The notes beneath the pieces are model-generated. The model was not told the origin of the DNA. It did not search any database and saw only the letters and a list, made by a program, of their open reading frames with translations. From the NCBI GenBank assembly GCA_963705305.1, contig OY970067.1, positions 4,064,001 through 4,128,000 on the forward strand: DNA of 64,000 nt, in the 5' to 3' direction. This DNA is from an uncultured Methylomirabilota bacterium. Lineage in GTDB: Bacteria > Methylomirabilota > Methylomirabilia > Methylomirabilales > 2-02-FULL-66-22. The position numbers were made by a program, and so were the translations under genes. Shown in pieces: positions 1 to 64,000 of the stretch. Every line of letters starts with the position of its first letter. Positions within the stretch are counted from its first letter, which is position 1.

Positions 1-200
1 GCAGCCGCCTTGCGGGTGAAGGTGACGGCGGCCATGCCCTCGATCTCGTAGGCCCCGGCGGCGATGCCTGCCGCCATGCGCCGGGCCAGGCTCTCGGTCT
101 TGCCCGATCCGGCGCCGGCCTCGACGAGGAGGTTCAGGTCGAGCCGGGCCTCCATCAGGTCCCGGGCAGCCGCATCCCGAAGCCGCTTCCGCTCAGGCAT
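1..200 (-). CDS. AddA/UvrD-like SF1 helicase(-nuclease), N-terminus only; runs off the window edge
   Basis: Manual translation MPERKRLRDAAARDLMEARLDLNLLVEAGAGSGKTESLARR...AAVTFTRKAA contains Walker A and motif Ia. The ATG overlaps the upstream stop (ATGCCTGA). Confidence 0.85.
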   Translation of the reverse strand, partial: MPERKRLRDAAARDLMEARLDLNLLVEAGAGSGKTESLARRMAAGIAAGAYEIEGMAAVTFTRKAA

Positions 201-3200
201 GGTCCGCTAGCCTCCGGTACGCCGTGAGGATCGTGTTGGCCGCGTTGTCGCGCTTCCGCGTGGCGCGGGCGACCGGATCCCCGCCGCAGGCCCGCTGGAA
301 CTCGCAGTAGCGACAATCCGCGTCGGTCGCAGTCGTGAGGAACGTGCCCCCGGCCAGAAGATCGAAGAGATCCCGCAGGACGGGGCCGACCGCGCCTGGA
401 TCGGCCTGCGGCCGGGACACACGCTGCCCCTGTCCACGAACTGTCGGGAAGTAGTAGGTACTGGACGTCACGCGGGCCTTCGGCGCGCGCGCGGCGAGGA
501 GCTGCCGCGCAGCCAAGGCGTACAGCGCGTGCTGGAGCACGCGACCCCCCGCAAAGGTGCCGGCCCAGTCGTCGGGCCAGTACCGGCCCGTCTTGTAGTC
601 CACGACCTCGACGCTCCCATCGGGGAGGCGGTCCAGCCGGTCGATGCGACCCCGGAGGCGGAAGCGAAGGCCGGTGCCGAGGTCGAGCGTGACGGGGTCG
701 GCCTGGGCCAGCGGCTCGCCCGCGGCCGCCCCGGCCCCGAAGGAGACCTCGAGCCCGATGGGCACGCGCCCGGGGGCTTCGGCCTCCAGCCGGAGAAAGA
801 GGTCCAGGTCCCGGAGGACCTCGTCCCGCTCGCGCTCATAGACACTGTCGGAGGGCGGGGGAATCAAGGCCCGAAGTTCGGCCAGCTTCCCTTCCCCCAG
901 GCTCCGGAGTCGCGGAAGGTCCCGCCGGGGGTCGGGCGCCTCGTTCGTGACCCGCACCTCTCGCAGGAATGTCGCATAGAGGGCGTGGAGCGCCAGGCCG
1001 CGGGTCAACGGATCCAGCCACCGATCGGGGTCGGCCTCGGCCTCCTCGATCGGGTCGATGCCGAGGCCGTGCTCGAGGAAGTACCGGAAGGGGCACGTGG
1101 CCAGGCTCTCGAGGCGGCTGGCAGAGACCGCGCGCCCCGACTGGCGCGGGTCGAGGCGTGGACCGGCCTCGCGAACGAAGCCGTCGTAGATGGTAAAGGC
1201 CTCGGAGTCGCGCGCGGCCTCGGCGGCCTCGCCCTGCGCGAGGCCCGGGAAGGCGGCGGACACGGCGGCCCGCCCGGCGCTGCCCACTCCCCGGAGAGAG
1301 GCCAGCCACCACCCCGCATCGCCAAGCGCCAGCTCGCGGCGAGGCGGGACGAGGGAGACGGGTTCCCCCAGTGCCTGGTTCAGGTGGTCATAGGTCACGT
1401 CTTCTCCGGGCCGCTCCAGTCGGAGGGCCTGGAGGAGGACCCAGGAGGGGAAGGTCTCCCGACTCTCGCGGAGGTCCCGGCAGGAAAAGCTCAGACAGAC
1501 CCGTCCGCCCAGGGCGGCCAGGCGTGAGATCACGGCGAAGAGGGCCTCGCTCACCCGGTCGCGCGAGGTGGGAAGCGGAAGGCCGAGCGTGCTCCCCAGC
1601 CGCTCCCGCTCCACGTCGAGGAGCACCGGATCTTCGATCGGCGCCGGGAAGACGCCACCTTCCTCCAGCCCCACCACGAAGGTGTGCGGGCGCCCCGCAT
1701 ACCCCGCGCGGATCAGGCTGCTGACATGCAGGTGCCCCGGTCGCGCCCGGTCGCCGCCCACGAGGAGCCCGGCGATCCGGTCCTGAATGAAGGCGACGGC
1801 CTCGCCGAGGGGGCGGCTGAAGCCGCCGAGCAGCCCCAGCTCGTCGAGGGCCCCGGTGAGGGCTGTGACGGCCGCCCCGTCCAGGGCGCTGCCGCGGGCT
1901 GCGGTGCTCTCGACGAATCCGGCGCAAGCGGTGAGGAGGGCGCCGAGACCCACCCGCCCGTCTCGGTCGGGCTCCGGCACCAGCGCCAGGTGGCCGCGAA
2001 TCCACGTGCCGAGGCGCTCGACTTGCGCCGCCCGGAGGGTGTAGCGACCCCTGGTCTCCTCATCCGCTTCGATGTCCGTCGCCCGCTCCCGGTAGGATTC
2101 GGCGAGAGCGGTCAGGGCACCCGCATAGGTCTGTCTCCCCCAGGTCGCGCCGGACTCCGCCAAGAGGCGGGCGGCCTGACCGGCCGTCGGGCCATCGTCG
2201 AGATCCAGCCGCATATCGCCCGATTGCAGCAACCGGCGCAGGCCGGCCGCCGGGAACCCGTCGGCGATCCACGTGCAGAAGGCCAGCAGCGCCCGCGCCG
2301 GCCGCGTCAGCGTGATCGGAATCCCCGGGTCGACCGTGACGGGCCAGCCGTACCGCTGGGCTTTCTCCCAAATGAGGACGGTGTACTCCGGCGCAGCGCA
2401 GGCGACCTCGACATGATCGAAGGGAAGGCGGTCGGCCTGGATGCGGCGGAAGACCTCCTCGACCTCGGCTTCCTTCCCGCCCGCCCGGAACATGCTGAGC
2501 GTGCCGTCCGGCTTCGGCGGGGGGGCAACGTCCGGCGCGAGGAGGAATGCCAGGCGGTCGGCGTCCGAGGCTGGGACGGCCGGCGCCTCGGCCTGGGGTG
2601 TCGCCAGGAGCGCCAGCCGGCGGGGGGCCGCAAGGCCCGGAAGGCGGGGGGCGGCCGGAAGGAGGCGCTCCCCCGGCAGCCTGTCCAGGAATTTTCGCTC
2701 CAAAGGCGCCCAGATCACGCCGGGCAGCTCGACCTGCACGTCCTCGGGAAGGACCGGGCAGCGGTCCAGGTGCCGGAGCGCCTCTTGGAAGACGGACGCC
2801 TGGTCTGCCAGCCGCTGGTCGCCGAGATGGGCTTCGTACGCCGACAGCAGCGCCTGGAACTCGATGGCCTTGTCTGGACTGAGGAAGGCATCCCTTGACA
2901 GGTCTGCCGCCGCCACCCCAGCCATGCGCAGCTCTCGGATGGTGCTCCACAGGGCATCCGCCATCTGCGGCTGCTCGGCCAAGGGCCGGAAGTACGGGGG
3001 CGTGCTGCCAGGGAGTTCGAGCAAGAGCCGCATGATGAGCGCCGGACCCAAGGTGTCGGGGGCCGGGTCGATCTCCCGCTCGACCAGGAAAGGAGCAGCC
3101 ACCTGCAGGGCGAGATCCAGCGGCCGCACGAAGCGGACGTTCGCCCAGTTCGTCCCCTCGAGGACCAACCGCTCGCCGAGCGTGTGGCCGACCGCGTGGG

Positions 3201-3282
3201 AGAGCACAAAGACCCACTTGGTCGTAGTTCGGCGCGTCCGACATATTTCTGCGAGCTGAACAAGGAAGGGATCCACTGCCAT
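193..3282 (-). CDS. AddB/RexB-like protein with C-terminal PD-(D/E)XK nuclease and Fe-S cysteines
   Basis: 1029 aa. Motifs SASRLESLATCPFRYF, RGRIDRLD...VVDYKTG, QHALY and CRYCEFQRAC. Directly upstream of a UvrD-like gene. Confidence 0.85.
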   Translation of the reverse strand: MAVDPFLVQLAEICRTRRTTTKWVFVLSHAVGHTLGERLVLEGTNWANVRFVRPLDLALQVAAPFLVEREIDPAPDTLGPALIMRLLLELPGSTPPYFRPLAEQPQMADALWSTIRELRMAGVAAADLSRDAFLSPDKAIEFQALLSAYEAHLGDQRLADQASVFQEALRHLDRCPVLPEDVQVELPGVIWAPLERKFLDRLPGERLLPAAPRLPGLAAPRRLALLATPQAEAPAVPASDADRLAFLLAPDVAPPPKPDGTLSMFRAGGKEAEVEEVFRRIQADRLPFDHVEVACAAPEYTVLIWEKAQRYGWPVTVDPGIPITLTRPARALLAFCTWIADGFPAAGLRRLLQSGDMRLDLDDGPTAGQAARLLAESGATWGRQTYAGALTALAESYRERATDIEADEETRGRYTLRAAQVERLGTWIRGHLALVPEPDRDGRVGLGALLTACAGFVESTAARGSALDGAAVTALTGALDELGLLGGFSRPLGEAVAFIQDRIAGLLVGGDRARPGHLHVSSLIRAGYAGRPHTFVVGLEEGGVFPAPIEDPVLLDVERERLGSTLGLPLPTSRDRVSEALFAVISRLAALGGRVCLSFSCRDLRESRETFPSWVLLQALRLERPGEDVTYDHLNQALGEPVSLVPPRRELALGDAGWWLASLRGVGSAGRAAVSAAFPGLAQGEAAEAARDSEAFTIYDGFVREAGPRLDPRQSGRAVSASRLESLATCPFRYFLEHGLGIDPIEEAEADPDRWLDPLTRGLALHALYATFLREVRVTNEAPDPRRDLPRLRSLGEGKLAELRALIPPPSDSVYERERDEVLRDLDLFLRLEAEAPGRVPIGLEVSFGAGAAAGEPLAQADPVTLDLGTGLRFRLRGRIDRLDRLPDGSVEVVDYKTGRYWPDDWAGTFAGGRVLQHALYALAARQLLAARAPKARVTSSTYYFPTVRGQGQRVSRPQADPGAVGPVLRDLFDLLAGGTFLTTATDADCRYCEFQRACGGDPVARATRKRDNAANTILTAYRRLADHA

Positions 3283-3312
3283 GACAGGCTCCCAGCTATC
3301 GGACCTCGCTCT

Positions 3313-3900
3313 CTATGAAAAGGTCTTGAGCCCTCCTGCCTCGTCCCACGCGCGGACCAGTTTCTTGGTCACGGTAGCGAGCTTCATCTGTACAGTACTC
3401 ATTTCATTCGGCAGAATGGGTTCCGAGAAGTAGATGCCGTAATTGTACGGCTCCTCGTATTTCTGAGCCTGGGACTTCTCGAACTCGGGCCAAGCGCTCT
3501 GGAATTTACTCTTGCTCTCAACATAAATCGTCGCAGATGCCTGAATAGAGGAGGTGTCACCATTTTCACTCCACCAACATACCTCCACCGCGAAAGCAAG
3601 CTCATGCTCCTTGAGATTAATGCGTGCCCCGAGTGATGCCCCATGCTGGGCTATCCACTTGTCCCGGGAAATAGTTTCAGGGAACAATATTGAGGAGATT
3701 TGGCTCTCATCCATTCGGATTTTAATCGCATCTCCCAGTGCGGGGAGATTCATTCGCAGCACATCCGCGCACCTATGCTGGACCTCGCGGGAGAACTCGT
3801 TCAGCGCAACAATGGCTTGCAAGTAAGAAGATGCGCCTTGCTCTAGCAATTTCTTCTTAGCCGCCTCCAACCTCTCCCTCAAATCTTCAGGCGTTTCCAT
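3313..3900 (-). CDS. Hypothetical protein (~195 aa)
   Basis: ORF from METPEDL. Overlaps the upstream nuclease gene and is visibly more AT-rich than the flanks. Confidence 0.65.
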   Translation of the reverse strand: METPEDLRERLEAAKKKLLEQGASSYLQAIVALNEFSREVQHRCADVLRMNLPALGDAIKIRMDESQISSILFPETISRDKWIAQHGASLGARINLKEHELAFAVEVCWWSENGDTSSIQASATIYVESKSKFQSAWPEFEKSQAQKYEEPYNYGIYFSEPILPNEMSTVQMKLATVTKKLVRAWDEAGGLKTFS

Positions 3901-4801
3901 GATGCCCCTCCGCGCAGAGGCATTCCTCGAGGTGCTCCGTGAGAGCCGAGCCCACCTTGACCCGCTTACAGTCAAATGCCTGTTTGGCAATTGACGCTGA
4001 CAGGCCACAGAGGTTCTGCTCTACTGCACCGACAAACGCGAGGGTCATGCCCGCCACCACGATCTCTTCTCCGGCCTTCGTGGTCCTGACTAGTTCTGGA
4101 ATCATCTGCCTCAAGCTGGCACAGAGCTGTGCCCATGTGAGAAGCCGGAAACCCTCATACAGTAGCTTTTCTCCTTCTGTCGCCAAAAGGATGGTATGTT
4201 TGTGCGGCGAAGGTTCCCGTTGGTCTTCTAACCATTTCCTGTAGCCGCGCTGCTTCACAGTGTCCGCCGCGTCGGCGGAAACCTTCTTGACCTCAACCAT
4301 AATTAAGGCGTTGCCTGGGTAGCGAATTTCCAGATCAATCCTGCCCGATTGGCCTTCGTGGCCTTCCGATACCCAGACCTCGCGTCGAATCACCGGAGGG
4401 ACGCTCTCACACTTTCGCATACCTTCAGGATCATCGATCCGAAGCAACCGGAACACTAGCTCCGGAGTCGGCAGTACTTTCACAATCCAGTGGAGCCAAT
4501 CGGAGTATGCCGTCTCGGGTTCCTTCGATAGCCACCTGTGGACGCCAAAATCAATCAACAGCGGGTCCCCCAGAGGATAAAGACGCACTCTCGATTCTTG
4601 GAGCAATCCTCGTAGCTTTTCCCCTTCGAGTACCAAGAGTTCCTCCGCGCTCTCGATGATTCGATGGACCGAGGACCAGCCTCCTGTGCGTGCCTGTTGG
4701 ATGGAGAGGATCTCAGCTCCGAGTTCAGCCCATCGCCTCCACGTCTTCAACAGCTGGTCTACCGTAATCATCCTTGTTGACCTCATGCATCGCCTTTGCA
4801 T
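3887..4801 (-). CDS. PD-(D/E)XK nuclease superfamily protein
   Basis: Motif IRREVWV...GRIDLEI...IMVEVKK, plus E..YSDWLHW. The start could be 4771. Confidence 0.7.
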   Translation of the reverse strand: MQRRCMRSTRMITVDQLLKTWRRWAELGAEILSIQQARTGGWSSVHRIIESAEELLVLEGEKLRGLLQESRVRLYPLGDPLLIDFGVHRWLSKEPETAYSDWLHWIVKVLPTPELVFRLLRIDDPEGMRKCESVPPVIRREVWVSEGHEGQSGRIDLEIRYPGNALIMVEVKKVSADAADTVKQRGYRKWLEDQREPSPHKHTILLATEGEKLLYEGFRLLTWAQLCASLRQMIPELVRTTKAGEEIVVAGMTLAFVGAVEQNLCGLSASIAKQAFDCKRVKVGSALTEHLEECLCAEGHHGNA

Positions 4802-4982
4802 CCGACACCTGCTGGAAATGCCAGACCTTCCCGGAACTCTTTAGCAGTAATGGAAAAAGCCCCTCGCAATGACCCCGCAGCGAGGCCGACTCTGCATGTG
4901 AAGGTGGCCCATACAGTTCATCATCCCTTGGCGGGAATTCGTCCTCGCCGGATTTTGCCGGATGTCTGCCTCTTGGCGGACA

Positions 4983-5016
4983 AAAATACTACTGACCCGT
5001 GACATGTGCGGTCACA
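4983..5016 (-). promoter_or_regulatory. Conserved palindromic box + -10 (copy 1), upstream of the nuclease/addB/addA operon
   Basis: Minus strand: TGTGAC-CGCACAT-GTCACG-N9-TATTTT. Confidence 0.6.
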
Positions 5017-5109
5017 GTTTCCCTCGGGGGTGTCCCCCGTAGTGGAGGTAGGAAGAAATTGCTCTGCGTGGGGTCACCTCCACCTGTCAACGGGAGCACT
5101 GGAACTCCG

Positions 5110-5622
5110 TCATCCCGCGGAACCAGTGGAATGCGAAACGCAGACAAAGGAGCGGCCCCGGCGCTTACGCCCGAAGATCCTCTTGGGGCGACACCATCGA
5201 GATGCCCTAGAGAGCAAGGGTCGAAAGTTAGAAGGAGAAACGCCCGCCGAACCCAACAGCATTCCCACGTCGCGAGAGGATGTCTCGCAAAGTAAAATGG
5301 GGCTCAGGGGCCAGGGGGGTCGGGAAAGTGCGTGGGCGCCGATCCCGAGCCGGCTCCGCGGATGCAACAATGCGGGGTGCGGATCGGCGAATGCAGGATG
5401 GAGGAGCCAGAGACTCCGTAGATCCGCACACTGGTGGCGATTTATAGCAAACCGGTCCTTCAGAGACAAGATTTTCGACGGAGTTGTCTCTCCGCCCAAA
5501 CATGGCGCAAGATTCCGAATCCTCCGGAAGACCGGCAGGGCTCTGAGGCAGACCAAGACAGCGGGCGCCGCCGCCACTTTGACCGCCAGCCTAGGGCGCT
5601 CGGGGGCGACCTCGATTTGCAT
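5110..5622 (-). CDS. Possible ORF or gene remnant downstream of box 2
   Basis: AGGAG RBS before the ATG (MQIEVAPERPRL). The remainder does not look protein-like. Confidence 0.25.
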   Translation of the reverse strand: MQIEVAPERPRLAVKVAAAPAVLVCLRALPVFRRIRNLAPCLGGETTPSKILSLKDRFAINRHQCADLRSLWLLHPAFADPHPALLHPRSRLGIGAHALSRPPWPLSPILLCETSSRDVGMLLGSAGVSPSNFRPLLSRASRWCRPKRIFGRKRRGRSFVCVSHSTGSAG

Positions 5623-5663
5623 GGGGGTCTCCTGGCGCGCCGTCTCGGAGGGTGCGCGGGAGC

Positions 5664-5697
5664 AGCATACCCGGGGAGTGTGGCAGGTAACGTCACA
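5664..5697 (-). promoter_or_regulatory. Conserved palindromic box + -10 (copy 2), divergent from WYL gene 1
   Basis: Minus strand: TGTGAC-GTTACCT-GCCACA-N9-TATGCT. Confidence 0.7.
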
Positions 5698-5756
5698 GGA
5701 GATGAGGCTCAGTTTCGTCTTGCGGGCGAGCGGGAGACGGGCCTATAGTCTCCGGG

Positions 5757-6752
5757 ATGGCGACGACCCCGGCCCCGCGTCGCGAGCGCCAGATGGTCCG
5801 GCTGCTCACGCTCCTCAAGCTGCTGCGGGAGAACGGGCACCCGTCCGTCCACGACCTCGCCGCCCGGTTCCATACCCGCCGCGAGACGATTTACCGCGAC
5901 CTCCGCGCCCTGCAGGCGGTTGGCTACCCTATCATCGGCGATGCCGAGGGCCGCCTGAGCCGACCCACCCTGCCCGTCGAGTTCCGGACGACCGTCCCCG
6001 CGGTGCCGTTCACCCGGCACGAGCTGACCGCCCTGACCTGGGCCGCCAAGCAGGCGGACTCGCGACAGCCGTTCCACACCGGCCTGGAGAGCGCGCTACG
6101 GAAGCTCCACGGCATGGCGGCCGCCCCGGATGCCCGCTTGGCCCAGTCGCTGACGGGCGTCTTCGACGGCTGGTCCCGGGGTGTGAAGAACTATGCCGGC
6201 TTTCAGGAGATCATCCTCCAGCTCGTGGAGGCGATCGTGGCCACCCGCCGCTGCTTCGTGCGCTACCAGGCGCCCGGGCGGGCCGCCCCCAACAACTTCC
6301 GGTTCGAGCCCTACCGCCTCCTCCTGATCCAGGACAGCCTCTACTGCGTGGGAAAGGGAACCTACCACGACTCCCTCATGAGTCTCGCCATCGACCGCTT
6401 CCAGCGGGTCACGGTGACCGGGGAGCCCTTCGCGCCGGACGCCAAGTTCGACCTCACAAAGTACAAGGCGGAGGCCTTCGGCGTGGTCTGGGAGAAGCCC
6501 ATGACCGTGGTCGTGCAGTTCCGCGCCGAGCAGGCCCCCTACGTCCACGAGCGCGAGTGGCATCCGACCCAGAGGCTGAAGACCCTGCGAGACGGGCGGC
6601 TGGAGCTCGCCTTCCGGGCCGGCGGCGCCTTCGAGATCACCCGCTGGATCCTGGGCTGGGGCGACGCCGCCGAGGTCGTCCGACCGGCGAAGTTGCGGCG
6701 CGAGGTGGGTGCCATCCTCCGGGCGGCAGCAAATCACTACCAACCTCGCTAG
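5757..6752 (+). CDS. HTH-WYL-WCX transcriptional regulator (PafB/PafC/DriD-like), copy 1
   Basis: N-terminal HTH (DLAARFHTRRETIYRDLRAL), WYL core (FEPYRL...LYCVG...LAIDRF) and C-terminal WHPTQ...RWILGWG. Confidence 0.92.
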   Translation: MATTPAPRRERQMVRLLTLLKLLRENGHPSVHDLAARFHTRRETIYRDLRALQAVGYPIIGDAEGRLSRPTLPVEFRTTVPAVPFTRHELTALTWAAKQADSRQPFHTGLESALRKLHGMAAAPDARLAQSLTGVFDGWSRGVKNYAGFQEIILQLVEAIVATRRCFVRYQAPGRAAPNNFRFEPYRLLLIQDSLYCVGKGTYHDSLMSLAIDRFQRVTVTGEPFAPDAKFDLTKYKAEAFGVVWEKPMTVVVQFRAEQAPYVHEREWHPTQRLKTLRDGRLELAFRAGGAFEITRWILGWGDAAEVVRPAKLRREVGAILRAAANHYQPR

Positions 6753-6760
6753 CGAGCCCC

Positions 6761-8356
6761 ATGGCGCAGATCGTCCCCTCCGACATCGCCCCCTACGAAC
6801 GGTCAGGTTGGCATACCCCCGAGCTCGAGACCCTGAATACGCTGCGAGCGCGCCTGCCGGCCGCATACACGGTCTACCACGGCGTGCACTGGGCCCGCGA
6901 GGGCGCGCAGGCAACGGCCTTTGGAGAACTGGACTTCGTCGTCGTGAACGCGGTGGGGCGCGTGCTCGTCGTCGAGCAGAAGAACGGGGCGCTGGAGCAG
7001 ACCGCTTCCGGCCTGGTGAAGACCTACCCCGATGGGTCGAAGAGCGTCGGGGAGCAGGTGCAGCGCTCCCTCGACGGCATCCGTCGGAAGTTCAGGGCAG
7101 TCCATGGACCCGGCGCAACGCTCGACCTTGACTATCTCATCTATTGCCCGGACCATCGGTTACACGCCCTCAACGCGGCGGCCCTCGATGCCAGCCGGAT
7201 CGTCGATGCAGAGCAGCGCGACCGACTGGCCGAGCGGATCGAGGGTATCCTCGGACCGGGCCTCCCCCCGGACCCTGCCCGAGCCGAGCGAGCCCTGGCC
7301 TTCTTTCGGCAGACCTTCGAGGTGGTCCCGGACATCCATGCCCACATGAGCCAGCAGGAGAAGGCATACACCCGGCTCGCCGGCCCCCTGGCCCAGCTCC
7401 TGGCCAATCTGGAGATGACCCCCCTCCGCCTGCGGATCTACGGCACGGCGGGCTGCGGGAAGAGTCTGATCGCCGGCCAGTTCTTCCAGAAGGCCCTCGC
7501 CCAGGGGAAGAGGCCCATTCTCGTCTGCTACAACCGGCCGCTCGCCGAGAAGTTGAAGGCCAGCCTGCCGTCCGACGGCCTCGTCACCAATTTCCACGGG
7601 CTCTGCGACCAGTTCCTGAAGAGCCAGGGGCATCCGCCCGTCTACGACGACTGGACACGCATTGTCGAATCGGTCGCGGCAGAGTCTGTTCCGGGTTCGT
7701 GGAAGTTCGATGCGGTGATCGTGGACGAGGGGCAGGACTTCGAGCAGGAGTGGGTGGAAACCCTTCGCCTCTTCCTCCGGGACCAACCGGATATGGTGTG
7801 GCTCGAGGACCCGGACCAGAACGTTCACGACCGAGCACCTGTGACTCTTGCCGGCTTCGTTGGCTACCGAGCCCGAGTCAACTACCGGACGCCCCGCACG
7901 ATTGCCAAAGCCATCCAGGACATGCTCTCGATCGACTTCGAGATCGGGAATCCCCTTCCGGGCCTCGGGGTGGGAACGACGCCCTACAAAGACCCTGCAG
8001 AGCAGCCTGGCCACGTCGCTCGGATCATCGATGGACTGCTGCAGAAGGGATTCACTCACGATGAGATCGTGGTGCTAACCCTGCGCGGCGTGCAGCACTC
8101 GGTCTTCAGCACGCGGGAGCGGGTCGGCAACTTCACCCTGCGGCGGTTCACAGGGGAATACGATCTGTTCGGCAACCAGATCCTCTCGGCCGGTCAGATC
8201 ACCTTCGACAGCGTCCGCCGCTTCAAGGGCCAGCAGTCCCCTGCCGTGATTCTGGTGGACGTAGAATCCGATTCCAGCCATCCAGAACTATCACAGCGCC
8301 TCCTCTACACAGGCATGACGCGGGGGACGGTGCGGGTGGAGCTGCTAAGAAGGTGA
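6761..8356 (+). CDS. NERD nuclease + SF1 (UvrD-like) helicase fusion
   Basis: From MAQIVPS: GELDFVVV...VEQKNG (NERD), GTAGCGKS, VDEGQDF, FKGQQSP and LYTGMTRG. Starts 8 bp after the WYL stop. Confidence 0.85.
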   Translation: MAQIVPSDIAPYERSGWHTPELETLNTLRARLPAAYTVYHGVHWAREGAQATAFGELDFVVVNAVGRVLVVEQKNGALEQTASGLVKTYPDGSKSVGEQVQRSLDGIRRKFRAVHGPGATLDLDYLIYCPDHRLHALNAAALDASRIVDAEQRDRLAERIEGILGPGLPPDPARAERALAFFRQTFEVVPDIHAHMSQQEKAYTRLAGPLAQLLANLEMTPLRLRIYGTAGCGKSLIAGQFFQKALAQGKRPILVCYNRPLAEKLKASLPSDGLVTNFHGLCDQFLKSQGHPPVYDDWTRIVESVAAESVPGSWKFDAVIVDEGQDFEQEWVETLRLFLRDQPDMVWLEDPDQNVHDRAPVTLAGFVGYRARVNYRTPRTIAKAIQDMLSIDFEIGNPLPGLGVGTTPYKDPAEQPGHVARIIDGLLQKGFTHDEIVVLTLRGVQHSVFSTRERVGNFTLRRFTGEYDLFGNQILSAGQITFDSVRRFKGQQSPAVILVDVESDSSHPELSQRLLYTGMTRGTVRVELLRR

Positions 8357-8507
8357 GAAAGTCTGGGAGACCTCATTCACGGGGAGCTTTCCCTGCCGTG
8401 TATTTCCAAGTAGCGGGGTGATGTCCGCATTGAGGTTCCCCCACGACGCCCGAGGCCCGATCCTGGCAGGCGCTTGCGCTCCCAAAGACAACGACGGACT
8501 TCCCGGG

Positions 8508-9746
8508 CTACCCTTGGCGGGCACCGACCAGCGTTCCAGCATCGTACTCCAGCAATATCCGAGTGGGGCGGTCACCCTCTTGGAGGAGCTGGTGGGTACG
8601 AACGATCGCGCCACTGCCTACCTGAGCCTGTTGCTTGATCGCCTTTGCAAGCGCATTGCACTTTCTGTACAGCGTCTTCCGCCGTGCCCGAAGCGTTGAT
8701 TCCAGATTGAATGTTGCATCGACTGCCCGGACCTCGCCACGAACCGCCGCCATCTCCTGCCGCAGAGCCTCGAGCGCCGAAAGTGATCTCTCAATGCTGG
8801 CGCGACGCGCCGCCTTCATCTGGGGCTCACCGGGATACAGGCACAGGACATGCCAGGCAGCGATCCGGCATTTGAGACACAACTCTAGGTCCTCGACAAT
8901 CTTTCCGAGCTCGTCGACCTTGGCCGAGATTCCGTCCGTTAGCTTTCTGGAGCCGATGAGATCAGTACCCTCCACCCGCTTCTCGAGTTTCTGCCGAAAC
9001 TCGGCTTCGAGGTGATCCTGGATTTTCAAGAGATCGCGCTCGCAATTCTCCAAGTGAATACGGGCAGGCAGGGGCAACTCGCCCGCAGTCAGTGCCGTAC
9101 ACACCTGAGTGAGGTATTCGTATGTCGAGCGGATCCGCGCCTGTCGCTGATTGTTGAGGAACTGGCAGACGGCCTCCACGCGATCCTTGATCTCCCCGAG
9201 TATTTTGCTGATGTCGGCAAGGTGCTTTTGGGCGACGATGACAGAAGCGACTTGCCATACCGCTGCCGCATTGATCATGCTCTGCAGTGTATTCACATCA
9301 AAAAGGCGCGCGTGTTCCGAAATCCTACCCCCCGCCATCGCGAAGGCCCGACGGCCGCTCCCGTCCGCGGCTCGTACGAGGTCCCCGTTGATGACTACCT
9401 CCATCAAGTGTTTACCGTGAGCTTGATGCGCAACGAGGATCGATGGCGCAGATTGGACCAGTGCGCCCAGCTTGCTGACTGGGGCGCTCTGCAGAGCTAT
9501 TGGCTTGGCCTTCTTGAAATCGCGAGGAGATCGGAGGGGCCCAATAGTCATGATGGGCCGGGTCGGCGTATCGCCGATCGCAATGCTCGTGGGTGGCGGA
9601 CCCGTCGGCGGCTCGGCGCGTGGCAGCGATGCTTGTCTTTCAAGAGCCGGAGGCTGCTGCCGTCTCAGCCAGAGCACATAGAGAACCGCTGCGACAAATG
9701 CCAAGAGAAGCGTCAGCGTGATCAAGCCCTGTCCGCTCAGAGTCAT
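8508..9746 (-). CDS. Membrane-anchored, helical/coiled-coil hypothetical protein
   Basis: N-terminal hydrophobic helix (LITLTLLLAFVAAVLYVLWL), Pro-rich linker and long amphipathic helices. Confidence 0.7.
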   Translation of the reverse strand: MTLSGQGLITLTLLLAFVAAVLYVLWLRRQQPPALERQASLPRAEPPTGPPPTSIAIGDTPTRPIMTIGPLRSPRDFKKAKPIALQSAPVSKLGALVQSAPSILVAHQAHGKHLMEVVINGDLVRAADGSGRRAFAMAGGRISEHARLFDVNTLQSMINAAAVWQVASVIVAQKHLADISKILGEIKDRVEAVCQFLNNQRQARIRSTYEYLTQVCTALTAGELPLPARIHLENCERDLLKIQDHLEAEFRQKLEKRVEGTDLIGSRKLTDGISAKVDELGKIVEDLELCLKCRIAAWHVLCLYPGEPQMKAARRASIERSLSALEALRQEMAAVRGEVRAVDATFNLESTLRARRKTLYRKCNALAKAIKQQAQVGSGAIVRTHQLLQEGDRPTRILLEYDAGTLVGARQG

Positions 9747-9892
9747 GGGCCCTCCATTCCGCTGGCTAAATTCAGGGAATAATACCACAGCTTGCGGTCG
9801 GTCGGTACCCGCACGACATTGTGAGGAGCATCAACATCCACCATGGCAGGAGGATCGCCAGCACGGTAGCGACAATCAGGACGGCCCAATCC

Positions 9893-10693
9893 TCACCCCT
9901 CAGTTTCGCGTCCATCTTCCTTTCCCTTCCCGGACTTCAGCAGGGCACTCCAGGCCTTTTGTGCCATAGACAATGTGGGCACCCTTCCCCATCGTCGCCA
10001 TCGGGGCGGCAGGCGATCTCGGTATTGGTACGTTTCCACGCGGAGGGCAGGCTGGAGAGCCGGGATGGCGCAGATACCACCGACATGGCAAACGCCCTGT
10101 GCTATCAATCGGATGATCGGCGCAATCTCGCGGATACCCCGGAGGAGGTGCCGAGGGTGCGCCGAGGTGTGGAACAAGATCCACCGATCCAGGAGACCAC
10201 ATTCCGCCACTGCAGCGGCTAGCGCTAGGAAGTAGCCCCGCGGGTTTACCAGGGAGATTACGCGGGGGATATGGAGACTCTTGATGCGCCGGACTCCCCG
10301 TACCAGGGCCTCATTCAGTTCTTCGAGGGCAGTCCACCGGCCGGATCGGGTCGGACGGAACCAGCGCCATGACGGGGCGCCCCAGTCCTCCCCGTCCGGA
10401 TTCCTGGCCCGATCCATCTCGGTCTCCAGGACGATGGCCCCCCGCGGATCGTCCGGGGCGGTCTCCAGGATAGAGCTGTCTACCGCCGCCAAGGCCACGC
10501 GCCCTGCAAGGCGAAGATCCCGGAGCTGCGCATCCGCCTCCCGCCAGGTGTTCCAGCCGGACTTCCGGTACGCCTCCGCCCTGAAGTAGTTCCCCACGCA
10601 GGCGGCGGCGTTGCACGGGAGGATCAGGAGAACCTCCGCGTGCGCCAGCGACCGCAGCTGGACCCATGACTCCTCTCCCTTGATGCGCCTCAT
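9893..10693 (-). CDS. Hypothetical protein translationally coupled to the peptidase
   Basis: 266 aa ORF with an ATGA overlap at 10690-10693 and a GGAGG RBS. Confidence 0.65.
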   Translation of the reverse strand: MRRIKGEESWVQLRSLAHAEVLLILPCNAAACVGNYFRAEAYRKSGWNTWREADAQLRDLRLAGRVALAAVDSSILETAPDDPRGAIVLETEMDRARNPDGEDWGAPSWRWFRPTRSGRWTALEELNEALVRGVRRIKSLHIPRVISLVNPRGYFLALAAAVAECGLLDRWILFHTSAHPRHLLRGIREIAPIIRLIAQGVCHVGGICAIPALQPALRVETYQYRDRLPPRWRRWGRVPTLSMAQKAWSALLKSGKGKEDGRETEG

Positions 10694-11682
10694 GGAGCCT
10701 CCCCCGGGTGGCCCCGTCGCCGTGGGCGGGGTTGGGCTTCGGAGGGAGACGCGTCTGGCCCTGCCGGCATATCGGCCAGGACCCCCTGCGCGGCGTCGAT
10801 CGTCGCCTGCGGGAGGCCGGCCATCGTGATGAGATCCTGCTCGGTGCCGTAGGCGATCAGGGCGAAGGCGAACCGGTCCAGGAGGGCCGCCTCCTCGGCA
10901 TCGGGGAGCCGCGTGGGGAGGCCGAGGGCCTCTGCCTCTTCCCAGTCGATGACGAAGCCGTGGGTGGGATAGCCGTGGACCAGGCGGTCCAGGAGCTTCG
11001 GGCCCGCATCGGCCCAGAGGGCCGGGCGGTACCGCTTGAGGAGGCGCTCGGCGTACTCGCCCCCGGTCTCCATTCCCCGGGCGCTCTCGGCGAGGTGGGC
11101 GGGGTCGAGCCGGGCGTAGAGCGGGCCGTAGAGGCCGGCCGTCAGTTCCGCGGCCTTGCTGCAGGCGTCGCAGAGCCGCATCCCGCTCTTGCTGGAGATC
11201 CGGGCGACGAGGTCGTCGTACAGCCCGACGGCCCCGTGCTGGAGCTGCTGGAGGGCCTTGAAGGGGACCAGGCGCGAGGTGGTGAGGGGGCCGTCCGCCT
11301 CCTGCTTCTCGTCCCCCTGCTGGTCCAGGGGGCCCAGCTCGCCCAGGCTCCCCAGGACGAGCTCGTCGGCGGCCAAACAGAGGAGGGTCGCCGCGCTCTT
11401 GGCCCGGAAGGGGACGAAGATGGTGAGCGCCTCGAACCGGCGCCGGAGCTCCCGGGCCACCAGGTAGGCGGCCTCGATGTCCCCGCCGGGACTGGCCACG
11501 AGCACGTCCAGGTGCGGGCCGGTCTCCTCCTCCAGGGCGGCGCGGATCGCCCGGACATCGGCATGGACCAGCCGCCGGCTGACGAACAGGAGGCAGGGAC
11601 GCTGGCGGTAGGCCCGGAGCTGCGCGCCCAGCTCGCGGATCTCCTGCTCGGCCTCGGCGGGAGTGGCTTTCGCAGTGACCAT
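10690..11682 (-). CDS. SDH-family ClpP/SppA-like serine peptidase, copy 1
   Basis: Motifs LDVLVASPGGDIEAA, VPFRAKSAATLLCLAADE, LGPLD and YPTHGFVI. AAGGAGGT RBS before MVTAK. Confidence 0.85.
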   Translation of the reverse strand: MVTAKATPAEAEQEIRELGAQLRAYRQRPCLLFVSRRLVHADVRAIRAALEEETGPHLDVLVASPGGDIEAAYLVARELRRRFEALTIFVPFRAKSAATLLCLAADELVLGSLGELGPLDQQGDEKQEADGPLTTSRLVPFKALQQLQHGAVGLYDDLVARISSKSGMRLCDACSKAAELTAGLYGPLYARLDPAHLAESARGMETGGEYAERLLKRYRPALWADAGPKLLDRLVHGYPTHGFVIDWEEAEALGLPTRLPDAEEAALLDRFAFALIAYGTEQDLITMAGLPQATIDAAQGVLADMPAGPDASPSEAQPRPRRRGHPGEAP

Positions 11683-11769
11683 GGACAACCTCCTTGGAAG
11701 TTGGAACCCGGCCTTTGGGGGGCCGGCCGTCAGTCGGTAGCCATTGGCCTCAAGAAGTCCACGGCCCTT

Positions 11770-11922
11770 TAGCAGGCGGCTCAAAAAGGTCCGGATGCAA
11801 GGCTGCGTCACCCATCCTTCCGGATGGGTACCCGGCGCGGTGCGAGGCGTACTTCGCTCGTACGTCGCAGTGCCGCGCGAGCGCGCTAACGACGCAGATG
11901 GGCCTTTTTCAGCAGCCTGCTA
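11770..11922. mobile_element. MITE-like miniature inverted-repeat element (~150 bp)
   Basis: Terminal IRs TAGCAGGCGGCTCAAAAAGGTCC / GGCCTTTTTCAGCAGCCTGCTA, with internal hairpins (ACCCATCC...GGATGGGT). Confidence 0.7.
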
Positions 11923-12099
11923 GGCCAGGCCGACCCTGACGGGGATGACCAAGTACTGGTCCCCCCACTCCTCGGCATCGGGCTGCACGAAGGCCTCGGC
12001 CTCGGCTCGCTCGGCGAACAGGACCGGCATCCCCTCGTGCTCCAGCCGGGCCGGCCTGTCGCAGGGCGATGTCCACTTCCACAGTTCGTACATCTGCAT
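11920..12099 (-). CDS. Small hypothetical protein (59 aa), copy 1
   Basis: MQMYELWKW...PVRVGLA with a strong GGAGGAG RBS. First gene after box 3. Confidence 0.6.
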   Translation of the reverse strand: MQMYELWKWTSPCDRPARLEHEGMPVLFAERAEAEAFVQPDAEEWGDQYLVIPVRVGLA

Positions 12100-12145
12100 G
12101 GGCCCCTCTCCTCCTCCGCATCGCCGGTCGGCTCTGTGCAGCCGG

Positions 12146-12179
12146 ATTCTACGAGGGGCCTGTGGCATCTACGGTCACA
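12146..12179 (-). promoter_or_regulatory. Conserved palindromic box + -10 (copy 3)
   Basis: Minus strand: TGTGAC-CGTAGAT-GCCACA-N9-TAGAAT. Confidence 0.7.
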
Positions 12180-12556
12180 GAATCATCCGTCGACCGACTT
12201 GAGCCAAGCGAGGTGAATCCCTGAGTAGTTGAATGAACCAACGCGATCGATCCCCACCGCCCGGACGATATGGCCCATCCGCATTGCCAATCCGAAAGCT
12301 GGGGCCGTCTTCCTTGTCGGCCGACTTTTCACAAGGGCACAATCATTGCCACTCATCAGGGGTTTTTGAGGGATTCTACAGCGTGGTTAGGAGGTGGGAA
12401 GGCGCGAAGAAGTGAGCGCGGCTGAAGCCCGGAGGGCACATTTGGGCCGCGCTCTGATGTGGTGCCCAGTTGGAGGCCCGCGCACCTACCGGTCCAATGC
12501 GGTCGCAACAACGTAAACGACATACCCCCCCGGGGGGGTGCGTAATCTGTGCCCGG

Positions 12557-13831
12557 CTAGCGCGGGACATTTGTGGGCAAGATGATGTCGGGGTGCCGGT
12601 TGGTGGGCTCTTTCCAAATGGCGTCCTTGCACCGATCGGTCGGGAGGGCTTTCCAATCGTCGATGCTGGGCTGGTAGTTCTGACGTGGGTCGGGCCGCAT
12701 GTAGATGGTGCAAAGTCTAGGCGGCTCGGCGACGCTGTACACGGTGTATTGGTAGTAACCCGGTGCTGGGGTGTAGGAATACCCTGGGTGTGTGGGGACG
12801 GCTGTTCGGTCGATCTGCTGTTGGAGGACGTGTTGGCATTGCATCCAGGCTGGGCTACCGACTGCCCCGTTTCGTTCACAGCGGACTTGGATGTTGCCGG
12901 CCGGTGCGCCGGTGTTTCCCGCCTCGATCCCGCTCCCCATCCCGACGACAGCGCCGGGCTCGCCTCGGACACGCGGACATGGAGGAGGTGGGGAGCTGTA
13001 ATTGGGGTTGACATAGACGGGGGCGTAGACGCCCGGGTCACCCAACTGAATGGGGATCAAGCCCGGAACTGGTATACAGGAGTAGGGCGGGAGGGGTTGA
13101 GACGCCGGCGCAGGTTGCAGGACCGAGGTGGCCGGGGTGGGCTGAGACCCCACAGTTTGGACACCCGTGATCAGATGAGAACGGTCCAGAGACTTGATCA
13201 AGCGCGCGTAGGTTGACCGGTGATCTTGGGAATACGCGTTGGCATCGGCATAGCCGCGCAGTTTCCCCACGGAATCCGACGACAAATTGATGGAGCCCAT
13301 TTCGAGGGTGCCCGGAGGGGCCGGGTGGGGGTGCGCTTCTACCCTGATGATCAGGAACATGGAGCCGATGTCGGGCGAGGGCGGGCCTACGGCGGTGTCC
13401 CCAAATTTGCCCTGAGGAAATTTGGGGGCGAGCACTGCGTGAACGGAGACATGCGTGACCTGCGGGTGCCTCATAACAATTGGATATACGGAATTAGCGA
13501 GAGCTTCCGACAGGGCAGTGGGGTCGGCGGCTGGATTAAGAAATGCCGTGAGGTAGAGATCCGCGGGGTGGGTGAAAGAGAGGGAGTCCTCCATTTGCCG
13601 GATCATCTCGTCGAACTGCTGTGTGAGAGCGGGGTGCTCAGGGGAGGGTGCGGCTGCCGAGGCGGCCGGTGGACCCTCGCGGGTTTGCCGTTGGCGTTCG
13701 CATTCCAGGCGAGAGAGCGACCCCGCCTCGAACTCTTGGCACGATGGCAGCTCACCGGCGTACGCGATGCTGGACCACAGCAAGAGCAGTCCGATGAATA
13801 CGGTGAGTCTCCTCATGACCGTTCCCTTCAT
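12557..13831 (-). CDS. Secreted Pro/Cys-containing hypothetical protein
   Basis: Signal-peptide-like MRRLTVFIGLLLLWSSIAYA and paired cysteines. Confidence 0.65.
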   Translation of the reverse strand: MKGTVMRRLTVFIGLLLLWSSIAYAGELPSCQEFEAGSLSRLECERQRQTREGPPAASAAAPSPEHPALTQQFDEMIRQMEDSLSFTHPADLYLTAFLNPAADPTALSEALANSVYPIVMRHPQVTHVSVHAVLAPKFPQGKFGDTAVGPPSPDIGSMFLIIRVEAHPHPAPPGTLEMGSINLSSDSVGKLRGYADANAYSQDHRSTYARLIKSLDRSHLITGVQTVGSQPTPATSVLQPAPASQPLPPYSCIPVPGLIPIQLGDPGVYAPVYVNPNYSSPPPPCPRVRGEPGAVVGMGSGIEAGNTGAPAGNIQVRCERNGAVGSPAWMQCQHVLQQQIDRTAVPTHPGYSYTPAPGYYQYTVYSVAEPPRLCTIYMRPDPRQNYQPSIDDWKALPTDRCKDAIWKEPTNRHPDIILPTNVPR

Positions 13832-13944
13832 GTGCTACGTGAGTTGGTGGCTGACTCACGGCTGGTCCGGATGTCCGAGGAGATAGCTGGACGCTGTGTG
13901 GTATCTAACTTACGGCTTTGGGGCTGTCAAGGGGAGACGGATTA

Positions 13945-15471
13945 TCCTAATCTCCGACTAAGCCGGGGCCAGTCGGGCGATCTTGCGTCGGACCCGGTGG
14001 AGTAAGGCATGCTGCAGGGCGGCCGAGAGCCGCAAGAGGGTCTGCCGGGCATGCGCGACGACCTTCCCGACGGTGTTGAACAGCAGGAACCGGAGTCGCT
14101 TCGGCCGGGCGGTCCGGAGATCTCCGGGTAAGGTCAAGCGCTTCAGGGCGGTGAGCAAGTTGTACGTCAGCACATTGAGGCGGAACCACGCGGCGTTCGC
14201 CCCGAACTTCCCGCTGGGCAGGGCGGCGGCCGCCAGCTCGTTCTTGAGGACGTGATGGGTATGTTCGACGGTCCCCGCTTTCTCCCGGTGCCACTGGAGG
14301 ATCGTGAGGCCCTCCTCGGTCCGATTGGTGACCACGGCGAAGTAGTGGACGCTGCTCCCATCCGCGAAGAGGTGCCCCTGGCGCGGCTGGATCCGCACCG
14401 CGAGGTAGCGGCGCACGCACGGCCGAGCCTTCCGGTGATCCCCATCCTCGGGGACGTAGGGGACCTCGGCCCAGGCGCGGACGGCCTCGGGTTCCTCGCG
14501 CTCGAGCTGCCAGGCGGCCTCGGGGAGGCGGACGATCTCGGCCTGGAGTTGCTCCGAGAGATCGGCGCTGATGGCGTACGCGATCGGGGGGGCCGCGTCC
14601 TCGCACCAGCGGAGGACCTCGGTCTCGTAGAGCGCCCTGTCGGCGCGGAGGCGGATCCGCGGGATCCCCTGGGGCAGATTGGCCACGGCCTGTTCGAGAA
14701 CGCGCACGTTGCCACACCCGGCGGGCACCTGGCCATCGCGGAACTGATCGTGCAGGATCAGGTCCTGCTCGGCCCAGAGGACGACGACCGGCTGGGACGC
14801 CGCGGGTCCCATCGTAGGCGACGGTGGCCGTGTCCTTATGGCTCTCGACGAGCGTGGCGTCCACATCCAGGGTAGCCGTCGTCTCGCGGGCCCCGCGCTG
14901 GACGCCCGCGACCAGCGTCCGGTTCGCCTGGCCCAGCCCCGCGAGGGCGCTGGACTCCAGCGGGATCGCCGCGTGGGGCCCGGCCTGCCACAGGGGGCCG
15001 TTCTCCACGTGGAACGCCTCGAGGAAGTCCCGCACGGTGGTCGCCGCGGGCAGGGGGTACCCGAGCAGGGTCGCCAAGGCCTGATCCTCGCGCAGCGTCG
15101 TGAGGTCCTGGCAGCGGTCCCCGCCGCTCGTCCACAACGCGACGAGGCTCTCGACGAGCTGCAACGGCTGCAGCCCGCGCTGGCGCTGTTTGACTGGGAC
15201 GTGGGTATCGACCGCCTGGGCCACCCCGAGCTGGCGGAACAGCTCGATCACGAGCGGCACTCCGGCCCGCCCGGTGACCAGCGTGGGGTCAATGGCATCA
15301 TCGATCTCGAACGGCAACCGCGAGTTCTCGGCCGGCATCGTCGTCCTCCCTGTGAGCGCTGCACCCACTGGGTGAAGACAAGCAAACCCGATGCCATCAA
15401 CGACAACCGCGTACACGGCGGGTTCTCGTAGAATCCGCTTGACTGCTCAACTTCTTAACCGGAGAAGAGGG
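13945..15471 (-). mobile_element. IS1380-family insertion sequence
   Basis: Imperfect terminal IRs (CCTAATCTCCGACTAAG / CTTAACCGGAGAAGAGG) flanked by a GATTA direct repeat (13940-13944 and 15472-15476). Confidence 0.75.
13958..15338 (-). pseudogene. IS1380-family DDE transposase, frameshifted near 14800
   Basis: N-half (TGRAGVPLV, TLDVDAT) and C-half (LRADRA, WHREKAGTVE...LKNEL, FGANAAWF) lie in different frames. Confidence 0.85.
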
Positions 15472-15738
15472 GATTACATCGGATTACATCATGCAAGACT
15501 ATGACTTCGACCAGTAGGGGGGATGCGGCGCTGAACCCGAGATCAATCTCGGATCACATCTTTCCTATTCATGCCGTGGCCAGGCTCTATTTCAAGGGCC
15601 ATCTAGAGGGTGGTGAGCCAATCACGCGAGCAGGGCGCTGTCATCGCGATGGTGACAGCCACAACAGCGTGCGTAGTTGATGCAGGTGCAACCGTCGCGG
15701 AGGCAGCTATCCGCGAACTCCGCGTTCGCGGGTTATCG

Positions 15739-16404
15739 TCAAAGCGCTTTCTGCTCTTTCGGTGTCGGGCGCACGAGGCGCGCCGTGCACACATGCCTTC
15801 CTTTGTGGTAGACCTCAACCTGCTTGGGGAAAGTCGCGTTGAAGTGCACCTCGACGATAGCCCGCTTTCGCGCGAGCTCGAGCAGCGCATCGTCCCAATA
15901 CGAATAGGGCCCAAATGAGAAGCCTGCAGCCGAGGCGAGCCGCCTTTCGAGCTGGATCGGCGTGGGCGAAAGGACGGGCGCCAACTCCGTGATCACCCGC
16001 CCGATCCGGTTCAAGGCCTGCCGGAGTTCATGCTGGTTCTCGGCGGCCTCCTCAAAGTCCGCAGATGCCGTTCCGCGCTGAACGTTCAGGTTGAAGAGAA
16101 CCGAGGGATCGAGTTGCTGCCCCCTCTCGTGGCGAACGCGCTCGCGGGCAGTAACCCGCGCGCCGGCGCGCGGCACCGGAACAAATGGAGCGAGCGCCGT
16201 CACTGCCTGCGCAACGCGGTTCATGCAGTCCCTGAGAGCATACTGATTTTCGGCAGTCTCTCGAAATTCGGTGCTGGACGTTCCTCGAGAAATCGTCAGG
16301 GCGAAGATCACCGGAGGGGAAATCGTTTGCGCCATGTCTGCGCGCATGCGCTCGCGGGCACTCTTCCTCTTGGGGGGCTGCTCGTCGTTGGTTTGCATAA
16401 GCAT
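15739..16404 (-). CDS. Hypothetical protein with an internal tandem duplication
   Basis: Two ~48-aa units (PPVIFALTISRGT...AENQYALR / PSVLFNLNVQRGT...AENQHELR). Confidence 0.65.
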   Translation of the reverse strand: MLMQTNDEQPPKRKSARERMRADMAQTISPPVIFALTISRGTSSTEFRETAENQYALRDCMNRVAQAVTALAPFVPVPRAGARVTARERVRHERGQQLDPSVLFNLNVQRGTASADFEEAAENQHELRQALNRIGRVITELAPVLSPTPIQLERRLASAAGFSFGPYSYWDDALLELARKRAIVEVHFNATFPKQVEVYHKGRHVCTARLVRPTPKEQKAL

Positions 16405-16690
16405 TCCTCATGGTTGGGCCGAGGCTCGGGTTCGGACTGATGCCTCGTCTGCACGGGAGCCCAGGAGCACCTCGATCAAGGCCAAGATGCGAGGGCGACA
16501 TCGAACCCTAGCCTCCGATTGTCAGGAGCCGAATGCCGCGAGTCTCTCCTGCCGGGGCTCATCGGCCTCGCGCACCGTACCACCGGCCGCCCGTTCGCGT
16601 CAACCCACCTTGCCATTCTTTCCCGCCCCCTCTCGGCTTGACTTTGTCCTCGTCGGTGGTAGTGTTGCCCGCACCCAGGGGTGGGCCGAG

Positions 16691-17461
16691 GTGCTCGAGC
16701 GGACGTTCATTCACATTCCAGGAATCGGCAGGGCGACGGAGCAGGCCCTCTGGCGGCAGGGAGTGACGAGCTGGAGGGATGCCGAGGCGCTGGAGTCCGG
16801 GGCGCCGGGCGTCCGGCCTCGGGCCTTGGCGCTGCTCCGCAGGCATCTCCCGGACTCTCGGCGTGCGCTCGAAACCAAGGATGCCGGCTTCTTCGTGCGC
16901 CTCTGCCAGCTCGGGGAGGCATGGCGAGTCTTCAGCCGGTTCGCGGCCGACTGTGTCTACCTCGACATCGAGACCACCGGCCTCTCGCCCGGCGACGATG
17001 ACCTCACGCTCGTGGGCGTCTACGACGGCGTGGCGTACCAGCCGTTCCTCGCCGGCGACAACCTGCCGGCGCTGCCGGCGTACCTGCAGCGGTTCCGGCT
17101 GATGTGCACCTTCAACGGCGCCGGCTTCGACCTCCGGTTCCTCCGGACCGCCTTTCCCGGCCTCGCCCTCCCGCCGATCCACATCGACCTGCGGCCGACG
17201 ACGCGGAAGCTCGGGCTGACCGGCGGGCTGAAGCCGATCGAGGCCGCGCTCGGCCTCGTGCGCGAGGCCGCCATCCGCGACCTCTCCGGCTACGATGCCG
17301 TCCTCCTCTGGCACCGGCACCTCCGCGGCGATCGCCGGGCGCTGGACCTCCTGATCGAGTACAACCGGGCGGACGTTCTCCACCTGAAGACGATCCTGGA
17401 GACGTGCTACGATCGGCTCGCTGCAGAGGCAGTTCATGCGTGGCCAACGCCCTCTCCCTAG
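16691..17461 (+). CDS. YprB-like RNase H-fold (DEDD) exonuclease
   Basis: GTG start; TFIHIPGIG (HhH), YLDIETTGL, TFNGAGFDL, HIDLR and YNRADV. Confidence 0.85.
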   Translation: MLERTFIHIPGIGRATEQALWRQGVTSWRDAEALESGAPGVRPRALALLRRHLPDSRRALETKDAGFFVRLCQLGEAWRVFSRFAADCVYLDIETTGLSPGDDDLTLVGVYDGVAYQPFLAGDNLPALPAYLQRFRLMCTFNGAGFDLRFLRTAFPGLALPPIHIDLRPTTRKLGLTGGLKPIEAALGLVREAAIRDLSGYDAVLLWHRHLRGDRRALDLLIEYNRADVLHLKTILETCYDRLAAEAVHAWPTPSP

Positions 17462-17522
17462 GCCGAACGCTCGTTCGAAGCGCGCGTGTCATCGTTCCTT
17501 TCTGTTTCATCAGATTTGATAC

Positions 17523-17614
17523 TTTCAGCGTATGCTGAAAATAGCTTGAATAATGAAAAGACATTGACGCAGCTTGTATTTCATCGTACAATGCCATTTC
17601 AGCAATCGCTGAAA
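17523..17614 (+). promoter_or_regulatory. Sigma70 promoter flanked by two TTTCAGC-N4-GCTGAAA palindromes
   Basis: TTGACG (17564) - 17 bp - TACAAT (17587). Palindromes at 17523-17540 and 17597-17614. Confidence 0.8.
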
Positions 17615-17626
17615 GTTGTGATCAAG

Positions 17627-18688
17627 ATGAAAATAAAAGAAAAAGAACTCCTCGTTCAGGTGGAGACAGCAGCACGGAACTGTCTCGAGGCGGCGCCTTT
17701 TCTTTCAGTAAAACGCGTGCAAAAGGCTACGGATGCAAAAGAGGAGGCCCGCCCCGATCTTCTGATTAAAGCCCAAACACCGGACGGCGAGCAGACGATT
17801 GTGGTGGAGGCCAAGAGCAGCGGTCAGCCCAGGGCGGTGCGTGAGGCGGTGAATCAACTGCTTCGGTACCGGTCCACCTGGCCCAATGCGTACGGCGTAG
17901 TGGCTGCCCCATTTATCTCGGCTCAATCCGCCGACATTTGCTGGAAAAACGGCGTCGGGTATATCGACTTGGCGGGTAATTGTCGCTTGGCGTTTCCCCG
18001 ATTCTACGTTGAACGGGAGGGTCGCCCCAATCCGGCTCCGCAGCGCCGCGATCTCCGGTCGCTCTATTCAGCGAAAACGACCCGCGTCCTGCGCGTGCTT
18101 CTCGTGAAACCCAAGAAGGCCTGGAAGTTGCAGCCGCTCGCACAGGAGGCGGGGGTGAGCCTCGGACAAGTCTTCAACGTGAAGAAGTTGCTGGCCGAGC
18201 GAGAATGGGTCCGGGCAGATGACGAGGGGCTACGGCTCGCGGAGCCCGGGCAACTGCTCGCCGAGTGGGCTCAGAACTACAACTTCCGTCGGAACGCGGC
18301 CCGGGACTTCTACTCGTTGGATTCCTTGCCGGAGATTGAGAGCAAGCTTGCAACCATCGGTCGCGACAAGAACATCCGATACGCATTCACCGGGTTCTCT
18401 GCCGCTGCCCGCCTGGCCCCGATGGTCCGCTACCAGCGGGCGACTGCCTACGTGGAGGGAGACCCGTCCGTCCTGGCGAAAGCCCTTGGCGCCAAGGAAG
18501 TGCCTTCGGGGGCGAACCTGACGCTGCTCTCCCCCTACGACGACGGAGTCTTCTACGGCGGCAACGAAGTCGGAGGGGCCCAGATCGTGTCCCCGGTCCA
18601 GGCGTACCTCGACCTCATGGGGTATCGCGGGCGCGGCGAAGAAGCCGCGACCTTCCTCCTCGAGCAGGTGATCCAGCCCCAATGGTAA
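17627..18688 (+). CDS. AbiEi-like type IV TA antitoxin/regulator
   Basis: N-terminal RPDLL...VVEAK, central wHTH (LAQEAGVSLGQV) and C-terminal YAFTGFSAA...VSPVQAYLDL...GRGEEAA. Confidence 0.7.
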   Translation: MKIKEKELLVQVETAARNCLEAAPFLSVKRVQKATDAKEEARPDLLIKAQTPDGEQTIVVEAKSSGQPRAVREAVNQLLRYRSTWPNAYGVVAAPFISAQSADICWKNGVGYIDLAGNCRLAFPRFYVEREGRPNPAPQRRDLRSLYSAKTTRVLRVLLVKPKKAWKLQPLAQEAGVSLGQVFNVKKLLAEREWVRADDEGLRLAEPGQLLAEWAQNYNFRRNAARDFYSLDSLPEIESKLATIGRDKNIRYAFTGFSAAARLAPMVRYQRATAYVEGDPSVLAKALGAKEVPSGANLTLLSPYDDGVFYGGNEVGGAQIVSPVQAYLDLMGYRGRGEEAATFLLEQVIQPQW

Positions 18689-19509
18689 ACACGAGAGCGG
18701 ACTACCCGGCAGACGAAGTGGCGGCAGCGCGGTCGGTGATGCTGGAACTGGTCCGTATCCTCGGCGAGTACCGGGATGATCTGGTGATCATCGGAGGATG
18801 GGTGCCGGAACTCCTCCTATCCTCCGGATCCGCGAGACACATCGGCAGCATTGACGTGGATGTGGCGCTGAATCACCGTCGGGTGACCGAGGCCGCGTAC
18901 CGGACAATCCGTGAGCACCTCCTGGCACACGGGTACGAGCCGGGAAAGCAACCGTTCATCTTCTTCAGGACGGTCACGGCTCGCGAGCGAACGATCACGG
19001 TGCAGGTCGACTTCCTGGCGGGCGAATACGGCGGCGCGAGCAAGACGCACCGGACGCAACCGGTGCAGGACCTCGCCGCCCGGAAGGCTCGCGGCTGCGA
19101 CCTCGCGATCGACATCAACACGCGGGTCAAGATCGACGGAACCCTTCCGGAGGGCGGGCTCGATTCGGCGGAGGTCCGGGTGGCGGGCATCGTTCCGTTT
19201 CTCGTGATGAAAGGGATGGCCCTCCACGATCGCCTGAAGCCCAAGGACGCCTGGGACATCTATTTTTGCCTGCTCCATTATCCCGGAGGCCTCAAGGCCC
19301 TCATCCAGGAATTCCGCCCGCACCTCGAGCATGGCTTGGTCCGGGAGGGGCTGCAGAAGATTCGCGACAAGTTCGGTTCGCCGGACCATGTTGGGCCAAA
19401 GTCCGTCGCTGATTTCGAGGAAGTGACAGATCCGGAGGCGCGACAAGTTATACAACGCGATGCGTTCGAGAGAGTGATCGCCCTGCTCGAAAATCTACGA
19501 ATAGCCTGA
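18682..19509 (+). CDS. Nucleotidyltransferase-fold toxin (AbiEii-like)
   Basis: IIGGWVP, GSIDVDV, MKGMAL...RLKPKDAWDIY. Overlaps the upstream gene. Confidence 0.7.
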   Translation: MVNTRADYPADEVAAARSVMLELVRILGEYRDDLVIIGGWVPELLLSSGSARHIGSIDVDVALNHRRVTEAAYRTIREHLLAHGYEPGKQPFIFFRTVTARERTITVQVDFLAGEYGGASKTHRTQPVQDLAARKARGCDLAIDINTRVKIDGTLPEGGLDSAEVRVAGIVPFLVMKGMALHDRLKPKDAWDIYFCLLHYPGGLKALIQEFRPHLEHGLVREGLQKIRDKFGSPDHVGPKSVADFEEVTDPEARQVIQRDAFERVIALLENLRIA

Positions 19510-19563
19510 GCGAGTGACGCTCCTAGCTGATCGAAAGTTTCTTGTGGTGATCCGGGGAATGAT

Positions 19564-20337
19564 ATGCGGGATCCGCACGTTGTCGCATTGAAATATAGGT
19601 TCGAATCGAACGACGCGCTCATCTTTGACAACGCTCCCCCCCTTGAGAGGGAGACAGATGAATTTCGTATGAAGCTGAAGGATGGTTTAACGAGATTCGA
19701 GATGAAGACGCACTACGCCGACGTACCGTCGGCCAGAGCGGTGTTAGAGCGGTACCTCCGAACTTGGGAGGTGGACGCTGGCCTGATCTTTGATTGTGAT
19801 GCCATCAAGTTCAGGTTCATCGAGCCAGAGATTGTCGATAGGAGCCCAGATCCAGACCAGCCGCCCGTTTCGGTAGTGACGGTCACAGTGACTGTCCCAG
19901 TGGAGACTACAGTCACACGTATTGTGAAGCCGCGTTACCCCGAGCCTCCGGCTGGCTTTGTCGCATCGCCGGATGTGGAGACGATGTGGACCCGGTTCCA
20001 AGGGTATCGGTACGGTCGAGAGCCGCTCTCTTCGATGGGCTACGTGTGCCTCACGGTTCTCGAAGCGAGTGCAGGTGGACGGAAACAGGCCGCCAGTCGG
20101 TACGGTATCGATGTTCAGGTGTTGAGGAAGTTGGGCTACTTGACCAGCGAGATAGGAGATCCAAAGAGCATGCGCAAAGCAACCAGTGGAAACACCGTGC
20201 GGGCGCATACTCCTGCGGAAGTCGCATGGGTCGACGCTGTGATTCGCAGACTCATTCGGCGTGTAGGTGAATGGGCATTTGACCCCAAGGGTGTACGGCC
20301 GACATTGACGATGGCCGATTTTCCACACCTCCCCTGA
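19564..20337 (+). CDS. Hypothetical protein
   Basis: 257 aa ORF, co-directional within the defence-like cluster. Confidence 0.7.
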   Translation: MRDPHVVALKYRFESNDALIFDNAPPLERETDEFRMKLKDGLTRFEMKTHYADVPSARAVLERYLRTWEVDAGLIFDCDAIKFRFIEPEIVDRSPDPDQPPVSVVTVTVTVPVETTVTRIVKPRYPEPPAGFVASPDVETMWTRFQGYRYGREPLSSMGYVCLTVLEASAGGRKQAASRYGIDVQVLRKLGYLTSEIGDPKSMRKATSGNTVRAHTPAEVAWVDAVIRRLIRRVGEWAFDPKGVRPTLTMADFPHLP

Positions 20338-20472
20338 CAGTACGTTTGCAGAAATCGGCCTAGCGCGCCAACGCCCGTCCGTGTCACGGAATGCCTCGGC
20401 AGCCTCGAATGGGGGTAAGAGAACAGCCTCAACGTGGAAGAGTTAGCAGGGCTCCGCCGAACAGGAAAGCAC

Positions 20473-23400
20473 GTGAGAGACGATTTCAGCAAGCGGACCA
20501 TCGAAATCATCGCCAGGCGGGCGGGATACCTCTGCTCGAATCCAGCCTGCAGGCGCTCGACGATCGGGGCTGCGCGGTGGCACGATGGAGTCGTGAATAT
20601 CGGAGTCGCCGCTCATATCACGGCCGCCTCACCAGGCGGACCACGGTATGACCCCTCCCTCTCGCGAGAAGAGCGGCGGCACCAATCGAACGGCATCTGG
20701 GCCTGTCAATCGCATGGCAAGCTGATCGATTCGGATCCCGAGGAATTTTCTGTTGCGATGCTGCGGGAGTGGAAACAGCGCGCAGAGGAGCAATCCTTCC
20801 GTGCCCTCCTCGAGCTTCAGCCAGTTCATGGCGACCACGTCGCGCCACTGGCCGCCGATACAGAGGAGAGCGTTCTGCTCGCGCGGCTGGGATTGGCGAT
20901 GGAAGGTGATCTTGAGTCGATCGCCCTCTGGGTGGTCGGTGCGGCACAGGCCGATCTTGCCGTCTTTCGGCAAACCGCCAGGTGGCCCCAGCATCCCATT
21001 TCATTGAACCTCAGAATGGCCGATGGCCACGATCCTGGCGTATTTGACGTCGCGGCATTGGCGGCCACGGTTGTAACCTTCAACGAACTGGTTGTGGTCG
21101 CACCTCCAGGGACCGGCAAAACGGTCACGCTGCTGCAGCTGGCCGGAGCCATCCTCTCTCGAACCAAGGCAGCGGCCGTCTTTGTCCCGCTCAGTGAATG
21201 GTCGTCGCAGGCGGACTCCTTTCTCCTATCCATCGTGCGGCGCCACGCATATGTTGGCTTCCGAAAAGAGCACTTGGAGTTGCTGGCCCATCAAGGTCGG
21301 CTGGTATTGGTGCTCGACGGGTGGAATGAACTGGACGCGGCATCCCGGACGCGAGCCCGCCATAGCCTGGAGGCGCTGCAACGGGATTTTCCCGCTCTGG
21401 GTGTCGTGATCAGCACGCGGCGGCAGGCGCTGGACGTCCCGATTGCCGGGCGAGTGGTGGAGATCGACGGACTGACCGAGGATCAGCAGTTGGAGCTTGC
21501 CAGGGCTCAACGGGGCGCGCGAGGCGAGGCCATTCTCGATCATGCCTGGCGAACACCCGGGGTCCGGGACCTGATAACGATTCCGTTGTATCTCGGGGCT
21601 CTACTCACATACGCCACGGACGAGGCCTTCCCGACGACAAGAGAAGCGATCCTGCGGCTGTTCGTGGGCGAACACGAACGAATGGCTGATAGAACCGAAG
21701 CGCTGCGGGCGATCCTCTTCGGGTTCCACAAGGAGATGCTCGCAGCGCTGGCCGTAGAGGCCACGCGTGCCGGGAACATAACGATCAGCGAGAGCCGGGC
21801 CCGGGCGGCGGTCAAGCGGGTTACGGACCGACTCATTGAGGATGGGCAGATCACAAGCGCACCCCAGCCAACCACGGTCTTGGATGCGCTCGTCGATCAT
21901 CATCTGCTCGTTCGCTCCAGCGCAGATATTGACGGGCTGTCTTTCCAGCATCAGCAGTTCCAGGGATGGTACGCGTCCTTCGAGGTCGAGGCGCTCATGG
22001 CCGCCATGGTAGCGGGCGACCCGGACGCTAAGCAAGAGCTCAAAACCGAGGTGCTCGACGTCCGGAATTGGGAGGAGTCGATCCTCTTCGCGTGCGAGCG
22101 GGTATCGAAGGCGGACGGGGCTGGCGCGAGGGCCGTGGCGGCTGCGGTTCTTGAGGCCGTGGCGATCGACCCGATGCTGGTCGCAGAGATGATCTACCGC
22201 TCGGCTCCCGGAGTCTGGAATGAGGTCCAGGAGAAGATCCTTGCCTTTGTCGGCCGATGGCACGCGGACGGCACGATAGACCGGGCCGTGCATTTCATGA
22301 TTAGCACGGGTCGGGGCGAGTTTGCCCCGCTCCTCTGGCCGCTGATCTCTCACCCGGATGATCAGGTCCGTTTTGCGGCTCTCCGCGCGGGGCGGCAGTT
22401 CCGTCCCTCGATCCTAGGGGCCGACGTTGAGTGCCGTATTACGGAGTTGCCTGAAGCGGTGCGCAGGCACGTGCTCTCGGAGATGGCCAGCGAGAGCGAC
22501 ATGGATGGGATTGAACTGGCGGCCAAGATGGCTCGGGCGGATGCCAGCCCAGAAGTGCAGGGTGGTGTGATCGAGGCGCTCCATTTTCGACGGGCCGACC
22601 GTTTCGTGGCCGACATCCTTCGCACGGCACCGGATCAGGTCTGGGAGCTTCTCGCGCGTAACGGGTCCGTCGAAGAGATCGCCGACCCGGCGATGGCGGC
22701 GCGTCTGCGGGTTGAGCGGCAACGCTTTCTCGAGAGTGTCAGCGATCCCCTGGAAAAACTCGGCCTGCTTCTTCGTCTCGAGCGAAGTGGCGCAGTCGGG
22801 CCCGAAGTGGGCGCGCTGGTTGAGGCAGTAGAGTTCCCTGCGACGGATCCGGGAAAGGGATGGCTCCTCCGCGAGGCGCACCGGCGTTTTCCCGACGAGG
22901 TGGCCCAGGCGTTGGTGCGTCGGGTCGAGGCCGGCCGGGGAATCCCCTATCAGGCCGATGACCTGCTGCGGGATGCCGACCTCGCCATTGATGAGGGCCC
23001 ACTGCTGGAGCTGGTTTCACGACCGGACGCTCTTGAGAGGGTGCCCGAGGCGGCGGCCAGCGTTGTTGGGCCGCGGATCGTGGGCAGGATCATCGACCAG
23101 CTGGCCGCGATGGATCGGCAATTGAGAGGCTCTCGGGAACCTCTAGATAAGGCGGCAGTCGAACAGTTTTACCTACTGAAGACCTTCCTTTCGAAGACGG
23201 GGCTCAGGGCGTTCGCTCAAGCCCTGTTGAGCCGATCGGCAACTGAGGACCCGCCCGAAATTGCGCTCCTCGCGGAGCTGGTGGCCCACCACGGTGGCGC
23301 GGTTCACGAAGGGGCCCTCCGATTCGATGAGCCGCTGTACGAGCCAATGGTCGCTCTCGTCGGGCGCTGGGCCGAGACCCTCTTGGCTTCTCCCGCCGCG

Positions 23401-24903
23401 AGTCGTACCCACCTCGCCGAGGCTGCCTGTGCAATCGAACGATTGGCCGCGCCGCCGCTGCTCCCCGCCCTGAGACGCCTCCTGGCGGAGGACCTGACTC
23501 GCTGGCGGCGCGCCCGACAGGAGTTCTTTGCCGCACGCGCTCGAGGGCTGGCAGCCTCGGTCCCGGCGGATGTGAGTTCCTCCTGGACGCTACAGTATAG
23601 AAGGGCCTTTGCCGCCATCGGCAGCTCCGAGGTCGTGGAGCTGATGACGGAGTACTTGCGGGACGCGGAATTCGGCGTCGATGCCGCCTATGTGCTGCAG
23701 GCAATCTGGGATCGAAAGCACCGCCTGCCGGAGCGGAAACCGTTTGACCTTTGGGCGGAATTTTCCGAGGTGAGGGCGCGACGCGCGGAGCGGCAGGAAA
23801 GGGGAGATAGCGAATCCTCTCCATTCGCCGATGCGATCCTGGCGGTGGTCGATGAGCTTGCCACGCCGGATGCGGGCGGGGAAGCTCAGCGGCATGCCTT
23901 GCAGCTGGCGAGGGTGGCTTTCACCATGCCGTATGGCAACAAGGCGGAGAGCATCGAGATGCTCCTGAGGTTGCCGCGGCCACTTCAAGAAAAGCGACCG
24001 CTGCTCGCCATTCTGGTGCTCGCCGGAGAAATAATTCGATCGGAGGTGGTTCTAGAAGGTCTCAAGGCACTGCTGGAAAGGGCAAAGACGGAGCGGTGGC
24101 TCCTGGACCAGAACCAAGGGGCGTTGGAGGGATGGCTCGAACTGATGCCCTTCTCCGATCGGCCCGGCGCCACGCTCGAAGCCCTGGAAATGGTCGATCC
24201 CAACCTTCGGCCCCCATGGCTGCTGCGTCGTTTGTTCTTGGCATTGGGCTACGCCCCATCACAAGAAGCCGAGAATGTGTTAGCTCGACTAGCCCGCGAG
24301 GATGCTAGGCTCTTGGGCGAACACGGCTGGCTGGCCGCCTTGGAGAAGCGCGGTACCGAATCAGCGGCCCGGATTCTTCTCGATCTGATCTGCGAGTACC
24401 CCTTAGCCGGAACTCCCAAGGGAATAGATGGCTGGATCCTCTCGGGCCGGTTGGCAGAAGCGATGCGAGTGTATCCTGACCTGCGGGCGGATCTATACAG
24501 GCGGTATGAACTCCTGCCCGCCAGTCCGGCCAAGGCCGTCCTCGAAGGCGCCATTGCCGAGGTCGCGGACTCGAACGGAGTATTGGTCCTTGTCCGTGCC
24601 CATGCCCGGCAGGGCGGGTCATTCTCCGGCGTCCTTCATTCTGCGATCCGACATGCTGTTGTTGGCCAACGCCCATCCATTTATTGGAAGGGGGCAGATG
24701 AGACTTTCAGGGTGCCGGTTCCCGAGCTGCGGAAGGAGCTTTTCGCTATGACACGGCAGCAGGGTGCCGAAGCACGGTTAGCAATAGCATGCCTCAACGC
24801 GATCGACGAAATCCGCGAAGACTACGGTCCGCCTGAATCCGAGCCGCGCCATCCGGACATTGAGAGTGGCCGTCCCTGGCCCCTTGCGGCAGAAACACCC
24901 TGA
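20473..24903 (+). CDS. HNH-endonuclease + NACHT/STAND NTPase + helical C-terminus (bacterial NLR-like)
   Basis: CSNPAC...AAHITAASPGGPRYD...NGIWACQSHGKLID (HNH); APPGTGKT and LVLDGWNE (NACHT); TIPLYL and FQHQQFQGWY (winged helix). Confidence 0.8.
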   Translation: MRDDFSKRTIEIIARRAGYLCSNPACRRSTIGAARWHDGVVNIGVAAHITAASPGGPRYDPSLSREERRHQSNGIWACQSHGKLIDSDPEEFSVAMLREWKQRAEEQSFRALLELQPVHGDHVAPLAADTEESVLLARLGLAMEGDLESIALWVVGAAQADLAVFRQTARWPQHPISLNLRMADGHDPGVFDVAALAATVVTFNELVVVAPPGTGKTVTLLQLAGAILSRTKAAAVFVPLSEWSSQADSFLLSIVRRHAYVGFRKEHLELLAHQGRLVLVLDGWNELDAASRTRARHSLEALQRDFPALGVVISTRRQALDVPIAGRVVEIDGLTEDQQLELARAQRGARGEAILDHAWRTPGVRDLITIPLYLGALLTYATDEAFPTTREAILRLFVGEHERMADRTEALRAILFGFHKEMLAALAVEATRAGNITISESRARAAVKRVTDRLIEDGQITSAPQPTTVLDALVDHHLLVRSSADIDGLSFQHQQFQGWYASFEVEALMAAMVAGDPDAKQELKTEVLDVRNWEESILFACERVSKADGAGARAVAAAVLEAVAIDPMLVAEMIYRSAPGVWNEVQEKILAFVGRWHADGTIDRAVHFMISTGRGEFAPLLWPLISHPDDQVRFAALRAGRQFRPSILGADVECRITELPEAVRRHVLSEMASESDMDGIELAAKMARADASPEVQGGVIEALHFRRADRFVADILRTAPDQVWELLARNGSVEEIADPAMAARLRVERQRFLESVSDPLEKLGLLLRLERSGAVGPEVGALVEAVEFPATDPGKGWLLREAHRRFPDEVAQALVRRVEAGRGIPYQADDLLRDADLAIDEGPLLELVSRPDALERVPEAAASVVGPRIVGRIIDQLAAMDRQLRGSREPLDKAAVEQFYLLKTFLSKTGLRAFAQALLSRSATEDPPEIALLAELVAHHGGAVHEGALRFDEPLYEPMVALVGRWAETLLASPAASRTHLAEAACAIERLAAPPLLPALRRLLAEDLTRWRRARQEFFAARARGLAASVPADVSSSWTLQYRRAFAAIGSSEVVELMTEYLRDAEFGVDAAYVLQAIWDRKHRLPERKPFDLWAEFSEVRARRAERQERGDSESSPFADAILAVVDELATPDAGGEAQRHALQLARVAFTMPYGNKAESIEMLLRLPRPLQEKRPLLAILVLAGEIIRSEVVLEGLKALLERAKTERWLLDQNQGALEGWLELMPFSDRPGATLEALEMVDPNLRPPWLLRRLFLALGYAPSQEAENVLARLAREDARLLGEHGWLAALEKRGTESAARILLDLICEYPLAGTPKGIDGWILSGRLAEAMRVYPDLRADLYRRYELLPASPAKAVLEGAIAEVADSNGVLVLVRAHARQGGSFSGVLHSAIRHAVVGQRPSIYWKGADETFRVPVPELRKELFAMTRQQGAEARLAIACLNAIDEIREDYGPPESEPRHPDIESGRPWPLAAETP

Positions 24904-25083
24904 GACGGTCAATGTGTGAACCGCGCCTGTTTTCTGACCAAAGACCTATTCTCCGCAAGCATTACATATTCCGCAGGATACGGGTTGATAAGCCATGGGT
25001 CCGGGAATTCATGGCCCTGATTTGGCCGCAGAAGAGCGGCCGCTTCGGGCTCAAGCCGTGAAATTACCGCTAGATGAGGACCG

Positions 25084-25233
25084 AAAAACGTGCCCAAAAA
25101 CGTGCCCGCGACCAGCTATAAACCGCCCAAAACCACCCCCCGCGGGCCAAGGTGGGTAGTGGAAACCCCTTGATAAATATAGGATTTTGCTGTTACCCTT
25201 TACGGGTTGTTGGACTTACAAGCAGGGGGTCGG
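25084..25233 (+). other. Possible attachment-site remnant: tandem AAAAACGTGCCC plus a tRNA-Val(TAC)-like fragment
   Basis: 12-bp direct repeat at 25084-25107. CTTACAAGCAGGGGGTCG at 25215-25232 resembles a tRNA-Val anticodon arm. Confidence 0.45.
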
Positions 25234-25719
25234 TCACACTTGAATGAGCAGATCACCATTGGTCGGCGTACCCCTCCAAGCGCGGAATTCTACAATTTAT
25301 TTTTGTTGGCTTCGCGATCGCCGGTTGCCGGAAGCAGGCTACGCGCGGTGTGCGCTTCGATCAGGTATGCGCAAGTACGAAAGCGAGTGCTGAGAGGTAG
25401 CGTTTTCGTCAATACCGACAGACACTTCCCTGCGATCGTCCGCGAAACATGGGTGCCGATCCTCCGCTCCTAACCCTCACGCTCCCTCCAATTTTTCCTC
25501 CTCCTGATTGATTGGAGCCCCGGCAAGGCTCGAATGGGGCTTTGACTCCCGCCGGGCCCCGGGCCGCTCCTCACGCCAAATTACGCATCCAGGTTTGAGG
25601 AACATCGGTCCAAGAATCATCGCGGGCAGGGAGGGATCTTCGCCCATCCTCCGGCCCTCTATACGCGGAGGAAATTCGTCATCACCCGGAAGCACCGGCA
25701 CTGAATCCCTCCTCTTGGC

Positions 25720-25990
25720 GTGGTTATAGATGTTCGTGGTGTCCAGGCGGATGTGGTCGAGCAGGGCGCGCACCTCCTCCACGTTGTTGCGCTGCTCGAG
25801 GACCTCCATGGCCCCGCCGTGCCGCAGGGCGTGGGGCTTCAGAGTCGGCGCGCCGATCCGGCGCCCGTAGACCTTGCACAGCCGCCAGCTGTTCTTCCCG
25901 GTCATGGGCCGCCGGATCTTCCCGAGGGACTTCCGTCTCGTCCAGCTGCTCGATCGGTACGACAGCGAGATGGCGATGCGTAGACATGTG
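25720..25990 (-). pseudogene. Tyrosine recombinase C-terminal remnant
   Basis: KPHALRHG...VRALLDHIRLDTTNIY (H-x-x-R, H, Y); no N-terminal part. Confidence 0.75.
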
Positions 25991-26260
25991 GGGCTTCTCG
26001 CTTTCCCGAGGAGGCCGCCTGGCGGACGACCTCGGTCCAGCGTTTCTCCGTTAGCCACAATGGGAAACCGGGGATCTCATTGTTCGTCGGCCACGAGCGC
26101 CTATGCGGGCCGTCCTCCTCAGCTGTCCCGCGCTTCGGACGCTGGCTTTTATCGGCAGTCCGGTGACGTGCCGCCACTCCTTTTTGGAATTTCTTTGCGA
26201 ATGTCTTCGTATGGAAGCGCTATACGACAACTATTTGGCCTTTCTGAAACTCGGCGATTC

Positions 26261-26294
26261 TGTGACCGTAGATGCCACAGGCCCCTCGTAGAAT
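26261..26294 (+). promoter_or_regulatory. Conserved palindromic box + -10 (copy 4)
   Basis: TGTGAC-CGTAGAT-GCCACA-N9-TAGAAT. Confidence 0.7.
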
Positions 26295-26340
26295 CCGGCT
26301 GCACAGAGCCGACCGGCGATGCGGAGGAGGAGAGGGGCCC

Positions 26341-26520
26341 ATGCAGATGTACGAACTGTGGAAGTGGACATCGCCCTGCGACAGGCCGGCCCGGCTGGAG
26401 CACGAGGGGATGCCGGTCCTGTTCGCCGAGCGAGCCGAGGCCGAGGCCTTCGTGCAGCCCGATGCCGAGGAGTGGGGGGACCAGTACTTGGTCATCCCCG
26501 TCAGGGTCGGCCTGGCCTAG
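26341..26520 (+). CDS. Small hypothetical protein (59 aa), copy 2
   Basis: Identical to 11920-12099. Confidence 0.6.
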   Translation: MQMYELWKWTSPCDRPARLEHEGMPVLFAERAEAEAFVQPDAEEWGDQYLVIPVRVGLA

Positions 26521-26670
26521 CAGGCTGCTGAAAAAGGCCCATCTGCGTCGTTAGCGCGCTCGCGCGGCACTGCGACGTACGAGCGAAGTACGCCTCGCAC
26601 CGCGCCGGGTACCCATCCGGAAGGATGGGTGACGCAGCCTTGCATCCGGACCTTTTTGAGCCGCCTGCTA
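26518..26670. mobile_element. MITE-like element, copy 2
   Basis: Same element as 11770-11922. Confidence 0.7.
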
Positions 26671-26757
26671 AAGGGCCGTGGACTTCTTGAGGCCAATGGC
26701 TACCGACTGACGGCCGGCCCCCCAAAGGCCGGGTTCCAACTTTCAAGGAGGTTGTCC

Positions 26758-27735
26758 ATGGTCACTGCGAAAGCCACTCCCGCCGAGGCCGAGCAGGAGA
26801 TCCGCGAGCTGGGCGCGCAGCTCCGGGCCTACCGCCAGCGTCCCTGCCTCCTGTTCGTCAGCCGGCGGCTGGTCCATGCCGATGTCCGGGCGATCCGCGC
26901 CGCCCTGGAGGAGGAGACCGGCCCGCACCTGGACGTGCTCGTGGCCAGTCCCGGCGGGGACATCGAGGCCGCCTACCTGGTGGCCCGGGAGCTCCGGCGC
27001 CGGTTCGAGGCGCTCACCATCTTCGTCCCCTTCCGGGCCAAGAGCGCGGCGACCCTCCTCTGTTTGGCCGCCGACGAGCTCGTCCTGGGGAGCCTGGGCG
27101 AGCTGGGCCCCCTGGACCAGCAGGGGGACGAGAAGCAGGAGGCGGACGGCCCCCTCACCACCTCGCGCCTGGTCCCCTTCAAGGCCCTCCAGCAGCTCCA
27201 GCACGGGGCCGTCGGGCTGTACGACGACCTCGTCGCCCGGATCTCCAGCAAGAGCGGGATGCGGCTCTGCGACGCCTGCAGCAAGGCCGCGGAACTGACG
27301 GCCGGCCTCTACGGCCCGCTCTACGCCCGGCTCGACCCCGCCCACCTCGCCGAGAGCGCCCGGGGAATGGAGACCGGGGGCGAGTACGCCGAGCGCCTCC
27401 TCAAGCGGTACCGCCCGGCCCTCTGGGCCGATGCGGGCCCGAAGCTCCTGGACCGCCTGGTCCACGGCTATCCCACCCACGGCTTCGTCATCGACTGGGA
27501 AGAGGCAGAGGCCCTCGGCCTCCCCACGCGGCTCCCCGATGCCGAGGAGGCGGCCCTCCTGGACCGGTTCGCCTTCGCCCTGATCGCCTACGGCACCGAG
27601 CAGGATCTCATCACGATGGCCGGCCTCCCGCAGGCGACGATCGACGCCGCGCAGGGGGTCCTGGACACCATGACGAGCGAGGGGGAGGGCGGTTCTGATA
27701 TGCCGGCGTGCGTACCGCCAGGAGCAGACGGGTGA
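26758..27735 (+). CDS. SDH-family ClpP/SppA-like serine peptidase, copy 2
   Basis: Identical to copy 1 up to ...AAQGVL, then a different C-terminal tail. Confidence 0.85.
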   Translation: MVTAKATPAEAEQEIRELGAQLRAYRQRPCLLFVSRRLVHADVRAIRAALEEETGPHLDVLVASPGGDIEAAYLVARELRRRFEALTIFVPFRAKSAATLLCLAADELVLGSLGELGPLDQQGDEKQEADGPLTTSRLVPFKALQQLQHGAVGLYDDLVARISSKSGMRLCDACSKAAELTAGLYGPLYARLDPAHLAESARGMETGGEYAERLLKRYRPALWADAGPKLLDRLVHGYPTHGFVIDWEEAEALGLPTRLPDAEEAALLDRFAFALIAYGTEQDLITMAGLPQATIDAAQGVLDTMTSEGEGGSDMPACVPPGADG

Positions 27736-27798
27736 TCTCGAAAGCAGGGCCTCTCGCTGGGCAGGCTGTAGCGGTGCATCCGGCGTGTCGAGAGAAGG

Positions 27799-28206
27799 CT
27801 ACAAGGCGGCCAGGAACTCCGCGACGGTCTGCACGATGACGGAGTGGGTCGTATCCGGGCGGTTCATGAAGGGGCCAAAGTGCTGCAAGTCGCCGGTGAG
27901 GAAATGGGTGGCTCGGCAAGCCATGGCGGCCTGAAAGATGACGGCATCCTTGGCGGCAAGCTGATCGGGGAACGGGGCGGAGCGGTCCGCAGTGGTCAGA
28001 GTGATCCGGCGGAGCAGGGTCGCCAGGCGAGGCAGAGAGTCGGGATGCTTGGCGGCGAGATTTCGCTCGGCCTCCTCGCGGGCAGCGTCGCTGGTGAAGA
28101 GGGAGAAACGTCCCGCCGTGCCCAGCTCGATGACGAATGCCGCCTTGCCGCGGGGATTGTGGGCGGCGGTGAAAAGCACGTTGGCGTCGAGAAAGACGCG
28201 CATCAT
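27799..28206 (-). CDS. PIN-domain (VapC-like) toxin
   Basis: RVFLDANVL, EEAERNL, KDAVI and LTGDLQHF. Confidence 0.85.
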   Translation of the reverse strand: MMRVFLDANVLFTAAHNPRGKAAFVIELGTAGRFSLFTSDAAREEAERNLAAKHPDSLPRLATLLRRITLTTADRSAPFPDQLAAKDAVIFQAAMACRATHFLTGDLQHFGPFMNRPDTTHSVIVQTVAEFLAAL

Positions 28207-28454
28207 TTCCGCGCCGCCAGGCGCTTTCGCACGCGCTGTCGCTCGGCGTCGTCAAGACGATCCGCCGCATCCCACGCCGACACCTGGGCCTCGGTGTACA
28301 TCTCGACTTCCGTCACCAGGGCCGGTTTGAGGACCAGCTCGGCGCCCCGCTCCTCCAGGATGACGGCGCCGCCATCCTTGATGCCGAAGCGTTTGCGCAG
28401 GCGGGCGGGCAGGGTCAGCTGCCCGCGGCTCGAAACGATGAGAGTCTGCTTCAC
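28203..28454 (-). CDS. AbrB/MazE-family antitoxin
   Basis: VSSRGQLTLPARLRKRFGI; GGAGG RBS; overlaps the PIN gene. Confidence 0.85.
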   Translation of the reverse strand: MKQTLIVSSRGQLTLPARLRKRFGIKDGGAVILEERGAELVLKPALVTEVEMYTEAQVSAWDAADRLDDAERQRVRKRLAARK

Positions 28455-28622
28455 GGCGGATACCTCCGTACAATCTGTAATCCAGATTAAACGAATTACA
28501 GACATACGTCAATACTGATTGTCCAAAATAGTGGTCTCGGCCCGCGAAGCCGGACACGTCATCGTGGTCCCCGGCTGGCGCCGAATTGTGAATGGGGGCG
28601 GTGCCGACGTCGCGGGCGGGCG

Positions 28623-29612
28623 TTACCGATACTGCGTCGCAGCGGCCTGCAGGATGGTGGCGACGTCCTTGCGCAACGTCGCCGGTCGGACGACCTCGGC
28701 GGCAGCGCCCCAGCCGAGGATCCAGCGGGTGATCTCGAAGGCGCCGCCGGCCTGGAAGGTCAGTTGCAGCCGCCCGTCGCGCAGGGTCTGCAGCCTCTGG
28801 GTCGGACGCCACTCGCGCTCGCGAACGTAGGGGGCCTGATCGGCGCGGAAGCGGACGACCACGGTCCTAGGCTTCTCCCAGACCACGCCGAAGGCCTCCG
28901 CCTTGTACCTCGTGAGGTCGAAACCCGGATCGATCGTGAAGGGCTCGGCGGTGATCGTCACGGCATGGAGCCGGTCAATGGCGAGGCTGACGAGGGAATC
29001 GTGGACGGGGACCTTGCCGATGCAGTAGAGCAGCCCCTGGATGGCCAGCAGGCGGTACGGATCGAACCGAAAGCCGTTGGGCTTACTCCGCGAGGGCGCC
29101 TGGTAGCGCACGAAGCAGCGGCGGGTGGCCACGATCGCCTCCACCAGCTGAAGGATGATCTCCTGAAAGCCGGAATAGTCCTTCACACCCCGGGACCAGC
29201 CGTCGAAGACGCCCGTGAGCGACTGGGCGAGGCGGGCATTCGGGGTGGCCGCCATGCCGTGGAGCTTCCGCAGGGCGCTCTCCAGTCCGGCGTGAAACGG
29301 CTGTCGCCCGCCCGCCTGCTTGGCGGCCCAGTTCAGGGCGGTCAGCTCTTGCTGGGTGAGCGGCACCGCCGGGATCGTCGTCCGGAACTCGGCGGGCAGG
29401 GTGGGCCGGCTCAGTCGCCCTTCCGTGTCCCCGGCAATGGGGTAGCCGACCGCCTGCAGGGCGCGCAGGTCGCGGTAGATCGTCTCGCGGCGGGTGTGGA
29501 ACCGGGCGGCGAGGTCGTGGACGGACGGGTGGCCGTTCTCCCGCAGCAGCTTGAGGAGCGTGAGCAGCCGGACCACCTGGCGCTCACGACGCGGGGCCGG
29601 GGCGGTCGCCAT
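28623..29612 (-). CDS. HTH-WYL-WCX transcriptional regulator, copy 2
   Basis: Close paralogue of 5757-6752 with an identical HTH segment. Confidence 0.92.
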   Translation of the reverse strand: MATAPAPRRERQVVRLLTLLKLLRENGHPSVHDLAARFHTRRETIYRDLRALQAVGYPIAGDTEGRLSRPTLPAEFRTTIPAVPLTQQELTALNWAAKQAGGRQPFHAGLESALRKLHGMAATPNARLAQSLTGVFDGWSRGVKDYSGFQEIILQLVEAIVATRRCFVRYQAPSRSKPNGFRFDPYRLLAIQGLLYCIGKVPVHDSLVSLAIDRLHAVTITAEPFTIDPGFDLTRYKAEAFGVVWEKPRTVVVRFRADQAPYVREREWRPTQRLQTLRDGRLQLTFQAGGAFEITRWILGWGAAAEVVRPATLRKDVATILQAAATQYR

Positions 29613-29712
29613 GCCGGCGACTATACGCCGGAGGCACTCCGGGGTGCAACGAGGATTCTGGCTAGGATGGCATGGTTCGCTGGAGTATACTTCTGGCAAG
29701 GAGGTGGGCGCC

Positions 29713-29910
29713 ATGATCTACCGCATTGCACTTCGAGCGTCCGAGGAGGGGTACAGCGTATCCGTGCCCGGACTGCCCGGCTGCTGGTCGCAGGGTGCCA
29801 CCGAGGAAGAGGCCGTCCAGAATATCCGGGAGGCCATCCGAGAGTACCTTGCTGTGGCAACGGAATTGGTGCAAGGGGCCGAGATCCGCGACGTCGACGT
29901 GGCCATGTAG
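29713..29910 (+). CDS. hicB: HicB-family antitoxin (short)
   Basis: GYSVSVPGLPGCWSQGATEEEAVQNIREAI; AAGGAGGT RBS. Confidence 0.9.
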   Translation: MIYRIALRASEEGYSVSVPGLPGCWSQGATEEEAVQNIREAIREYLAVATELVQGAEIRDVDVAM

Positions 29911-29912
29911 CC

Positions 29913-30124
29913 ATGGGAAGCTTGCCGGTGTCTACTACCTGGATGCCGTGCGCGCCCTCGAAAGAGCCGGTTTCCGCATAGCCCGACAAGGCAAACACAT
30001 CGTCATGACTGACGGTGTTCGTATTTTAACCATCCCCCGTCACAATCCTGTCAACGCCTTCACCATGGGCGGTATCGTAAGGGACGCCGCCCTGACGATC
30101 GAAGCGTTCAAGGTGCTCCTCTAA
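29913..30124 (+). pseudogene. hicA: HicA-family toxin with its start codon out of frame
   Basis: VRALERAGFRIARQGKHIVM...IPRH. The ATG at 29913 is one base out of frame with the coding body. Confidence 0.75.
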
Positions 30125-30233
30125 CCCTCCTTTCTTTTCAATCAACCCATTCTGTGCTCCGCCTTCGCGCCATCCGAAAGGGTTGCCTGATGCCTTTCAG
30201 ATTTGGTTATTGCGCGCCAGCGCATAAACCAGT

Positions 30234-30267
30234 TGTGACCTTACCTGCCACACGCCCCGGGTATGCT
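30234..30267 (+). promoter_or_regulatory. Conserved palindromic box + -10 (copy 5)
   Basis: TGTGAC-CTTACCT-GCCACA-N9-TATGCT; box is 18/19 identical to copy 2. Confidence 0.7.
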
Positions 30268-30289
30268 CCTCTCGCGCGCACTTCCGGTA

Positions 30290-30387
30290 CGCCGCAGCGA
30301 GCGCGCGAGCGCGCGGGTACCCAGCCGAAGGTTGGGCACCCATCAGATGGGTGCCCGGCAGATGGGCCTTTTTCAGCAGCCTGTTAG
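30290..30387. mobile_element. Partial MITE-like element
   Basis: Ends GCAGATGGGCCTTTTTCAGCAGCCTG, as in 11770-11922, with internal hairpins. Confidence 0.6.
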
Positions 30388-30459
30388 GCCTTGCGGATGA
30401 ATGGGCTTGAGCTGGGCCGTCTTGACTGGTATGATCTATTCATACCGAGGAGGGATGCC

Positions 30460-30693
30460 ATGGGTACCGCAGTCAAAAAGACGATCTCGCTGCCGCCGGA
30501 GCTGGCCCGGGAGGCACAGGAACTGGCCCGCGAGCAAGGGCGGACGCTCAGCGCCGTGATCCAGGATGCCCTGCGCCTTGCGGCCCGCGAGCGGCTCCGG
30601 ACGGAATTCGCCAAGGCGCAGGGATACTGGAGCAAGCGCGCGCGCGAGAAGGGGATTCTGACCGAGAAGGCCCTGGAGAAATACCTCGGATGA
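30460..30693 (+). CDS. CopG/ribbon-helix-helix antitoxin
   Basis: KKTISLPPELA...SAVIQDAL. Upstream palindrome GGTATGA-N5-TCATACC (30428-30446). Confidence 0.8.
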   Translation: MGTAVKKTISLPPELAREAQELAREQGRTLSAVIQDALRLAARERLRTEFAKAQGYWSKRAREKGILTEKALEKYLG

Positions 30694-31091
30694 GGGTGGT
30701 CTTCGACACCAATATCTTCGTCTCCGCCCTGGTGTTCCCCGGGGGGCGTGCCGACGCGGCGCTCCAGCGCATCTTGAGCGGAGAGGACACCCTCATCATC
30801 TCCCCGGCCATCATCGACGAGGTCTTGGCGGTGTTGGCGGGGAAGTTCGGTCGAGATGCGGAGGAGTTGAGTCGGGTCGCCGTGCTCCTGGCCGAGGCGG
30901 CGGATCTGGTGAAACCGCGGAAGCGCCTGACCATTCTGGCCGACAAGCCGGACAATCGCATCCTCGAATGCGCGCTGGCCGGGACGGCGGATGGTGTCGT
31001 GACCGGCGACAAGGCTATGCTGCTCCTGGAATCATTTCAGGGCATCGCGATCATGTCGCTGGATGCCTATCTGAGGACACGTCGTCTGTAG
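30690..31091 (+). CDS. PIN-family toxin
   Basis: RVVFDTNIFVSAL, DKPDNRILECA and VTGDK; ATGA overlap. Confidence 0.9.
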   Translation: MRVVFDTNIFVSALVFPGGRADAALQRILSGEDTLIISPAIIDEVLAVLAGKFGRDAEELSRVAVLLAEAADLVKPRKRLTILADKPDNRILECALAGTADGVVTGDKAMLLLESFQGIAIMSLDAYLRTRRL

Positions 31092-31369
31092 GGGCTTTAC
31101 GCCTACTGCCGGGAGCTCAAGGACCAGGGCTACGACGGGCACCAGAGAAAGCAGATGATCTACGGCAGCTACCGGTGGACCAGCGGGAGAGGGAAGCCAT
31201 CAGAGGAGCCGATGACGGAGCGATAGCGCCGGATTGCAGTTGCGCAAGGGATGCGCCGGCCGTTGCCTCGGCAAGCGTCGGCGACGGGCGTTGGTGAACG
31301 AAGTGAATATCCTGGAGGGGTACCCGGCGATCAAGATCGTGGCCCCACCCGAGGTGTGAGGAGGTCGGC

Positions 31370-31567
31370 ATGATATTCGATTACCTGACCGCCGCGACGC
31401 GGGCCGGTATTCTTTCCCAGGATCTGGATCGGCTCGTCACCCTGACTCGTGCGGAGTTCCCCGGAGACGAGATGATGGTGGAGCTTCATGTCCTCCGGGC
31501 CGTCCAGGCGGTGGAGCGGGGGGATGTCACTCTGCCGGAGGTTCTCCGTCCCCGGGCCGCCGCGTGA
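31370..31567 (+). CDS. Small hypothetical protein
   Basis: 65 aa with a GAGGAGGT RBS. Confidence 0.6.
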   Translation: MIFDYLTAATRAGILSQDLDRLVTLTRAEFPGDEMMVELHVLRAVQAVERGDVTLPEVLRPRAAA

Positions 31568-31689
31568 CCTGTCCCGACTGCCGCGGCATGCGGCTCTCCT
31601 GGAGCCTGGTCCGGCCACTTTACGTTTGGCCATTCCGCATTCCACAATCCGCATTGTCGTTTTTGTGATCTCATACGGTCAAACAGGCC

Positions 31690-31886
31690 ATGCTGGCCCG
31701 CGACATCCGCCGTACGCCTTTAGGGAACAGGGCCTTGCGATGCTTTCAAGCGTTTTGAACAGCCCCAAGGCCAACCGGCAGCTCATGGCCCCGCCTGAGA
31801 AGGCGCGGCGCTCCATCGGCTTCCGGGTCGAGGACGCGCGGCCGCCCTACCGCGTGCGGCGCCCGGGGCGCCGAGCCCGCGTGTGA
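31690..31886 (+). pseudogene. ORF6N-domain protein remnant
   Basis: PYAFREQGLAMLSSVLNS joined directly to the C-terminal RQLMAPP...IGF. Confidence 0.7.
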
Positions 31887-32285
31887 ACGTTCCCCTTTCC
31901 TCCGTGTCCCCGCCCCTTCGTCCGCTTTCCTTGATGCTTGCCTCCTGGGGCCACCTTTGGTAGAAGGGTAGTATGCCCTGAGAGTCCATTCCTGGGAGTC
32001 AAACCGCGGTTCCGGAGACTCTCTCATTGGCGCCAGACGAGAGGAAGAGGCGGAGCAACGAGCGGAAGTTTGGCGCATTGTAAGAGCTCCCGGGCGGCGC
32101 AAGACGGTATTGGTACGAAGTCGCAGGTCGTGGGGGATGGCGAGCCCGGTATGTGAAAGAGGTAGATTCGGACGAAACGGTGGTGCGGTTCTGGCAAGCG
32201 ATCTATAATCAAAGCGGAATCCTGGTGGAGTGACACGACAAGTACCCCGTGGATCGAGGGCACGAGGGGGTAAGGGAGTAGGGCA

Positions 32286-32552
32286 ATGATCATCACACGA
32301 GAGATGGTCGCAGAGCGACTTTCTGCCTACCTGCACGGCCGAGAGAAGCTGACGGAAATCGTCTCCTGGGCAGAGGAGGCCATGCGGGAGGAGGAGTTTG
32401 CGGAGCCGGATTTCACGGTCATCCGGGATGTGGTTGCTCGGCTCGGCCTGGCGGATGTAGCGGCCTTCGGCCTGACCTGGGAGGATGCCGTGGAAATGCT
32501 GTCGCGGCTCGGCTACCGGGCGACCGTGGAAGTGCAAGCGCTCGGAAGGTAA
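32286..32552 (+). CDS. Small hypothetical protein
   Basis: 88 aa, GGGAG RBS, helical pattern. Confidence 0.7.
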   Translation: MIITREMVAERLSAYLHGREKLTEIVSWAEEAMREEEFAEPDFTVIRDVVARLGLADVAAFGLTWEDAVEMLSRLGYRATVEVQALGR

Positions 32553-32579
32553 GCGATCGGATCCTCTCGCCGGTCTGCC

Positions 32580-32960
32580 CCCCCGTCATCATCCGCTCTC
32601 CTTTGCGTCCATGGCGGCTTTGCGTGAGAAGAACTCCGAGTCTCACGCCAAGATCGCCAAGACAGACCTTCTTCAAATTTCGAACTTCGAGCTTCGAATT
32701 TATCCAGCACCCCCTCACCCCAGCGCCTCTTCGCCCCCTTGACCCGAGGAGCGCGTTGGTGCTATAAACGTTCAATTCTTTGTAATCTACACGGCTCGTT
32801 TGCGCCAGGCTGGAGGCTGACCCCTGGAAAGTGAAAACGGTGATCTTGGCGAGGGATCAGGTTCGAAATTTCCCTCACGCAAAGCCGCCAAGGCCGCAAA
32901 GTAGAGCGGGGTAGGGGGAGACGCGGCGACACGGGGAAACGGAGGTGGAGGAGGGACGGC
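32580..32960. repeat. Cluster of short 7-9-nt tandem/inverted repeats
   Basis: CTTTGCGTGAGA...TCTCACGCCAAG, TTCGAAC/TTCGAGC and CGCAAAG/CGCCAAG runs. Confidence 0.5.
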
Positions 32961-33208
32961 CGCCGTACGGGATGCCTCAGCGGGTCGGGCTGGGACGGTG
33001 AAAGCAAATTATCAAAGCCTGACCCCTGGCGATGTGGAGTAAGGAGAATAAAGAAGCAACGTCCCCTAAGTGGGGCGGGGGAGCGGCGGATGGCAGTGGG
33101 GCAACGGATAAGAGGAGATACGGAAACTGAGCATTGATTGCGCCTTCAGCGTGAGGCTCAGAGGTTTTTCCGATCGCTGACCGCTGATCTCTGACCGCTG
33201 ATCTCTGA

Positions 33209-34339
<1,131 letters not shown>

Positions 34340-34659
34340 AATGGCTCTTGACATTCAAGACAGTCGCTGACTCCTGGCCTCTGGCTGCTGACCCCTGACC
34401 TCTGTCTTTCCCGGAGGAGAGAACGGTGGAGGAGCCGGAAGAACGTCGGCGTCACCACTCCGAACGTCACTCCGCATTCGAGCCGATGCCGGGACATTCG
34501 TAGCCGATCCGACCGCCGATTCTCATCTGAGGATCGGCGTTTGTCTTCTCACTGACAGGAGTCGCCTCTCCGTGGCGCGAGCAGGCCCCCAAGACTCCGA
34601 GTGGCGCACTCGCAAGCGCCTGATCGACCCCAGACTGCGTGCTGCCGGCTGGCGTTCTG

Positions 34660-34682
34660 GGGGACGTTGTTGACTCAGTGGA
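34660..34682 (+). repeat. 23-bp direct repeat (partner 37495-37517)
   Basis: GGGGACGTTGTTGACTCAGTGGA, exact in both places. Confidence 0.85.
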
Positions 34683-34803
34683 CTTACCCATTCGAAGCCG
34701 CCCCAAGAGGCAGTCTGGCTCTGGTGAGAAGGGGACCCGGCCGTTTCTGCGGTGTCAAGGTAAATCCCTCCCTTCGATGCCGCGCCCCGCTGGCACCGCT
34801 GGT

Positions 34804-36834
34804 GTGCGGTCCGAACCGAAAAAAGGTACCGGACGGTATGCCGTGGATACTCTGGAACTCGCCGGTGGAAGTCCGGCCCCGGGAGCGGGCAGCGCGCCCG
34901 GGTAGCTCGAGGGAGGTGCGAGGGGTAACCCAAGGCATCGAGTTCCCTGACGAGCGCGTCCGACGGACGTGCGCAACCTCGCAGGCCGTAGCGTGCAGCG
35001 AACCCAGGGGTAGCCTCGTTAACTTCAGTGAGGGCGTCGACTCCGTTGTCCGGGGAGGAAGACCGGTGCTTGGGTGACCACCGCGGCTGTCGGGTCATCT
35101 GAGGCCCTCCGGGGTAGCAGGGATGGCATGCGGGGACAGCTTCAGAGGGCACCACGGGAGAGCCTGGCCAGTGGCCCACAGGAGGCCAACCGGGGCGTAT
35201 AAGGCACCGCCGAAGTCGCCGCCGGGCTGCCCAGGCAGTCGGAGCGGCCCACAGTACCGCCAGCACCCGACGGACAACACAACCGTTGGGGAGGGAAGGG
35301 GCCGTGCTCTCACCACGCTTCCCACGGCGGGACGCGAGGAGGATTGCTGTGAGGCTTGAACCTCCAGAAGCAGTGCGCACCCTCCAGCGGAAGCTTTACT
35401 GCAAGGCCAAGTCGGAGCCCACCTTCCGGTTCTACCTCCTCTACGACAAGGTCTATCGGGCGGACCTCCTGGGTCACGCCTGGGCCTTGGTGCGCGCGAA
35501 CGGGGGCGCCGCCGGTGTGGATGGCGTCACCATCGCCGCCGTCGAGGCGGACGGGGTCGGTCCGTTCCTCGCGCGTCTGGCCGAGGAACTCCGGACGCAC
35601 ACCTACCGAACCGATCCCATCCGGCGTGTAATGATCCCCAAGCGGAAGGGCGGGGAGCGGCCCCTCGGCATCCCCACCGTGCGGGACCGAGTAGTCCAAG
35701 CGGCCACCGTCTTGGTCCTGGAGCCGATCTTCGAGGCGGACTTCCAGCCGTGCTCCTACGGCTTCCGGCCGAAGAAGGACGCGCACCAGGCCCTGGCGGA
35801 GATCTCCCGCACGCTCGCGCAGGGCTACACGCAGGTGCTCGACGCCGACCTCACGGCCTACTTCGACTCGATTCCGCACGGCCAACTCCTGGCGGCGGTG
35901 GCGCGCCGCGTGACGGACCGGGCCATCCTCCGGCTCTGCACGCAGTGGCTTCGCGCCCCGGTGGTGGTCGAGCGGGACGACGGGAAGCGGGAGACGCGAG
36001 GCGGCAAGCGGACTCGCCGCGGGACGCCACAGGGTGGGGTGATCTCCCCGCTGCTCGCGAACGTGTACCTCCACGCCTTCGATAGGGCGTGGCGAGCGGG
36101 CGGGCTGGAGCGTCGCTGGCAGGCCCGGCTCATCCGGTACGCCGATGACTTCGTGGTGTGCTGTCGGGCGAAGGCGGCCCAGGTGCAGGCGGTCGTGGCG
36201 GAGCAGCTCCAGGCGCTCGGGCTGACGCTGAATCCGGCGAAGACCCGATGCCTGGATGCGCACCAGCAGGCCTTCACCTTCCTCGGGTTCACGGTGCGGC
36301 TCGTGCGGAGCCCACGGACAGGGCGCCTGTTTCCTCTGATCCGTCCCTCCGCCGCTGCCCGCCAGCAGCTCCGGGACCGGGTAAAGGCCCTCACCGGCCG
36401 CGACCACCTGGCGCTGCCGACCCCGACGCTCATCACGGCGGTCAATCAGGTCGTCCGCGGATGGGCGGGGTACTTCCATTTCCAACACTGCACGCGCGAC
36501 TTCAGCGCTCTACGGTGGTTCATCGAGGAACGGGTCCGGACGTACCTGCGGCGCAAGCACCGCCATCGGACGCGAGCGTACCAGGCGCTCCCGTGCACTG
36601 TGCTCTACGGGCGTCTGGGGCTCTACCGGTTGCCCGTGCGGGCGCCCTGGACCCCTCCGACGCATGCCGGGCGGTGAAGGTGACCGGAGAGCCGGATGCG
36701 GGCAAACCGCACGTCCGGTTCGATGAGGGGGCGCTGGGGCTCGAGCAGGGTCGGGCTCGTGAGGCACCGCCAGACGAAAGGGGCGGGAACAGCTAGGCGC
36801 GACCTACCCTCGAATAGCCAGTGCTCTACTCTAC
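34804..36834 (+). mobile_element. Group II intron
   Basis: 5' GTGCG; domain V GAGCCGGATGCGGGCAAACCGCACGTCCGGTTCGATGAGGGG near 36688; 3' CTACTCTAC. Confidence 0.85.
35349..36677 (+). CDS. ltrA: Group II intron reverse transcriptase/maturase, no endonuclease domain
   Basis: GAAGVDG, RPLGIPTVRDR, SYGFRP, GTPQGGVISPLLAN, RYADD, FLGF and RGWAGYF. Confidence 0.95.
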   Translation: MRLEPPEAVRTLQRKLYCKAKSEPTFRFYLLYDKVYRADLLGHAWALVRANGGAAGVDGVTIAAVEADGVGPFLARLAEELRTHTYRTDPIRRVMIPKRKGGERPLGIPTVRDRVVQAATVLVLEPIFEADFQPCSYGFRPKKDAHQALAEISRTLAQGYTQVLDADLTAYFDSIPHGQLLAAVARRVTDRAILRLCTQWLRAPVVVERDDGKRETRGGKRTRRGTPQGGVISPLLANVYLHAFDRAWRAGGLERRWQARLIRYADDFVVCCRAKAAQVQAVVAEQLQALGLTLNPAKTRCLDAHQQAFTFLGFTVRLVRSPRTGRLFPLIRPSAAARQQLRDRVKALTGRDHLALPTPTLITAVNQVVRGWAGYFHFQHCTRDFSALRWFIEERVRTYLRRKHRHRTRAYQALPCTVLYGRLGLYRLPVRAPWTPPTHAGR

Positions 36835-36940
36835 CCTATTGCCGCGTGACCAATTGATTTCCCTGGGAGCGACCACCACATTCTTTTCACGCGAAGCCAG
36901 GAGAACGGCCCGGCCGATCATGGGCGAGGGAGGTTGATCA

Positions 36941-37477
36941 GTGTCTCGTCCGCAGGGGTTCCGCGTGTGCTGTCCGAAGAGGCCTGAGTGGGGGCTGGGG
37001 CATGTCCTGTCTGACGATGGCGGGGCGAAGGTCACCGTCTTCTTCCTGGGCGGCGGGAAGAAAACGCTCGATACGACCATCGCCGAGCTGGACCTGGTGA
37101 CCGGCGAGGCGGCCAACAACCCCATCCTGGATGTGGCCGGGCAAGTCACCTGGCGGCACGCCCACCACAATCTCTACGTGATCGAGCTGCGGCCGGAGAT
37201 CTTCGAGCGGGAGCGTAGGTTCTCCGAGGCGAATCCCCGCTGGGTGCCGGGGAAAGTGTGCGTGTACGTGGGAATGACCGGCCTACCCCCGGCGGAGCGG
37301 TTCCAGAAGCACCTGCAGGGGGAGAGGGACGCCCGGTTCGTCCACAAGTACGGCCGGCGCCTCCTGCCGGAGTTGTACCGACACTTCAATCCCATACCGC
37401 ACGACCTCGCCCGGGTCATGGAGCCCGAATTGGCCCGGCAGCTCCGAGAGCAAGGCCACGGCGTCTGGCAGAACTAG
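36941..37477 (+). CDS. DUF3553-like SH3/Tudor domain fused to a GIY-YIG-like domain
   Basis: PKRPEWGLGHV...VTVFF..GGKK, then LYVIEL...VYVGMTG...ERFQKH...E. Confidence 0.65.
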   Translation: MSRPQGFRVCCPKRPEWGLGHVLSDDGGAKVTVFFLGGGKKTLDTTIAELDLVTGEAANNPILDVAGQVTWRHAHHNLYVIELRPEIFERERRFSEANPRWVPGKVCVYVGMTGLPPAERFQKHLQGERDARFVHKYGRRLLPELYRHFNPIPHDLARVMEPELARQLREQGHGVWQN

Positions 37478-37494
37478 GCCCCCCTTGTACGCGT

Positions 37495-37517
37495 GGGGAC
37501 GTTGTTGACTCAGTGGA
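37495..37517 (+). repeat. 23-bp direct repeat, second copy
   Basis: Same sequence as 34660-34682. Confidence 0.85.
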
Positions 37518-37701
37518 ATTGTCATCTTGGGGCGAGGCGTCGCTCGAGAACTTGGATTGTGCCTCGCGGGCATTGAATGCCTGTGGTACAAAGGGGAGTC
37601 AGGCCTTGAACTCCCGCCCGCCGTCTGGTAGAAGCAGAGACGGGTGGGGACAGGGGGGGCGCCGCGGCCACTGGTGCCGCGGACATGGAGGGCACGGTCC
37701 G

Positions 37702-38760
37702 GTGCGCGATCCCGCCGTTCCACTCGAATGCCCCACCCACCTTGGACGAACCGTTCCTGAATTCATCTCCCCTCTTTTCCTGGCGCTCCTCTTGCTTCTC
37801 CTCGGGGTCTCGCAGGCCGAGGCGGCCTACCGGCTGACCTTCCAGAACGGGACCAGCATCGTGGTTCCGGGATACGACGATCTCGGCGACGCCATCCGCT
37901 ACCCGCGGTTCGGCGGAATGGTCACCGTCCCGAAGGCGTCGGTCGCGACCATCGTCGAGCTGCCTCCTGCGCCGACCCCTCCCGCCCCCCAAACGTCCTC
38001 TCCCCCGGCATCCCCTCCTGTTCCGACGGCCCCTCCGCGAGTTGAGCGGCCCGCGGGGATGCCGTGGACCGCACCGCAATTCGCGCTGCCCCAGCCCCCA
38101 GTGCTCACGCTCCCGTGGCGTCGGGTGGGAGATAGCCCCGCGGTCGTCGAAACGAGCCGTCTCCTCAGTGGGGTTGCCCTGCTGGTCGCCCTCATCGCCG
38201 TCGTGGTGTTCGCCCTCTGCACGACGAAGTGGTCGAGGGAGAATCGGACAGGCGACGCCGGAACCACCCGTATGGGGCCGGGGCGGGGGAAGAAGCCTCT
38301 CGGGGTCGTCCTGGTCGGGATTTACGACGCCGTGTTTGGGCTGATGATGATAGGGACCGGCCTGACGGGGGCGATGGTCGGCCAGATGCTTGCCGAAATT
38401 CCGGTCTTCCTGCTGTCCACGTCCGACCCGATTGCCGTCATGGCGCTCTCGCTCGCCCTGGCAACGTTCGGCGCGGTAGCGCTGGCGGCAGCCTACGGCA
38501 TGTGGAGCCTCCAGACATGGGGCTGGCGCCTGCAGGCAATCGTGTGTCTTCTGGACCTCGCAGTGAGCTGGTTCAGCCTCTGGGTCAGCCCGCCGTCCGC
38601 GGGGAGCTTGCTCGCCATCGCCGGACTCTTCCTGGACAGCGCGGTGCTCATCTACATCAGCTTCCCGAGCGTTCAGAGACTCTACCCGGCTGACGGGTAT
38701 CCGGGGGATGACGGTCTCGCGCCAACAAGCGAGGAGGAGCCGCGCACGCCCTCATTGTGA
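37702..38760 (+). CDS. Multi-pass membrane protein
   Basis: Signal-like segment, Pro-rich linker and about 5 hydrophobic helices. Start uncertain. Confidence 0.6.
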   Translation: MRDPAVPLECPTHLGRTVPEFISPLFLALLLLLLGVSQAEAAYRLTFQNGTSIVVPGYDDLGDAIRYPRFGGMVTVPKASVATIVELPPAPTPPAPQTSSPPASPPVPTAPPRVERPAGMPWTAPQFALPQPPVLTLPWRRVGDSPAVVETSRLLSGVALLVALIAVVVFALCTTKWSRENRTGDAGTTRMGPGRGKKPLGVVLVGIYDAVFGLMMIGTGLTGAMVGQMLAEIPVFLLSTSDPIAVMALSLALATFGAVALAAAYGMWSLQTWGWRLQAIVCLLDLAVSWFSLWVSPPSAGSLLAIAGLFLDSAVLIYISFPSVQRLYPADGYPGDDGLAPTSEEEPRTPSL

Positions 38761-39045
38761 GACCTTGTCTTTCCAAGATGTCTGATGAATAAGGCGGAAG
38801 GGATACATGTGCCAAGCTCGAAATTATTACAGTTAGCCTTGAACCGAAAAACTTTAACCGCCATGACGCCAAGGTCTCATACTCCACGGAGCTCGGCTGG
38901 CGTAACTCCATGCTCCGGAACGATCCCTCGGGGGGGCTTGACGCGGCTCCAGTCGCCGGGTGTTCCGCCCGTTCCAGCTATGCCATTCCGGGTACCCAAC
39001 GCGAGCGTTGGGTGTCCTTGGTGGTGAGATATTTTCGGCACGGGG

Positions 39046-42000
39046 TTATGTTTGGCGGGGCAGGCGCGCCATCGCCCCCGCCAGCGGGAAGTGAATCCAG
39101 CTCTCGCGGACCGTGGCCTCCTGTGAGGCCAGGGCCGCTCGGTACGCCCCCAGTTGGCCCGCATAGGTCGCAGCCTTCTGCGCGCACTGGGTCCTGGCCA
39201 CCGGCCCGCATTTGTGGTCAACGACGACCAGCGTAGCGTCAGGCAGGTGAAGGACCAGGTCGGCACTGCCCACCCACTGTCCGCCTGCCCCCCGCGGTGC
39301 CGTGAGCGGCACCTCCGTGTGCCATGCCGCGCCCGGATAGCGCCCCGCCACCCAGTCCCGCAACCGGTCGCCCATCTCGACGAGGATCGTCGGCGTCAGA
39401 AGCTCTTCTACCCCGAATCCCCGCAGGCAGCGGGCCGCGATGGCGAGCCGGCGAGCGGGGGGCAGATCGACCATGGAGGGGAGCGCCGTGAGGTAGGCGT
39501 GAACGGCCTGCCCCAGGGCCGCCTCCTGGGCCTCGGGGACCTTCGGGAACACCGGCTGGCCGGGGAGGAGCTCGACGGCGACCGCCGCCTCGGGGACGGG
39601 GGCCTCGACAGCGCTCGGGCTGTGGCCCTCGACCGAGCTCGGGCTGTAGTAGCGCGGGATGTGCTCGACGGATCCGGCGGAGTCGCCGAGTGCCGCCAGC
39701 CACCGCTGCCGGAGATCGGCCGGCGAGCCTGATCCATCCTCCGGCGGGGGCTCGAGTCGGCGGAGGACATACGTGGTTTCCAGGCCCTCCAGGGGATGCT
39801 CGCCGTCCGGCCCGATCGGCGGCAAGAGCGCATCGACATCCGGGAGGGAGGCCAGCCAGGCGTACCGGCCCTCCCGGTGGGCGAGGACCAGGGTCTCCTT
39901 CGCCCGGGTGAACCCGACGTAGAGGAGGCGATTCGATTCGGCCTCGGCGCGGGCGGCGGCTTCCTGCCCCTCAGGGGCGTTGAGGACGCGGTCGTCCAGA
40001 TCCGTCCCGGCGGAGCGGCTGCCGAAGGGCCAGGGCCAGTACCGGATGATCCGGCCTGCCAGCGGATCGTCCGCCGCCGGATCGCCCCCACCCACCCGCA
40101 CCTTCCACATGTCCGGGTCGCGCTCCGCCTCCAGCCCCGACAGGACCACCACCGGCCACTCGAGTCCCTTGGCGCTGTGGTAGGTGAGGATGGTCACCGC
40201 GTCGATCCCATAGGGTGCCCGTGTGAGATCGGCCTCATCGTCGGACAGCCTGATGAAGTGGGCCACCAGGCCGGGGAGGGTGGCCGCCGAGCCGAGTACC
40301 TGCATCTCCTGCTCGTAGGCCTGGGCCAAGCGCACCAGGGCGTCCAGGTTGGCCAACCGCTGCGCGGGATTCCCCCAGGACCGGAGGCGATCGCCGACCC
40401 GGAGGGCGTCCAGCACGCGCTGGAGGGCGACCGTGGGGGGGAGCGTCCGGTGGTCGATGGCCTCCAGGGGCGCCAGGGCCGGATGGTCCGCCCAGGGGCG
40501 GGCGGAGGCAGCCTGACTCTCTTCGGCGGCGCGGAGGGCTCGGAGCCGCTCGGCGAGCCAGGCGGGCGTCTCCGCGGCGGGATCCTCCAGCAGATGGAGG
40601 ATGGTCGCGGCGGCGAGGCTATCGCCGCGGTCCACCGTCAGCTGAAGCCCGGCCAGGGTGAGCGCCCCCTCGCGGGTGGCGAGCAGACCGGGGAGCTCGA
40701 GGAGGGCGGGGAGACCCAACGCCCGGCAGGCTTCGCCGATCCGCTGCGCCTGGGAATTCGTCCGGGTGAGGATGGCAACGTCCCGGAGCAACCGCCCCTC
40801 ATCCCGGAGGGTCCGGACGCCTGCGGCGAGCGCGCGTGCCTCCTCCTTGACATTCGTTCCCCCCAGGATCCAGCGCTCCACCCCCCGCGGCTTGCCGGGC
40901 TTGTCGGGGACGAGCATGGCCTCCTCGCCGAAGAGGGGGCGGAACAGGCGCCCGACGAGCCGGACCAGCCCGGCCTGGCTCCGGTAGTTGTTCGGGAGGC
41001 GATCACGCGCCGTCTCGGGGACCGCACCCCAGACGGCCCGGATGAGCTCGGGGTCCGTCCCCCGGAACCCGAAGATCGACTGCTTGGCGTCTCCCACCCA
41101 GTAGCTCTGGTCGGCGAGCGCGCGAAGCCGCTGGAAGATGGCGAGCTGGAGCGGATTGGTGTCGTGGAACTCGTCCACGACCACCAGCGCAAAGTCCATC
41201 GCCACGCTGGCGGCGAGGGCGGGTGTCTCGAGGAGGCGGAGGAGCCACACCTCGAGGTCGGTGAAGTCGAGGAGGCCGCGCTCCCGCTTGTAGGCGGCGT
41301 ACTCGTGCTCCAGGGCGAGGGTCCGCTCGGCCAGGCGATCGAGGAGCTCGCCGATGTCCTGGTGGAGCGAGCGCCAGGTGAGGACGCCTGCGGCCTCGGC
41401 GCGGAGCGGCGCCAGGGCGGCGTCGGCCCCGGAGGTCTTCCCGGCCTTGATGCCCGCCGCCCAGCAGACATCCGCCCAGGCCCCCGACCGCGCAGCCAGG
41501 ATCCGGGCGAGCTGCCTCCGGGCGTCGCGGGTTGTCTTGGTGTCGTCCTTCAGACCGTCGATCCGGTCGAGGACCGCGGCGATCCGGGAATAGAAAGCGT
41601 CGAAGGCGAGGCCGGGCTCCGCCCGCCCGCCGGGTGCCATGAGGGTGCAGAGCCGCGTGCCGCCGGCCCGGAGCTGGGCCCGGAAGGCCCCATCTCCGAT
41701 CCGGTTCCCCCGCTTGGCATCGAGGAGGCCGAGGACGAGCGCCTGGGGAGAGCCGAGAGAGAGGCGTCCGGTGAGGGCGGCCAGCGCCACCCAGGGGTCG
41801 GCCTGCATCCGGCCGAGAAGATCGTGCAGGGCCCGGGTGCTCCCCGTCTCCTCCAGGACGGCGAGGCGCGGCGAGAAGCCCAGCGGCAGGGCATAACGGG
41901 CAAGGAGCTGGTGACCCACGCTGTGGACGGTCCCGATGGAGGCCAGCTCCAGGCGTTCGGCCGCCGCGGTGCGCTCGCGGCTGCCAAGGCCTGGATGGGT

Positions 42001-42174
42001 AAGGAGCTTCGCCTGGATGCGCCCTTTGAGCTCGGCCGCCGCCTTGCGGGTGAAGGTGGTCGCGAGGATCCGGGCGGGATCGAGACCCGAGGCGACGGCC
42101 TCGGCGATCACTTCGCACAGCCGGGTGGTCTTCCCCGAGCCGGCCCCGGCGCGGATGACCCGCAGCGTTCCCAT
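39046..42174 (-). CDS. AddA-like UvrD helicase + PD-(D/E)XK nuclease (operon 2)
   Basis: AGAGSGKT, TFTRKAA, VDEFHD, VGDAKQSIFGFRG, NYRS, TYHSAKGLEW, LLYVGFTRA, ADL...VDHK and QLGAY. Confidence 0.92.
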   Translation of the reverse strand: MGTLRVIRAGAGSGKTTRLCEVIAEAVASGLDPARILATTFTRKAAAELKGRIQAKLLTHPGLGSRERTAAAERLELASIGTVHSVGHQLLARYALPLGFSPRLAVLEETGSTRALHDLLGRMQADPWVALAALTGRLSLGSPQALVLGLLDAKRGNRIGDGAFRAQLRAGGTRLCTLMAPGGRAEPGLAFDAFYSRIAAVLDRIDGLKDDTKTTRDARRQLARILAARSGAWADVCWAAGIKAGKTSGADAALAPLRAEAAGVLTWRSLHQDIGELLDRLAERTLALEHEYAAYKRERGLLDFTDLEVWLLRLLETPALAASVAMDFALVVVDEFHDTNPLQLAIFQRLRALADQSYWVGDAKQSIFGFRGTDPELIRAVWGAVPETARDRLPNNYRSQAGLVRLVGRLFRPLFGEEAMLVPDKPGKPRGVERWILGGTNVKEEARALAAGVRTLRDEGRLLRDVAILTRTNSQAQRIGEACRALGLPALLELPGLLATREGALTLAGLQLTVDRGDSLAAATILHLLEDPAAETPAWLAERLRALRAAEESQAASARPWADHPALAPLEAIDHRTLPPTVALQRVLDALRVGDRLRSWGNPAQRLANLDALVRLAQAYEQEMQVLGSAATLPGLVAHFIRLSDDEADLTRAPYGIDAVTILTYHSAKGLEWPVVVLSGLEAERDPDMWKVRVGGGDPAADDPLAGRIIRYWPWPFGSRSAGTDLDDRVLNAPEGQEAAARAEAESNRLLYVGFTRAKETLVLAHREGRYAWLASLPDVDALLPPIGPDGEHPLEGLETTYVLRRLEPPPEDGSGSPADLRQRWLAALGDSAGSVEHIPRYYSPSSVEGHSPSAVEAPVPEAAVAVELLPGQPVFPKVPEAQEAALGQAVHAYLTALPSMVDLPPARRLAIAARCLRGFGVEELLTPTILVEMGDRLRDWVAGRYPGAAWHTEVPLTAPRGAGGQWVGSADLVLHLPDATLVVVDHKCGPVARTQCAQKAATYAGQLGAYRAALASQEATVRESWIHFPLAGAMARLPRQT

Positions 42175-42243
42175 CAGGAGAGCCTCGCCAGGCCGCAGAG
42201 GACCTGGTAGTCGCAGTACGTGCAGGGCTCCCGCTCGCTGCGG
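42174..42243 (-). pseudogene. Displaced C-terminal tail of addB-like gene 2
   Basis: SEREPCTYCDYQVLCGLARLS*; the stop overlaps the addA ATG. Confidence 0.85.
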
Positions 42244-42406
42244 TGGAGGCGCCACCATCGAGATCGTCGCTTTTCGGCGGGAAGGGCACCGGCAGCGCCA
42301 CGATGGATCCCGGCACTGTGAGGCGCGAGGCAGACGGGTGCGCAGGCGCGGGAGATTTGAGGCGCCAACACGCCCGTCGCAGGGAGACGCGGGCAGCGGA
42401 CCCCGA

Positions 42407-43177
42407 CTACGAAGGTGTCGCGACCTTCGGCGCGGGGCGGCGGTGGGTCTCGCGATAGCTCGTCCCTTCCAGGTGGAAGACCTCGGCCCGCTCCGCGAGC
42501 CGGTCCAGGATGGCGTGCGCCACGGCGTCGTCGGCGAAGATCTGATTCCACTCGCCAAACGTGCGATTCGTGGTGACCACCGTTGGCTTCCGCCGGTCAT
42601 GCCGGACGGAGATCACCTGGAACACGAGGTGGCTCTCCGGCTGGCGCAGGCTGACGTACCCGACCTCGTCGATCTCCAGCAACCCGGGGCTCTGGTACGT
42701 CTTGAGCGCCCGGTGCAAGGTCTTCGTCGCCTCCGCCGCGCTCAGGTGGTTCACCATGGCGGCGAGCGACGTGAACAGGACGCTCTGCCCGCGTTGGCAC
42801 TGGGCATAGCCCAAGGCCCGGGCGAGATGCGTCTTCCCCAAGCCACTCCCCCCGACGAACAGCGCCCCGATCCCCTCGACCACGAGGTCGGTGGCCAAGA
42901 GGTTCAGGTAGCGACTCCGGAGCTTCCGGGTGGCGACGCTGTACTCGAAGTTGAACGTGTCTGCCGTCTGCAGCTGGACGAAGCGCGCGGCCCTGATCCG
43001 CGCCGCCACCTTCTGCTCGCTCCGCCGCGTGAGCTCCCGATCGACGAGCCCCTCGAGCACCGCGCGGACTGCCGCGCGTTCGGCGGGATGCCGCTCGCCC
43101 CACGCGGCGAGGAACGCGGGGGCACTCATGAGCTGGAGCTGGGTCAGCTTCTCCTCAAGCGTCGGGGTTGCCATCAT
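42407..43177 (-). CDS. istB: IS21 helper ATPase
   Basis: GGSGLGKTHLA, IDEVGY, VTTNR and AILDRL. Confidence 0.92.
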   Translation of the reverse strand: MMATPTLEEKLTQLQLMSAPAFLAAWGERHPAERAAVRAVLEGLVDRELTRRSEQKVAARIRAARFVQLQTADTFNFEYSVATRKLRSRYLNLLATDLVVEGIGALFVGGSGLGKTHLARALGYAQCQRGQSVLFTSLAAMVNHLSAAEATKTLHRALKTYQSPGLLEIDEVGYVSLRQPESHLVFQVISVRHDRRKPTVVTTNRTFGEWNQIFADDAVAHAILDRLAERAEVFHLEGTSYRETHRRPAPKVATPS

Positions 43178-44654
43178 GGTCCTCCGGATCGGCGTCGAGG
43201 AGCAGGGCATCGTACCGCTGCAGGTTGGGGCGCACCGGCGGCACGCTCAATCGGGGATCCCCGAGCGTGAGTGGGGGCGGCGCCACGGGCGGCGTGTCCT
43301 GGAGCCGGAGCCACTGCTCGACCTGGTGGCTCCCGACGATGGCCTGGGCGAGGCACGCGGCGAGCGCGGCTTCCACCGCGGCCGGGCCATAGAGGGTCGT
43401 GAGGAGCAGCAGGTGGTCCAACTCCGTCCGGAGCGAGCGCGTCCCCGCCCGGATGAGTTCCAGGTACTGCCGGGCCGCGGGCCCCAGCGCCTGCACGGCC
43501 TCGACCTGCCAGTGGGCCTGCGCACCGGGCTTGGTGGCCAGGAGCCCGTCGGCGTGGGCCGGGAGCACCACCTCCACCCCGCGCCGCCAGCAGCGGCCAT
43601 GCCGCGCCACGCGATGGGTGCCATACCAGAGGGTCACCGTGTCCGCATCCGCTCGCAGCGTGAGCGGCTTCCCCACCAAGCGCCAGGGGACCGAGTACCG
43701 GTTCCCGTCGAAGGCCACGCGGAAGCTCGGCGGCACCACCACGCTCCGCACCTCGTCCGTGTCGTACGGCTCCCCCAGTGGGAGCAAGGCCGGCCGCTCC
43801 TCGGCGACGAGGAGCGCGGGGATCTTCCGGGTCACGCGGTGCTCGCGCTGGTTCGCGATCGTGTCCCGCCACGCCTGGGCCTGCGTGTTCAGATCGGCGA
43901 GATCGCGGAAGGTCCGCCCCGGCCAGAAGTTCGTCCGGAGGTACTTGATGGCGTCCTCGACCCGCCCCTTCTCGTTCCCTTTGCCCACGTTGCAGGCCAC
44001 CGGCCGGAAGCGGTGGTGGCCGGCGTACGCCAGGAAGCGCGGGTGGAAGCGGACGAGCTTCCCGTGCCGCTCGGCCACCGCCGTCGCCAGGTTGTCGTAC
44101 CAGCACTCCTTTGGGCAGCCGCCCACGAAGGCGAAGGCAGCCTCGTGGCACCGCAGGAACGCCTCGAGGGTCTGGCTGAAGGTGAAGGTGACGGTCAAGA
44201 GCCGGGAGTAGCACAGGACGAGCACGAAGGCATGGACGGCCCGGCCGATCCCGAAGACGTCGCCGAACTCGCCCCAGTCCACCTGGGCGGCCTCCCCGCG
44301 GCCGAAGCTGAGCGTGGCCATGGCAGCTGGCGCGGCACTCGGCCGCAGCCGGCGCACGGCGCCCCGCAGCGCGCTGCTGCCGCCCCGGTAGCCCTCCTGC
44401 CGGAGCACCTGGAAGATCGTCACCGCCGAGCGCGCCGGGTCCTCGGTGAGCAGCGCCTGGATGCGGGCCCGGAACGGCGTGACCACCGTGGTCCGCGGCG
44501 CCGGCGGCGCGGGCACCAAGGCCACGCTCCGGCGCAGCGCCACCTTCCGGGCGCTCTCCCGGTGGATGCCGAGGTGGCGAGCGATCTGGCTGTAGCCCCA
44601 GCGCTCGGCATAGCGGAGCCGGAGGATCTCGGCTTGAATCGCGGCGGCCAGCAT
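43155..44654 (-). CDS. istA: IS21 DDE transposase
   Basis: HTH, AQVDWG, LCYSR, YDN, EKGRVE and FDGNRYSVP. Confidence 0.92.
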   Translation of the reverse strand: MLAAAIQAEILRLRYAERWGYSQIARHLGIHRESARKVALRRSVALVPAPPAPRTTVVTPFRARIQALLTEDPARSAVTIFQVLRQEGYRGGSSALRGAVRRLRPSAAPAAMATLSFGRGEAAQVDWGEFGDVFGIGRAVHAFVLVLCYSRLLTVTFTFSQTLEAFLRCHEAAFAFVGGCPKECWYDNLATAVAERHGKLVRFHPRFLAYAGHHRFRPVACNVGKGNEKGRVEDAIKYLRTNFWPGRTFRDLADLNTQAQAWRDTIANQREHRVTRKIPALLVAEERPALLPLGEPYDTDEVRSVVVPPSFRVAFDGNRYSVPWRLVGKPLTLRADADTVTLWYGTHRVARHGRCWRRGVEVVLPAHADGLLATKPGAQAHWQVEAVQALGPAARQYLELIRAGTRSLRTELDHLLLLTTLYGPAAVEAALAACLAQAIVGSHQVEQWLRLQDTPPVAPPPLTLGDPRLSVPPVRPNLQRYDALLLDADPEDHDGNPDA

Positions 44655-44707
44655 GGGGCACCTCCTTCCGGATGCCCCGGGTGTACCACCGAACTCCCGA
44701 TCCGCCT

Positions 44708-44932
44708 ATCGCGTCTCGTATCACCTTCCCGCGGCGCACTAACGGGGGCGAAGGGCCCGTGGGATCAGGGCTTGACGCCAGATCGCGTCTCGCGCCCTCA
44801 TGCAGTTAGGAGGGTGTAACCCCGCGGGAACCCAGCCCGAACCGACCAGATCGCGTCTCGCGCCGTCCGGGGTGCATTCTAGGGGGCCCGAACCCCGCAT
44901 GGGGGTTGCCCTTGCGCCATAATCGCGTCTCG
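44708..44932. repeat. Four regularly spaced ATCGCGTCTCG repeats
   Basis: Starts at 44708, 44782, 44850 and 44922. Confidence 0.85.
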
Positions 44933-45205
44933 CATCGCAGGGAGCACGCCGCGCAGGAAGCTCGCCACCTGGCGCGGGGAGACCGGCGTGGGCGCGGCCC
45001 GCGCCCGGGCCGGGTGCACGTAGTCCCGGTAGTGCGTGCGGGTCACGGCACGGTTCCGGCGGCGCCAAGCCCGACAGCTGGCGGCATGCCGCTGCTGCTG
45101 ACAGGCGGGCGCCCCGCAGGTCCATTGCCGCGGCCCCAGGCGGGGATGCGGACGGAAGAGAGTCTGACAGAAGGGGCACCGTCGGCGCCGCGGAGCTCGG
45201 GGCAT
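44879..45205 (-). CDS. Small Zn-finger protein inside IS21
   Basis: CPFC...CGAPAC followed by a basic helix. Confidence 0.6.
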   Translation of the reverse strand: MPRAPRRRRCPFCQTLFRPHPRLGPRQWTCGAPACQQQRHAASCRAWRRRNRAVTRTHYRDYVHPARARAAPTPVSPRQVASFLRGVLPAMRDAIMAQGQPPCGVRAP

Positions 45206-45396
45206 CGATTCACCTCCCAGATGGAAGGCGACACCGTACCCGATGGGCCGGGCTTCCGCTCAGGATGGATACCGGGAGGTAAGTTGGACCGAACCTAGGC
45301 GGGCCTCTCGAGAAAGGGAACCACCGGATGAACGATCACTGACGGTGACGACTGCCGTCGTGGTGAAAGGTGACAACGTCTATGGTGTTGCGGCCA

Positions 45397-48026
45397 CTGC
45401 GGTCCCTGCGGGGATCGGTGTCGATCATGAGGTCCGCTCCCTCCGGCCACTCGGCGGGGTCCTGGAGGGGGCGGGCGGGAACGGGCTCACCCGCCGTGAG
45501 CCAACGTTCGGCTCGTGCGACGGCGGATGCCAGGTTATTCCAGACCGCGCCCATCGCGGGTCCTGGGATGACCTGGGCGGGCTCGGCGCCTTTGAGGGGA
45601 CTTCCCTCCGGGGTGTAGAGGAGCCCGTCGGCCAAGATGAGGTAGCCAACACCGGGCAGGCGACCGGACGCCGCCTGGGAACGCGCGTGGGCATAGGTGG
45701 AGAGCTGGACGGCGCGTCCCTCCTCCAGGAGGCGGCGATACTTCTCGCGCCCGGCGTACTTGAAGTCGATCACGCCCTCCTCCCCGTCCCGCCGCTTGAG
45801 GAGGCAATCGATGAAGCCAAGGAGATTCCGCCCGAGGGCCGTTCCCTCGATGGGCACCTCGAAACCCTCGATCCGGTACCCGCCGGCGCGGAGGGCGCCG
45901 GCGAACGTGCGGGCGGCGGCGGCCAGCTCGCTTCGGAGGCGGAGGCGCTCCTCGAGCCGCACCGGCTGGGCGAGGGGAGCCGCGTCGAGGGGAAGCCGCT
46001 CGTCGAAGCGCCGGAGGACCGCCTGCTCCGCGGCCTCGGGTGGGTAGGCGGTCCCATCGGCCTGGCGGACGGCCTGGAGGACCAAGTGGCCGAAGGTCCC
46101 CTTCAGGAGAAAGTCGTCCGGGAGGCTCACCAGGGCGCCCGGCTCGAGGCGGGCGGCGTAGCGGAGGACCCACTGGAGCGGACAGCCGAGGCGGCAGGTG
46201 AGGTCGCTCGCCGAGGTCTTGGTCCGATCCCGCAGGAGGCCCGGCGGAAGGCTCCAGCGCGGCCGGATCGGCTGCGCAGGCTGGACGGCGAAGGTGTCCT
46301 GCCCGAAGCGCCAGGGAGACACAACCTCCGGAGGGCCGGCCGTCAAGATGGATTCGAGGTCGATGGGGTGTCGAGCCTCTCCCCGTTCGAGCGCGCCGTT
46401 GATCTGCAGCCAGATCGGATGGGGTCGAAGTTCCTCATCGGTAGGGAGGGCGATCGCCAGGAGGGCCTCGGTCACGCGGAGGAGACCTCGGCGCTCCGCC
46501 TCCCGGCGGGCGGTGACGGCCCGGCTGCCATCGTCGAGGTCGATCCCAACAGCCCGGAGCGCCTGGATGTCCTGGGCGGTCCAGTGCGGGGTCGGAGGAT
46601 CGGCCGTCCCCAGGCCCAGCCAGATCAGCCGGGCGCAGGGCGCCGGGATCTCGGCCAGGCTCGCCACCAGGCGCGGGCCGCCGGCGGCCTCCAGGTGCGG
46701 CTGCGCCGCGAGGCCCTGGGGGAGGGTGGCCTCCAGAAGGCGGGCGAGCTGCGGCTCCGAAATGTCGCCGCCCTGCGTCGCGACCAGGGCGCCGAGCGTG
46801 CTCGCCTGGCCTGCCGCGGTCTCCAGGGCCTCGGAGAGGGCCGCCTCGGGTGGGGCAGCCTCGGCGAGGGCCCGCGCGCGTCCCGTCGCCCACTGCGCCA
46901 CGCGGGCGCACCGCTCCTTCACCAGGCTGGCGGGGAGGAGGCTCCCCCAGGGGCGTCGCTCGATCTCGAGCCAGGTCCGGAGGCGCTCCCGCAGCGCCCC
47001 GTCCGGATCGGCCTCGGGGGCGCAGAGCTCTTCCAGCGTCTCCTCCCACGCGTGGCTCCCGAGACCCGGCTGCCTAGCCAGGGCGTCCGCGAGGCGGCGG
47101 GCTGCCCGGCGCGGGATCGGGCCGACGGGCAGGGCGAGGAAATCGAGAAGGACGGCCGGGTCTACCGGCTCCCAGCAAAGGCGCAGGGCCAGGGGAAGGA
47201 CCTGGAGCACCGGGTGGGCGAGGGTGAGGAGGCTCGCCCCGGCGGTGGAGAGCCCCAGGCGCCCGAGGCATCCATCCAGCGCGAGGGCGACGGTCGGATC
47301 CTCGCAGCAGATGACGGTATCCGTGAGGCGCGCCGGCTCGGCCGCCAGGGCGCGAGCGACGGCCTCGCAGGCCGCCAGTGCGCTCCGGCTCCGGAGCCAG
47401 CGGAGACTGGGATCGGGTCGTGCGGGGGGGAGTGTTCCCTCGATGAGCTGGTCCTGGATCGTCCGGAGGGCTGTCCCGGAGTTTGCGCTTGGGGGACAGC
47501 CTGGGGGAGCTGCGGTCGAGAGACGGGCCAGGACCGAGCGCCAGCGAACCGGCCAGAGGTCAGGGGGATCGATAAGGATGATCCGGTGCGAGGGGGGTCG
47601 CTGGCCCTCGTCCAAGGCGGCCAGGACCCGCGCCAGCCGCTCGGCCTCGTCCGGCCACCGGAGGGGAGTGCGCTCGGTCGCCCCGGCGAGATCGTTGAGG
47701 AGGGGCGGGAGGCCAGGATCGGTGCGGCCGTCCCAGCCGGCCAGCCGGAGCGCGTCCCGCCGCCCGAGCAACTCGCTGGCGGTTCCCCAGCGGTCCGCGG
47801 TCAGGCTCGCCGCGAACGAGGGGCCAGGCGCCCGGTCGAGGGCGGTGGCAAACTCGAGGACTCGGGTGGAGTGGGGCGGCGGGGCGAACTGAAGGCCGAA
47901 CTGGGTCTCGAGCCAGCGGAGGAGCACCTCGGGTCCGCCGCGGTGGACGTTCCACGAATGCTCTCCGACTGGCGGCCGCACGGGGGAGCCCGTGAGCTGG
48001 ACCTCGAGCTGCGTGATGTCCGCCAT
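45397..48026 (-). pseudogene. AddB-like PD-(D/E)XK nuclease (operon 2), interrupted by IS21
   Basis: SASDL...GCPLQW, GFIDCL...IDFKY and QLSTY. The last three Fe-S cysteines lie on the far side of the IS. Confidence 0.85.
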
Positions 48027-48166
48027 CGGAAGCCCTCCATGTGCGGGTGGCTGCCTCAGGTCTTCTAGCGCTTATCCGCCCTTCGGTCAAGGGAGAGGGA
48101 CAACTTGTCCGGGACAACGATTCGACATCGCTCATCTGCTGAGAGGAGCGTCGCAGCGGTGGGGGG

Positions 48167-48200
48167 ACCATACAGCATCACTGTGCGATGTAACGCCACA
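48167..48200 (-). promoter_or_regulatory. Conserved palindromic box + -10 (copy 6), upstream of addB/addA operon 2
   Basis: Minus strand: TGTGGC-GTTACAT-CGCACA-N9-TATGGT. Confidence 0.6.
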
Positions 48201-48899
48201 ACCTCTTGGCCGTCTGAGGCGGGTTGGTAGGGGGGGGAGACCACATAGAGCCCAGCGTCGCAAAAAGGTGAGATGGGCGGGCGGGAAGGATCTGCGGAAA
48301 ATTCCGCCTGGCGGCATCAGTGGCCGCGCTGCTGTGCCACTTCGAGGTTCGGGAAATAGTCGTCCATAGCTCCGCCGGGCCCGCGTTACGGACTCTGGCC
48401 AGTATTTGGATGATATTGGCCCGCGACTCCAAGTACAAAATAAAGCTTTGCTTTATGCGGACACGCCAGATAGCGGTTTTACATTTTTGGTCAGCTCTAT
48501 AACTAATGGATTTATATGTTCTGGTTTCCGCTTGCGTGCCCCCGCAACCACGGGAACCAAGGGGTTAGCCGATGGCAATGGCTAGCCCCTTCGCCTTTTC
48601 AGAATACATTCGGAATAAACCGGCCAGGACCTACCCTGACGAGCAGAAATCAGGTCTGAAATCTAACCAGTGGTTTGGGCCCCTCCGACCCGATCCCTGT
48701 CCCATTGATCTCGCGTCTGGCGCAGCTGAAAGCTGCTGCGCCGGCTCCTCTGATGTGCGGTCTCTCAAAACAGCGCCCGAAACGCCTCCAGAACCGCTTC
48801 TGACCGTAACCCCATTGGGTATAAGGGCCTGGGCACTTCCCCCCAGGGGGGAGGGGCAGGGTGTCGGTTCGGCTCTTCTTCCTCTCGAGATTCCATCGT

Positions 48900-49245
48900 T
48901 CAAAAATCTCCCGGCGGCCGCCGCTCGTCCTCCAAGGCCGCGACCTCACGTTCCTTCGGGCGATGGTCGAGTACCGCCTTCTGTTTACTCCTCAATACCT
49001 CCTCCTCTTCCCCGAAAGCCGAGACCCTGTCTATCGACGACTTCAGCTTCTCTTCCACCATGGGTATCTCGATCGGCTGCGAGGAGACCCCACGGCCCCG
49101 ATGGTTTACGCCCTGGATCCGCGGGGAGCCGAGGTCCTCGTAGAGCGTGGATTGCTGCAAGACATCGGAGAGTGGCGGAAGAAAAACCGGGATTTTCACG
49201 AGCGCTACATTGCGCACCAGGGGATGATCACCGATTTCCGGGATG
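48900..49245 (+). pseudogene. Replication-relaxation (Replic_Relax)-like protein N-terminal remnant
   Basis: RDLTFL...YRLL..PQ...YRRLQLLFHHGYLDR...VYAL...G...H...ITDF, then degenerates. Confidence 0.55.
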
Positions 49246-49755
49246 GCCCGGGAGCGGTTTGTTCAGAAGCCCTCGGCGGTACCCCAGAATGCATTTACCC
49301 TGGACGGACGTGTCCGCAGGATGGGGCTGCAGGATCACTCCGCCCCACGCCCCGGGGGCCAACAGCCATCCGACCGTCAAGACAGAAATGAGGCAGAGCG
49401 TGAGCGTCGAGGGTATCTCAATGTCTGCGGACGACCCGGCACCGGTCAATGGCGGTTAACCCCTTGGGCGGCAATCGGTTCCATCCTCGGGCAGGATGGT
49501 ATGCGCCGGCCAGAAGGAGTGCGGGCAAACCCTCAGCGCCCTAACGGCGTAGCCGCGCTCCAGGCATCTGGCGCAACCGGGTGCGGCGCTGCGCCGCCAC
49601 GGGGCGCTGTGCATTCGAAGGCGGACTTGCGTATCCTTTGACGATGGTGGAACCGCGAGGTATAGTCCTGCCGTCCGACAGGGGGGGCGACCGACTGGCA
49701 TGGGAGCGCGCCCGGAGACCCCCCGTGGTGGGCCCCAGGCGGGAGTGGAGGGACG

Positions 49756-51162
49756 ATGGAGCGCGAACCAAAGGTCCTGATTGTGGACGACACGCCAATG
49801 TTCCGAGCGCTCCTCCGCGAGGCACTCGGGCCGGCCGGCTTCGAAGTGATGGAGGCGGGTGACGGCCTGAGTGCCCTGTCGCTCGTGAGGACGGAGGCGC
49901 CGGCGGCGGTGGTCCTCGACCTCGTGATGCCCAAACTGGACGGGCTCCAGACCCTGGAGCGGCTGCGAGCCATCGCGCCCAAGGTACCGGTCATCATGGT
50001 GACCGCACATGGGGATATCCCCACGGCCGTCCGCGCCATGCAGATGGGGGCATACCACTACCTCACCAAGCCGTTGCAAAACGAGGAAGTTGTCCTGCTG
50101 GTCAAGCGGGCGGTGGAGCACCATCGGCTCCTCCTGGAGGTGGAGGGGCTCAGGGACCAGCTCACGATGGGCAGCTCGCTCCTGTCGCTCTTGGGTCCGA
50201 GCAGGCAGGCGGCGGAGATCGCGCAGCGGGCAGGACAGGTCGCCGATTCGTCGCTCACGATCCTGATCCAGGGGGAGACGGGGACCGGCAAGGAACTGGT
50301 GGCTCGCGGCATTCACGGGATGAGCGCGCGGCGTCACGGGGCCTTCGTGGCTCTGGACTGCGGCGCCATCCCCGAGGCCCTGGTGGAATCCGAGCTCTTC
50401 GGCCATGAGAAGGGGGCATTTACCGGGGCGCACCGGGGGCGCGAGGGGCACTTCCGGCTTGCCCACGGCGGGACCCTGTTCCTGGACGAGGTAGCCAACC
50501 TATCGGCCACCGCGCAGGCGAAGCTCCTGCGGGCCCTCCAAGAGCGGCAGGTGCGTCCTGTGGGGGGGGAGCGCCCCGTCGCGGTGGACGTGCGTGTGCT
50601 TGCGGCATCCAACCTCCTCCTGGAGCAAGAGGTCCAGCGAGGACGCTTCAGGCAGGACCTGTACTACCGGCTGGCAGAGGTCGCCATCACCTTGCCCCCG
50701 CTGCGAGAGCGGCGCGAGGATATCCCCTACCTCGCCAAGCTGTTCCTCGCCGAAGCCGGCATAGAGCTGGGCAGGCCGGCGGCCGGGATCTCGGAGGCGG
50801 CGGCTGACCTCCTCTTGAACTACTCATGGCCAGGGAATGTCCGAGAGCTCAGGAACGTCATTCGTCGCGGACTCCTCCTGAGCGGGGGGGTCATCCTGCC
50901 GGAGCACCTCGAGTGGTTTGCCGTGGGCGGGCCGCCCGTCGAAGGTGCTGTAGGGCCCGAGATCGGGGCGCCCAGACACTCCCTGAAGGAGGCACGCGAG
51001 CGAAGCGCCGCCGCCGGCGAGCGAGAGGCCATCTGCCAGGCGCTCGTGGCCGCACGAGGCAACAAAACCGGGGCCGCCCGACTGCTTCGGACAGACTTCA
51101 AGACCCTCCACCTCAAGATGCGGCGGTACGGCATCCAGGCGCGCGAGTATCGCAACCCCTGA
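49756..51162 (+). CDS. Sigma54-dependent response regulator (NtrC/AtoC family)
   Basis: REC domain, GETGTGKE, ESELFGHEKGAFTGA, FRQDLYYRL, WPGNVREL and Fis HTH. Confidence 0.95.
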   Translation: MEREPKVLIVDDTPMFRALLREALGPAGFEVMEAGDGLSALSLVRTEAPAAVVLDLVMPKLDGLQTLERLRAIAPKVPVIMVTAHGDIPTAVRAMQMGAYHYLTKPLQNEEVVLLVKRAVEHHRLLLEVEGLRDQLTMGSSLLSLLGPSRQAAEIAQRAGQVADSSLTILIQGETGTGKELVARGIHGMSARRHGAFVALDCGAIPEALVESELFGHEKGAFTGAHRGREGHFRLAHGGTLFLDEVANLSATAQAKLLRALQERQVRPVGGERPVAVDVRVLAASNLLLEQEVQRGRFRQDLYYRLAEVAITLPPLRERREDIPYLAKLFLAEAGIELGRPAAGISEAAADLLLNYSWPGNVRELRNVIRRGLLLSGGVILPEHLEWFAVGGPPVEGAVGPEIGAPRHSLKEARERSAAAGEREAICQALVAARGNKTGAARLLRTDFKTLHLKMRRYGIQAREYRNP

Positions 51163-51753
51163 CCCGTTCCGACGCTCAATCAGGGTTTCCTTCTCTCCTC
51201 TTGCGTATCCCGGACCCATAGTCTGGCTACCCCGCCATGGGAATTTTGCCAGGAGGCTGGGCCCGCGCCCCCGCCGAGATGCCACCCAGACCCGGCGAAG
51301 CACCTCCGTTCCTCTCGATCGCCTGCGCCGAGATTCGCTCATGGCATGCGGCGCGTGACTCCTGGTCGGCAAAAGGAACAAGAACGTCACCTGCCCTGGA
51401 CCCTCGTTTTTAGCTGAGGTTAAGCGGAGGGCTGCCGTTTTGGTTTTTCGGCGGTCGTACTGGATCGGATCGGATCGCCTTCTGCTGATCCATGCAGGAT
51501 TCAGGTTCAACCGTGCGTCGCCCGCTGTCCGTGCGGTGTCCTGCTTGAACGGCACGGGAAGTGCATACATACCTACTCACGAATAGCACCAACAGGCCAG
51601 ACGCAAGATGTATCCGCTCCCTGGGCCGGTCTGTCCCTCTCCCAACACAGACACGATGAAAGGCCTGGGCTCTGCCCCGGGCAAGGCTCGCGGGGGTTGA
51701 GGCAAGCTCGCTGCACTGAGAGCGGGAACGGACTCGCTTGAGCTGAGAGGAAA

Positions 51754-54700
51754 ATGATGAGGCAAGCGGCAGGAAACCGGGCACCGGGTATCGGCGAGAC
51801 TGGGAGGGGCAAGAGCCAGGGGCGCCGACCCTGGCGACGCTACCTCCCTGTTGTGTTCATCGCGTGTCTCGGGGCGGCCCTCACTCTTCTCGGGGCGGTT
51901 GCGCTCTCCCGGTGGGAACGGGCGCAAAGTGAGCTTCGCTTCGATCAGCACGGCACTCAACTTGCTGTCGCGATACAGAGGCGCATCGATGAAGCCGTGG
52001 AAATCGTCCGCAGCATCCGCAGCCTCTATGAGGCATCCCCTCGGGTCACGCGGCAACAGTTCCGTGCGTTCGTCGGGCGGTCCCTCGCCCGTGATCGCGG
52101 TATCCAGGCGCTGGAGTGGATTCCGCGGGTCCCCGCTGCCGAGCGCGACGCATACGAGGAGGCCGCCCGCCGGGATGGGCACCCGCAGTTTGAGATCACC
52201 GAGCGCGAGCGCCAAGCGCAAATGGTCCGCGCGTCCCGCCGCTCCGAGTACTTCCCAGTGTACTTTGTCGAGCCGTTCAAGGGGAACGAGATTGCACTCG
52301 GCTTTGACCTGGCGTCCGATCCTGTCCGGCTCGCCGCCCTCGAACAGGCCTGCGATACCGGCGCCGCGGTGGCCACAGCCCGGATCACGCTCGTCCAGGA
52401 GACGGGTCGGCAATACGGTTTCCTGATCTACGACCCGGTGTACCGCTCCGGGTCCACCCCGGAGACGGTGGAGGCGCGTCGTCGGGATCTGGTCGGTTTC
52501 GCGCTTGGGGTCTTACGGGCCGGCGACCTGATCGAAGAAGCACTCAAGGGGCTCCATGCCTCGGACGTTGCCCTCACCCTCCTCGACGACTCGGCGCCGG
52601 CGAGCGAGCGTCTCCTGTACCGTCGTATGTCGGATAACGGGAATCCCGGCGTCGAGGCGGTGAAGGAGAGTGGGGCAGGGCCGAAGCCGCCCTTCATCTG
52701 GAGGCAGAGATTCGATGTGGCCGGGCGCCGGTGGTCGTTGCTGTTCCTGGGAGGTGACAGCTATGCCCGCGCGTTTCCGGATTGGCAGCCGTGGGGGATC
52801 CTCGGACTCGGACTCCTGCTCACCGTCACTCTCACCGCCTACATGGCTACGACCATCAATCGCAACTTGCTCTTGGCCATGGCGAAGGAGTCTCTCGAGC
52901 AGGAGATTGACGCCCGGACTCAGGCCGAAGAGTCCCTGGCCGCGCGCACCCGCCAGCTCGAAGCGGTCCGGGCTGTGTCTCACGAGATCACCGGGGAGTT
53001 GGACCTTCCTCGGCTTTTTGAGGTCATCCACCGGCAAGCGGCAAATCTGCTGGGCGCGAGCGGCGGTGCGATCTTCCTGTGGGACGAGGCGGAGCAAGTG
53101 CTCGTTCCCTTTCCCTGGCACGGCCTGGGGGATTGGATGGCAGCCGCCAGGCGTCCCCTCGGCCAGGGCGTTACGGGGGTTGTCGCGCAGCGGCGGAAGG
53201 GTCTCATCGTCAACGACTACCGGACGTCGCCTCTGGCGTACCCCGGCACCCTGGAACACACTGAGATCCGTGCGGTCGTTGCCGAGCCCCTCCTGTACCA
53301 GGATCGACTCGTGGGGGTGATCACCGTCCATGACGAGCGGGCTGGACGGCTCTTTACCGAACAGGACCGCCAAACGTTGGAGCTGCTTGCAGGCCAAATC
53401 GCCATCGCTATTGAGAACGCCCGCCTCCACGCTGCCGCGCTCCAGCGTGGGGAGGAGCTCGCAGCGCTCCTCCGGTCGGGGCGCGTCGTCATGGGCGGTC
53501 TGGATCTCGAGGGGACCTTGGATCGCATTATCGGGGAGGCCTCCGAGATCGCGCACACCCCGCACGTCAAGGTCCTGCTCGCGGGCGAGCAGGATGGAAA
53601 GCTGTGCATGGCCGCGGTCCGCGGCCGGCCGGTTGAAATGATCCGCCGATTCGAGTATGGGTTTGAGGGCAGCCTCTCGGGGATCGTGGCGACGACCGGA
53701 CAGCCCCTCTTCGTGGCCGATTGCCAGAATGATCCACGGAATATCGCTTCGGAGCAAGATCGGATGTTTGGCATTCAGACCTACCTTGGATTACCGATCA
53801 AGGGCCAGGACGAAATCCTCGGTGTCCTGACCTTCAACACGACGGTGCCTCGCCGGTACACCCCTGGAGAAATTGCGTACCTCACGTCGTTCGCGGATGA
53901 GGCCGCCATCGCCATCGAGAACGCCCGCCTGTACGCCGCCTCAGAAGAGCGGGCCCAGGCACTGGAGGTCCTTCGCGAGATCGATCACGCCATTACGTCC
54001 CGCCTGGAGCTGGGCGAGGTGCTCGAGGCCGTGGTCGCAGGCGCCATGCGGCTGCTGAACAACCCGTCCGCCCAGATCATCCTGTGGGATGAGGCCGCCC
54101 AGCGACTCCGCTATGGCGCCGCCCGAGGCCCGGAAACGGACCGTGTCAAAGGGCAAGTCTTTGAACTAGGGCGCGGGATCAACGGGATCGTGGCGCAGAC
54201 GCGCCAGCCCATGATCCTCGATGACTACCAAACCTCTCCATATGTTCTGCCGGAATGCTTCGATGTCACAGCCACGATCACCGTCCCGATTCTGTTCGAA
54301 GGGCGGCTTTCGGGGGTCTTGCATTCCCACACGACCCAGGCGGGCAGGCGGTTTACCCCGCGAGACCTCCACCGGCTCCAGATGCTCGCCGCCCAAGCGG
54401 CCATCGCCATCGAGAACGCCCGGCTCTACGACGAGATCCAGCGCTACGCCGCTGACCTCGAGGAGCGGGTGGCTGCCCGCACGGCGGAGCTCGCGGCGGC
54501 CAACGAGGAGCTCGCCGCCGCCTCCCGGCACAAGTCCGAGTTCCTCGCGAACATGTCCCACGAGCTCCGGACCCCCCTGAACGGGATCCTCGGGTTCGCC
54601 CAGATCCTCCAGGAGCAGGTCGGGGCCGCCCTGTCGGAGAAGCAGCGCCGCTACCTGGGCCACATCTACGGGAGCGGCCAGCACCTCCTCACCCTCATCA

Positions 54701-55255
54701 ACGACATCCTCGACCTCGCGAAGGTGGAGGCGGGGAAGATCGCCCTCCAGCCCGAGCCCCTCCCGGTGGCCCAGACTCTGGAGGACCTCCTCGTCATCGC
54801 CCGGGGCCTGGCCAGCGAGAAGGGGCAGGTCCTCACGGCCGCCATTGCCCCCGACCTCCCCCCCCTCACGGCCGACCCCGTCCGGGTCAAGCAGATCCTG
54901 TTCAACCTCCTCTCGAACGCCGTGAAGTTCACCCCCGAGCAGGGCACCATGACGTTGACAGCGAAGCGGCATGACGGCGAGGTAACCCGGCACCCCAGCT
55001 CCCCGGCAGTTCCTCGAACTCGCCGTGACCGACACCGGGGTCGGCATCAAGGCGGGGGACCTCCCCAAGCTCTTCCACGAGTTCACCCAGCTCGAGACCA
55101 CCCGTACGCAGGCGCACGAGGGCACCGGCCTTGGCCTCGCCCTCACCAAGCGCCTGGTCGAGCTCCACGGCGGCCGGATCTGGGCCGCCTCCCCGGGCGA
55201 GGGCCAGGGGAGCACCTTCACGGTGGTCCTGCCCCTGGGAGGGTTTCCCGCATGA
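51754..55255 (+). pseudogene. CHASE-GAFx3 histidine kinase, frameshifted inside the HATPase domain (~54990-55010)
   Basis: TM-CHASE (YFVEP..GNE.ALGFDL)-TM, three GAF domains (IAIENARL), MSHELRTPL and NLLSNAVKFT. The G boxes (VTDTGVGI, GTGLGL) are in the next frame. Confidence 0.85.
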
Positions 55256-58200
55256 GCCGCCAGCGCAACCGGGACGACCGCCTTGCTGCCTTCTTGCAGG
55301 CCAGCCAGGCCATGGCGTCGTCTCTGGACCTGGATCAAGTCCTGCGGACGGTCGTCGAGGCCGCCGCCGCCATTTCGGGTGCCCCCTTCGTCCGTCTATT
55401 TCTCCTGGAGGGCGCCCCCCCGATGCTGCACTGGCGGGTGGGAGTGGGCCTCTCTCCGGAGGGGGAGCCCAACCGCCCGATCCGGATCGGCGAGAGCTTC
55501 TCGGGGCAGGTGGCGGTCACCGGGCAGCCCCTGGCCGTGGCCGATTGCCGGGAGGACCCCCGCCTCCGGTTCCCCGAGCACATCCAGCGATACAGCCTCA
55601 TCTCGTACCTGGGCCTGCCGGTGAAGACGGGCGACCGCCTTCTGGGTGTCCTCTGCTTCAATACGAATGCTCCCCATGTATACACGGAGGAGGAGATCTC
55701 CTTCCTAAACGCCTTCGCGCAGCAGGCTGCCATCGCCATCGAGAACGCCCGGCTGCACGAGGCAACCGAGAGGGAGCTGGCCGAGCGGATCCGGGTCGAG
55801 GAAGATCTCCGGCAGAGCGAGCAGACGAGACGCCTGGCCCAGGAAAATGCGACCATGGCGGAGCTGGGTCGCATCATTAGCTCCACCCTGAATATCGAGG
55901 AGGTTTACAAGAGCTTTGCTGCCGAAGTTCGGAAAATCCTCCCCTTTGACCGCATTCTCATCAACCACATCGAGCCCGACAAGGGTCTCGTCCGGAATCT
56001 GTTCATTGCGGGGGAGACTATCCCGGGCCGGACGGCATCCGACTCCTACCCCCTGGAGGGATCCGGCATTGCCGAAATGGTCCGCACCCGCGCCAGCCTG
56101 CTCATCCAGACGGATGACTTCCGAGAATATGCGGACAGATTTTCGGGCCTCGTCTCGACGTTTAAAGCGGGCTTCCGGTCGATCCTGAACGTGCCCCTCT
56201 TTGCCCAAGCCCAGGTCATCGGGGGGTTGCTCCTGCGGTCGCGCCAGGCCAATGCATACACCGACCGGGATATCCGACTGGCCGAGCGCATCGCCGACCA
56301 GATCGCTGGGACTGTGGCCAACGCCCAGCTCTACGCGGAGAACGTCCGCCTCTACGAAATGGCTCAGCAGGAGATCGTGGAGCGCCGGCAGGCCGAGGAG
56401 ACCCTCACACTTCGCACGCGCCATCTTGAGGCTGTCCGGAGCATCAGTGAGGAGATCGCGCGGGAGTTGGACCTCTCGAGGGTGCTCGACTTGGTTGTTC
56501 AACGGGCCGTCGCCCTCGTGGGGGCGAAATCCGGCAGCATCCGACTCTGGGACAACCAGCGGCAACTGCTCATGCGCGTGGCTTGGACGGGCAGCGCCCA
56601 GCACGCGCCGACAGTGCCCTTGGGGCTCGGCGAAGGTGTGCCAGGGGCCGCCGCACAGCAGCGCCGCGGGCTCATCGTCAATGACTTCCGCACCTCCGCG
56701 TATGCCATCCCGGCCGTCCTCCAGGGGACCATGCACACCGCCGTGGTTGCCACTCCCTTGCTGTTCGGGGATCGGCTCGTGGGTGCGCTGGCGATCACCC
56801 GGGATGCGTCTGATCCACCCTTCGCGGACGCGGACCTCGAAATTCTTAACCTCCTCGCCCCCCACGCCGCCATTGCCATCGAGAACGCCCGGTTGCACGG
56901 GCAAGCGCTCCGGCGGAGCGATGAGACGATTGCGCTGCTTCGGACCACGCACGCGGTCATGAGCGGGCTGGATCTCAACGTCAGTCTCCAGCGGATCCTC
57001 GAGGAGGCGGGGCCCATGGCCGGGACGCCGCACGTCAAGATCCTGCTGGTGGACGAGAATGCGGGGGTCCTCCGGCTTGCCGCCACGTCGGGAGTGCCGA
57101 TGCCCGCCGAATTTCAGGTGGCGATAGGGACCAGTTTTTCCGGCACTGTAGCGGCCACCGGGAGGCCCTTGTTCGTCGCGGATACGCAGACCGACCCCCG
57201 GAACCTGTTCCGGGATCGCGATCGGGAGGAAGGAGTCCGTACCTATCTCGGCTTGCCCATCCGGAGAAGGAGCAAGGTCCTCGGGGTCTTGATTTTCAAC
57301 ACGGCGCAGTCCCGATCTTACAGCGAAGAGGAGATCGGGTACCTGGAGGCGTTCGCCGACCAGGCCGCCATCGCCATCGAGAATGCCCGCCTCTACGAGG
57401 AAGTGCAGCGGCACGCCGGCGAGCTGGAGACCCGGGTGAAGGAGCGCACCTCCGAGCTGGAGGAGGCCCTCCGGGTGAAGGCGGAGTTCCTGGCCCGGAT
57501 GTCCCACGAACTGCGGACGCCGCTCAATTTTGTCCTCGGCTTCGCCAACCTGCTCAAAGAGCAGACCGCCGGGCCTCTCACGGACAAGCAGATGCGATTC
57601 GTGGACCGGATCGAGTTCGGCGGGCGGCACCTGTTGGCGCTGGTCAGCGACCTCCTGGAGTTGTCCCAGGTCGAAATGGGCCAGGAGGAGCTGCGGCTGG
57701 AGCAGTTCCTGCTGGTCCCGCTCCTTGAAGAGGTCGTGGAGATCCACGCGGTGCCGGCGGGCCAGAAGCGGCACGTGATCGAGGTCGAGTGCCCGCCGGC
57801 GCTCTCCGTCGTCGCAGAGCGCCGCCGGCTCCTGCAGATTCTCAGCAACCTCGTGAGCAATGCCGTGAAGTTCACCCCGGAGGGCGGGCGGATCACGGTG
57901 ACGGCCCGCCAGGTGGCGGAAGACCGGAGACCGGAGACCGGCGTCCCCCCCGGGCCCCCGGCCCCCGTCCCCTGGGTGGAGCTCGCCGTCACCGACACCG
58001 GCATCGGGCTGGCGCCGGAGGACGTGGAGCGGATCTTCGTGGGCTTCGAGCAGGTAGACGGGTCCTCGACCCGGCGGTACGAGGGCGCGGGCATCGGGCT
58101 GGCGCTCGTCCGGACCCTGGTCAACCTCCACGGCGGCCAGGTGTGGGCGGAGAGCGCGGGCCTCGGGCAGGGGTCCCGGTTCGTCGTCCGGCTGCCTGTC

Positions 58201-58671
58201 CTGGCAGTGCCGTCTGCCAGGCGCGTCCTGGTGGTGGAGGATGAGGCACCGGTCGCGCGGCTCCTCGCGATCTTCCTCCGCGACGCCGGGTATGCGGTGG
58301 AGGTGGCGGGAACGGGGGGCGAGGCGGTCGCGCGGCTGCACGTGCAGCCCCCGGACCTCATCGTCCTGGATCTCGCCCTCCCGGACATGGACGGCTGGGA
58401 GGTCCTGAGAACCGTGCGGGCGCGCGCGCGGACCCGGGCTCTCCCGGTGGTGGTCCTCACGGGGCTCGGGCCGGAGCAGGCCGCGCAGGCGGCTGCCCGG
58501 GGCGCCGACGAGTTCCTGACCAAGCCGGTCTCGCCGACCGTCCTGACCGGGGTGGTGAAGACGCTGGTGGCCCGGGCCAGGGAGGCCGCGCACGTGCCGC
58601 CGCTCGCGGGGACGGGGGGCTGGCAGGCGATGGCGGAGGAGACGGGAGGGGCGGGGGGGGGGAGGACGTGA
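55252..58671 (+). CDS. GAFx4 hybrid histidine kinase with C-terminal receiver
   Basis: ATGA overlap with the upstream kinase; MSHELRTPL, DTGIG, GAGIGL and a REC domain. Confidence 0.88.
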   Translation: MSRQRNRDDRLAAFLQASQAMASSLDLDQVLRTVVEAAAAISGAPFVRLFLLEGAPPMLHWRVGVGLSPEGEPNRPIRIGESFSGQVAVTGQPLAVADCREDPRLRFPEHIQRYSLISYLGLPVKTGDRLLGVLCFNTNAPHVYTEEEISFLNAFAQQAAIAIENARLHEATERELAERIRVEEDLRQSEQTRRLAQENATMAELGRIISSTLNIEEVYKSFAAEVRKILPFDRILINHIEPDKGLVRNLFIAGETIPGRTASDSYPLEGSGIAEMVRTRASLLIQTDDFREYADRFSGLVSTFKAGFRSILNVPLFAQAQVIGGLLLRSRQANAYTDRDIRLAERIADQIAGTVANAQLYAENVRLYEMAQQEIVERRQAEETLTLRTRHLEAVRSISEEIARELDLSRVLDLVVQRAVALVGAKSGSIRLWDNQRQLLMRVAWTGSAQHAPTVPLGLGEGVPGAAAQQRRGLIVNDFRTSAYAIPAVLQGTMHTAVVATPLLFGDRLVGALAITRDASDPPFADADLEILNLLAPHAAIAIENARLHGQALRRSDETIALLRTTHAVMSGLDLNVSLQRILEEAGPMAGTPHVKILLVDENAGVLRLAATSGVPMPAEFQVAIGTSFSGTVAATGRPLFVADTQTDPRNLFRDRDREEGVRTYLGLPIRRRSKVLGVLIFNTAQSRSYSEEEIGYLEAFADQAAIAIENARLYEEVQRHAGELETRVKERTSELEEALRVKAEFLARMSHELRTPLNFVLGFANLLKEQTAGPLTDKQMRFVDRIEFGGRHLLALVSDLLELSQVEMGQEELRLEQFLLVPLLEEVVEIHAVPAGQKRHVIEVECPPALSVVAERRRLLQILSNLVSNAVKFTPEGGRITVTARQVAEDRRPETGVPPGPPAPVPWVELAVTDTGIGLAPEDVERIFVGFEQVDGSSTRRYEGAGIGLALVRTLVNLHGGQVWAESAGLGQGSRFVVRLPVLAVPSARRVLVVEDEAPVARLLAIFLRDAGYAVEVAGTGGEAVARLHVQPPDLIVLDLALPDMDGWEVLRTVRARARTRALPVVVLTGLGPEQAAQAAARGADEFLTKPVSPTVLTGVVKTLVARAREAAHVPPLAGTGGWQAMAEETGGAGGGRT

Positions 58672-59090
58672 CGCCGCCTGAGGGCAAAACATCCCCTGGC
58701 GTCCAGCCCAGCCGGATCGTGGTCGTCGAGGACAATCCGGTGAACCGGGAGTTCATGCTGGCCTTGCTCGAGGGGGAGGGGTACGAGGTCCTCACGGCGC
58801 AGACGGCGGAGGCCGGGGTGGCCCTGGCCCGGCACGAGCGACCCGCCATCATCCTGATGGACATCCAGCTGCCGGGCACAAGCGGGTACGAGGCGACCCG
58901 GCAGCTCAAGGCGGACCCAGCCACGGCCGCCATCCCCATCGTAGCGGTGACTGCCCTGGCCATGCGAGGGGAGGAGGCCAAGGCCCGGGCGGCCGGCTGC
59001 GACGCCTTCGTGACCAAGCCCGTGAACACCCAAACCCTTCGCGCCACGCTGCGGCGGCTCCTGGCACATCCGGGCGGCGTCCACGAATGA
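58668..59090 (+). CDS. Single-domain response regulator (DivK-like)
   Basis: VVEDN, MDIQLPG, VTA and TKP. Confidence 0.92.
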   Translation: MTPPEGKTSPGVQPSRIVVVEDNPVNREFMLALLEGEGYEVLTAQTAEAGVALARHERPAIILMDIQLPGTSGYEATRQLKADPATAAIPIVAVTALAMRGEEAKARAAGCDAFVTKPVNTQTLRATLRRLLAHPGGVHE

Positions 59091-59153
59091 GACAGGTGGC
59101 GCACTGCCTGCGAGGGCCGGCAGGCCGGTCCCACACCACAGAGGAGGCTCCTG

Positions 59154-60083
59154 ATGGCGCACCGCATTCTGGTCGTGGATGACGAGCCCGTGAACCGGGA
59201 ATTGGAAGAGGCTGTCCTTGCGTCGGCAGGTTACGAGGTCAGGCTCGCCCCGGATGGCCCGGCTGCCCTGGCGCTGGCACAGGCGGATTCGCCGGACCTC
59301 GTCCTGCTCGACCTCCTCATGCCGGGGATGCACGGCCAAGAGGTCTGCGAAAAGCTGAAGGCGGACCCACGAACCGCTGACATCCCGGTGATCGTCGTGA
59401 CAGCCGTTGCCCGGGCTGCGACCAAGGAGGCCCTGCTGACGAGCGGGGCCGACGATTTCGTCACCAAGCCGTTCCGGCCCGGGGATCTCCTCGGCCGGGT
59501 CGAGGCCATGCTGAAGGTCCGCAGCATCCGCCGGGAGCTCGACCGCACCCTGGCCTACCTGCACGAGCTCGAGGCGGTTCGCCATACCCATCGGCGGGCG
59601 GTCCTGAGCGAGGCCGGGGGTGCCCAGACCCTGACGGCTCCGGCGGCCATTCCCGTGCTCCTCGTGGACGATGAAGCTCTCACCCGGGACTTCTACGGGG
59701 ACCTCCTGACCTCCCACGGTTTCCAGGTCTTCCTCGCCGCATCCGGCCCGGAGGGGCTGGCCCTGGCCCACCAGCACCGGGTCGAAGCGGTGATCCTGGA
59801 CATCATGATGCCCGAGATGTCCGGCCTCGAGGTCCTGGAGCGGCTCCGCAGGGAGCAGCCCGATCTCCCCGTCATCATGCTGACCGCCGCCCCCACCTCC
59901 CTGAACGCCATCGCCGCCCTCAAACTGGGGGCGTTCGATTTCATCGTGAAGGGGCTGGATCACAGCCTGGTGGTCCTGGCGGCCCATCGGGCGATCCGGC
60001 ACCGCCAGGAGGGTCTGCAACAGAAAAACGAGATCGCGCGCCTGCGCGCCCGCGTGGCGGAACTCGAGGCCCGGCGGGGCTAA
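59154..60083 (+). CDS. Double receiver-domain response regulator
   Basis: Two REC domains (LDLLMP, LDIMMP) and a coiled-coil tail. Confidence 0.9.
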   Translation: MAHRILVVDDEPVNRELEEAVLASAGYEVRLAPDGPAALALAQADSPDLVLLDLLMPGMHGQEVCEKLKADPRTADIPVIVVTAVARAATKEALLTSGADDFVTKPFRPGDLLGRVEAMLKVRSIRRELDRTLAYLHELEAVRHTHRRAVLSEAGGAQTLTAPAAIPVLLVDDEALTRDFYGDLLTSHGFQVFLAASGPEGLALAHQHRVEAVILDIMMPEMSGLEVLERLRREQPDLPVIMLTAAPTSLNAIAALKLGAFDFIVKGLDHSLVVLAAHRAIRHRQEGLQQKNEIARLRARVAELEARRG

Positions 60084-60117
60084 GTCCCTCGCAGAGAGAG
60101 GTCCCTCATGGCGAACG

Positions 60118-60290
60118 CATCCTGCTCGATGTGCAGATGCCGGGAATGGACGGGTACGTGGTCTGCCGAACGCTGCGCCGGTCGCCCCGCACCCGGCGGG
60201 TTCCGGTGGTCATGCTCACCGCCACGGATGATGTAGCGCTGAACCGCAAGGCCTATGCGGCCGGCGCCGACGCCTGCACATCCCCAAGCC
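60118..60290 (+). pseudogene. Receiver-domain fragment
   Basis: ILLDVQMPGMDGYVVC...VPVVMLTA...AGADAC, lacking both ends. Confidence 0.65.
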
Positions 60291-60854
60291 ATTTCGGGGA
60301 GAGGCCCTCCTTGCCGTCTTGGATACCGCCCTGGGGCGGCGACCCAGCCATTGAGCGGACCCAGCCGGGGTCCCTTCGCAGGGCCGCGGGCGAGCGGCCT
60401 CCAGATCTCTCGGAACATCCAATCTTGTGAGGCGGGATCTGTTTCACTCTCTGCGGTGGTCGGAGCCTTCGGTACTGCCCTCTCGAGGATCATTGGGAGC
60501 GCTCTTTGCCTGCCTCAGAAGTTTCCGAGAAACCCCTTCCACCTGGCTCTGGTACCAGCCCCCAGAGTGTCTGTTTAACAATAGATCATATTCAATTATG
60601 TGTATTGGTTATCAAATAGTTATAGAATATAGATAAACTACAGTATGATGTCTTATTCACGTGGAGCTTGGACAAGCCAGCGATCGAGAGTAAAGTCAAG
60701 GAGCCCAAATCCCGGGGCGACTATACAGCAAGGTGAGCGGCGAAGCGCCGGCTCCCGGGGCGGCGCGTCAGGTCCAGCGCGGCGGAGGGCGGGGCGCCCG
60801 CGATGCGGCCGAGTGCCTGGACGGAGACACTTGCACCCGGCGAGGAGCCGAAGA

Positions 60855-61637
60855 ATGGATTACCAGAGCCTAGCAAAGAGGTTCTCGCTGGAAGGACAGA
60901 CAGCGGTCGTGACCGGCAGTGCCAGAGGCATTGGAAAGGGATTGGCCATGGCGCTGGCGAGCGCCGGGGCGAATATCGTCGTGGTTGATCTCTTGGAGGA
61001 GGACGCGAAGAAGACGGCTGCGCTTCTCGGAGCGACGGCGGGGGTCAAGGCCTACCCCTATATCGCCGATTTGAGTCGGTCCCACCTGATCAAGAAGTAT
61101 GTCAGCGACATCCTGGGGGAGTGCGGGAAGATCGACATCTTGATAAACAACGCCGGGATCCAGGTGCGGAAGCCGGCCCTGGAGGTCAGCCTGGAAGAAT
61201 GGACCAGCGTCCTCACCATCCACCTCACCGCATCGTTCGCAATGGCGCAGGCGGTTGTCCCGGGAATGGAGAAACAGGGAGGGGGAAAGATCATCAACAT
61301 TGCCTCCATCAACGGGGTCATCGCCGTTCCGAACACGATGGCGTACACGGCTGCCAAGAGCGGCCTGGCTGGCCTCACCCGCGCCATGGCGGTGGAGTGG
61401 TCGCCGTTCAAGGTGCGGACCAATGCGATCGGCCCGGGATACTGCCGGACAGAGCTCACGGAGAGGCTATTCCAGGATCCCCGGAAGAGCGAATGGGTCC
61501 TGAGCCGGATCCCAGCCGGGCGGTTGGCCGAGCCCGAGCACGACCTCGGGTACGTTGCCGTGTTTCTGGCTTCCGATGCGTCGGCTTACATCAATGGGCA
61601 GGTGATCTACGTTGACGGGGGATGGCTCGCGGCCTAG
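60855..61637 (+). CDS. Short-chain dehydrogenase/reductase (KduD/gluconate 5-dehydrogenase-like)
   Basis: TGSARGIG, NNAG, YTAAK, NAIGPGY and VDGG. Confidence 0.92.
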   Translation: MDYQSLAKRFSLEGQTAVVTGSARGIGKGLAMALASAGANIVVVDLLEEDAKKTAALLGATAGVKAYPYIADLSRSHLIKKYVSDILGECGKIDILINNAGIQVRKPALEVSLEEWTSVLTIHLTASFAMAQAVVPGMEKQGGGKIINIASINGVIAVPNTMAYTAAKSGLAGLTRAMAVEWSPFKVRTNAIGPGYCRTELTERLFQDPRKSEWVLSRIPAGRLAEPEHDLGYVAVFLASDASAYINGQVIYVDGGWLAA

Positions 61638-61704
61638 ATTGTCGGGCGGACGAGACCCCGGTTCGGGTATCGGAGCTTTGGGCGATCTGTTCGGGAGAGG
61701 AAGC

Positions 61705-62018
61705 ATGGCAAGCGCATCGACCGTCGAGGGAAAGATCGATCGCTATCGCCGGTTCTGGGATCGCGCCCCGGTGGAACGCCCGCTAATCGGATTCTCCGTC
61801 GGCGGATGGTTTCCGCTGTGGAATCGCTCCGCTGCATTCAGATCAATAAAGATGTGGGGAACGCCGCGATTGCGGAGATGATGCCGTACTTTCGGATGGT
61901 TCAGGCGAGCGGGCGGAGTCTCCTTGATTGCTTGAATCATGTTGAACTCGGCAGATGGCGACGCGCCGCTCTCCCGTCTTCGCGTGCCCGGCTGGCGCTT
62001 CCGGCGGTTCTGGGATAG
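61705..62018 (+). pseudogene. Internally deleted gene remnant (possibly UroD/methyltransferase-like)
   Basis: RBS plus RYRRFWDRAPVERPLI, joined out of frame to LRCIQINKD...VQASGRSLL. Confidence 0.35.
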
Positions 62019-62078
62019 TCTGATAGGCGAACACTGACGCCGTGCGCTTTCACTTCTCACCCTGCGGAGGAAGGTTCA

Positions 62079-63122
62079 ATGAAATATCGGTTCCTCGGAT
62101 CGTCCGGTCTGCTGGTTTCGCGCATCGCCCTCGGCACGCTCAACTTCGGGGCCCCGCAGTGGGGGTGCGAGTCGGCCGAGTCCTCGGCGATCCTGCGCTC
62201 ATTCGTCGAGGGGGGCGGCAACTTCATCGACACGGCCAACGTCTATGCGGGCGGGGCGGCTGAAGAGATCGTCGGGCGCTTTCTGCGCGAGGTGCCGCGC
62301 GAGCAGATCGTCCTGGCCTCCAAGGCCTCGATGCCGGTGGGAAGTCAGCCCAACCTCTTCGGCGCCTCGCGTAAGCACATCCTCGCCGCCTGCGAGGCCA
62401 GCCTGCGGCGCCTCCAGACCGACTACATCGACCTCTACTACCTTCACGGGCCCGACCCGGTGACGCCCCTGGAGGAAACCCTGCGGGCCTACGACGACCT
62501 CGTCCGGCAGGGTAAGGTGCGCTACATCGGCGTGAGCAATCTGTTCGGCTGGCAGATCGCCACGGCGACGGGGATCGCCCTCCGGTTCAGCCTCGCGCCC
62601 CTGGTGGCAGGGCAGTATATCTACAGCCCCATTCATCGAGAGCTGGAGCAGGAGGTAATCCCGGCTGCCGTGGCCGGCGGGATCAGTCTCACCTGCTACG
62701 GTGTCCTCGGCGCCGGACTCCTGGCCGGGAAGTACAAGGGAATGGCCGAGCCGGCCAAGGGATCGCGGATGCAGCTTCGGATGCAGATGGACGGGGGCCG
62801 TTTCTGGCACCCACGGGGTCACCAGGCCGCGCAGGCCATCCAGGCCGTCTCCGAGCGGACGGGAGTCCCCATGGCTCGCCTCGCCATCGCTTGGCCCCTG
62901 GGCCGGAAGTTTGTGAGTGCGGTGGTCCTGGGAATCAGCACGCGCGGACAGATGCTGGAGAACCTGGCGGCAGGGGACTGGGACATGCCGCGGGAGGACT
63001 GGAAGGCCATCGAGGCCGCCACCCGGCCGGCCGAGGACAATCTCACCTGGTTCAACCGGCAGAACTACCAGCGGGTCCTCGACGCCGCCGAGTTTCACGA
63101 CGAGCGCATCGAGCTGCTGTAA
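62079..63122 (+). CDS. Aldo/keto reductase
   Basis: SRIALGT, FIDTANVY, SLRRLQTDYIDLYYLH and GKVRYIGVSN. Confidence 0.95.
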   Translation: MKYRFLGSSGLLVSRIALGTLNFGAPQWGCESAESSAILRSFVEGGGNFIDTANVYAGGAAEEIVGRFLREVPREQIVLASKASMPVGSQPNLFGASRKHILAACEASLRRLQTDYIDLYYLHGPDPVTPLEETLRAYDDLVRQGKVRYIGVSNLFGWQIATATGIALRFSLAPLVAGQYIYSPIHRELEQEVIPAAVAGGISLTCYGVLGAGLLAGKYKGMAEPAKGSRMQLRMQMDGGRFWHPRGHQAAQAIQAVSERTGVPMARLAIAWPLGRKFVSAVVLGISTRGQMLENLAAGDWDMPREDWKAIEAATRPAEDNLTWFNRQNYQRVLDAAEFHDERIELL

Positions 63123-63326
63123 GCGGGGCGGCTGGCGGGCAGCCATTCTTCCTGGAATCTCCGCTCGGCTCGCGGATCTGCTTCCCGCACACGGCCTCCC
63201 TCTTTTGTGCGAGCCCCCGTCAAATCCGGAGCTACCTGTAAGACGGGGGCTCGCTCGTTTGGCCTACTGCTTGCCCAAGAGCGACCGAGTCCCGCCCCCA
63301 GTGCGGAATGGCCTCTGATCAGTGCC

Positions 63327-64000
63327 TCACGCAATCTCCTCCAGCGATCGGCCCCGTCCCTCGATGCCCCACACGACCTCCATCAGCGCGCCGGCCAGCA
63401 GCACGAGGCCAGTGACGAGGAAAGCCAAGGTCAGGCCTGACCGCAGCATGGCCGTCAGGGCCACCGGGCCGATCATGGCGCCGATTCGACCGAACGCCAC
63501 GGCCGATCCGATGCCCGAGGCCCGGACCGTGGTTGGGAAGATCTCGGTTGTGGTGATGTACACCACACCGGCCGCCGCAAACGCAAAGAAGTACATCACC
63601 GCAATCATGGTGACAAAGAGGCCGCGGGTCAGCAGATGCTCGCTGGCGACCACGCCGACGAGGATCGCGATCAGGCCGGCCAGCCCGTAGGAGGCGATGA
63701 CCGCCTGGCGCCGGCCCCACGCATCGGCGAGCCAGCTCATTACAACCACCCCGATCGTCCCGAGGCCGGTCAGGAACATCAGGGCCAGCGGGACCATTTT
63801 GGGCTCGTAGCTATACGTCCTGACCAGAATGATTGGGATCAGTGAGAAGGCGGCGTAGTAGGGGAAAGCCTGGCTGAAGTTGAGGACCCAGGCCAGGGCG
63901 ACCTGGTGGGGATAGTGCCGGATGAGCCCGACGTAATGGCTGAAGAACGAGGTGCGGGGGGCGGCGACGACGGTCACCGGCGCCGCGACGCGGGGCAGGG
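63327..64000 (-). CDS. MFS transporter, C-terminal half (start outside the window)
   Basis: LADAWGRR, TEIFPTTVRASG and GRSLEEI. Confidence 0.9.
   Translation of the reverse strand, partial: LPRVAAPVTVVAAPRTSFFSHYVGLIRHYPHQVALAWVLNFSQAFPYYAAFSLIPIILVRTYSYEPKMVPLALMFLTGLGTIGVVVMSWLADAWGRRQAVIASYGLAGLIAILVGVVASEHLLTRGLFVTMIAVMYFFAFAAAGVVYITTTEIFPTTVRASGIGSAVAFGRIGAMIGPVALTAMLRSGLTLAFLVTGLVLLAGALMEVVWGIEGRGRSLEEIA

Follow-up and report, generated by a model that had tools for sequence, protein, structure and literature searches.

A phased palindromic box beside WYL regulator genes is a predicted DriD-like activator site in a Methylomirabilota genomic island

Six promoters in an accessory island of an uncultured Methylomirabilota bacterium carry a 19-bp near-palindrome 9 nt upstream of a -10-like hexamer. 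Judging from its sequence and its published parallels, this box, TGTGRC-N7-SYCACA, is probably the site at which two homodimeric HTH-WYL-WCX proteins would activate the units that carry it, in the manner of DriD and at promoters that have only a -10 element. The boxes exist, are phased to the -10 and lack a -35; they co-occur with and flank genes of one WYL subfamily across phyla, and elsewhere they precede orthologous cargo. The window, the whole stretch of 64,000 nucleotides that was analysed, holds these sites and regulators:

4983..5016, minus strand: site 1, box 4998-5016 (TGTGAC..GTCACG, one mismatch), 9-nt spacer, -10-like TATTTT at 4983-4988
5664..5697, minus strand: site 2, box 5679-5697, spacer, -10-like TATGCT at 5664-5669; directed away from WYL1
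5757..6752, plus strand: WYL1, HTH-WYL-WCX regulator of 331 aa with HTH_11/HTH_PafC, WYL and WCX domains
12146..12179, minus strand: site 3, box 12161-12179, spacer, -10-like TAGAAT at 12146-12151
26261..26294, plus strand: site 4, box 26261-26279, spacer, -10-like TAGAAT at 26289-26294; duplicate of site 3
28623..29612, minus strand: WYL2, HTH-WYL-WCX regulator, 82% identical to WYL1
30234..30267, plus strand: site 5, box 30234-30252, spacer, -10-like TATGCT at 30262-30267; directed away from WYL2
48167..48200, minus strand: site 6, box 48182-48200 (TGTGGC..CGCACA variant), spacer, -10-like TATGGT at 48167-48172

All six near-palindromes reported in the initial annotation were found in the window, each followed by 9 nt and TANNNT. 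Its consensus, TGTGRC-N7-GYCACA-N9-TANNNT, was exact at four of them, 5679(-), 12161(-), 26261(+) and 30234(+), but not at the remaining two: 4998(-) has one mismatch, in its terminal half GTCACG, and 48182(-) has two, its promoter-proximal half being CGCACA. The exact consensus matched four times in the window and never in 100 shuffles. A scan of the whole genome (5.65 Mb) with the -10 fixed gave 5, 1 and 2 matches at 0, 1 and 2 mismatches, against 0, 0 and 4 for the reversed, non-complemented pattern; allowing up to one mismatch, the genome thus held six matches and the control none. The five exact matches all had a spacer of 9, while each other spacer from 5 to 14 gave at most one. Hence, sites 1 to 5 stand far above chance. 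The genome count alone does not make site 6 significant (2 matches against 4 in the control in the two-mismatch class), and we accept it because of homology: its exact type, TGTGRC-N7-CGCACA, is the dominant form beside WYL genes in other phyla (23/31 cross-phylum loci). A perfect box also stands at the orthologue of its AddB-like gene in genome G002.

The six sites are not all independent. Sites 3 and 4 lie within a 1409-bp inverted duplication that is 99.9% identical (10776-12184 = 26256-27664), and the DNA around sites 2 and 5 is homologous (84% over 62 bp), next to WYL genes that are 86% identical. We therefore agree with the original estimate of about four independent sites. The genome has a seventh copy beyond the window, at 811,598(-), but no gene follows it: 61 bp of the site 3/4 promoter survive there as a relic.

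With the hexamer set at -12 to -7, the box covers approximately -40 to -22 and its promoter-proximal TGTC occupies -28 to -25. The best TTGACA match at 16-18 nt reached at most 3/6 in 59 of 62 unique box instances, which we counted as no -35. A motif at the -35 position with fixed -10 phasing had been proposed, and loci selected by their WYL proteins bear this out. Among 29 same-class loci picked by WYL protein similarity alone, 44 oriented palindromes had TANNNT at N9 in 11 cases and at N8 in 2; the 12 remaining offsets gave none. The cross-phylum set comprised 31 loci, again picked by WYL similarity only and named Methylomirabilales, Rokubacteria, Acidobacteria, Nitrospira and Actinobacteria; here TANNNT followed at N9 for 28 of 60 oriented TGTG-N11-CACA sequences, and every other offset scored 2 or fewer. 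N9-phased palindromes were present at 23 of these 31 loci, and 22 of the 28 N9 sites were upstream of the WYL gene and directed away from it.

The tie between box and WYL proteins, also proposed earlier, extends to relatives and across phyla, where the two co-occur and adjoin. In 101 related genomes, we found 36 pattern matches against 5 for a control pattern. Taking E <= 1e-20 as the threshold for a WYL homologue, 15 of 31 WYL-positive genomes but only 6 of 70 WYL-negative genomes carried the box, counts that exaggerate the support because related genomes are not independent. About half of the matches beyond the source genome lay no more than 2.5 kb from a WYL gene. In most WYL-selected loci, which span several phyla and have otherwise different neighbours, the box was within 200 nt of the WYL start or stop; in genome G019, the WYL gene is followed by a box of the site 1 type with the identical spacer ggtcagtag. 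Six of the 21 box-positive genomes had no close WYL homologue: two had only a 28-29% relative, one only fragments, one only a PF13280 domain match, and two nothing. We conclude from these sequence comparisons that the link between the box and this WYL subfamily is well supported.

A phmmer search of the PDB with the island protein returned DriD at E 6e-14 and PafBC at 0.2, and neither BrxR nor CapW at E <= 10. Foldseek with a structure model (pLDDT 79.6) ranked DriD (1e-17) ahead of PafBC (1.5e-13), BrxR (7e-8) and CapW (4e-7), with the BrxR/CapW-type entries 7T8K, 7QFZ, 7TB5/6 and 9C5G among the matches. By sequence and modelled fold, WYL1 has DriD as its closest solved relative and is far more distant from the repressors BrxR and CapW. 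In a 12-sequence alignment, every protein has the arginine that corresponds to DriD Arg41, the residue reading the G opposite C4. DriD Arg37, the reader of G2, aligns with a Glu in the close subfamily, a point against the DriD-like reading.

The promoters resemble published ones as well. According to PMC13004042, DriD of Caulobacter crescentus acts at a pseudo-palindromic box of 6-N7-6 form whose core is GAC...GTC; the box stands a fixed distance from the -10 and overlaps the place of a -35, an element that is lacking. It sits in a divergent promoter beside the regulator gene and drives the adjoining operon, not its own gene, and several scattered promoters make up one regulon. In the didA oligo printed there we counted 8-9 nt from the box to the -10, against 9 nt in the island. 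DriD is, like the island proteins, a homodimer-type HTH-WYL-WCX regulator, and it is their best sequence and fold match (PMC13004042, PMC10853764). The initial annotation had not recognised its combination of features as a described system; that view has to be given up, since DriD has the same arrangement. The two differ in half-site (TACGAC versus TGTGAC or TGTGGC), in the reach of the regulon (chromosome-wide versus local to an accessory island) and in targets (didA, bapE, recJ and dnaG versus AddAB-like pairs and an SDH-type peptidase). Identity to the island WYL proteins is only about 23-25%. The Methylomirabilota genome also encodes LexA.

PafBC of mycobacteria, which acts by sigma adaptation at the -26 element and is the second-best structural match, likewise pairs a canonical -10 with no -35 and has TGTC 16 nt upstream of the first T of the -10; its motif is given as tGTCgg(N10)tA(N3)T (PMC8635444), against TGTCAC-N10-TAnnnT in the island. 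PafBC, however, is described there as a heterodimer of two WYL proteins that recognises a short non-palindromic element and controls about 150 genes, whereas the island has single regulator genes and a palindrome of two half-sites. SiwR of Mycobacterium smegmatis, likened here by its description, is a homodimeric WYL activator with a small local regulon; its imperfect palindrome of 19 bp precedes the -10 of a divergent adjoining operon and lies between that operon's -35 and -10 regions (PMC10693628); its cargo is DinB/YfiT-like and its host actinobacterial. DdaA of Moraxellaceae is a WYL activator with a CGWC-N7-GWCG-type palindrome (PMC12392091), and its description sets it apart as a global regulator that has taken the place of SOS in its lineage, with another half-site and from another WYL cluster. 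By our alignment, the island TGTC lies in the same register as the PafBC -26 element and the DriD box. On this comparison, the geometry and the register match the published DriD, SiwR and PafBC promoters, the promoter type that the annotation had suspected, and the half-site core GAC-N7-GTC matches that of DriD.

The following genes lie behind or near the boxes:

1..200, minus strand: start of AddA-like protein 1, which continues left beyond the window (genome 4060976-4064200, ~1074 aa)
193..3282, minus strand: AddB-like protein 1, 1029 aa, C-terminal PD-(D/E)XK nuclease domain (PF12705, E 9e-37)
3313..4008, minus strand: second ORF behind site 1, 231 aa as listed, true start probably later; no family match
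3887..4801, minus strand: first ORF behind site 1, 304 aa; no family match
6761..8356, plus strand: NERD-domain SF1 helicase, 531 aa, beginning 8 nt past WYL1
10690..11811, minus strand: SDH-type Clp-fold serine peptidase copy 1, 373 aa, behind site 3
11920..12098, minus strand: 59-aa ORF copy 1 (MQMYELWK...), behind site 3
26342..26520, plus strand: 59-aa ORF copy 2, behind site 4
26629..27735, plus strand: SDH-type peptidase copy 2, 368 aa, behind site 4
39046..42243, minus strand: AddA-like protein 2, a UvrD-type helicase separated from site 6 by the IS
42244..45398, minus strand: IS21-family element (IstA 43155-44654, IstB 42407-43210) at the AddB2/AddA2 junction
45336..48026, minus strand: AddB-like protein 2; as listed, its ORF runs into the IS for the final ~20 codons

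Four sites had been read as pointing into cargo, and the AddB/AddA-like and 59-aa ORF/SDH-peptidase units were indeed there, but an IS interrupts the second AddAB-like operon. Site 1 is followed in order by the two unnamed ORFs, AddB-like protein 1, whose scores against addB models fall far under the model cut-offs, and an intact AddA-like protein 1 with a Walker A motif, which overlaps the AddB-like stop. The 304-aa ORF has a D..EVK stretch that, by eye only, looks like a PD-(D/E)XK motif. Behind site 6 come the second AddB-like gene, the 3155-bp IS (one of three copies in the genome) and the second AddA-like gene; the G002 orthologue of AddB-like protein 2 is 65-68% identical. Sites 3 and 4 each head a 59-aa ORF and an SDH-type peptidase. 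The C-terminus of peptidase copy 2 is unlike that of copy 1 because the duplication stops at 27664. Downstream of copy 1, ORFs 9893-10693 and 8508-9788 run in the same direction, neither with a family match. Peptidase homologues of 60-65% identity stand behind a box in G019, G005 and G010 (two loci), and homologues of the 59-aa ORF are intact in G019 and G010 and frameshifted in G005 and the second G010 locus. Elsewhere the cargo is an AddB/AddA pair (G050) or a DinB polymerase (G036). No box precedes the NERD-domain helicase.

Sites 2 and 5 do point away from the WYL genes, as had been noted, but neither has a clear gene behind it. The ~650 nt downstream of site 2 (5017-5665) gave no sign of coding and are not repeated elsewhere; site 5, separated from WYL2 by a HicB/HicA pair, is followed by a dispersed-repeat copy and then RHH (30462-30693) and PIN (30690-31091) genes. 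The cargo at three of the six window promoters is doubtful or damaged, site 2 being non-coding, site 5 leading into a repeat and a toxin-antitoxin pair, and site 6 heading an IS-split operon. The island as a whole is rich in defence-type and toxin-antitoxin genes (AbiE, NACHT, PIN and HicAB).

Perhaps the box is instead the operator of a BrxR/CapW-type repressor, whose dimer would sit on the core promoter and bar RNA polymerase until a signal arrives? We regard this as the lesser possibility, yet one with some weight. A box at about -40 to -22 overlaps the polymerase footprint and suits a repressor equally well; defence-type genes fill the island; and BrxR and CapW, the WYL repressors of BREX and CBASS, are still significant structural matches, with the same order of domains, palindromic operators close to their own genes and a link to defence islands. 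WYL repressors that sense ssDNA and co-localise with defence islands are published (PMC9122601, PMC11662680). However, a repressor would be expected at a complete promoter, and the -35 is absent in those 59 of 62 instances. Nor does a repressor need exact -10 phasing across genes and phyla. The box also shares its register with the PafBC -26 element, and by sequence and fold the island proteins are much nearer the activators DriD and PafBC (Foldseek E 1e-17 for DriD versus 1e-7 for the repressors).

It is improbable that a different factor, not the adjoining WYL proteins, recognises a genuine box and that the linkage reflects only shared island membership. Genome G033 speaks for such a factor, with two perfect boxes and, at 99% completeness, no WYL protein by protein query or PF13280, and ORF6N-domain DNA-binding proteins recur close to boxes in G033, G019 and G014. 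Against this, the close spacing to WYL starts and stops holds in several phyla, the GAC-N7-GTC core and 6-N7-6 geometry are those of the homologous DriD with its solved contacts, and no other regulator is common to the loci with a box and a WYL gene. We give even less credence to the idea that the palindromes are mobile-element ends or recombination sites with TGTG...CACA termini, next to incidental -10-like hexamers. The 1.4-kb inverted duplication does begin 5 bp upstream of a box and flank 14 kb of mobile-element and defence genes, and the 61-bp relic lies elsewhere in the genome. But orthologous genes in unrelated surroundings have the box in front of them, the boxes occur singly and not in pairs as element ends would, they keep one orientation and the exact 9-nt distance to TANNNT, and no transposase family accompanies them.

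We thus return to DriD-like activation as the preferred reading; activation rather than repression we infer from geometry and kinship only, as we infer binding of the box by the WYL proteins. What might the signal be? The initial annotation pointed to ssDNA. Only three of the ten ssDNA-contact residues listed for DriD (PMC10853764) are identical in WYL1 in a HMMER alignment; the substitutions include Arg204, Trp206 and Arg207, the last position being an invariant Ala in the island subfamily. With seven of ten contacts changed and Arg207 replaced by Ala, the DriD signal is not simply transferable, and ssDNA itself is uncertain. Given the nature of the cargo, a DNA-related signal is likely.

In the proposed mechanism, a ligand-bound WYL dimer would occupy the -35 position and, as in DriD, aid the housekeeping RNA polymerase holoenzyme at an otherwise poor promoter. 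One signal would turn on all box-carrying units together: both AddAB-like helicase-nuclease operons, of which the second is now IS-broken, two cassettes of a 59-aa protein and an SDH-type peptidase, and two transcripts divergent from the WYL genes. The cargo would be partly new, comprising two AddAB-like pairs (one IS-split) and a conserved 59-aa protein with an SDH-type peptidase. By comparison with DriD, SiwR and PafBC, the switch itself is of a kind already described in other bacteria.

When oriented by their -10-like hexamers, the six candidate promoters of the initial annotation aligned without gaps, and all six showed the architecture claimed for them: a 19-bp near-palindrome, 9 nt, and then TANNNT. 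The 34-nt consensus proposed for them held at four sites, 5679(-), 12161(-), 26261(+) and 30234(+), where it is exact (0 matches in 100 shuffles), but not at the other two: the site at 4998(-) carries one mismatch (GTCACG) and the site at 48182(-) carries two, its promoter-proximal half reading CGCACA. We refer to the palindrome (TGTGRC-N7-SYCACA) as the box and to its 9-nt distance from the -10 as N9. From left to right, the sites and their neighbors are arranged as follows.

Left end: AddA-like 1, AddB-like 1, ORF231 and ORF304, then site 1, 4998(-), which points left into this minus-strand operon
About 650 nt without coding signal, then site 2, 5679(-), which points left into them and away from WYL1
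5757..6752 (+): WYL1, an HTH-WYL-WCX regulator, then a NERD-domain helicase
Two unnamed ORFs, an SDH-type peptidase and a 59-aa ORF, then site 3, 12161(-), which points left into this unit
14 kb between sites 3 and 4: IS fragments, AbiE, a NACHT NTPase and an integrase fragment
Site 4, 26261(+), which points right, then the 59-aa ORF and SDH peptidase
A MazE-PIN pair, then WYL2, 28623..29612 (-), the second HTH-WYL-WCX regulator, then HicB/HicA
Site 5, 30234(+), which points right and away from WYL2, then a dispersed-repeat copy and an RHH-PIN pair
IS110, a group II intron and a DUF3553 gene
AddA-like 2, a 3155-bp IS21-family element and AddB-like 2, then site 6, 48182(-), which points left into this operon
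11800-11924, 26516-26640 and 30276-30395: copies of the dispersed repeat

Is this spaced motif peculiar to the island? The whole 5.65-Mb genome contains 5, 1 and 2 pattern matches at 0, 1 and 2 palindrome mismatches, respectively, compared with 0, 0 and 4 for a reversed, non-complemented control, and no spacer other than 9 gave more than one exact match. Six of the eight matches are the sites of the island. The eighth, at genome position 1,672,024, looks like a chance match. With the box confined to these places, none stands in front of any classical repair gene. We conclude that the repeated promoter is real. The seventh match, at genome 811,598(-), lies within a 61-bp relic (genome 811,561-811,621; about 9962-10022 of fetched locus L001) that is 82% identical to the promoter of sites 3 and 4, with identical spacer and -10 (TAGAAT); it is flanked by an alcohol dehydrogenase gene and by the terminus of a convergent, by eye glycosyltransferase-like gene, and has no ORF behind it.

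The six sites are not all independent, as had been recognized. Sites 3 and 4 are copies inside a 1409-bp inverted duplication that is 99.9% identical (10776-12184 and 26256-27664), while sites 2 and 5 are embedded in homologous sequence next to the two WYL genes, which share 86% nucleotide identity. The duplicated segment, which begins 5 bp upstream of the box, includes the 59-aa ORF and its box promoter along with most of the SDH peptidase gene. Between its copies, the 14-kb segment holds fragments of IS1380-like and Mu-like transposases, an RNase H-fold gene, AbiEi/AbiEii, the integrase fragment and the NACHT NTPase (20434-24903, +; 1489 aa). The N-terminal 130 residues of the last match PADLOC endonuclease-effector models and its C terminus is an NCAB2 domain; it is probably an antiviral STAND-type protein. 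The dispersed repeat, about 110 to 125 bp long and present in well over 100 genome copies, is MITE/REP-like and forms a hairpin (GGGTACCC..GGGTRMC); one copy lies in the leader behind site 5, and in each of the two 59-aa/SDH units another copy separates the small ORF from the peptidase gene.

We then asked how closely the box follows the WYL gene in a set of 101 related genomes, comprising the window's own and 100 relatives. At E <= 1e-20, a WYL1 homologue is encoded in 31 of the 101. The pattern GTGAC-N7-GYCAC-N10-TANNNT matched 36 times in 21 of these genomes, versus 5 matches for a control pattern in the same set. The possibility raised at the outset, that the box might be widespread in relatives lacking the WYL gene, finds little favor in the distribution (15 of the 31 WYL-positive genomes compared with 6 of the 70 WYL-negative ones), and not all of the six proved to be without a related protein. 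Two (G002 and G014) encode a WYL relative at 28 to 29% identity, one that is 76% complete (G010) has WYL fragments only, and one (G075) has only a match to the WYL domain PF13280. For the remaining two, G033 (99% complete) and G073, no WYL protein was found despite the box. G033, with two perfect boxes, is the clearest result against a strict dependence of the box on WYL. Its boxes (7252 and 9247 of locus L074, contig C45) lie among three ORF6N genes, two PIN genes and a Cas3-like helicase gene.

Loci chosen solely for encoding a WYL homologue show the same phasing. Across 29 such loci (105 kb), palindromes scored with at most one mismatch gave 44 oriented instances; TANNNT stands at N9 in 11 of them and at N8 in two more, and the 12 other offsets gave none. 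One unpublished genome, G082, contributes 3 of the 36 genome matches, 2 of these 11 N9 sites and some of the instances behind the box-position counts given below, and no conclusion rests on it. The closest loci have public titles of Candidatus Methylomirabilales and Rokubacteria. A wider set of 31 loci in GTDB species genomes, reached through the six closest WYL sequences and including three contigs already seen, has titles of Methylomirabilales, Rokubacteria, Bryobacterales, Terriglobia, Acidobacteriaceae, Nitrospira, Acidimicrobiaceae and Solirubrobacteraceae. With the strict half-sites GTGAC/GYCAC, boxes were found in only 4 of the 31, and a de novo search for 6-N7-6 palindromes found 3. 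Reading the intergenic DNA directly revealed a variant with a CGCACA proximal half, the form of site 6. A relaxed TGTG-N11-CACA scan returned 30 palindromes in 228 kb, equal to 60 oriented instances, of which 28 have TANNNT at exactly N9, compared with at most 2 at any other offset from 3 to 25. Such N9 sites occur in 23 of the 31 loci; 22 of the 28 are located upstream of the WYL gene, facing away from it, as had been described for sites 2 and 5 and as we saw at both, while 2 lie upstream pointing towards the gene and 4 lie downstream pointing the same way. The WYL subfamily that goes with the box spans genomes labelled Methylomirabilales, Rokubacteria, Acidobacteria, Nitrospira and Actinobacteria.

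The claim that the box takes the place of a -35 element was borne out. The best match to TTGACA at 16 to 18 nt is at most 3/6 in 59 of 62 unique promoter-type instances and 4/6 in the other three; together with the offset histograms, this places the box over the -35 position at one fixed distance from the -10, with no -35 element. Nor is the box symmetric. Two positions outside the consensus constraint, 7 and 13, are not complementary mates and yet are conserved: of 33 instances, 27 have C at position 7 and 32 have T at position 13, so that the box has a direction, that of transcription. The WYL genes themselves have a good -10 (TATAGT or TATACT) only about 6 to 12 nt before the start codon (window 5745-5757; loci L086, L089, L090, L092 and L097), which suggests that their mRNAs are leaderless or near-leaderless. 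In the acidobacterial loci, this WYL -10 lies 18 to 20 nt from the box, on the opposite side to the cargo promoter.

What kind of regulator would act here? By Pfam, WYL1 and WYL2 both have the DriD-type domain order of HTH_11/HTH_PafC, WYL and WCX, and an AlphaFold model of WYL1 (12 sequences, pLDDT 79.6) has helices followed by beta-rich WYL and WCX parts, aligning with DriD, the Caulobacter WYL activator, over its full length in Foldseek (about 330 columns). Against the PDB, a phmmer search with WYL1 found only DriD chains at E <= 0.01 (6e-14); PafBC followed at 0.2, and BrxR and CapW were absent at E <= 10. Foldseek ranked the four in the same direction (DriD 1e-17, PafBC 1.5e-13, BrxR 7e-8, CapW 4e-7). 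By these searches, WYL1 appears nearer to the known activators than to the known repressors. The alternative that the box is the operator of a WYL repressor could draw on the structural matches to BrxR and CapW, but the ranking of DriD and PafBC before them speaks for the activators, and we regard a repressor as improbable. The WYL-box promoters are most likely of the activator type, and the repeated promoter is almost certainly the predicted operator-promoter of the island's WYL regulators.

The parallels with published promoters point the same way. According to the report on DriD in PMC13004042, its target is ATACGAC(X)7GTCGTAT, DriD-box promoters are described as lacking a -35, and DriD, acting at the bidirectional driD promoter, activates transcription of the divergent operon but not of its own gene. 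The 6-N7-6 geometry and the GAC-N7-GTC core are common to that target and the box; in the didA oligonucleotide presented there, we count 8 to 9 nt between the 6-N7-6 box and the -10, compared with 9 nt here, and the didA box has the same C...T at the positions matching 7 and 13. In the structural account (PMC10853764), DriD reads G2 of CGAC through Arg37 and the G opposite C4 through Arg41; the corresponding bases are kept in the box (TGAC). The equivalent of Arg41 is invariant in our WYL subfamily alignment, and the close subfamily aligns a Glu with Arg37, the distant subfamily an Arg. DriD Glu40, described there as contacting C1, is replaced by Tyr, Trp or Arg, with T as the base. The motif given for PafBC, tGTCgg(N10)tA(N3)T (PMC8635444), places TGTC 16 nt before the first T of the -10, exactly the register seen here. 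However, this register is the only feature in common: PafBC is a heterodimer of two adjacent WYL paralogues (or a fusion) and its -26 element is non-palindromic, whereas the WYL genes of the island are single and 22 kb apart and the site is a palindrome of two half-sites. SiwR is reported to use a 19-bp imperfect palindrome upstream of the -10 of a divergent operon (PMC10693628). Given these parallels, the regulatory design of the promoters is one already described, and the initial view that this was not a described system could hold only for the box and the cargo, for which we found no published description in a literature search too narrow to exclude one. What appears new is the half-site, a wide and previously unremarked distribution, and part of the cargo.

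The proposal that single-stranded DNA activates the local WYL proteins fared poorly. Ten residues are listed as contacting ssDNA in DriD (Tyr168, Ser172, Arg178, Arg189, Tyr192, Arg204, Trp206, Arg207, Tyr240 and Arg288; PMC10853764), and only Tyr168, Arg178 and Tyr192 are identical in WYL1 in a HMMER alignment at about 25% identity, in which a local shift is possible, although the neighboring Asp-Arg anchor is conserved. Arg204, Trp206 and Arg207 align with Met, Leu and Ala; this Ala is invariant in all 12 aligned homologues. With three contacts of ten kept and Arg207 replaced by an invariant Ala, we would put ssDNA as the activating signal of WYL1 and WYL2, judged from sequence, at somewhat less than an even chance at best. 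Other basic residues could take over the contacts. A DNA-related trigger of some kind is nevertheless likely from the cargo, which includes DinB, helicase-nucleases, DUF2779 and the NERD helicase. Binding, activation and signal of the WYL regulators are predictions that we infer.

Sites 1, 3, 4 and 6 had been said to point into cargo genes, and AddAB-like and 59-aa/SDH units do lie behind them, but the operon of site 6 is cut: the IS21-family element sits exactly at the AddB2/AddA2 junction, and the listed AddB2 and AddA2 ORFs extend into it by chance. This 3155-bp element is present three times in nearly identical form (window 42244-45398; genome 2852266-2855420 and 4197908-4203737), with one copy interrupted in its turn. 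Pair 1 shows the adjacent gene order and the domains expected of AddAB, namely a UvrD-type SF1 helicase with a C-terminal PD-(D/E)XK nuclease for AddA and a C-terminal PD-(D/E)XK nuclease in the large AddB partner, and its intact AddA-like gene overlaps the AddB-like 1 stop; AddA2 has no nuclease domain by Pfam. Judged by BLASTP, the two pairs are not close paralogues (27% identity between AddA1 and AddA2; no match at E <= 1e-3 between AddB1 and AddB2). All four proteins score far under the NCBIfam AddA/AddB equivalog cut-offs (e.g., 49.7 versus 903.7 and 162 versus 861 bits), with AddB2 having no equivalog match at all, and by that sequence standard they are AddAB-like and not AddAB. The genome also encodes LexA and another helicase-nuclease at 3.34 Mb. 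The SDH protein is a predicted Clp-fold serine peptidase: it exceeds the cut-off of PF01972 (36.6 versus 31.3 bits) over only profile positions 82-158 of 286, and its 53 bits against NF047768 are below the NCBIfam cut-off of 250. PADLOC models named no defence system for the AddAB-like, SDH or unnamed ORFs, and gave only generic matches (WYL, GajB-like helicase, RT, NACHT-effector).

The 650 nt behind site 2 are not accounted for by a known RNA: the sole Rfam match at the gathering threshold is the group II intron, and a search for tRNA genes found none. A search of sequencing runs for window 3000-12500 returned two DNA runs containing it (shares 0.30 and 0.05), with two more runs from the same study, and no RNA run. 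Each end of the intron (34859-36834, +) matches an Rfam domain, its RT/maturase ORF occupies 35286-36677, and the IS110 transposase (33281-34339) adjoins it. Folding of the site 1 leader was no better than that of shuffles (z = -0.11), which does not favor a structured leader. At 4852-4887 (-), about 90 to 125 nt downstream of the site 1 -10 and some 50 nt ahead of ORF304, a GC-rich hairpin precedes UUUUU; a simple terminator scan did not flag it. Window G+C is 66%, and a sigma-54 activator is encoded. A double-receiver protein and a sigma-54 activator flank a hybrid histidine kinase (51754-58671, +; 2305 aa) with CHASE, seven GAF domains, two HisKA stretches and a receiver domain. This kinase region is core-genome signalling outside the island.

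Comparing the 26 first ORFs behind boxes in the same-class set with the window proteins, we found four SDH-peptidase homologues at 60 to 65% identity (G019, G005 and two G010 loci), one AddB2 orthologue (G002, 68%) and one weak AddB1 relative (G050). Pfam was run on 18 of the 26, omitting the four SDH homologues and four short low-GC3 ORFs. Nine of the 18 had a match: a C39-like peptidase, ARPP-1, an AAA ATPase, ORF6N, TY-Chap3 with TPR, DinB (IMS family, G036), vWA, a weak integrase-SAM and phosphatidylserine decarboxylase, before which the box match is probably chance. Gene order is WYL, box, 78-aa ORF, AddB-like, AddA-like in G050 and WYL, box, small ORF, C39 peptidase, DUF2779, GmrSD in G052. 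HEAT and AAA genes lie behind site-6-type boxes elsewhere. In the cross-phylum set, 22 of 26 first ORFs were searched with Pfam (four from previously scanned contigs were left out), giving eight AAA ATPases of about 455 aa, five other families and nine without a match. Conservation extends to the 59-aa ORF, which is intact in this window, in G019 and in one G010 locus. The same one-base loss in a G run breaks it at about 9244-9420 of L064 (G005) and about 7750-7930 of L071 (G010), which could be an assembly error, decay or a slippery site.

In the subfamily, most of the arginines with which DriD holds ssDNA are gone, and so another ligand is possible. A bolder reading has a WYL subfamily with such a ligand forming a portable cassette of regulator plus -35-less promoter, with islands changing their cargo, including a damage- or infection-induced and so far undescribed 59-aa/SDH pair; we think this a long shot. 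The mechanism itself is not new, and novelty could come from one point only, a ligand pocket unlike the one that takes up ssDNA in DriD. Two gene sets are probably co-induced, the AddAB-like helicase-nucleases and the conserved 59-aa protein with its SDH-type peptidase. The findings extend the promoter logic of DriD, SiwR and PafBC to poorly studied, mostly uncultured lineages of soil and sediment, giving them an exactly defined box, a rule for its phasing and a set of predicted targets.
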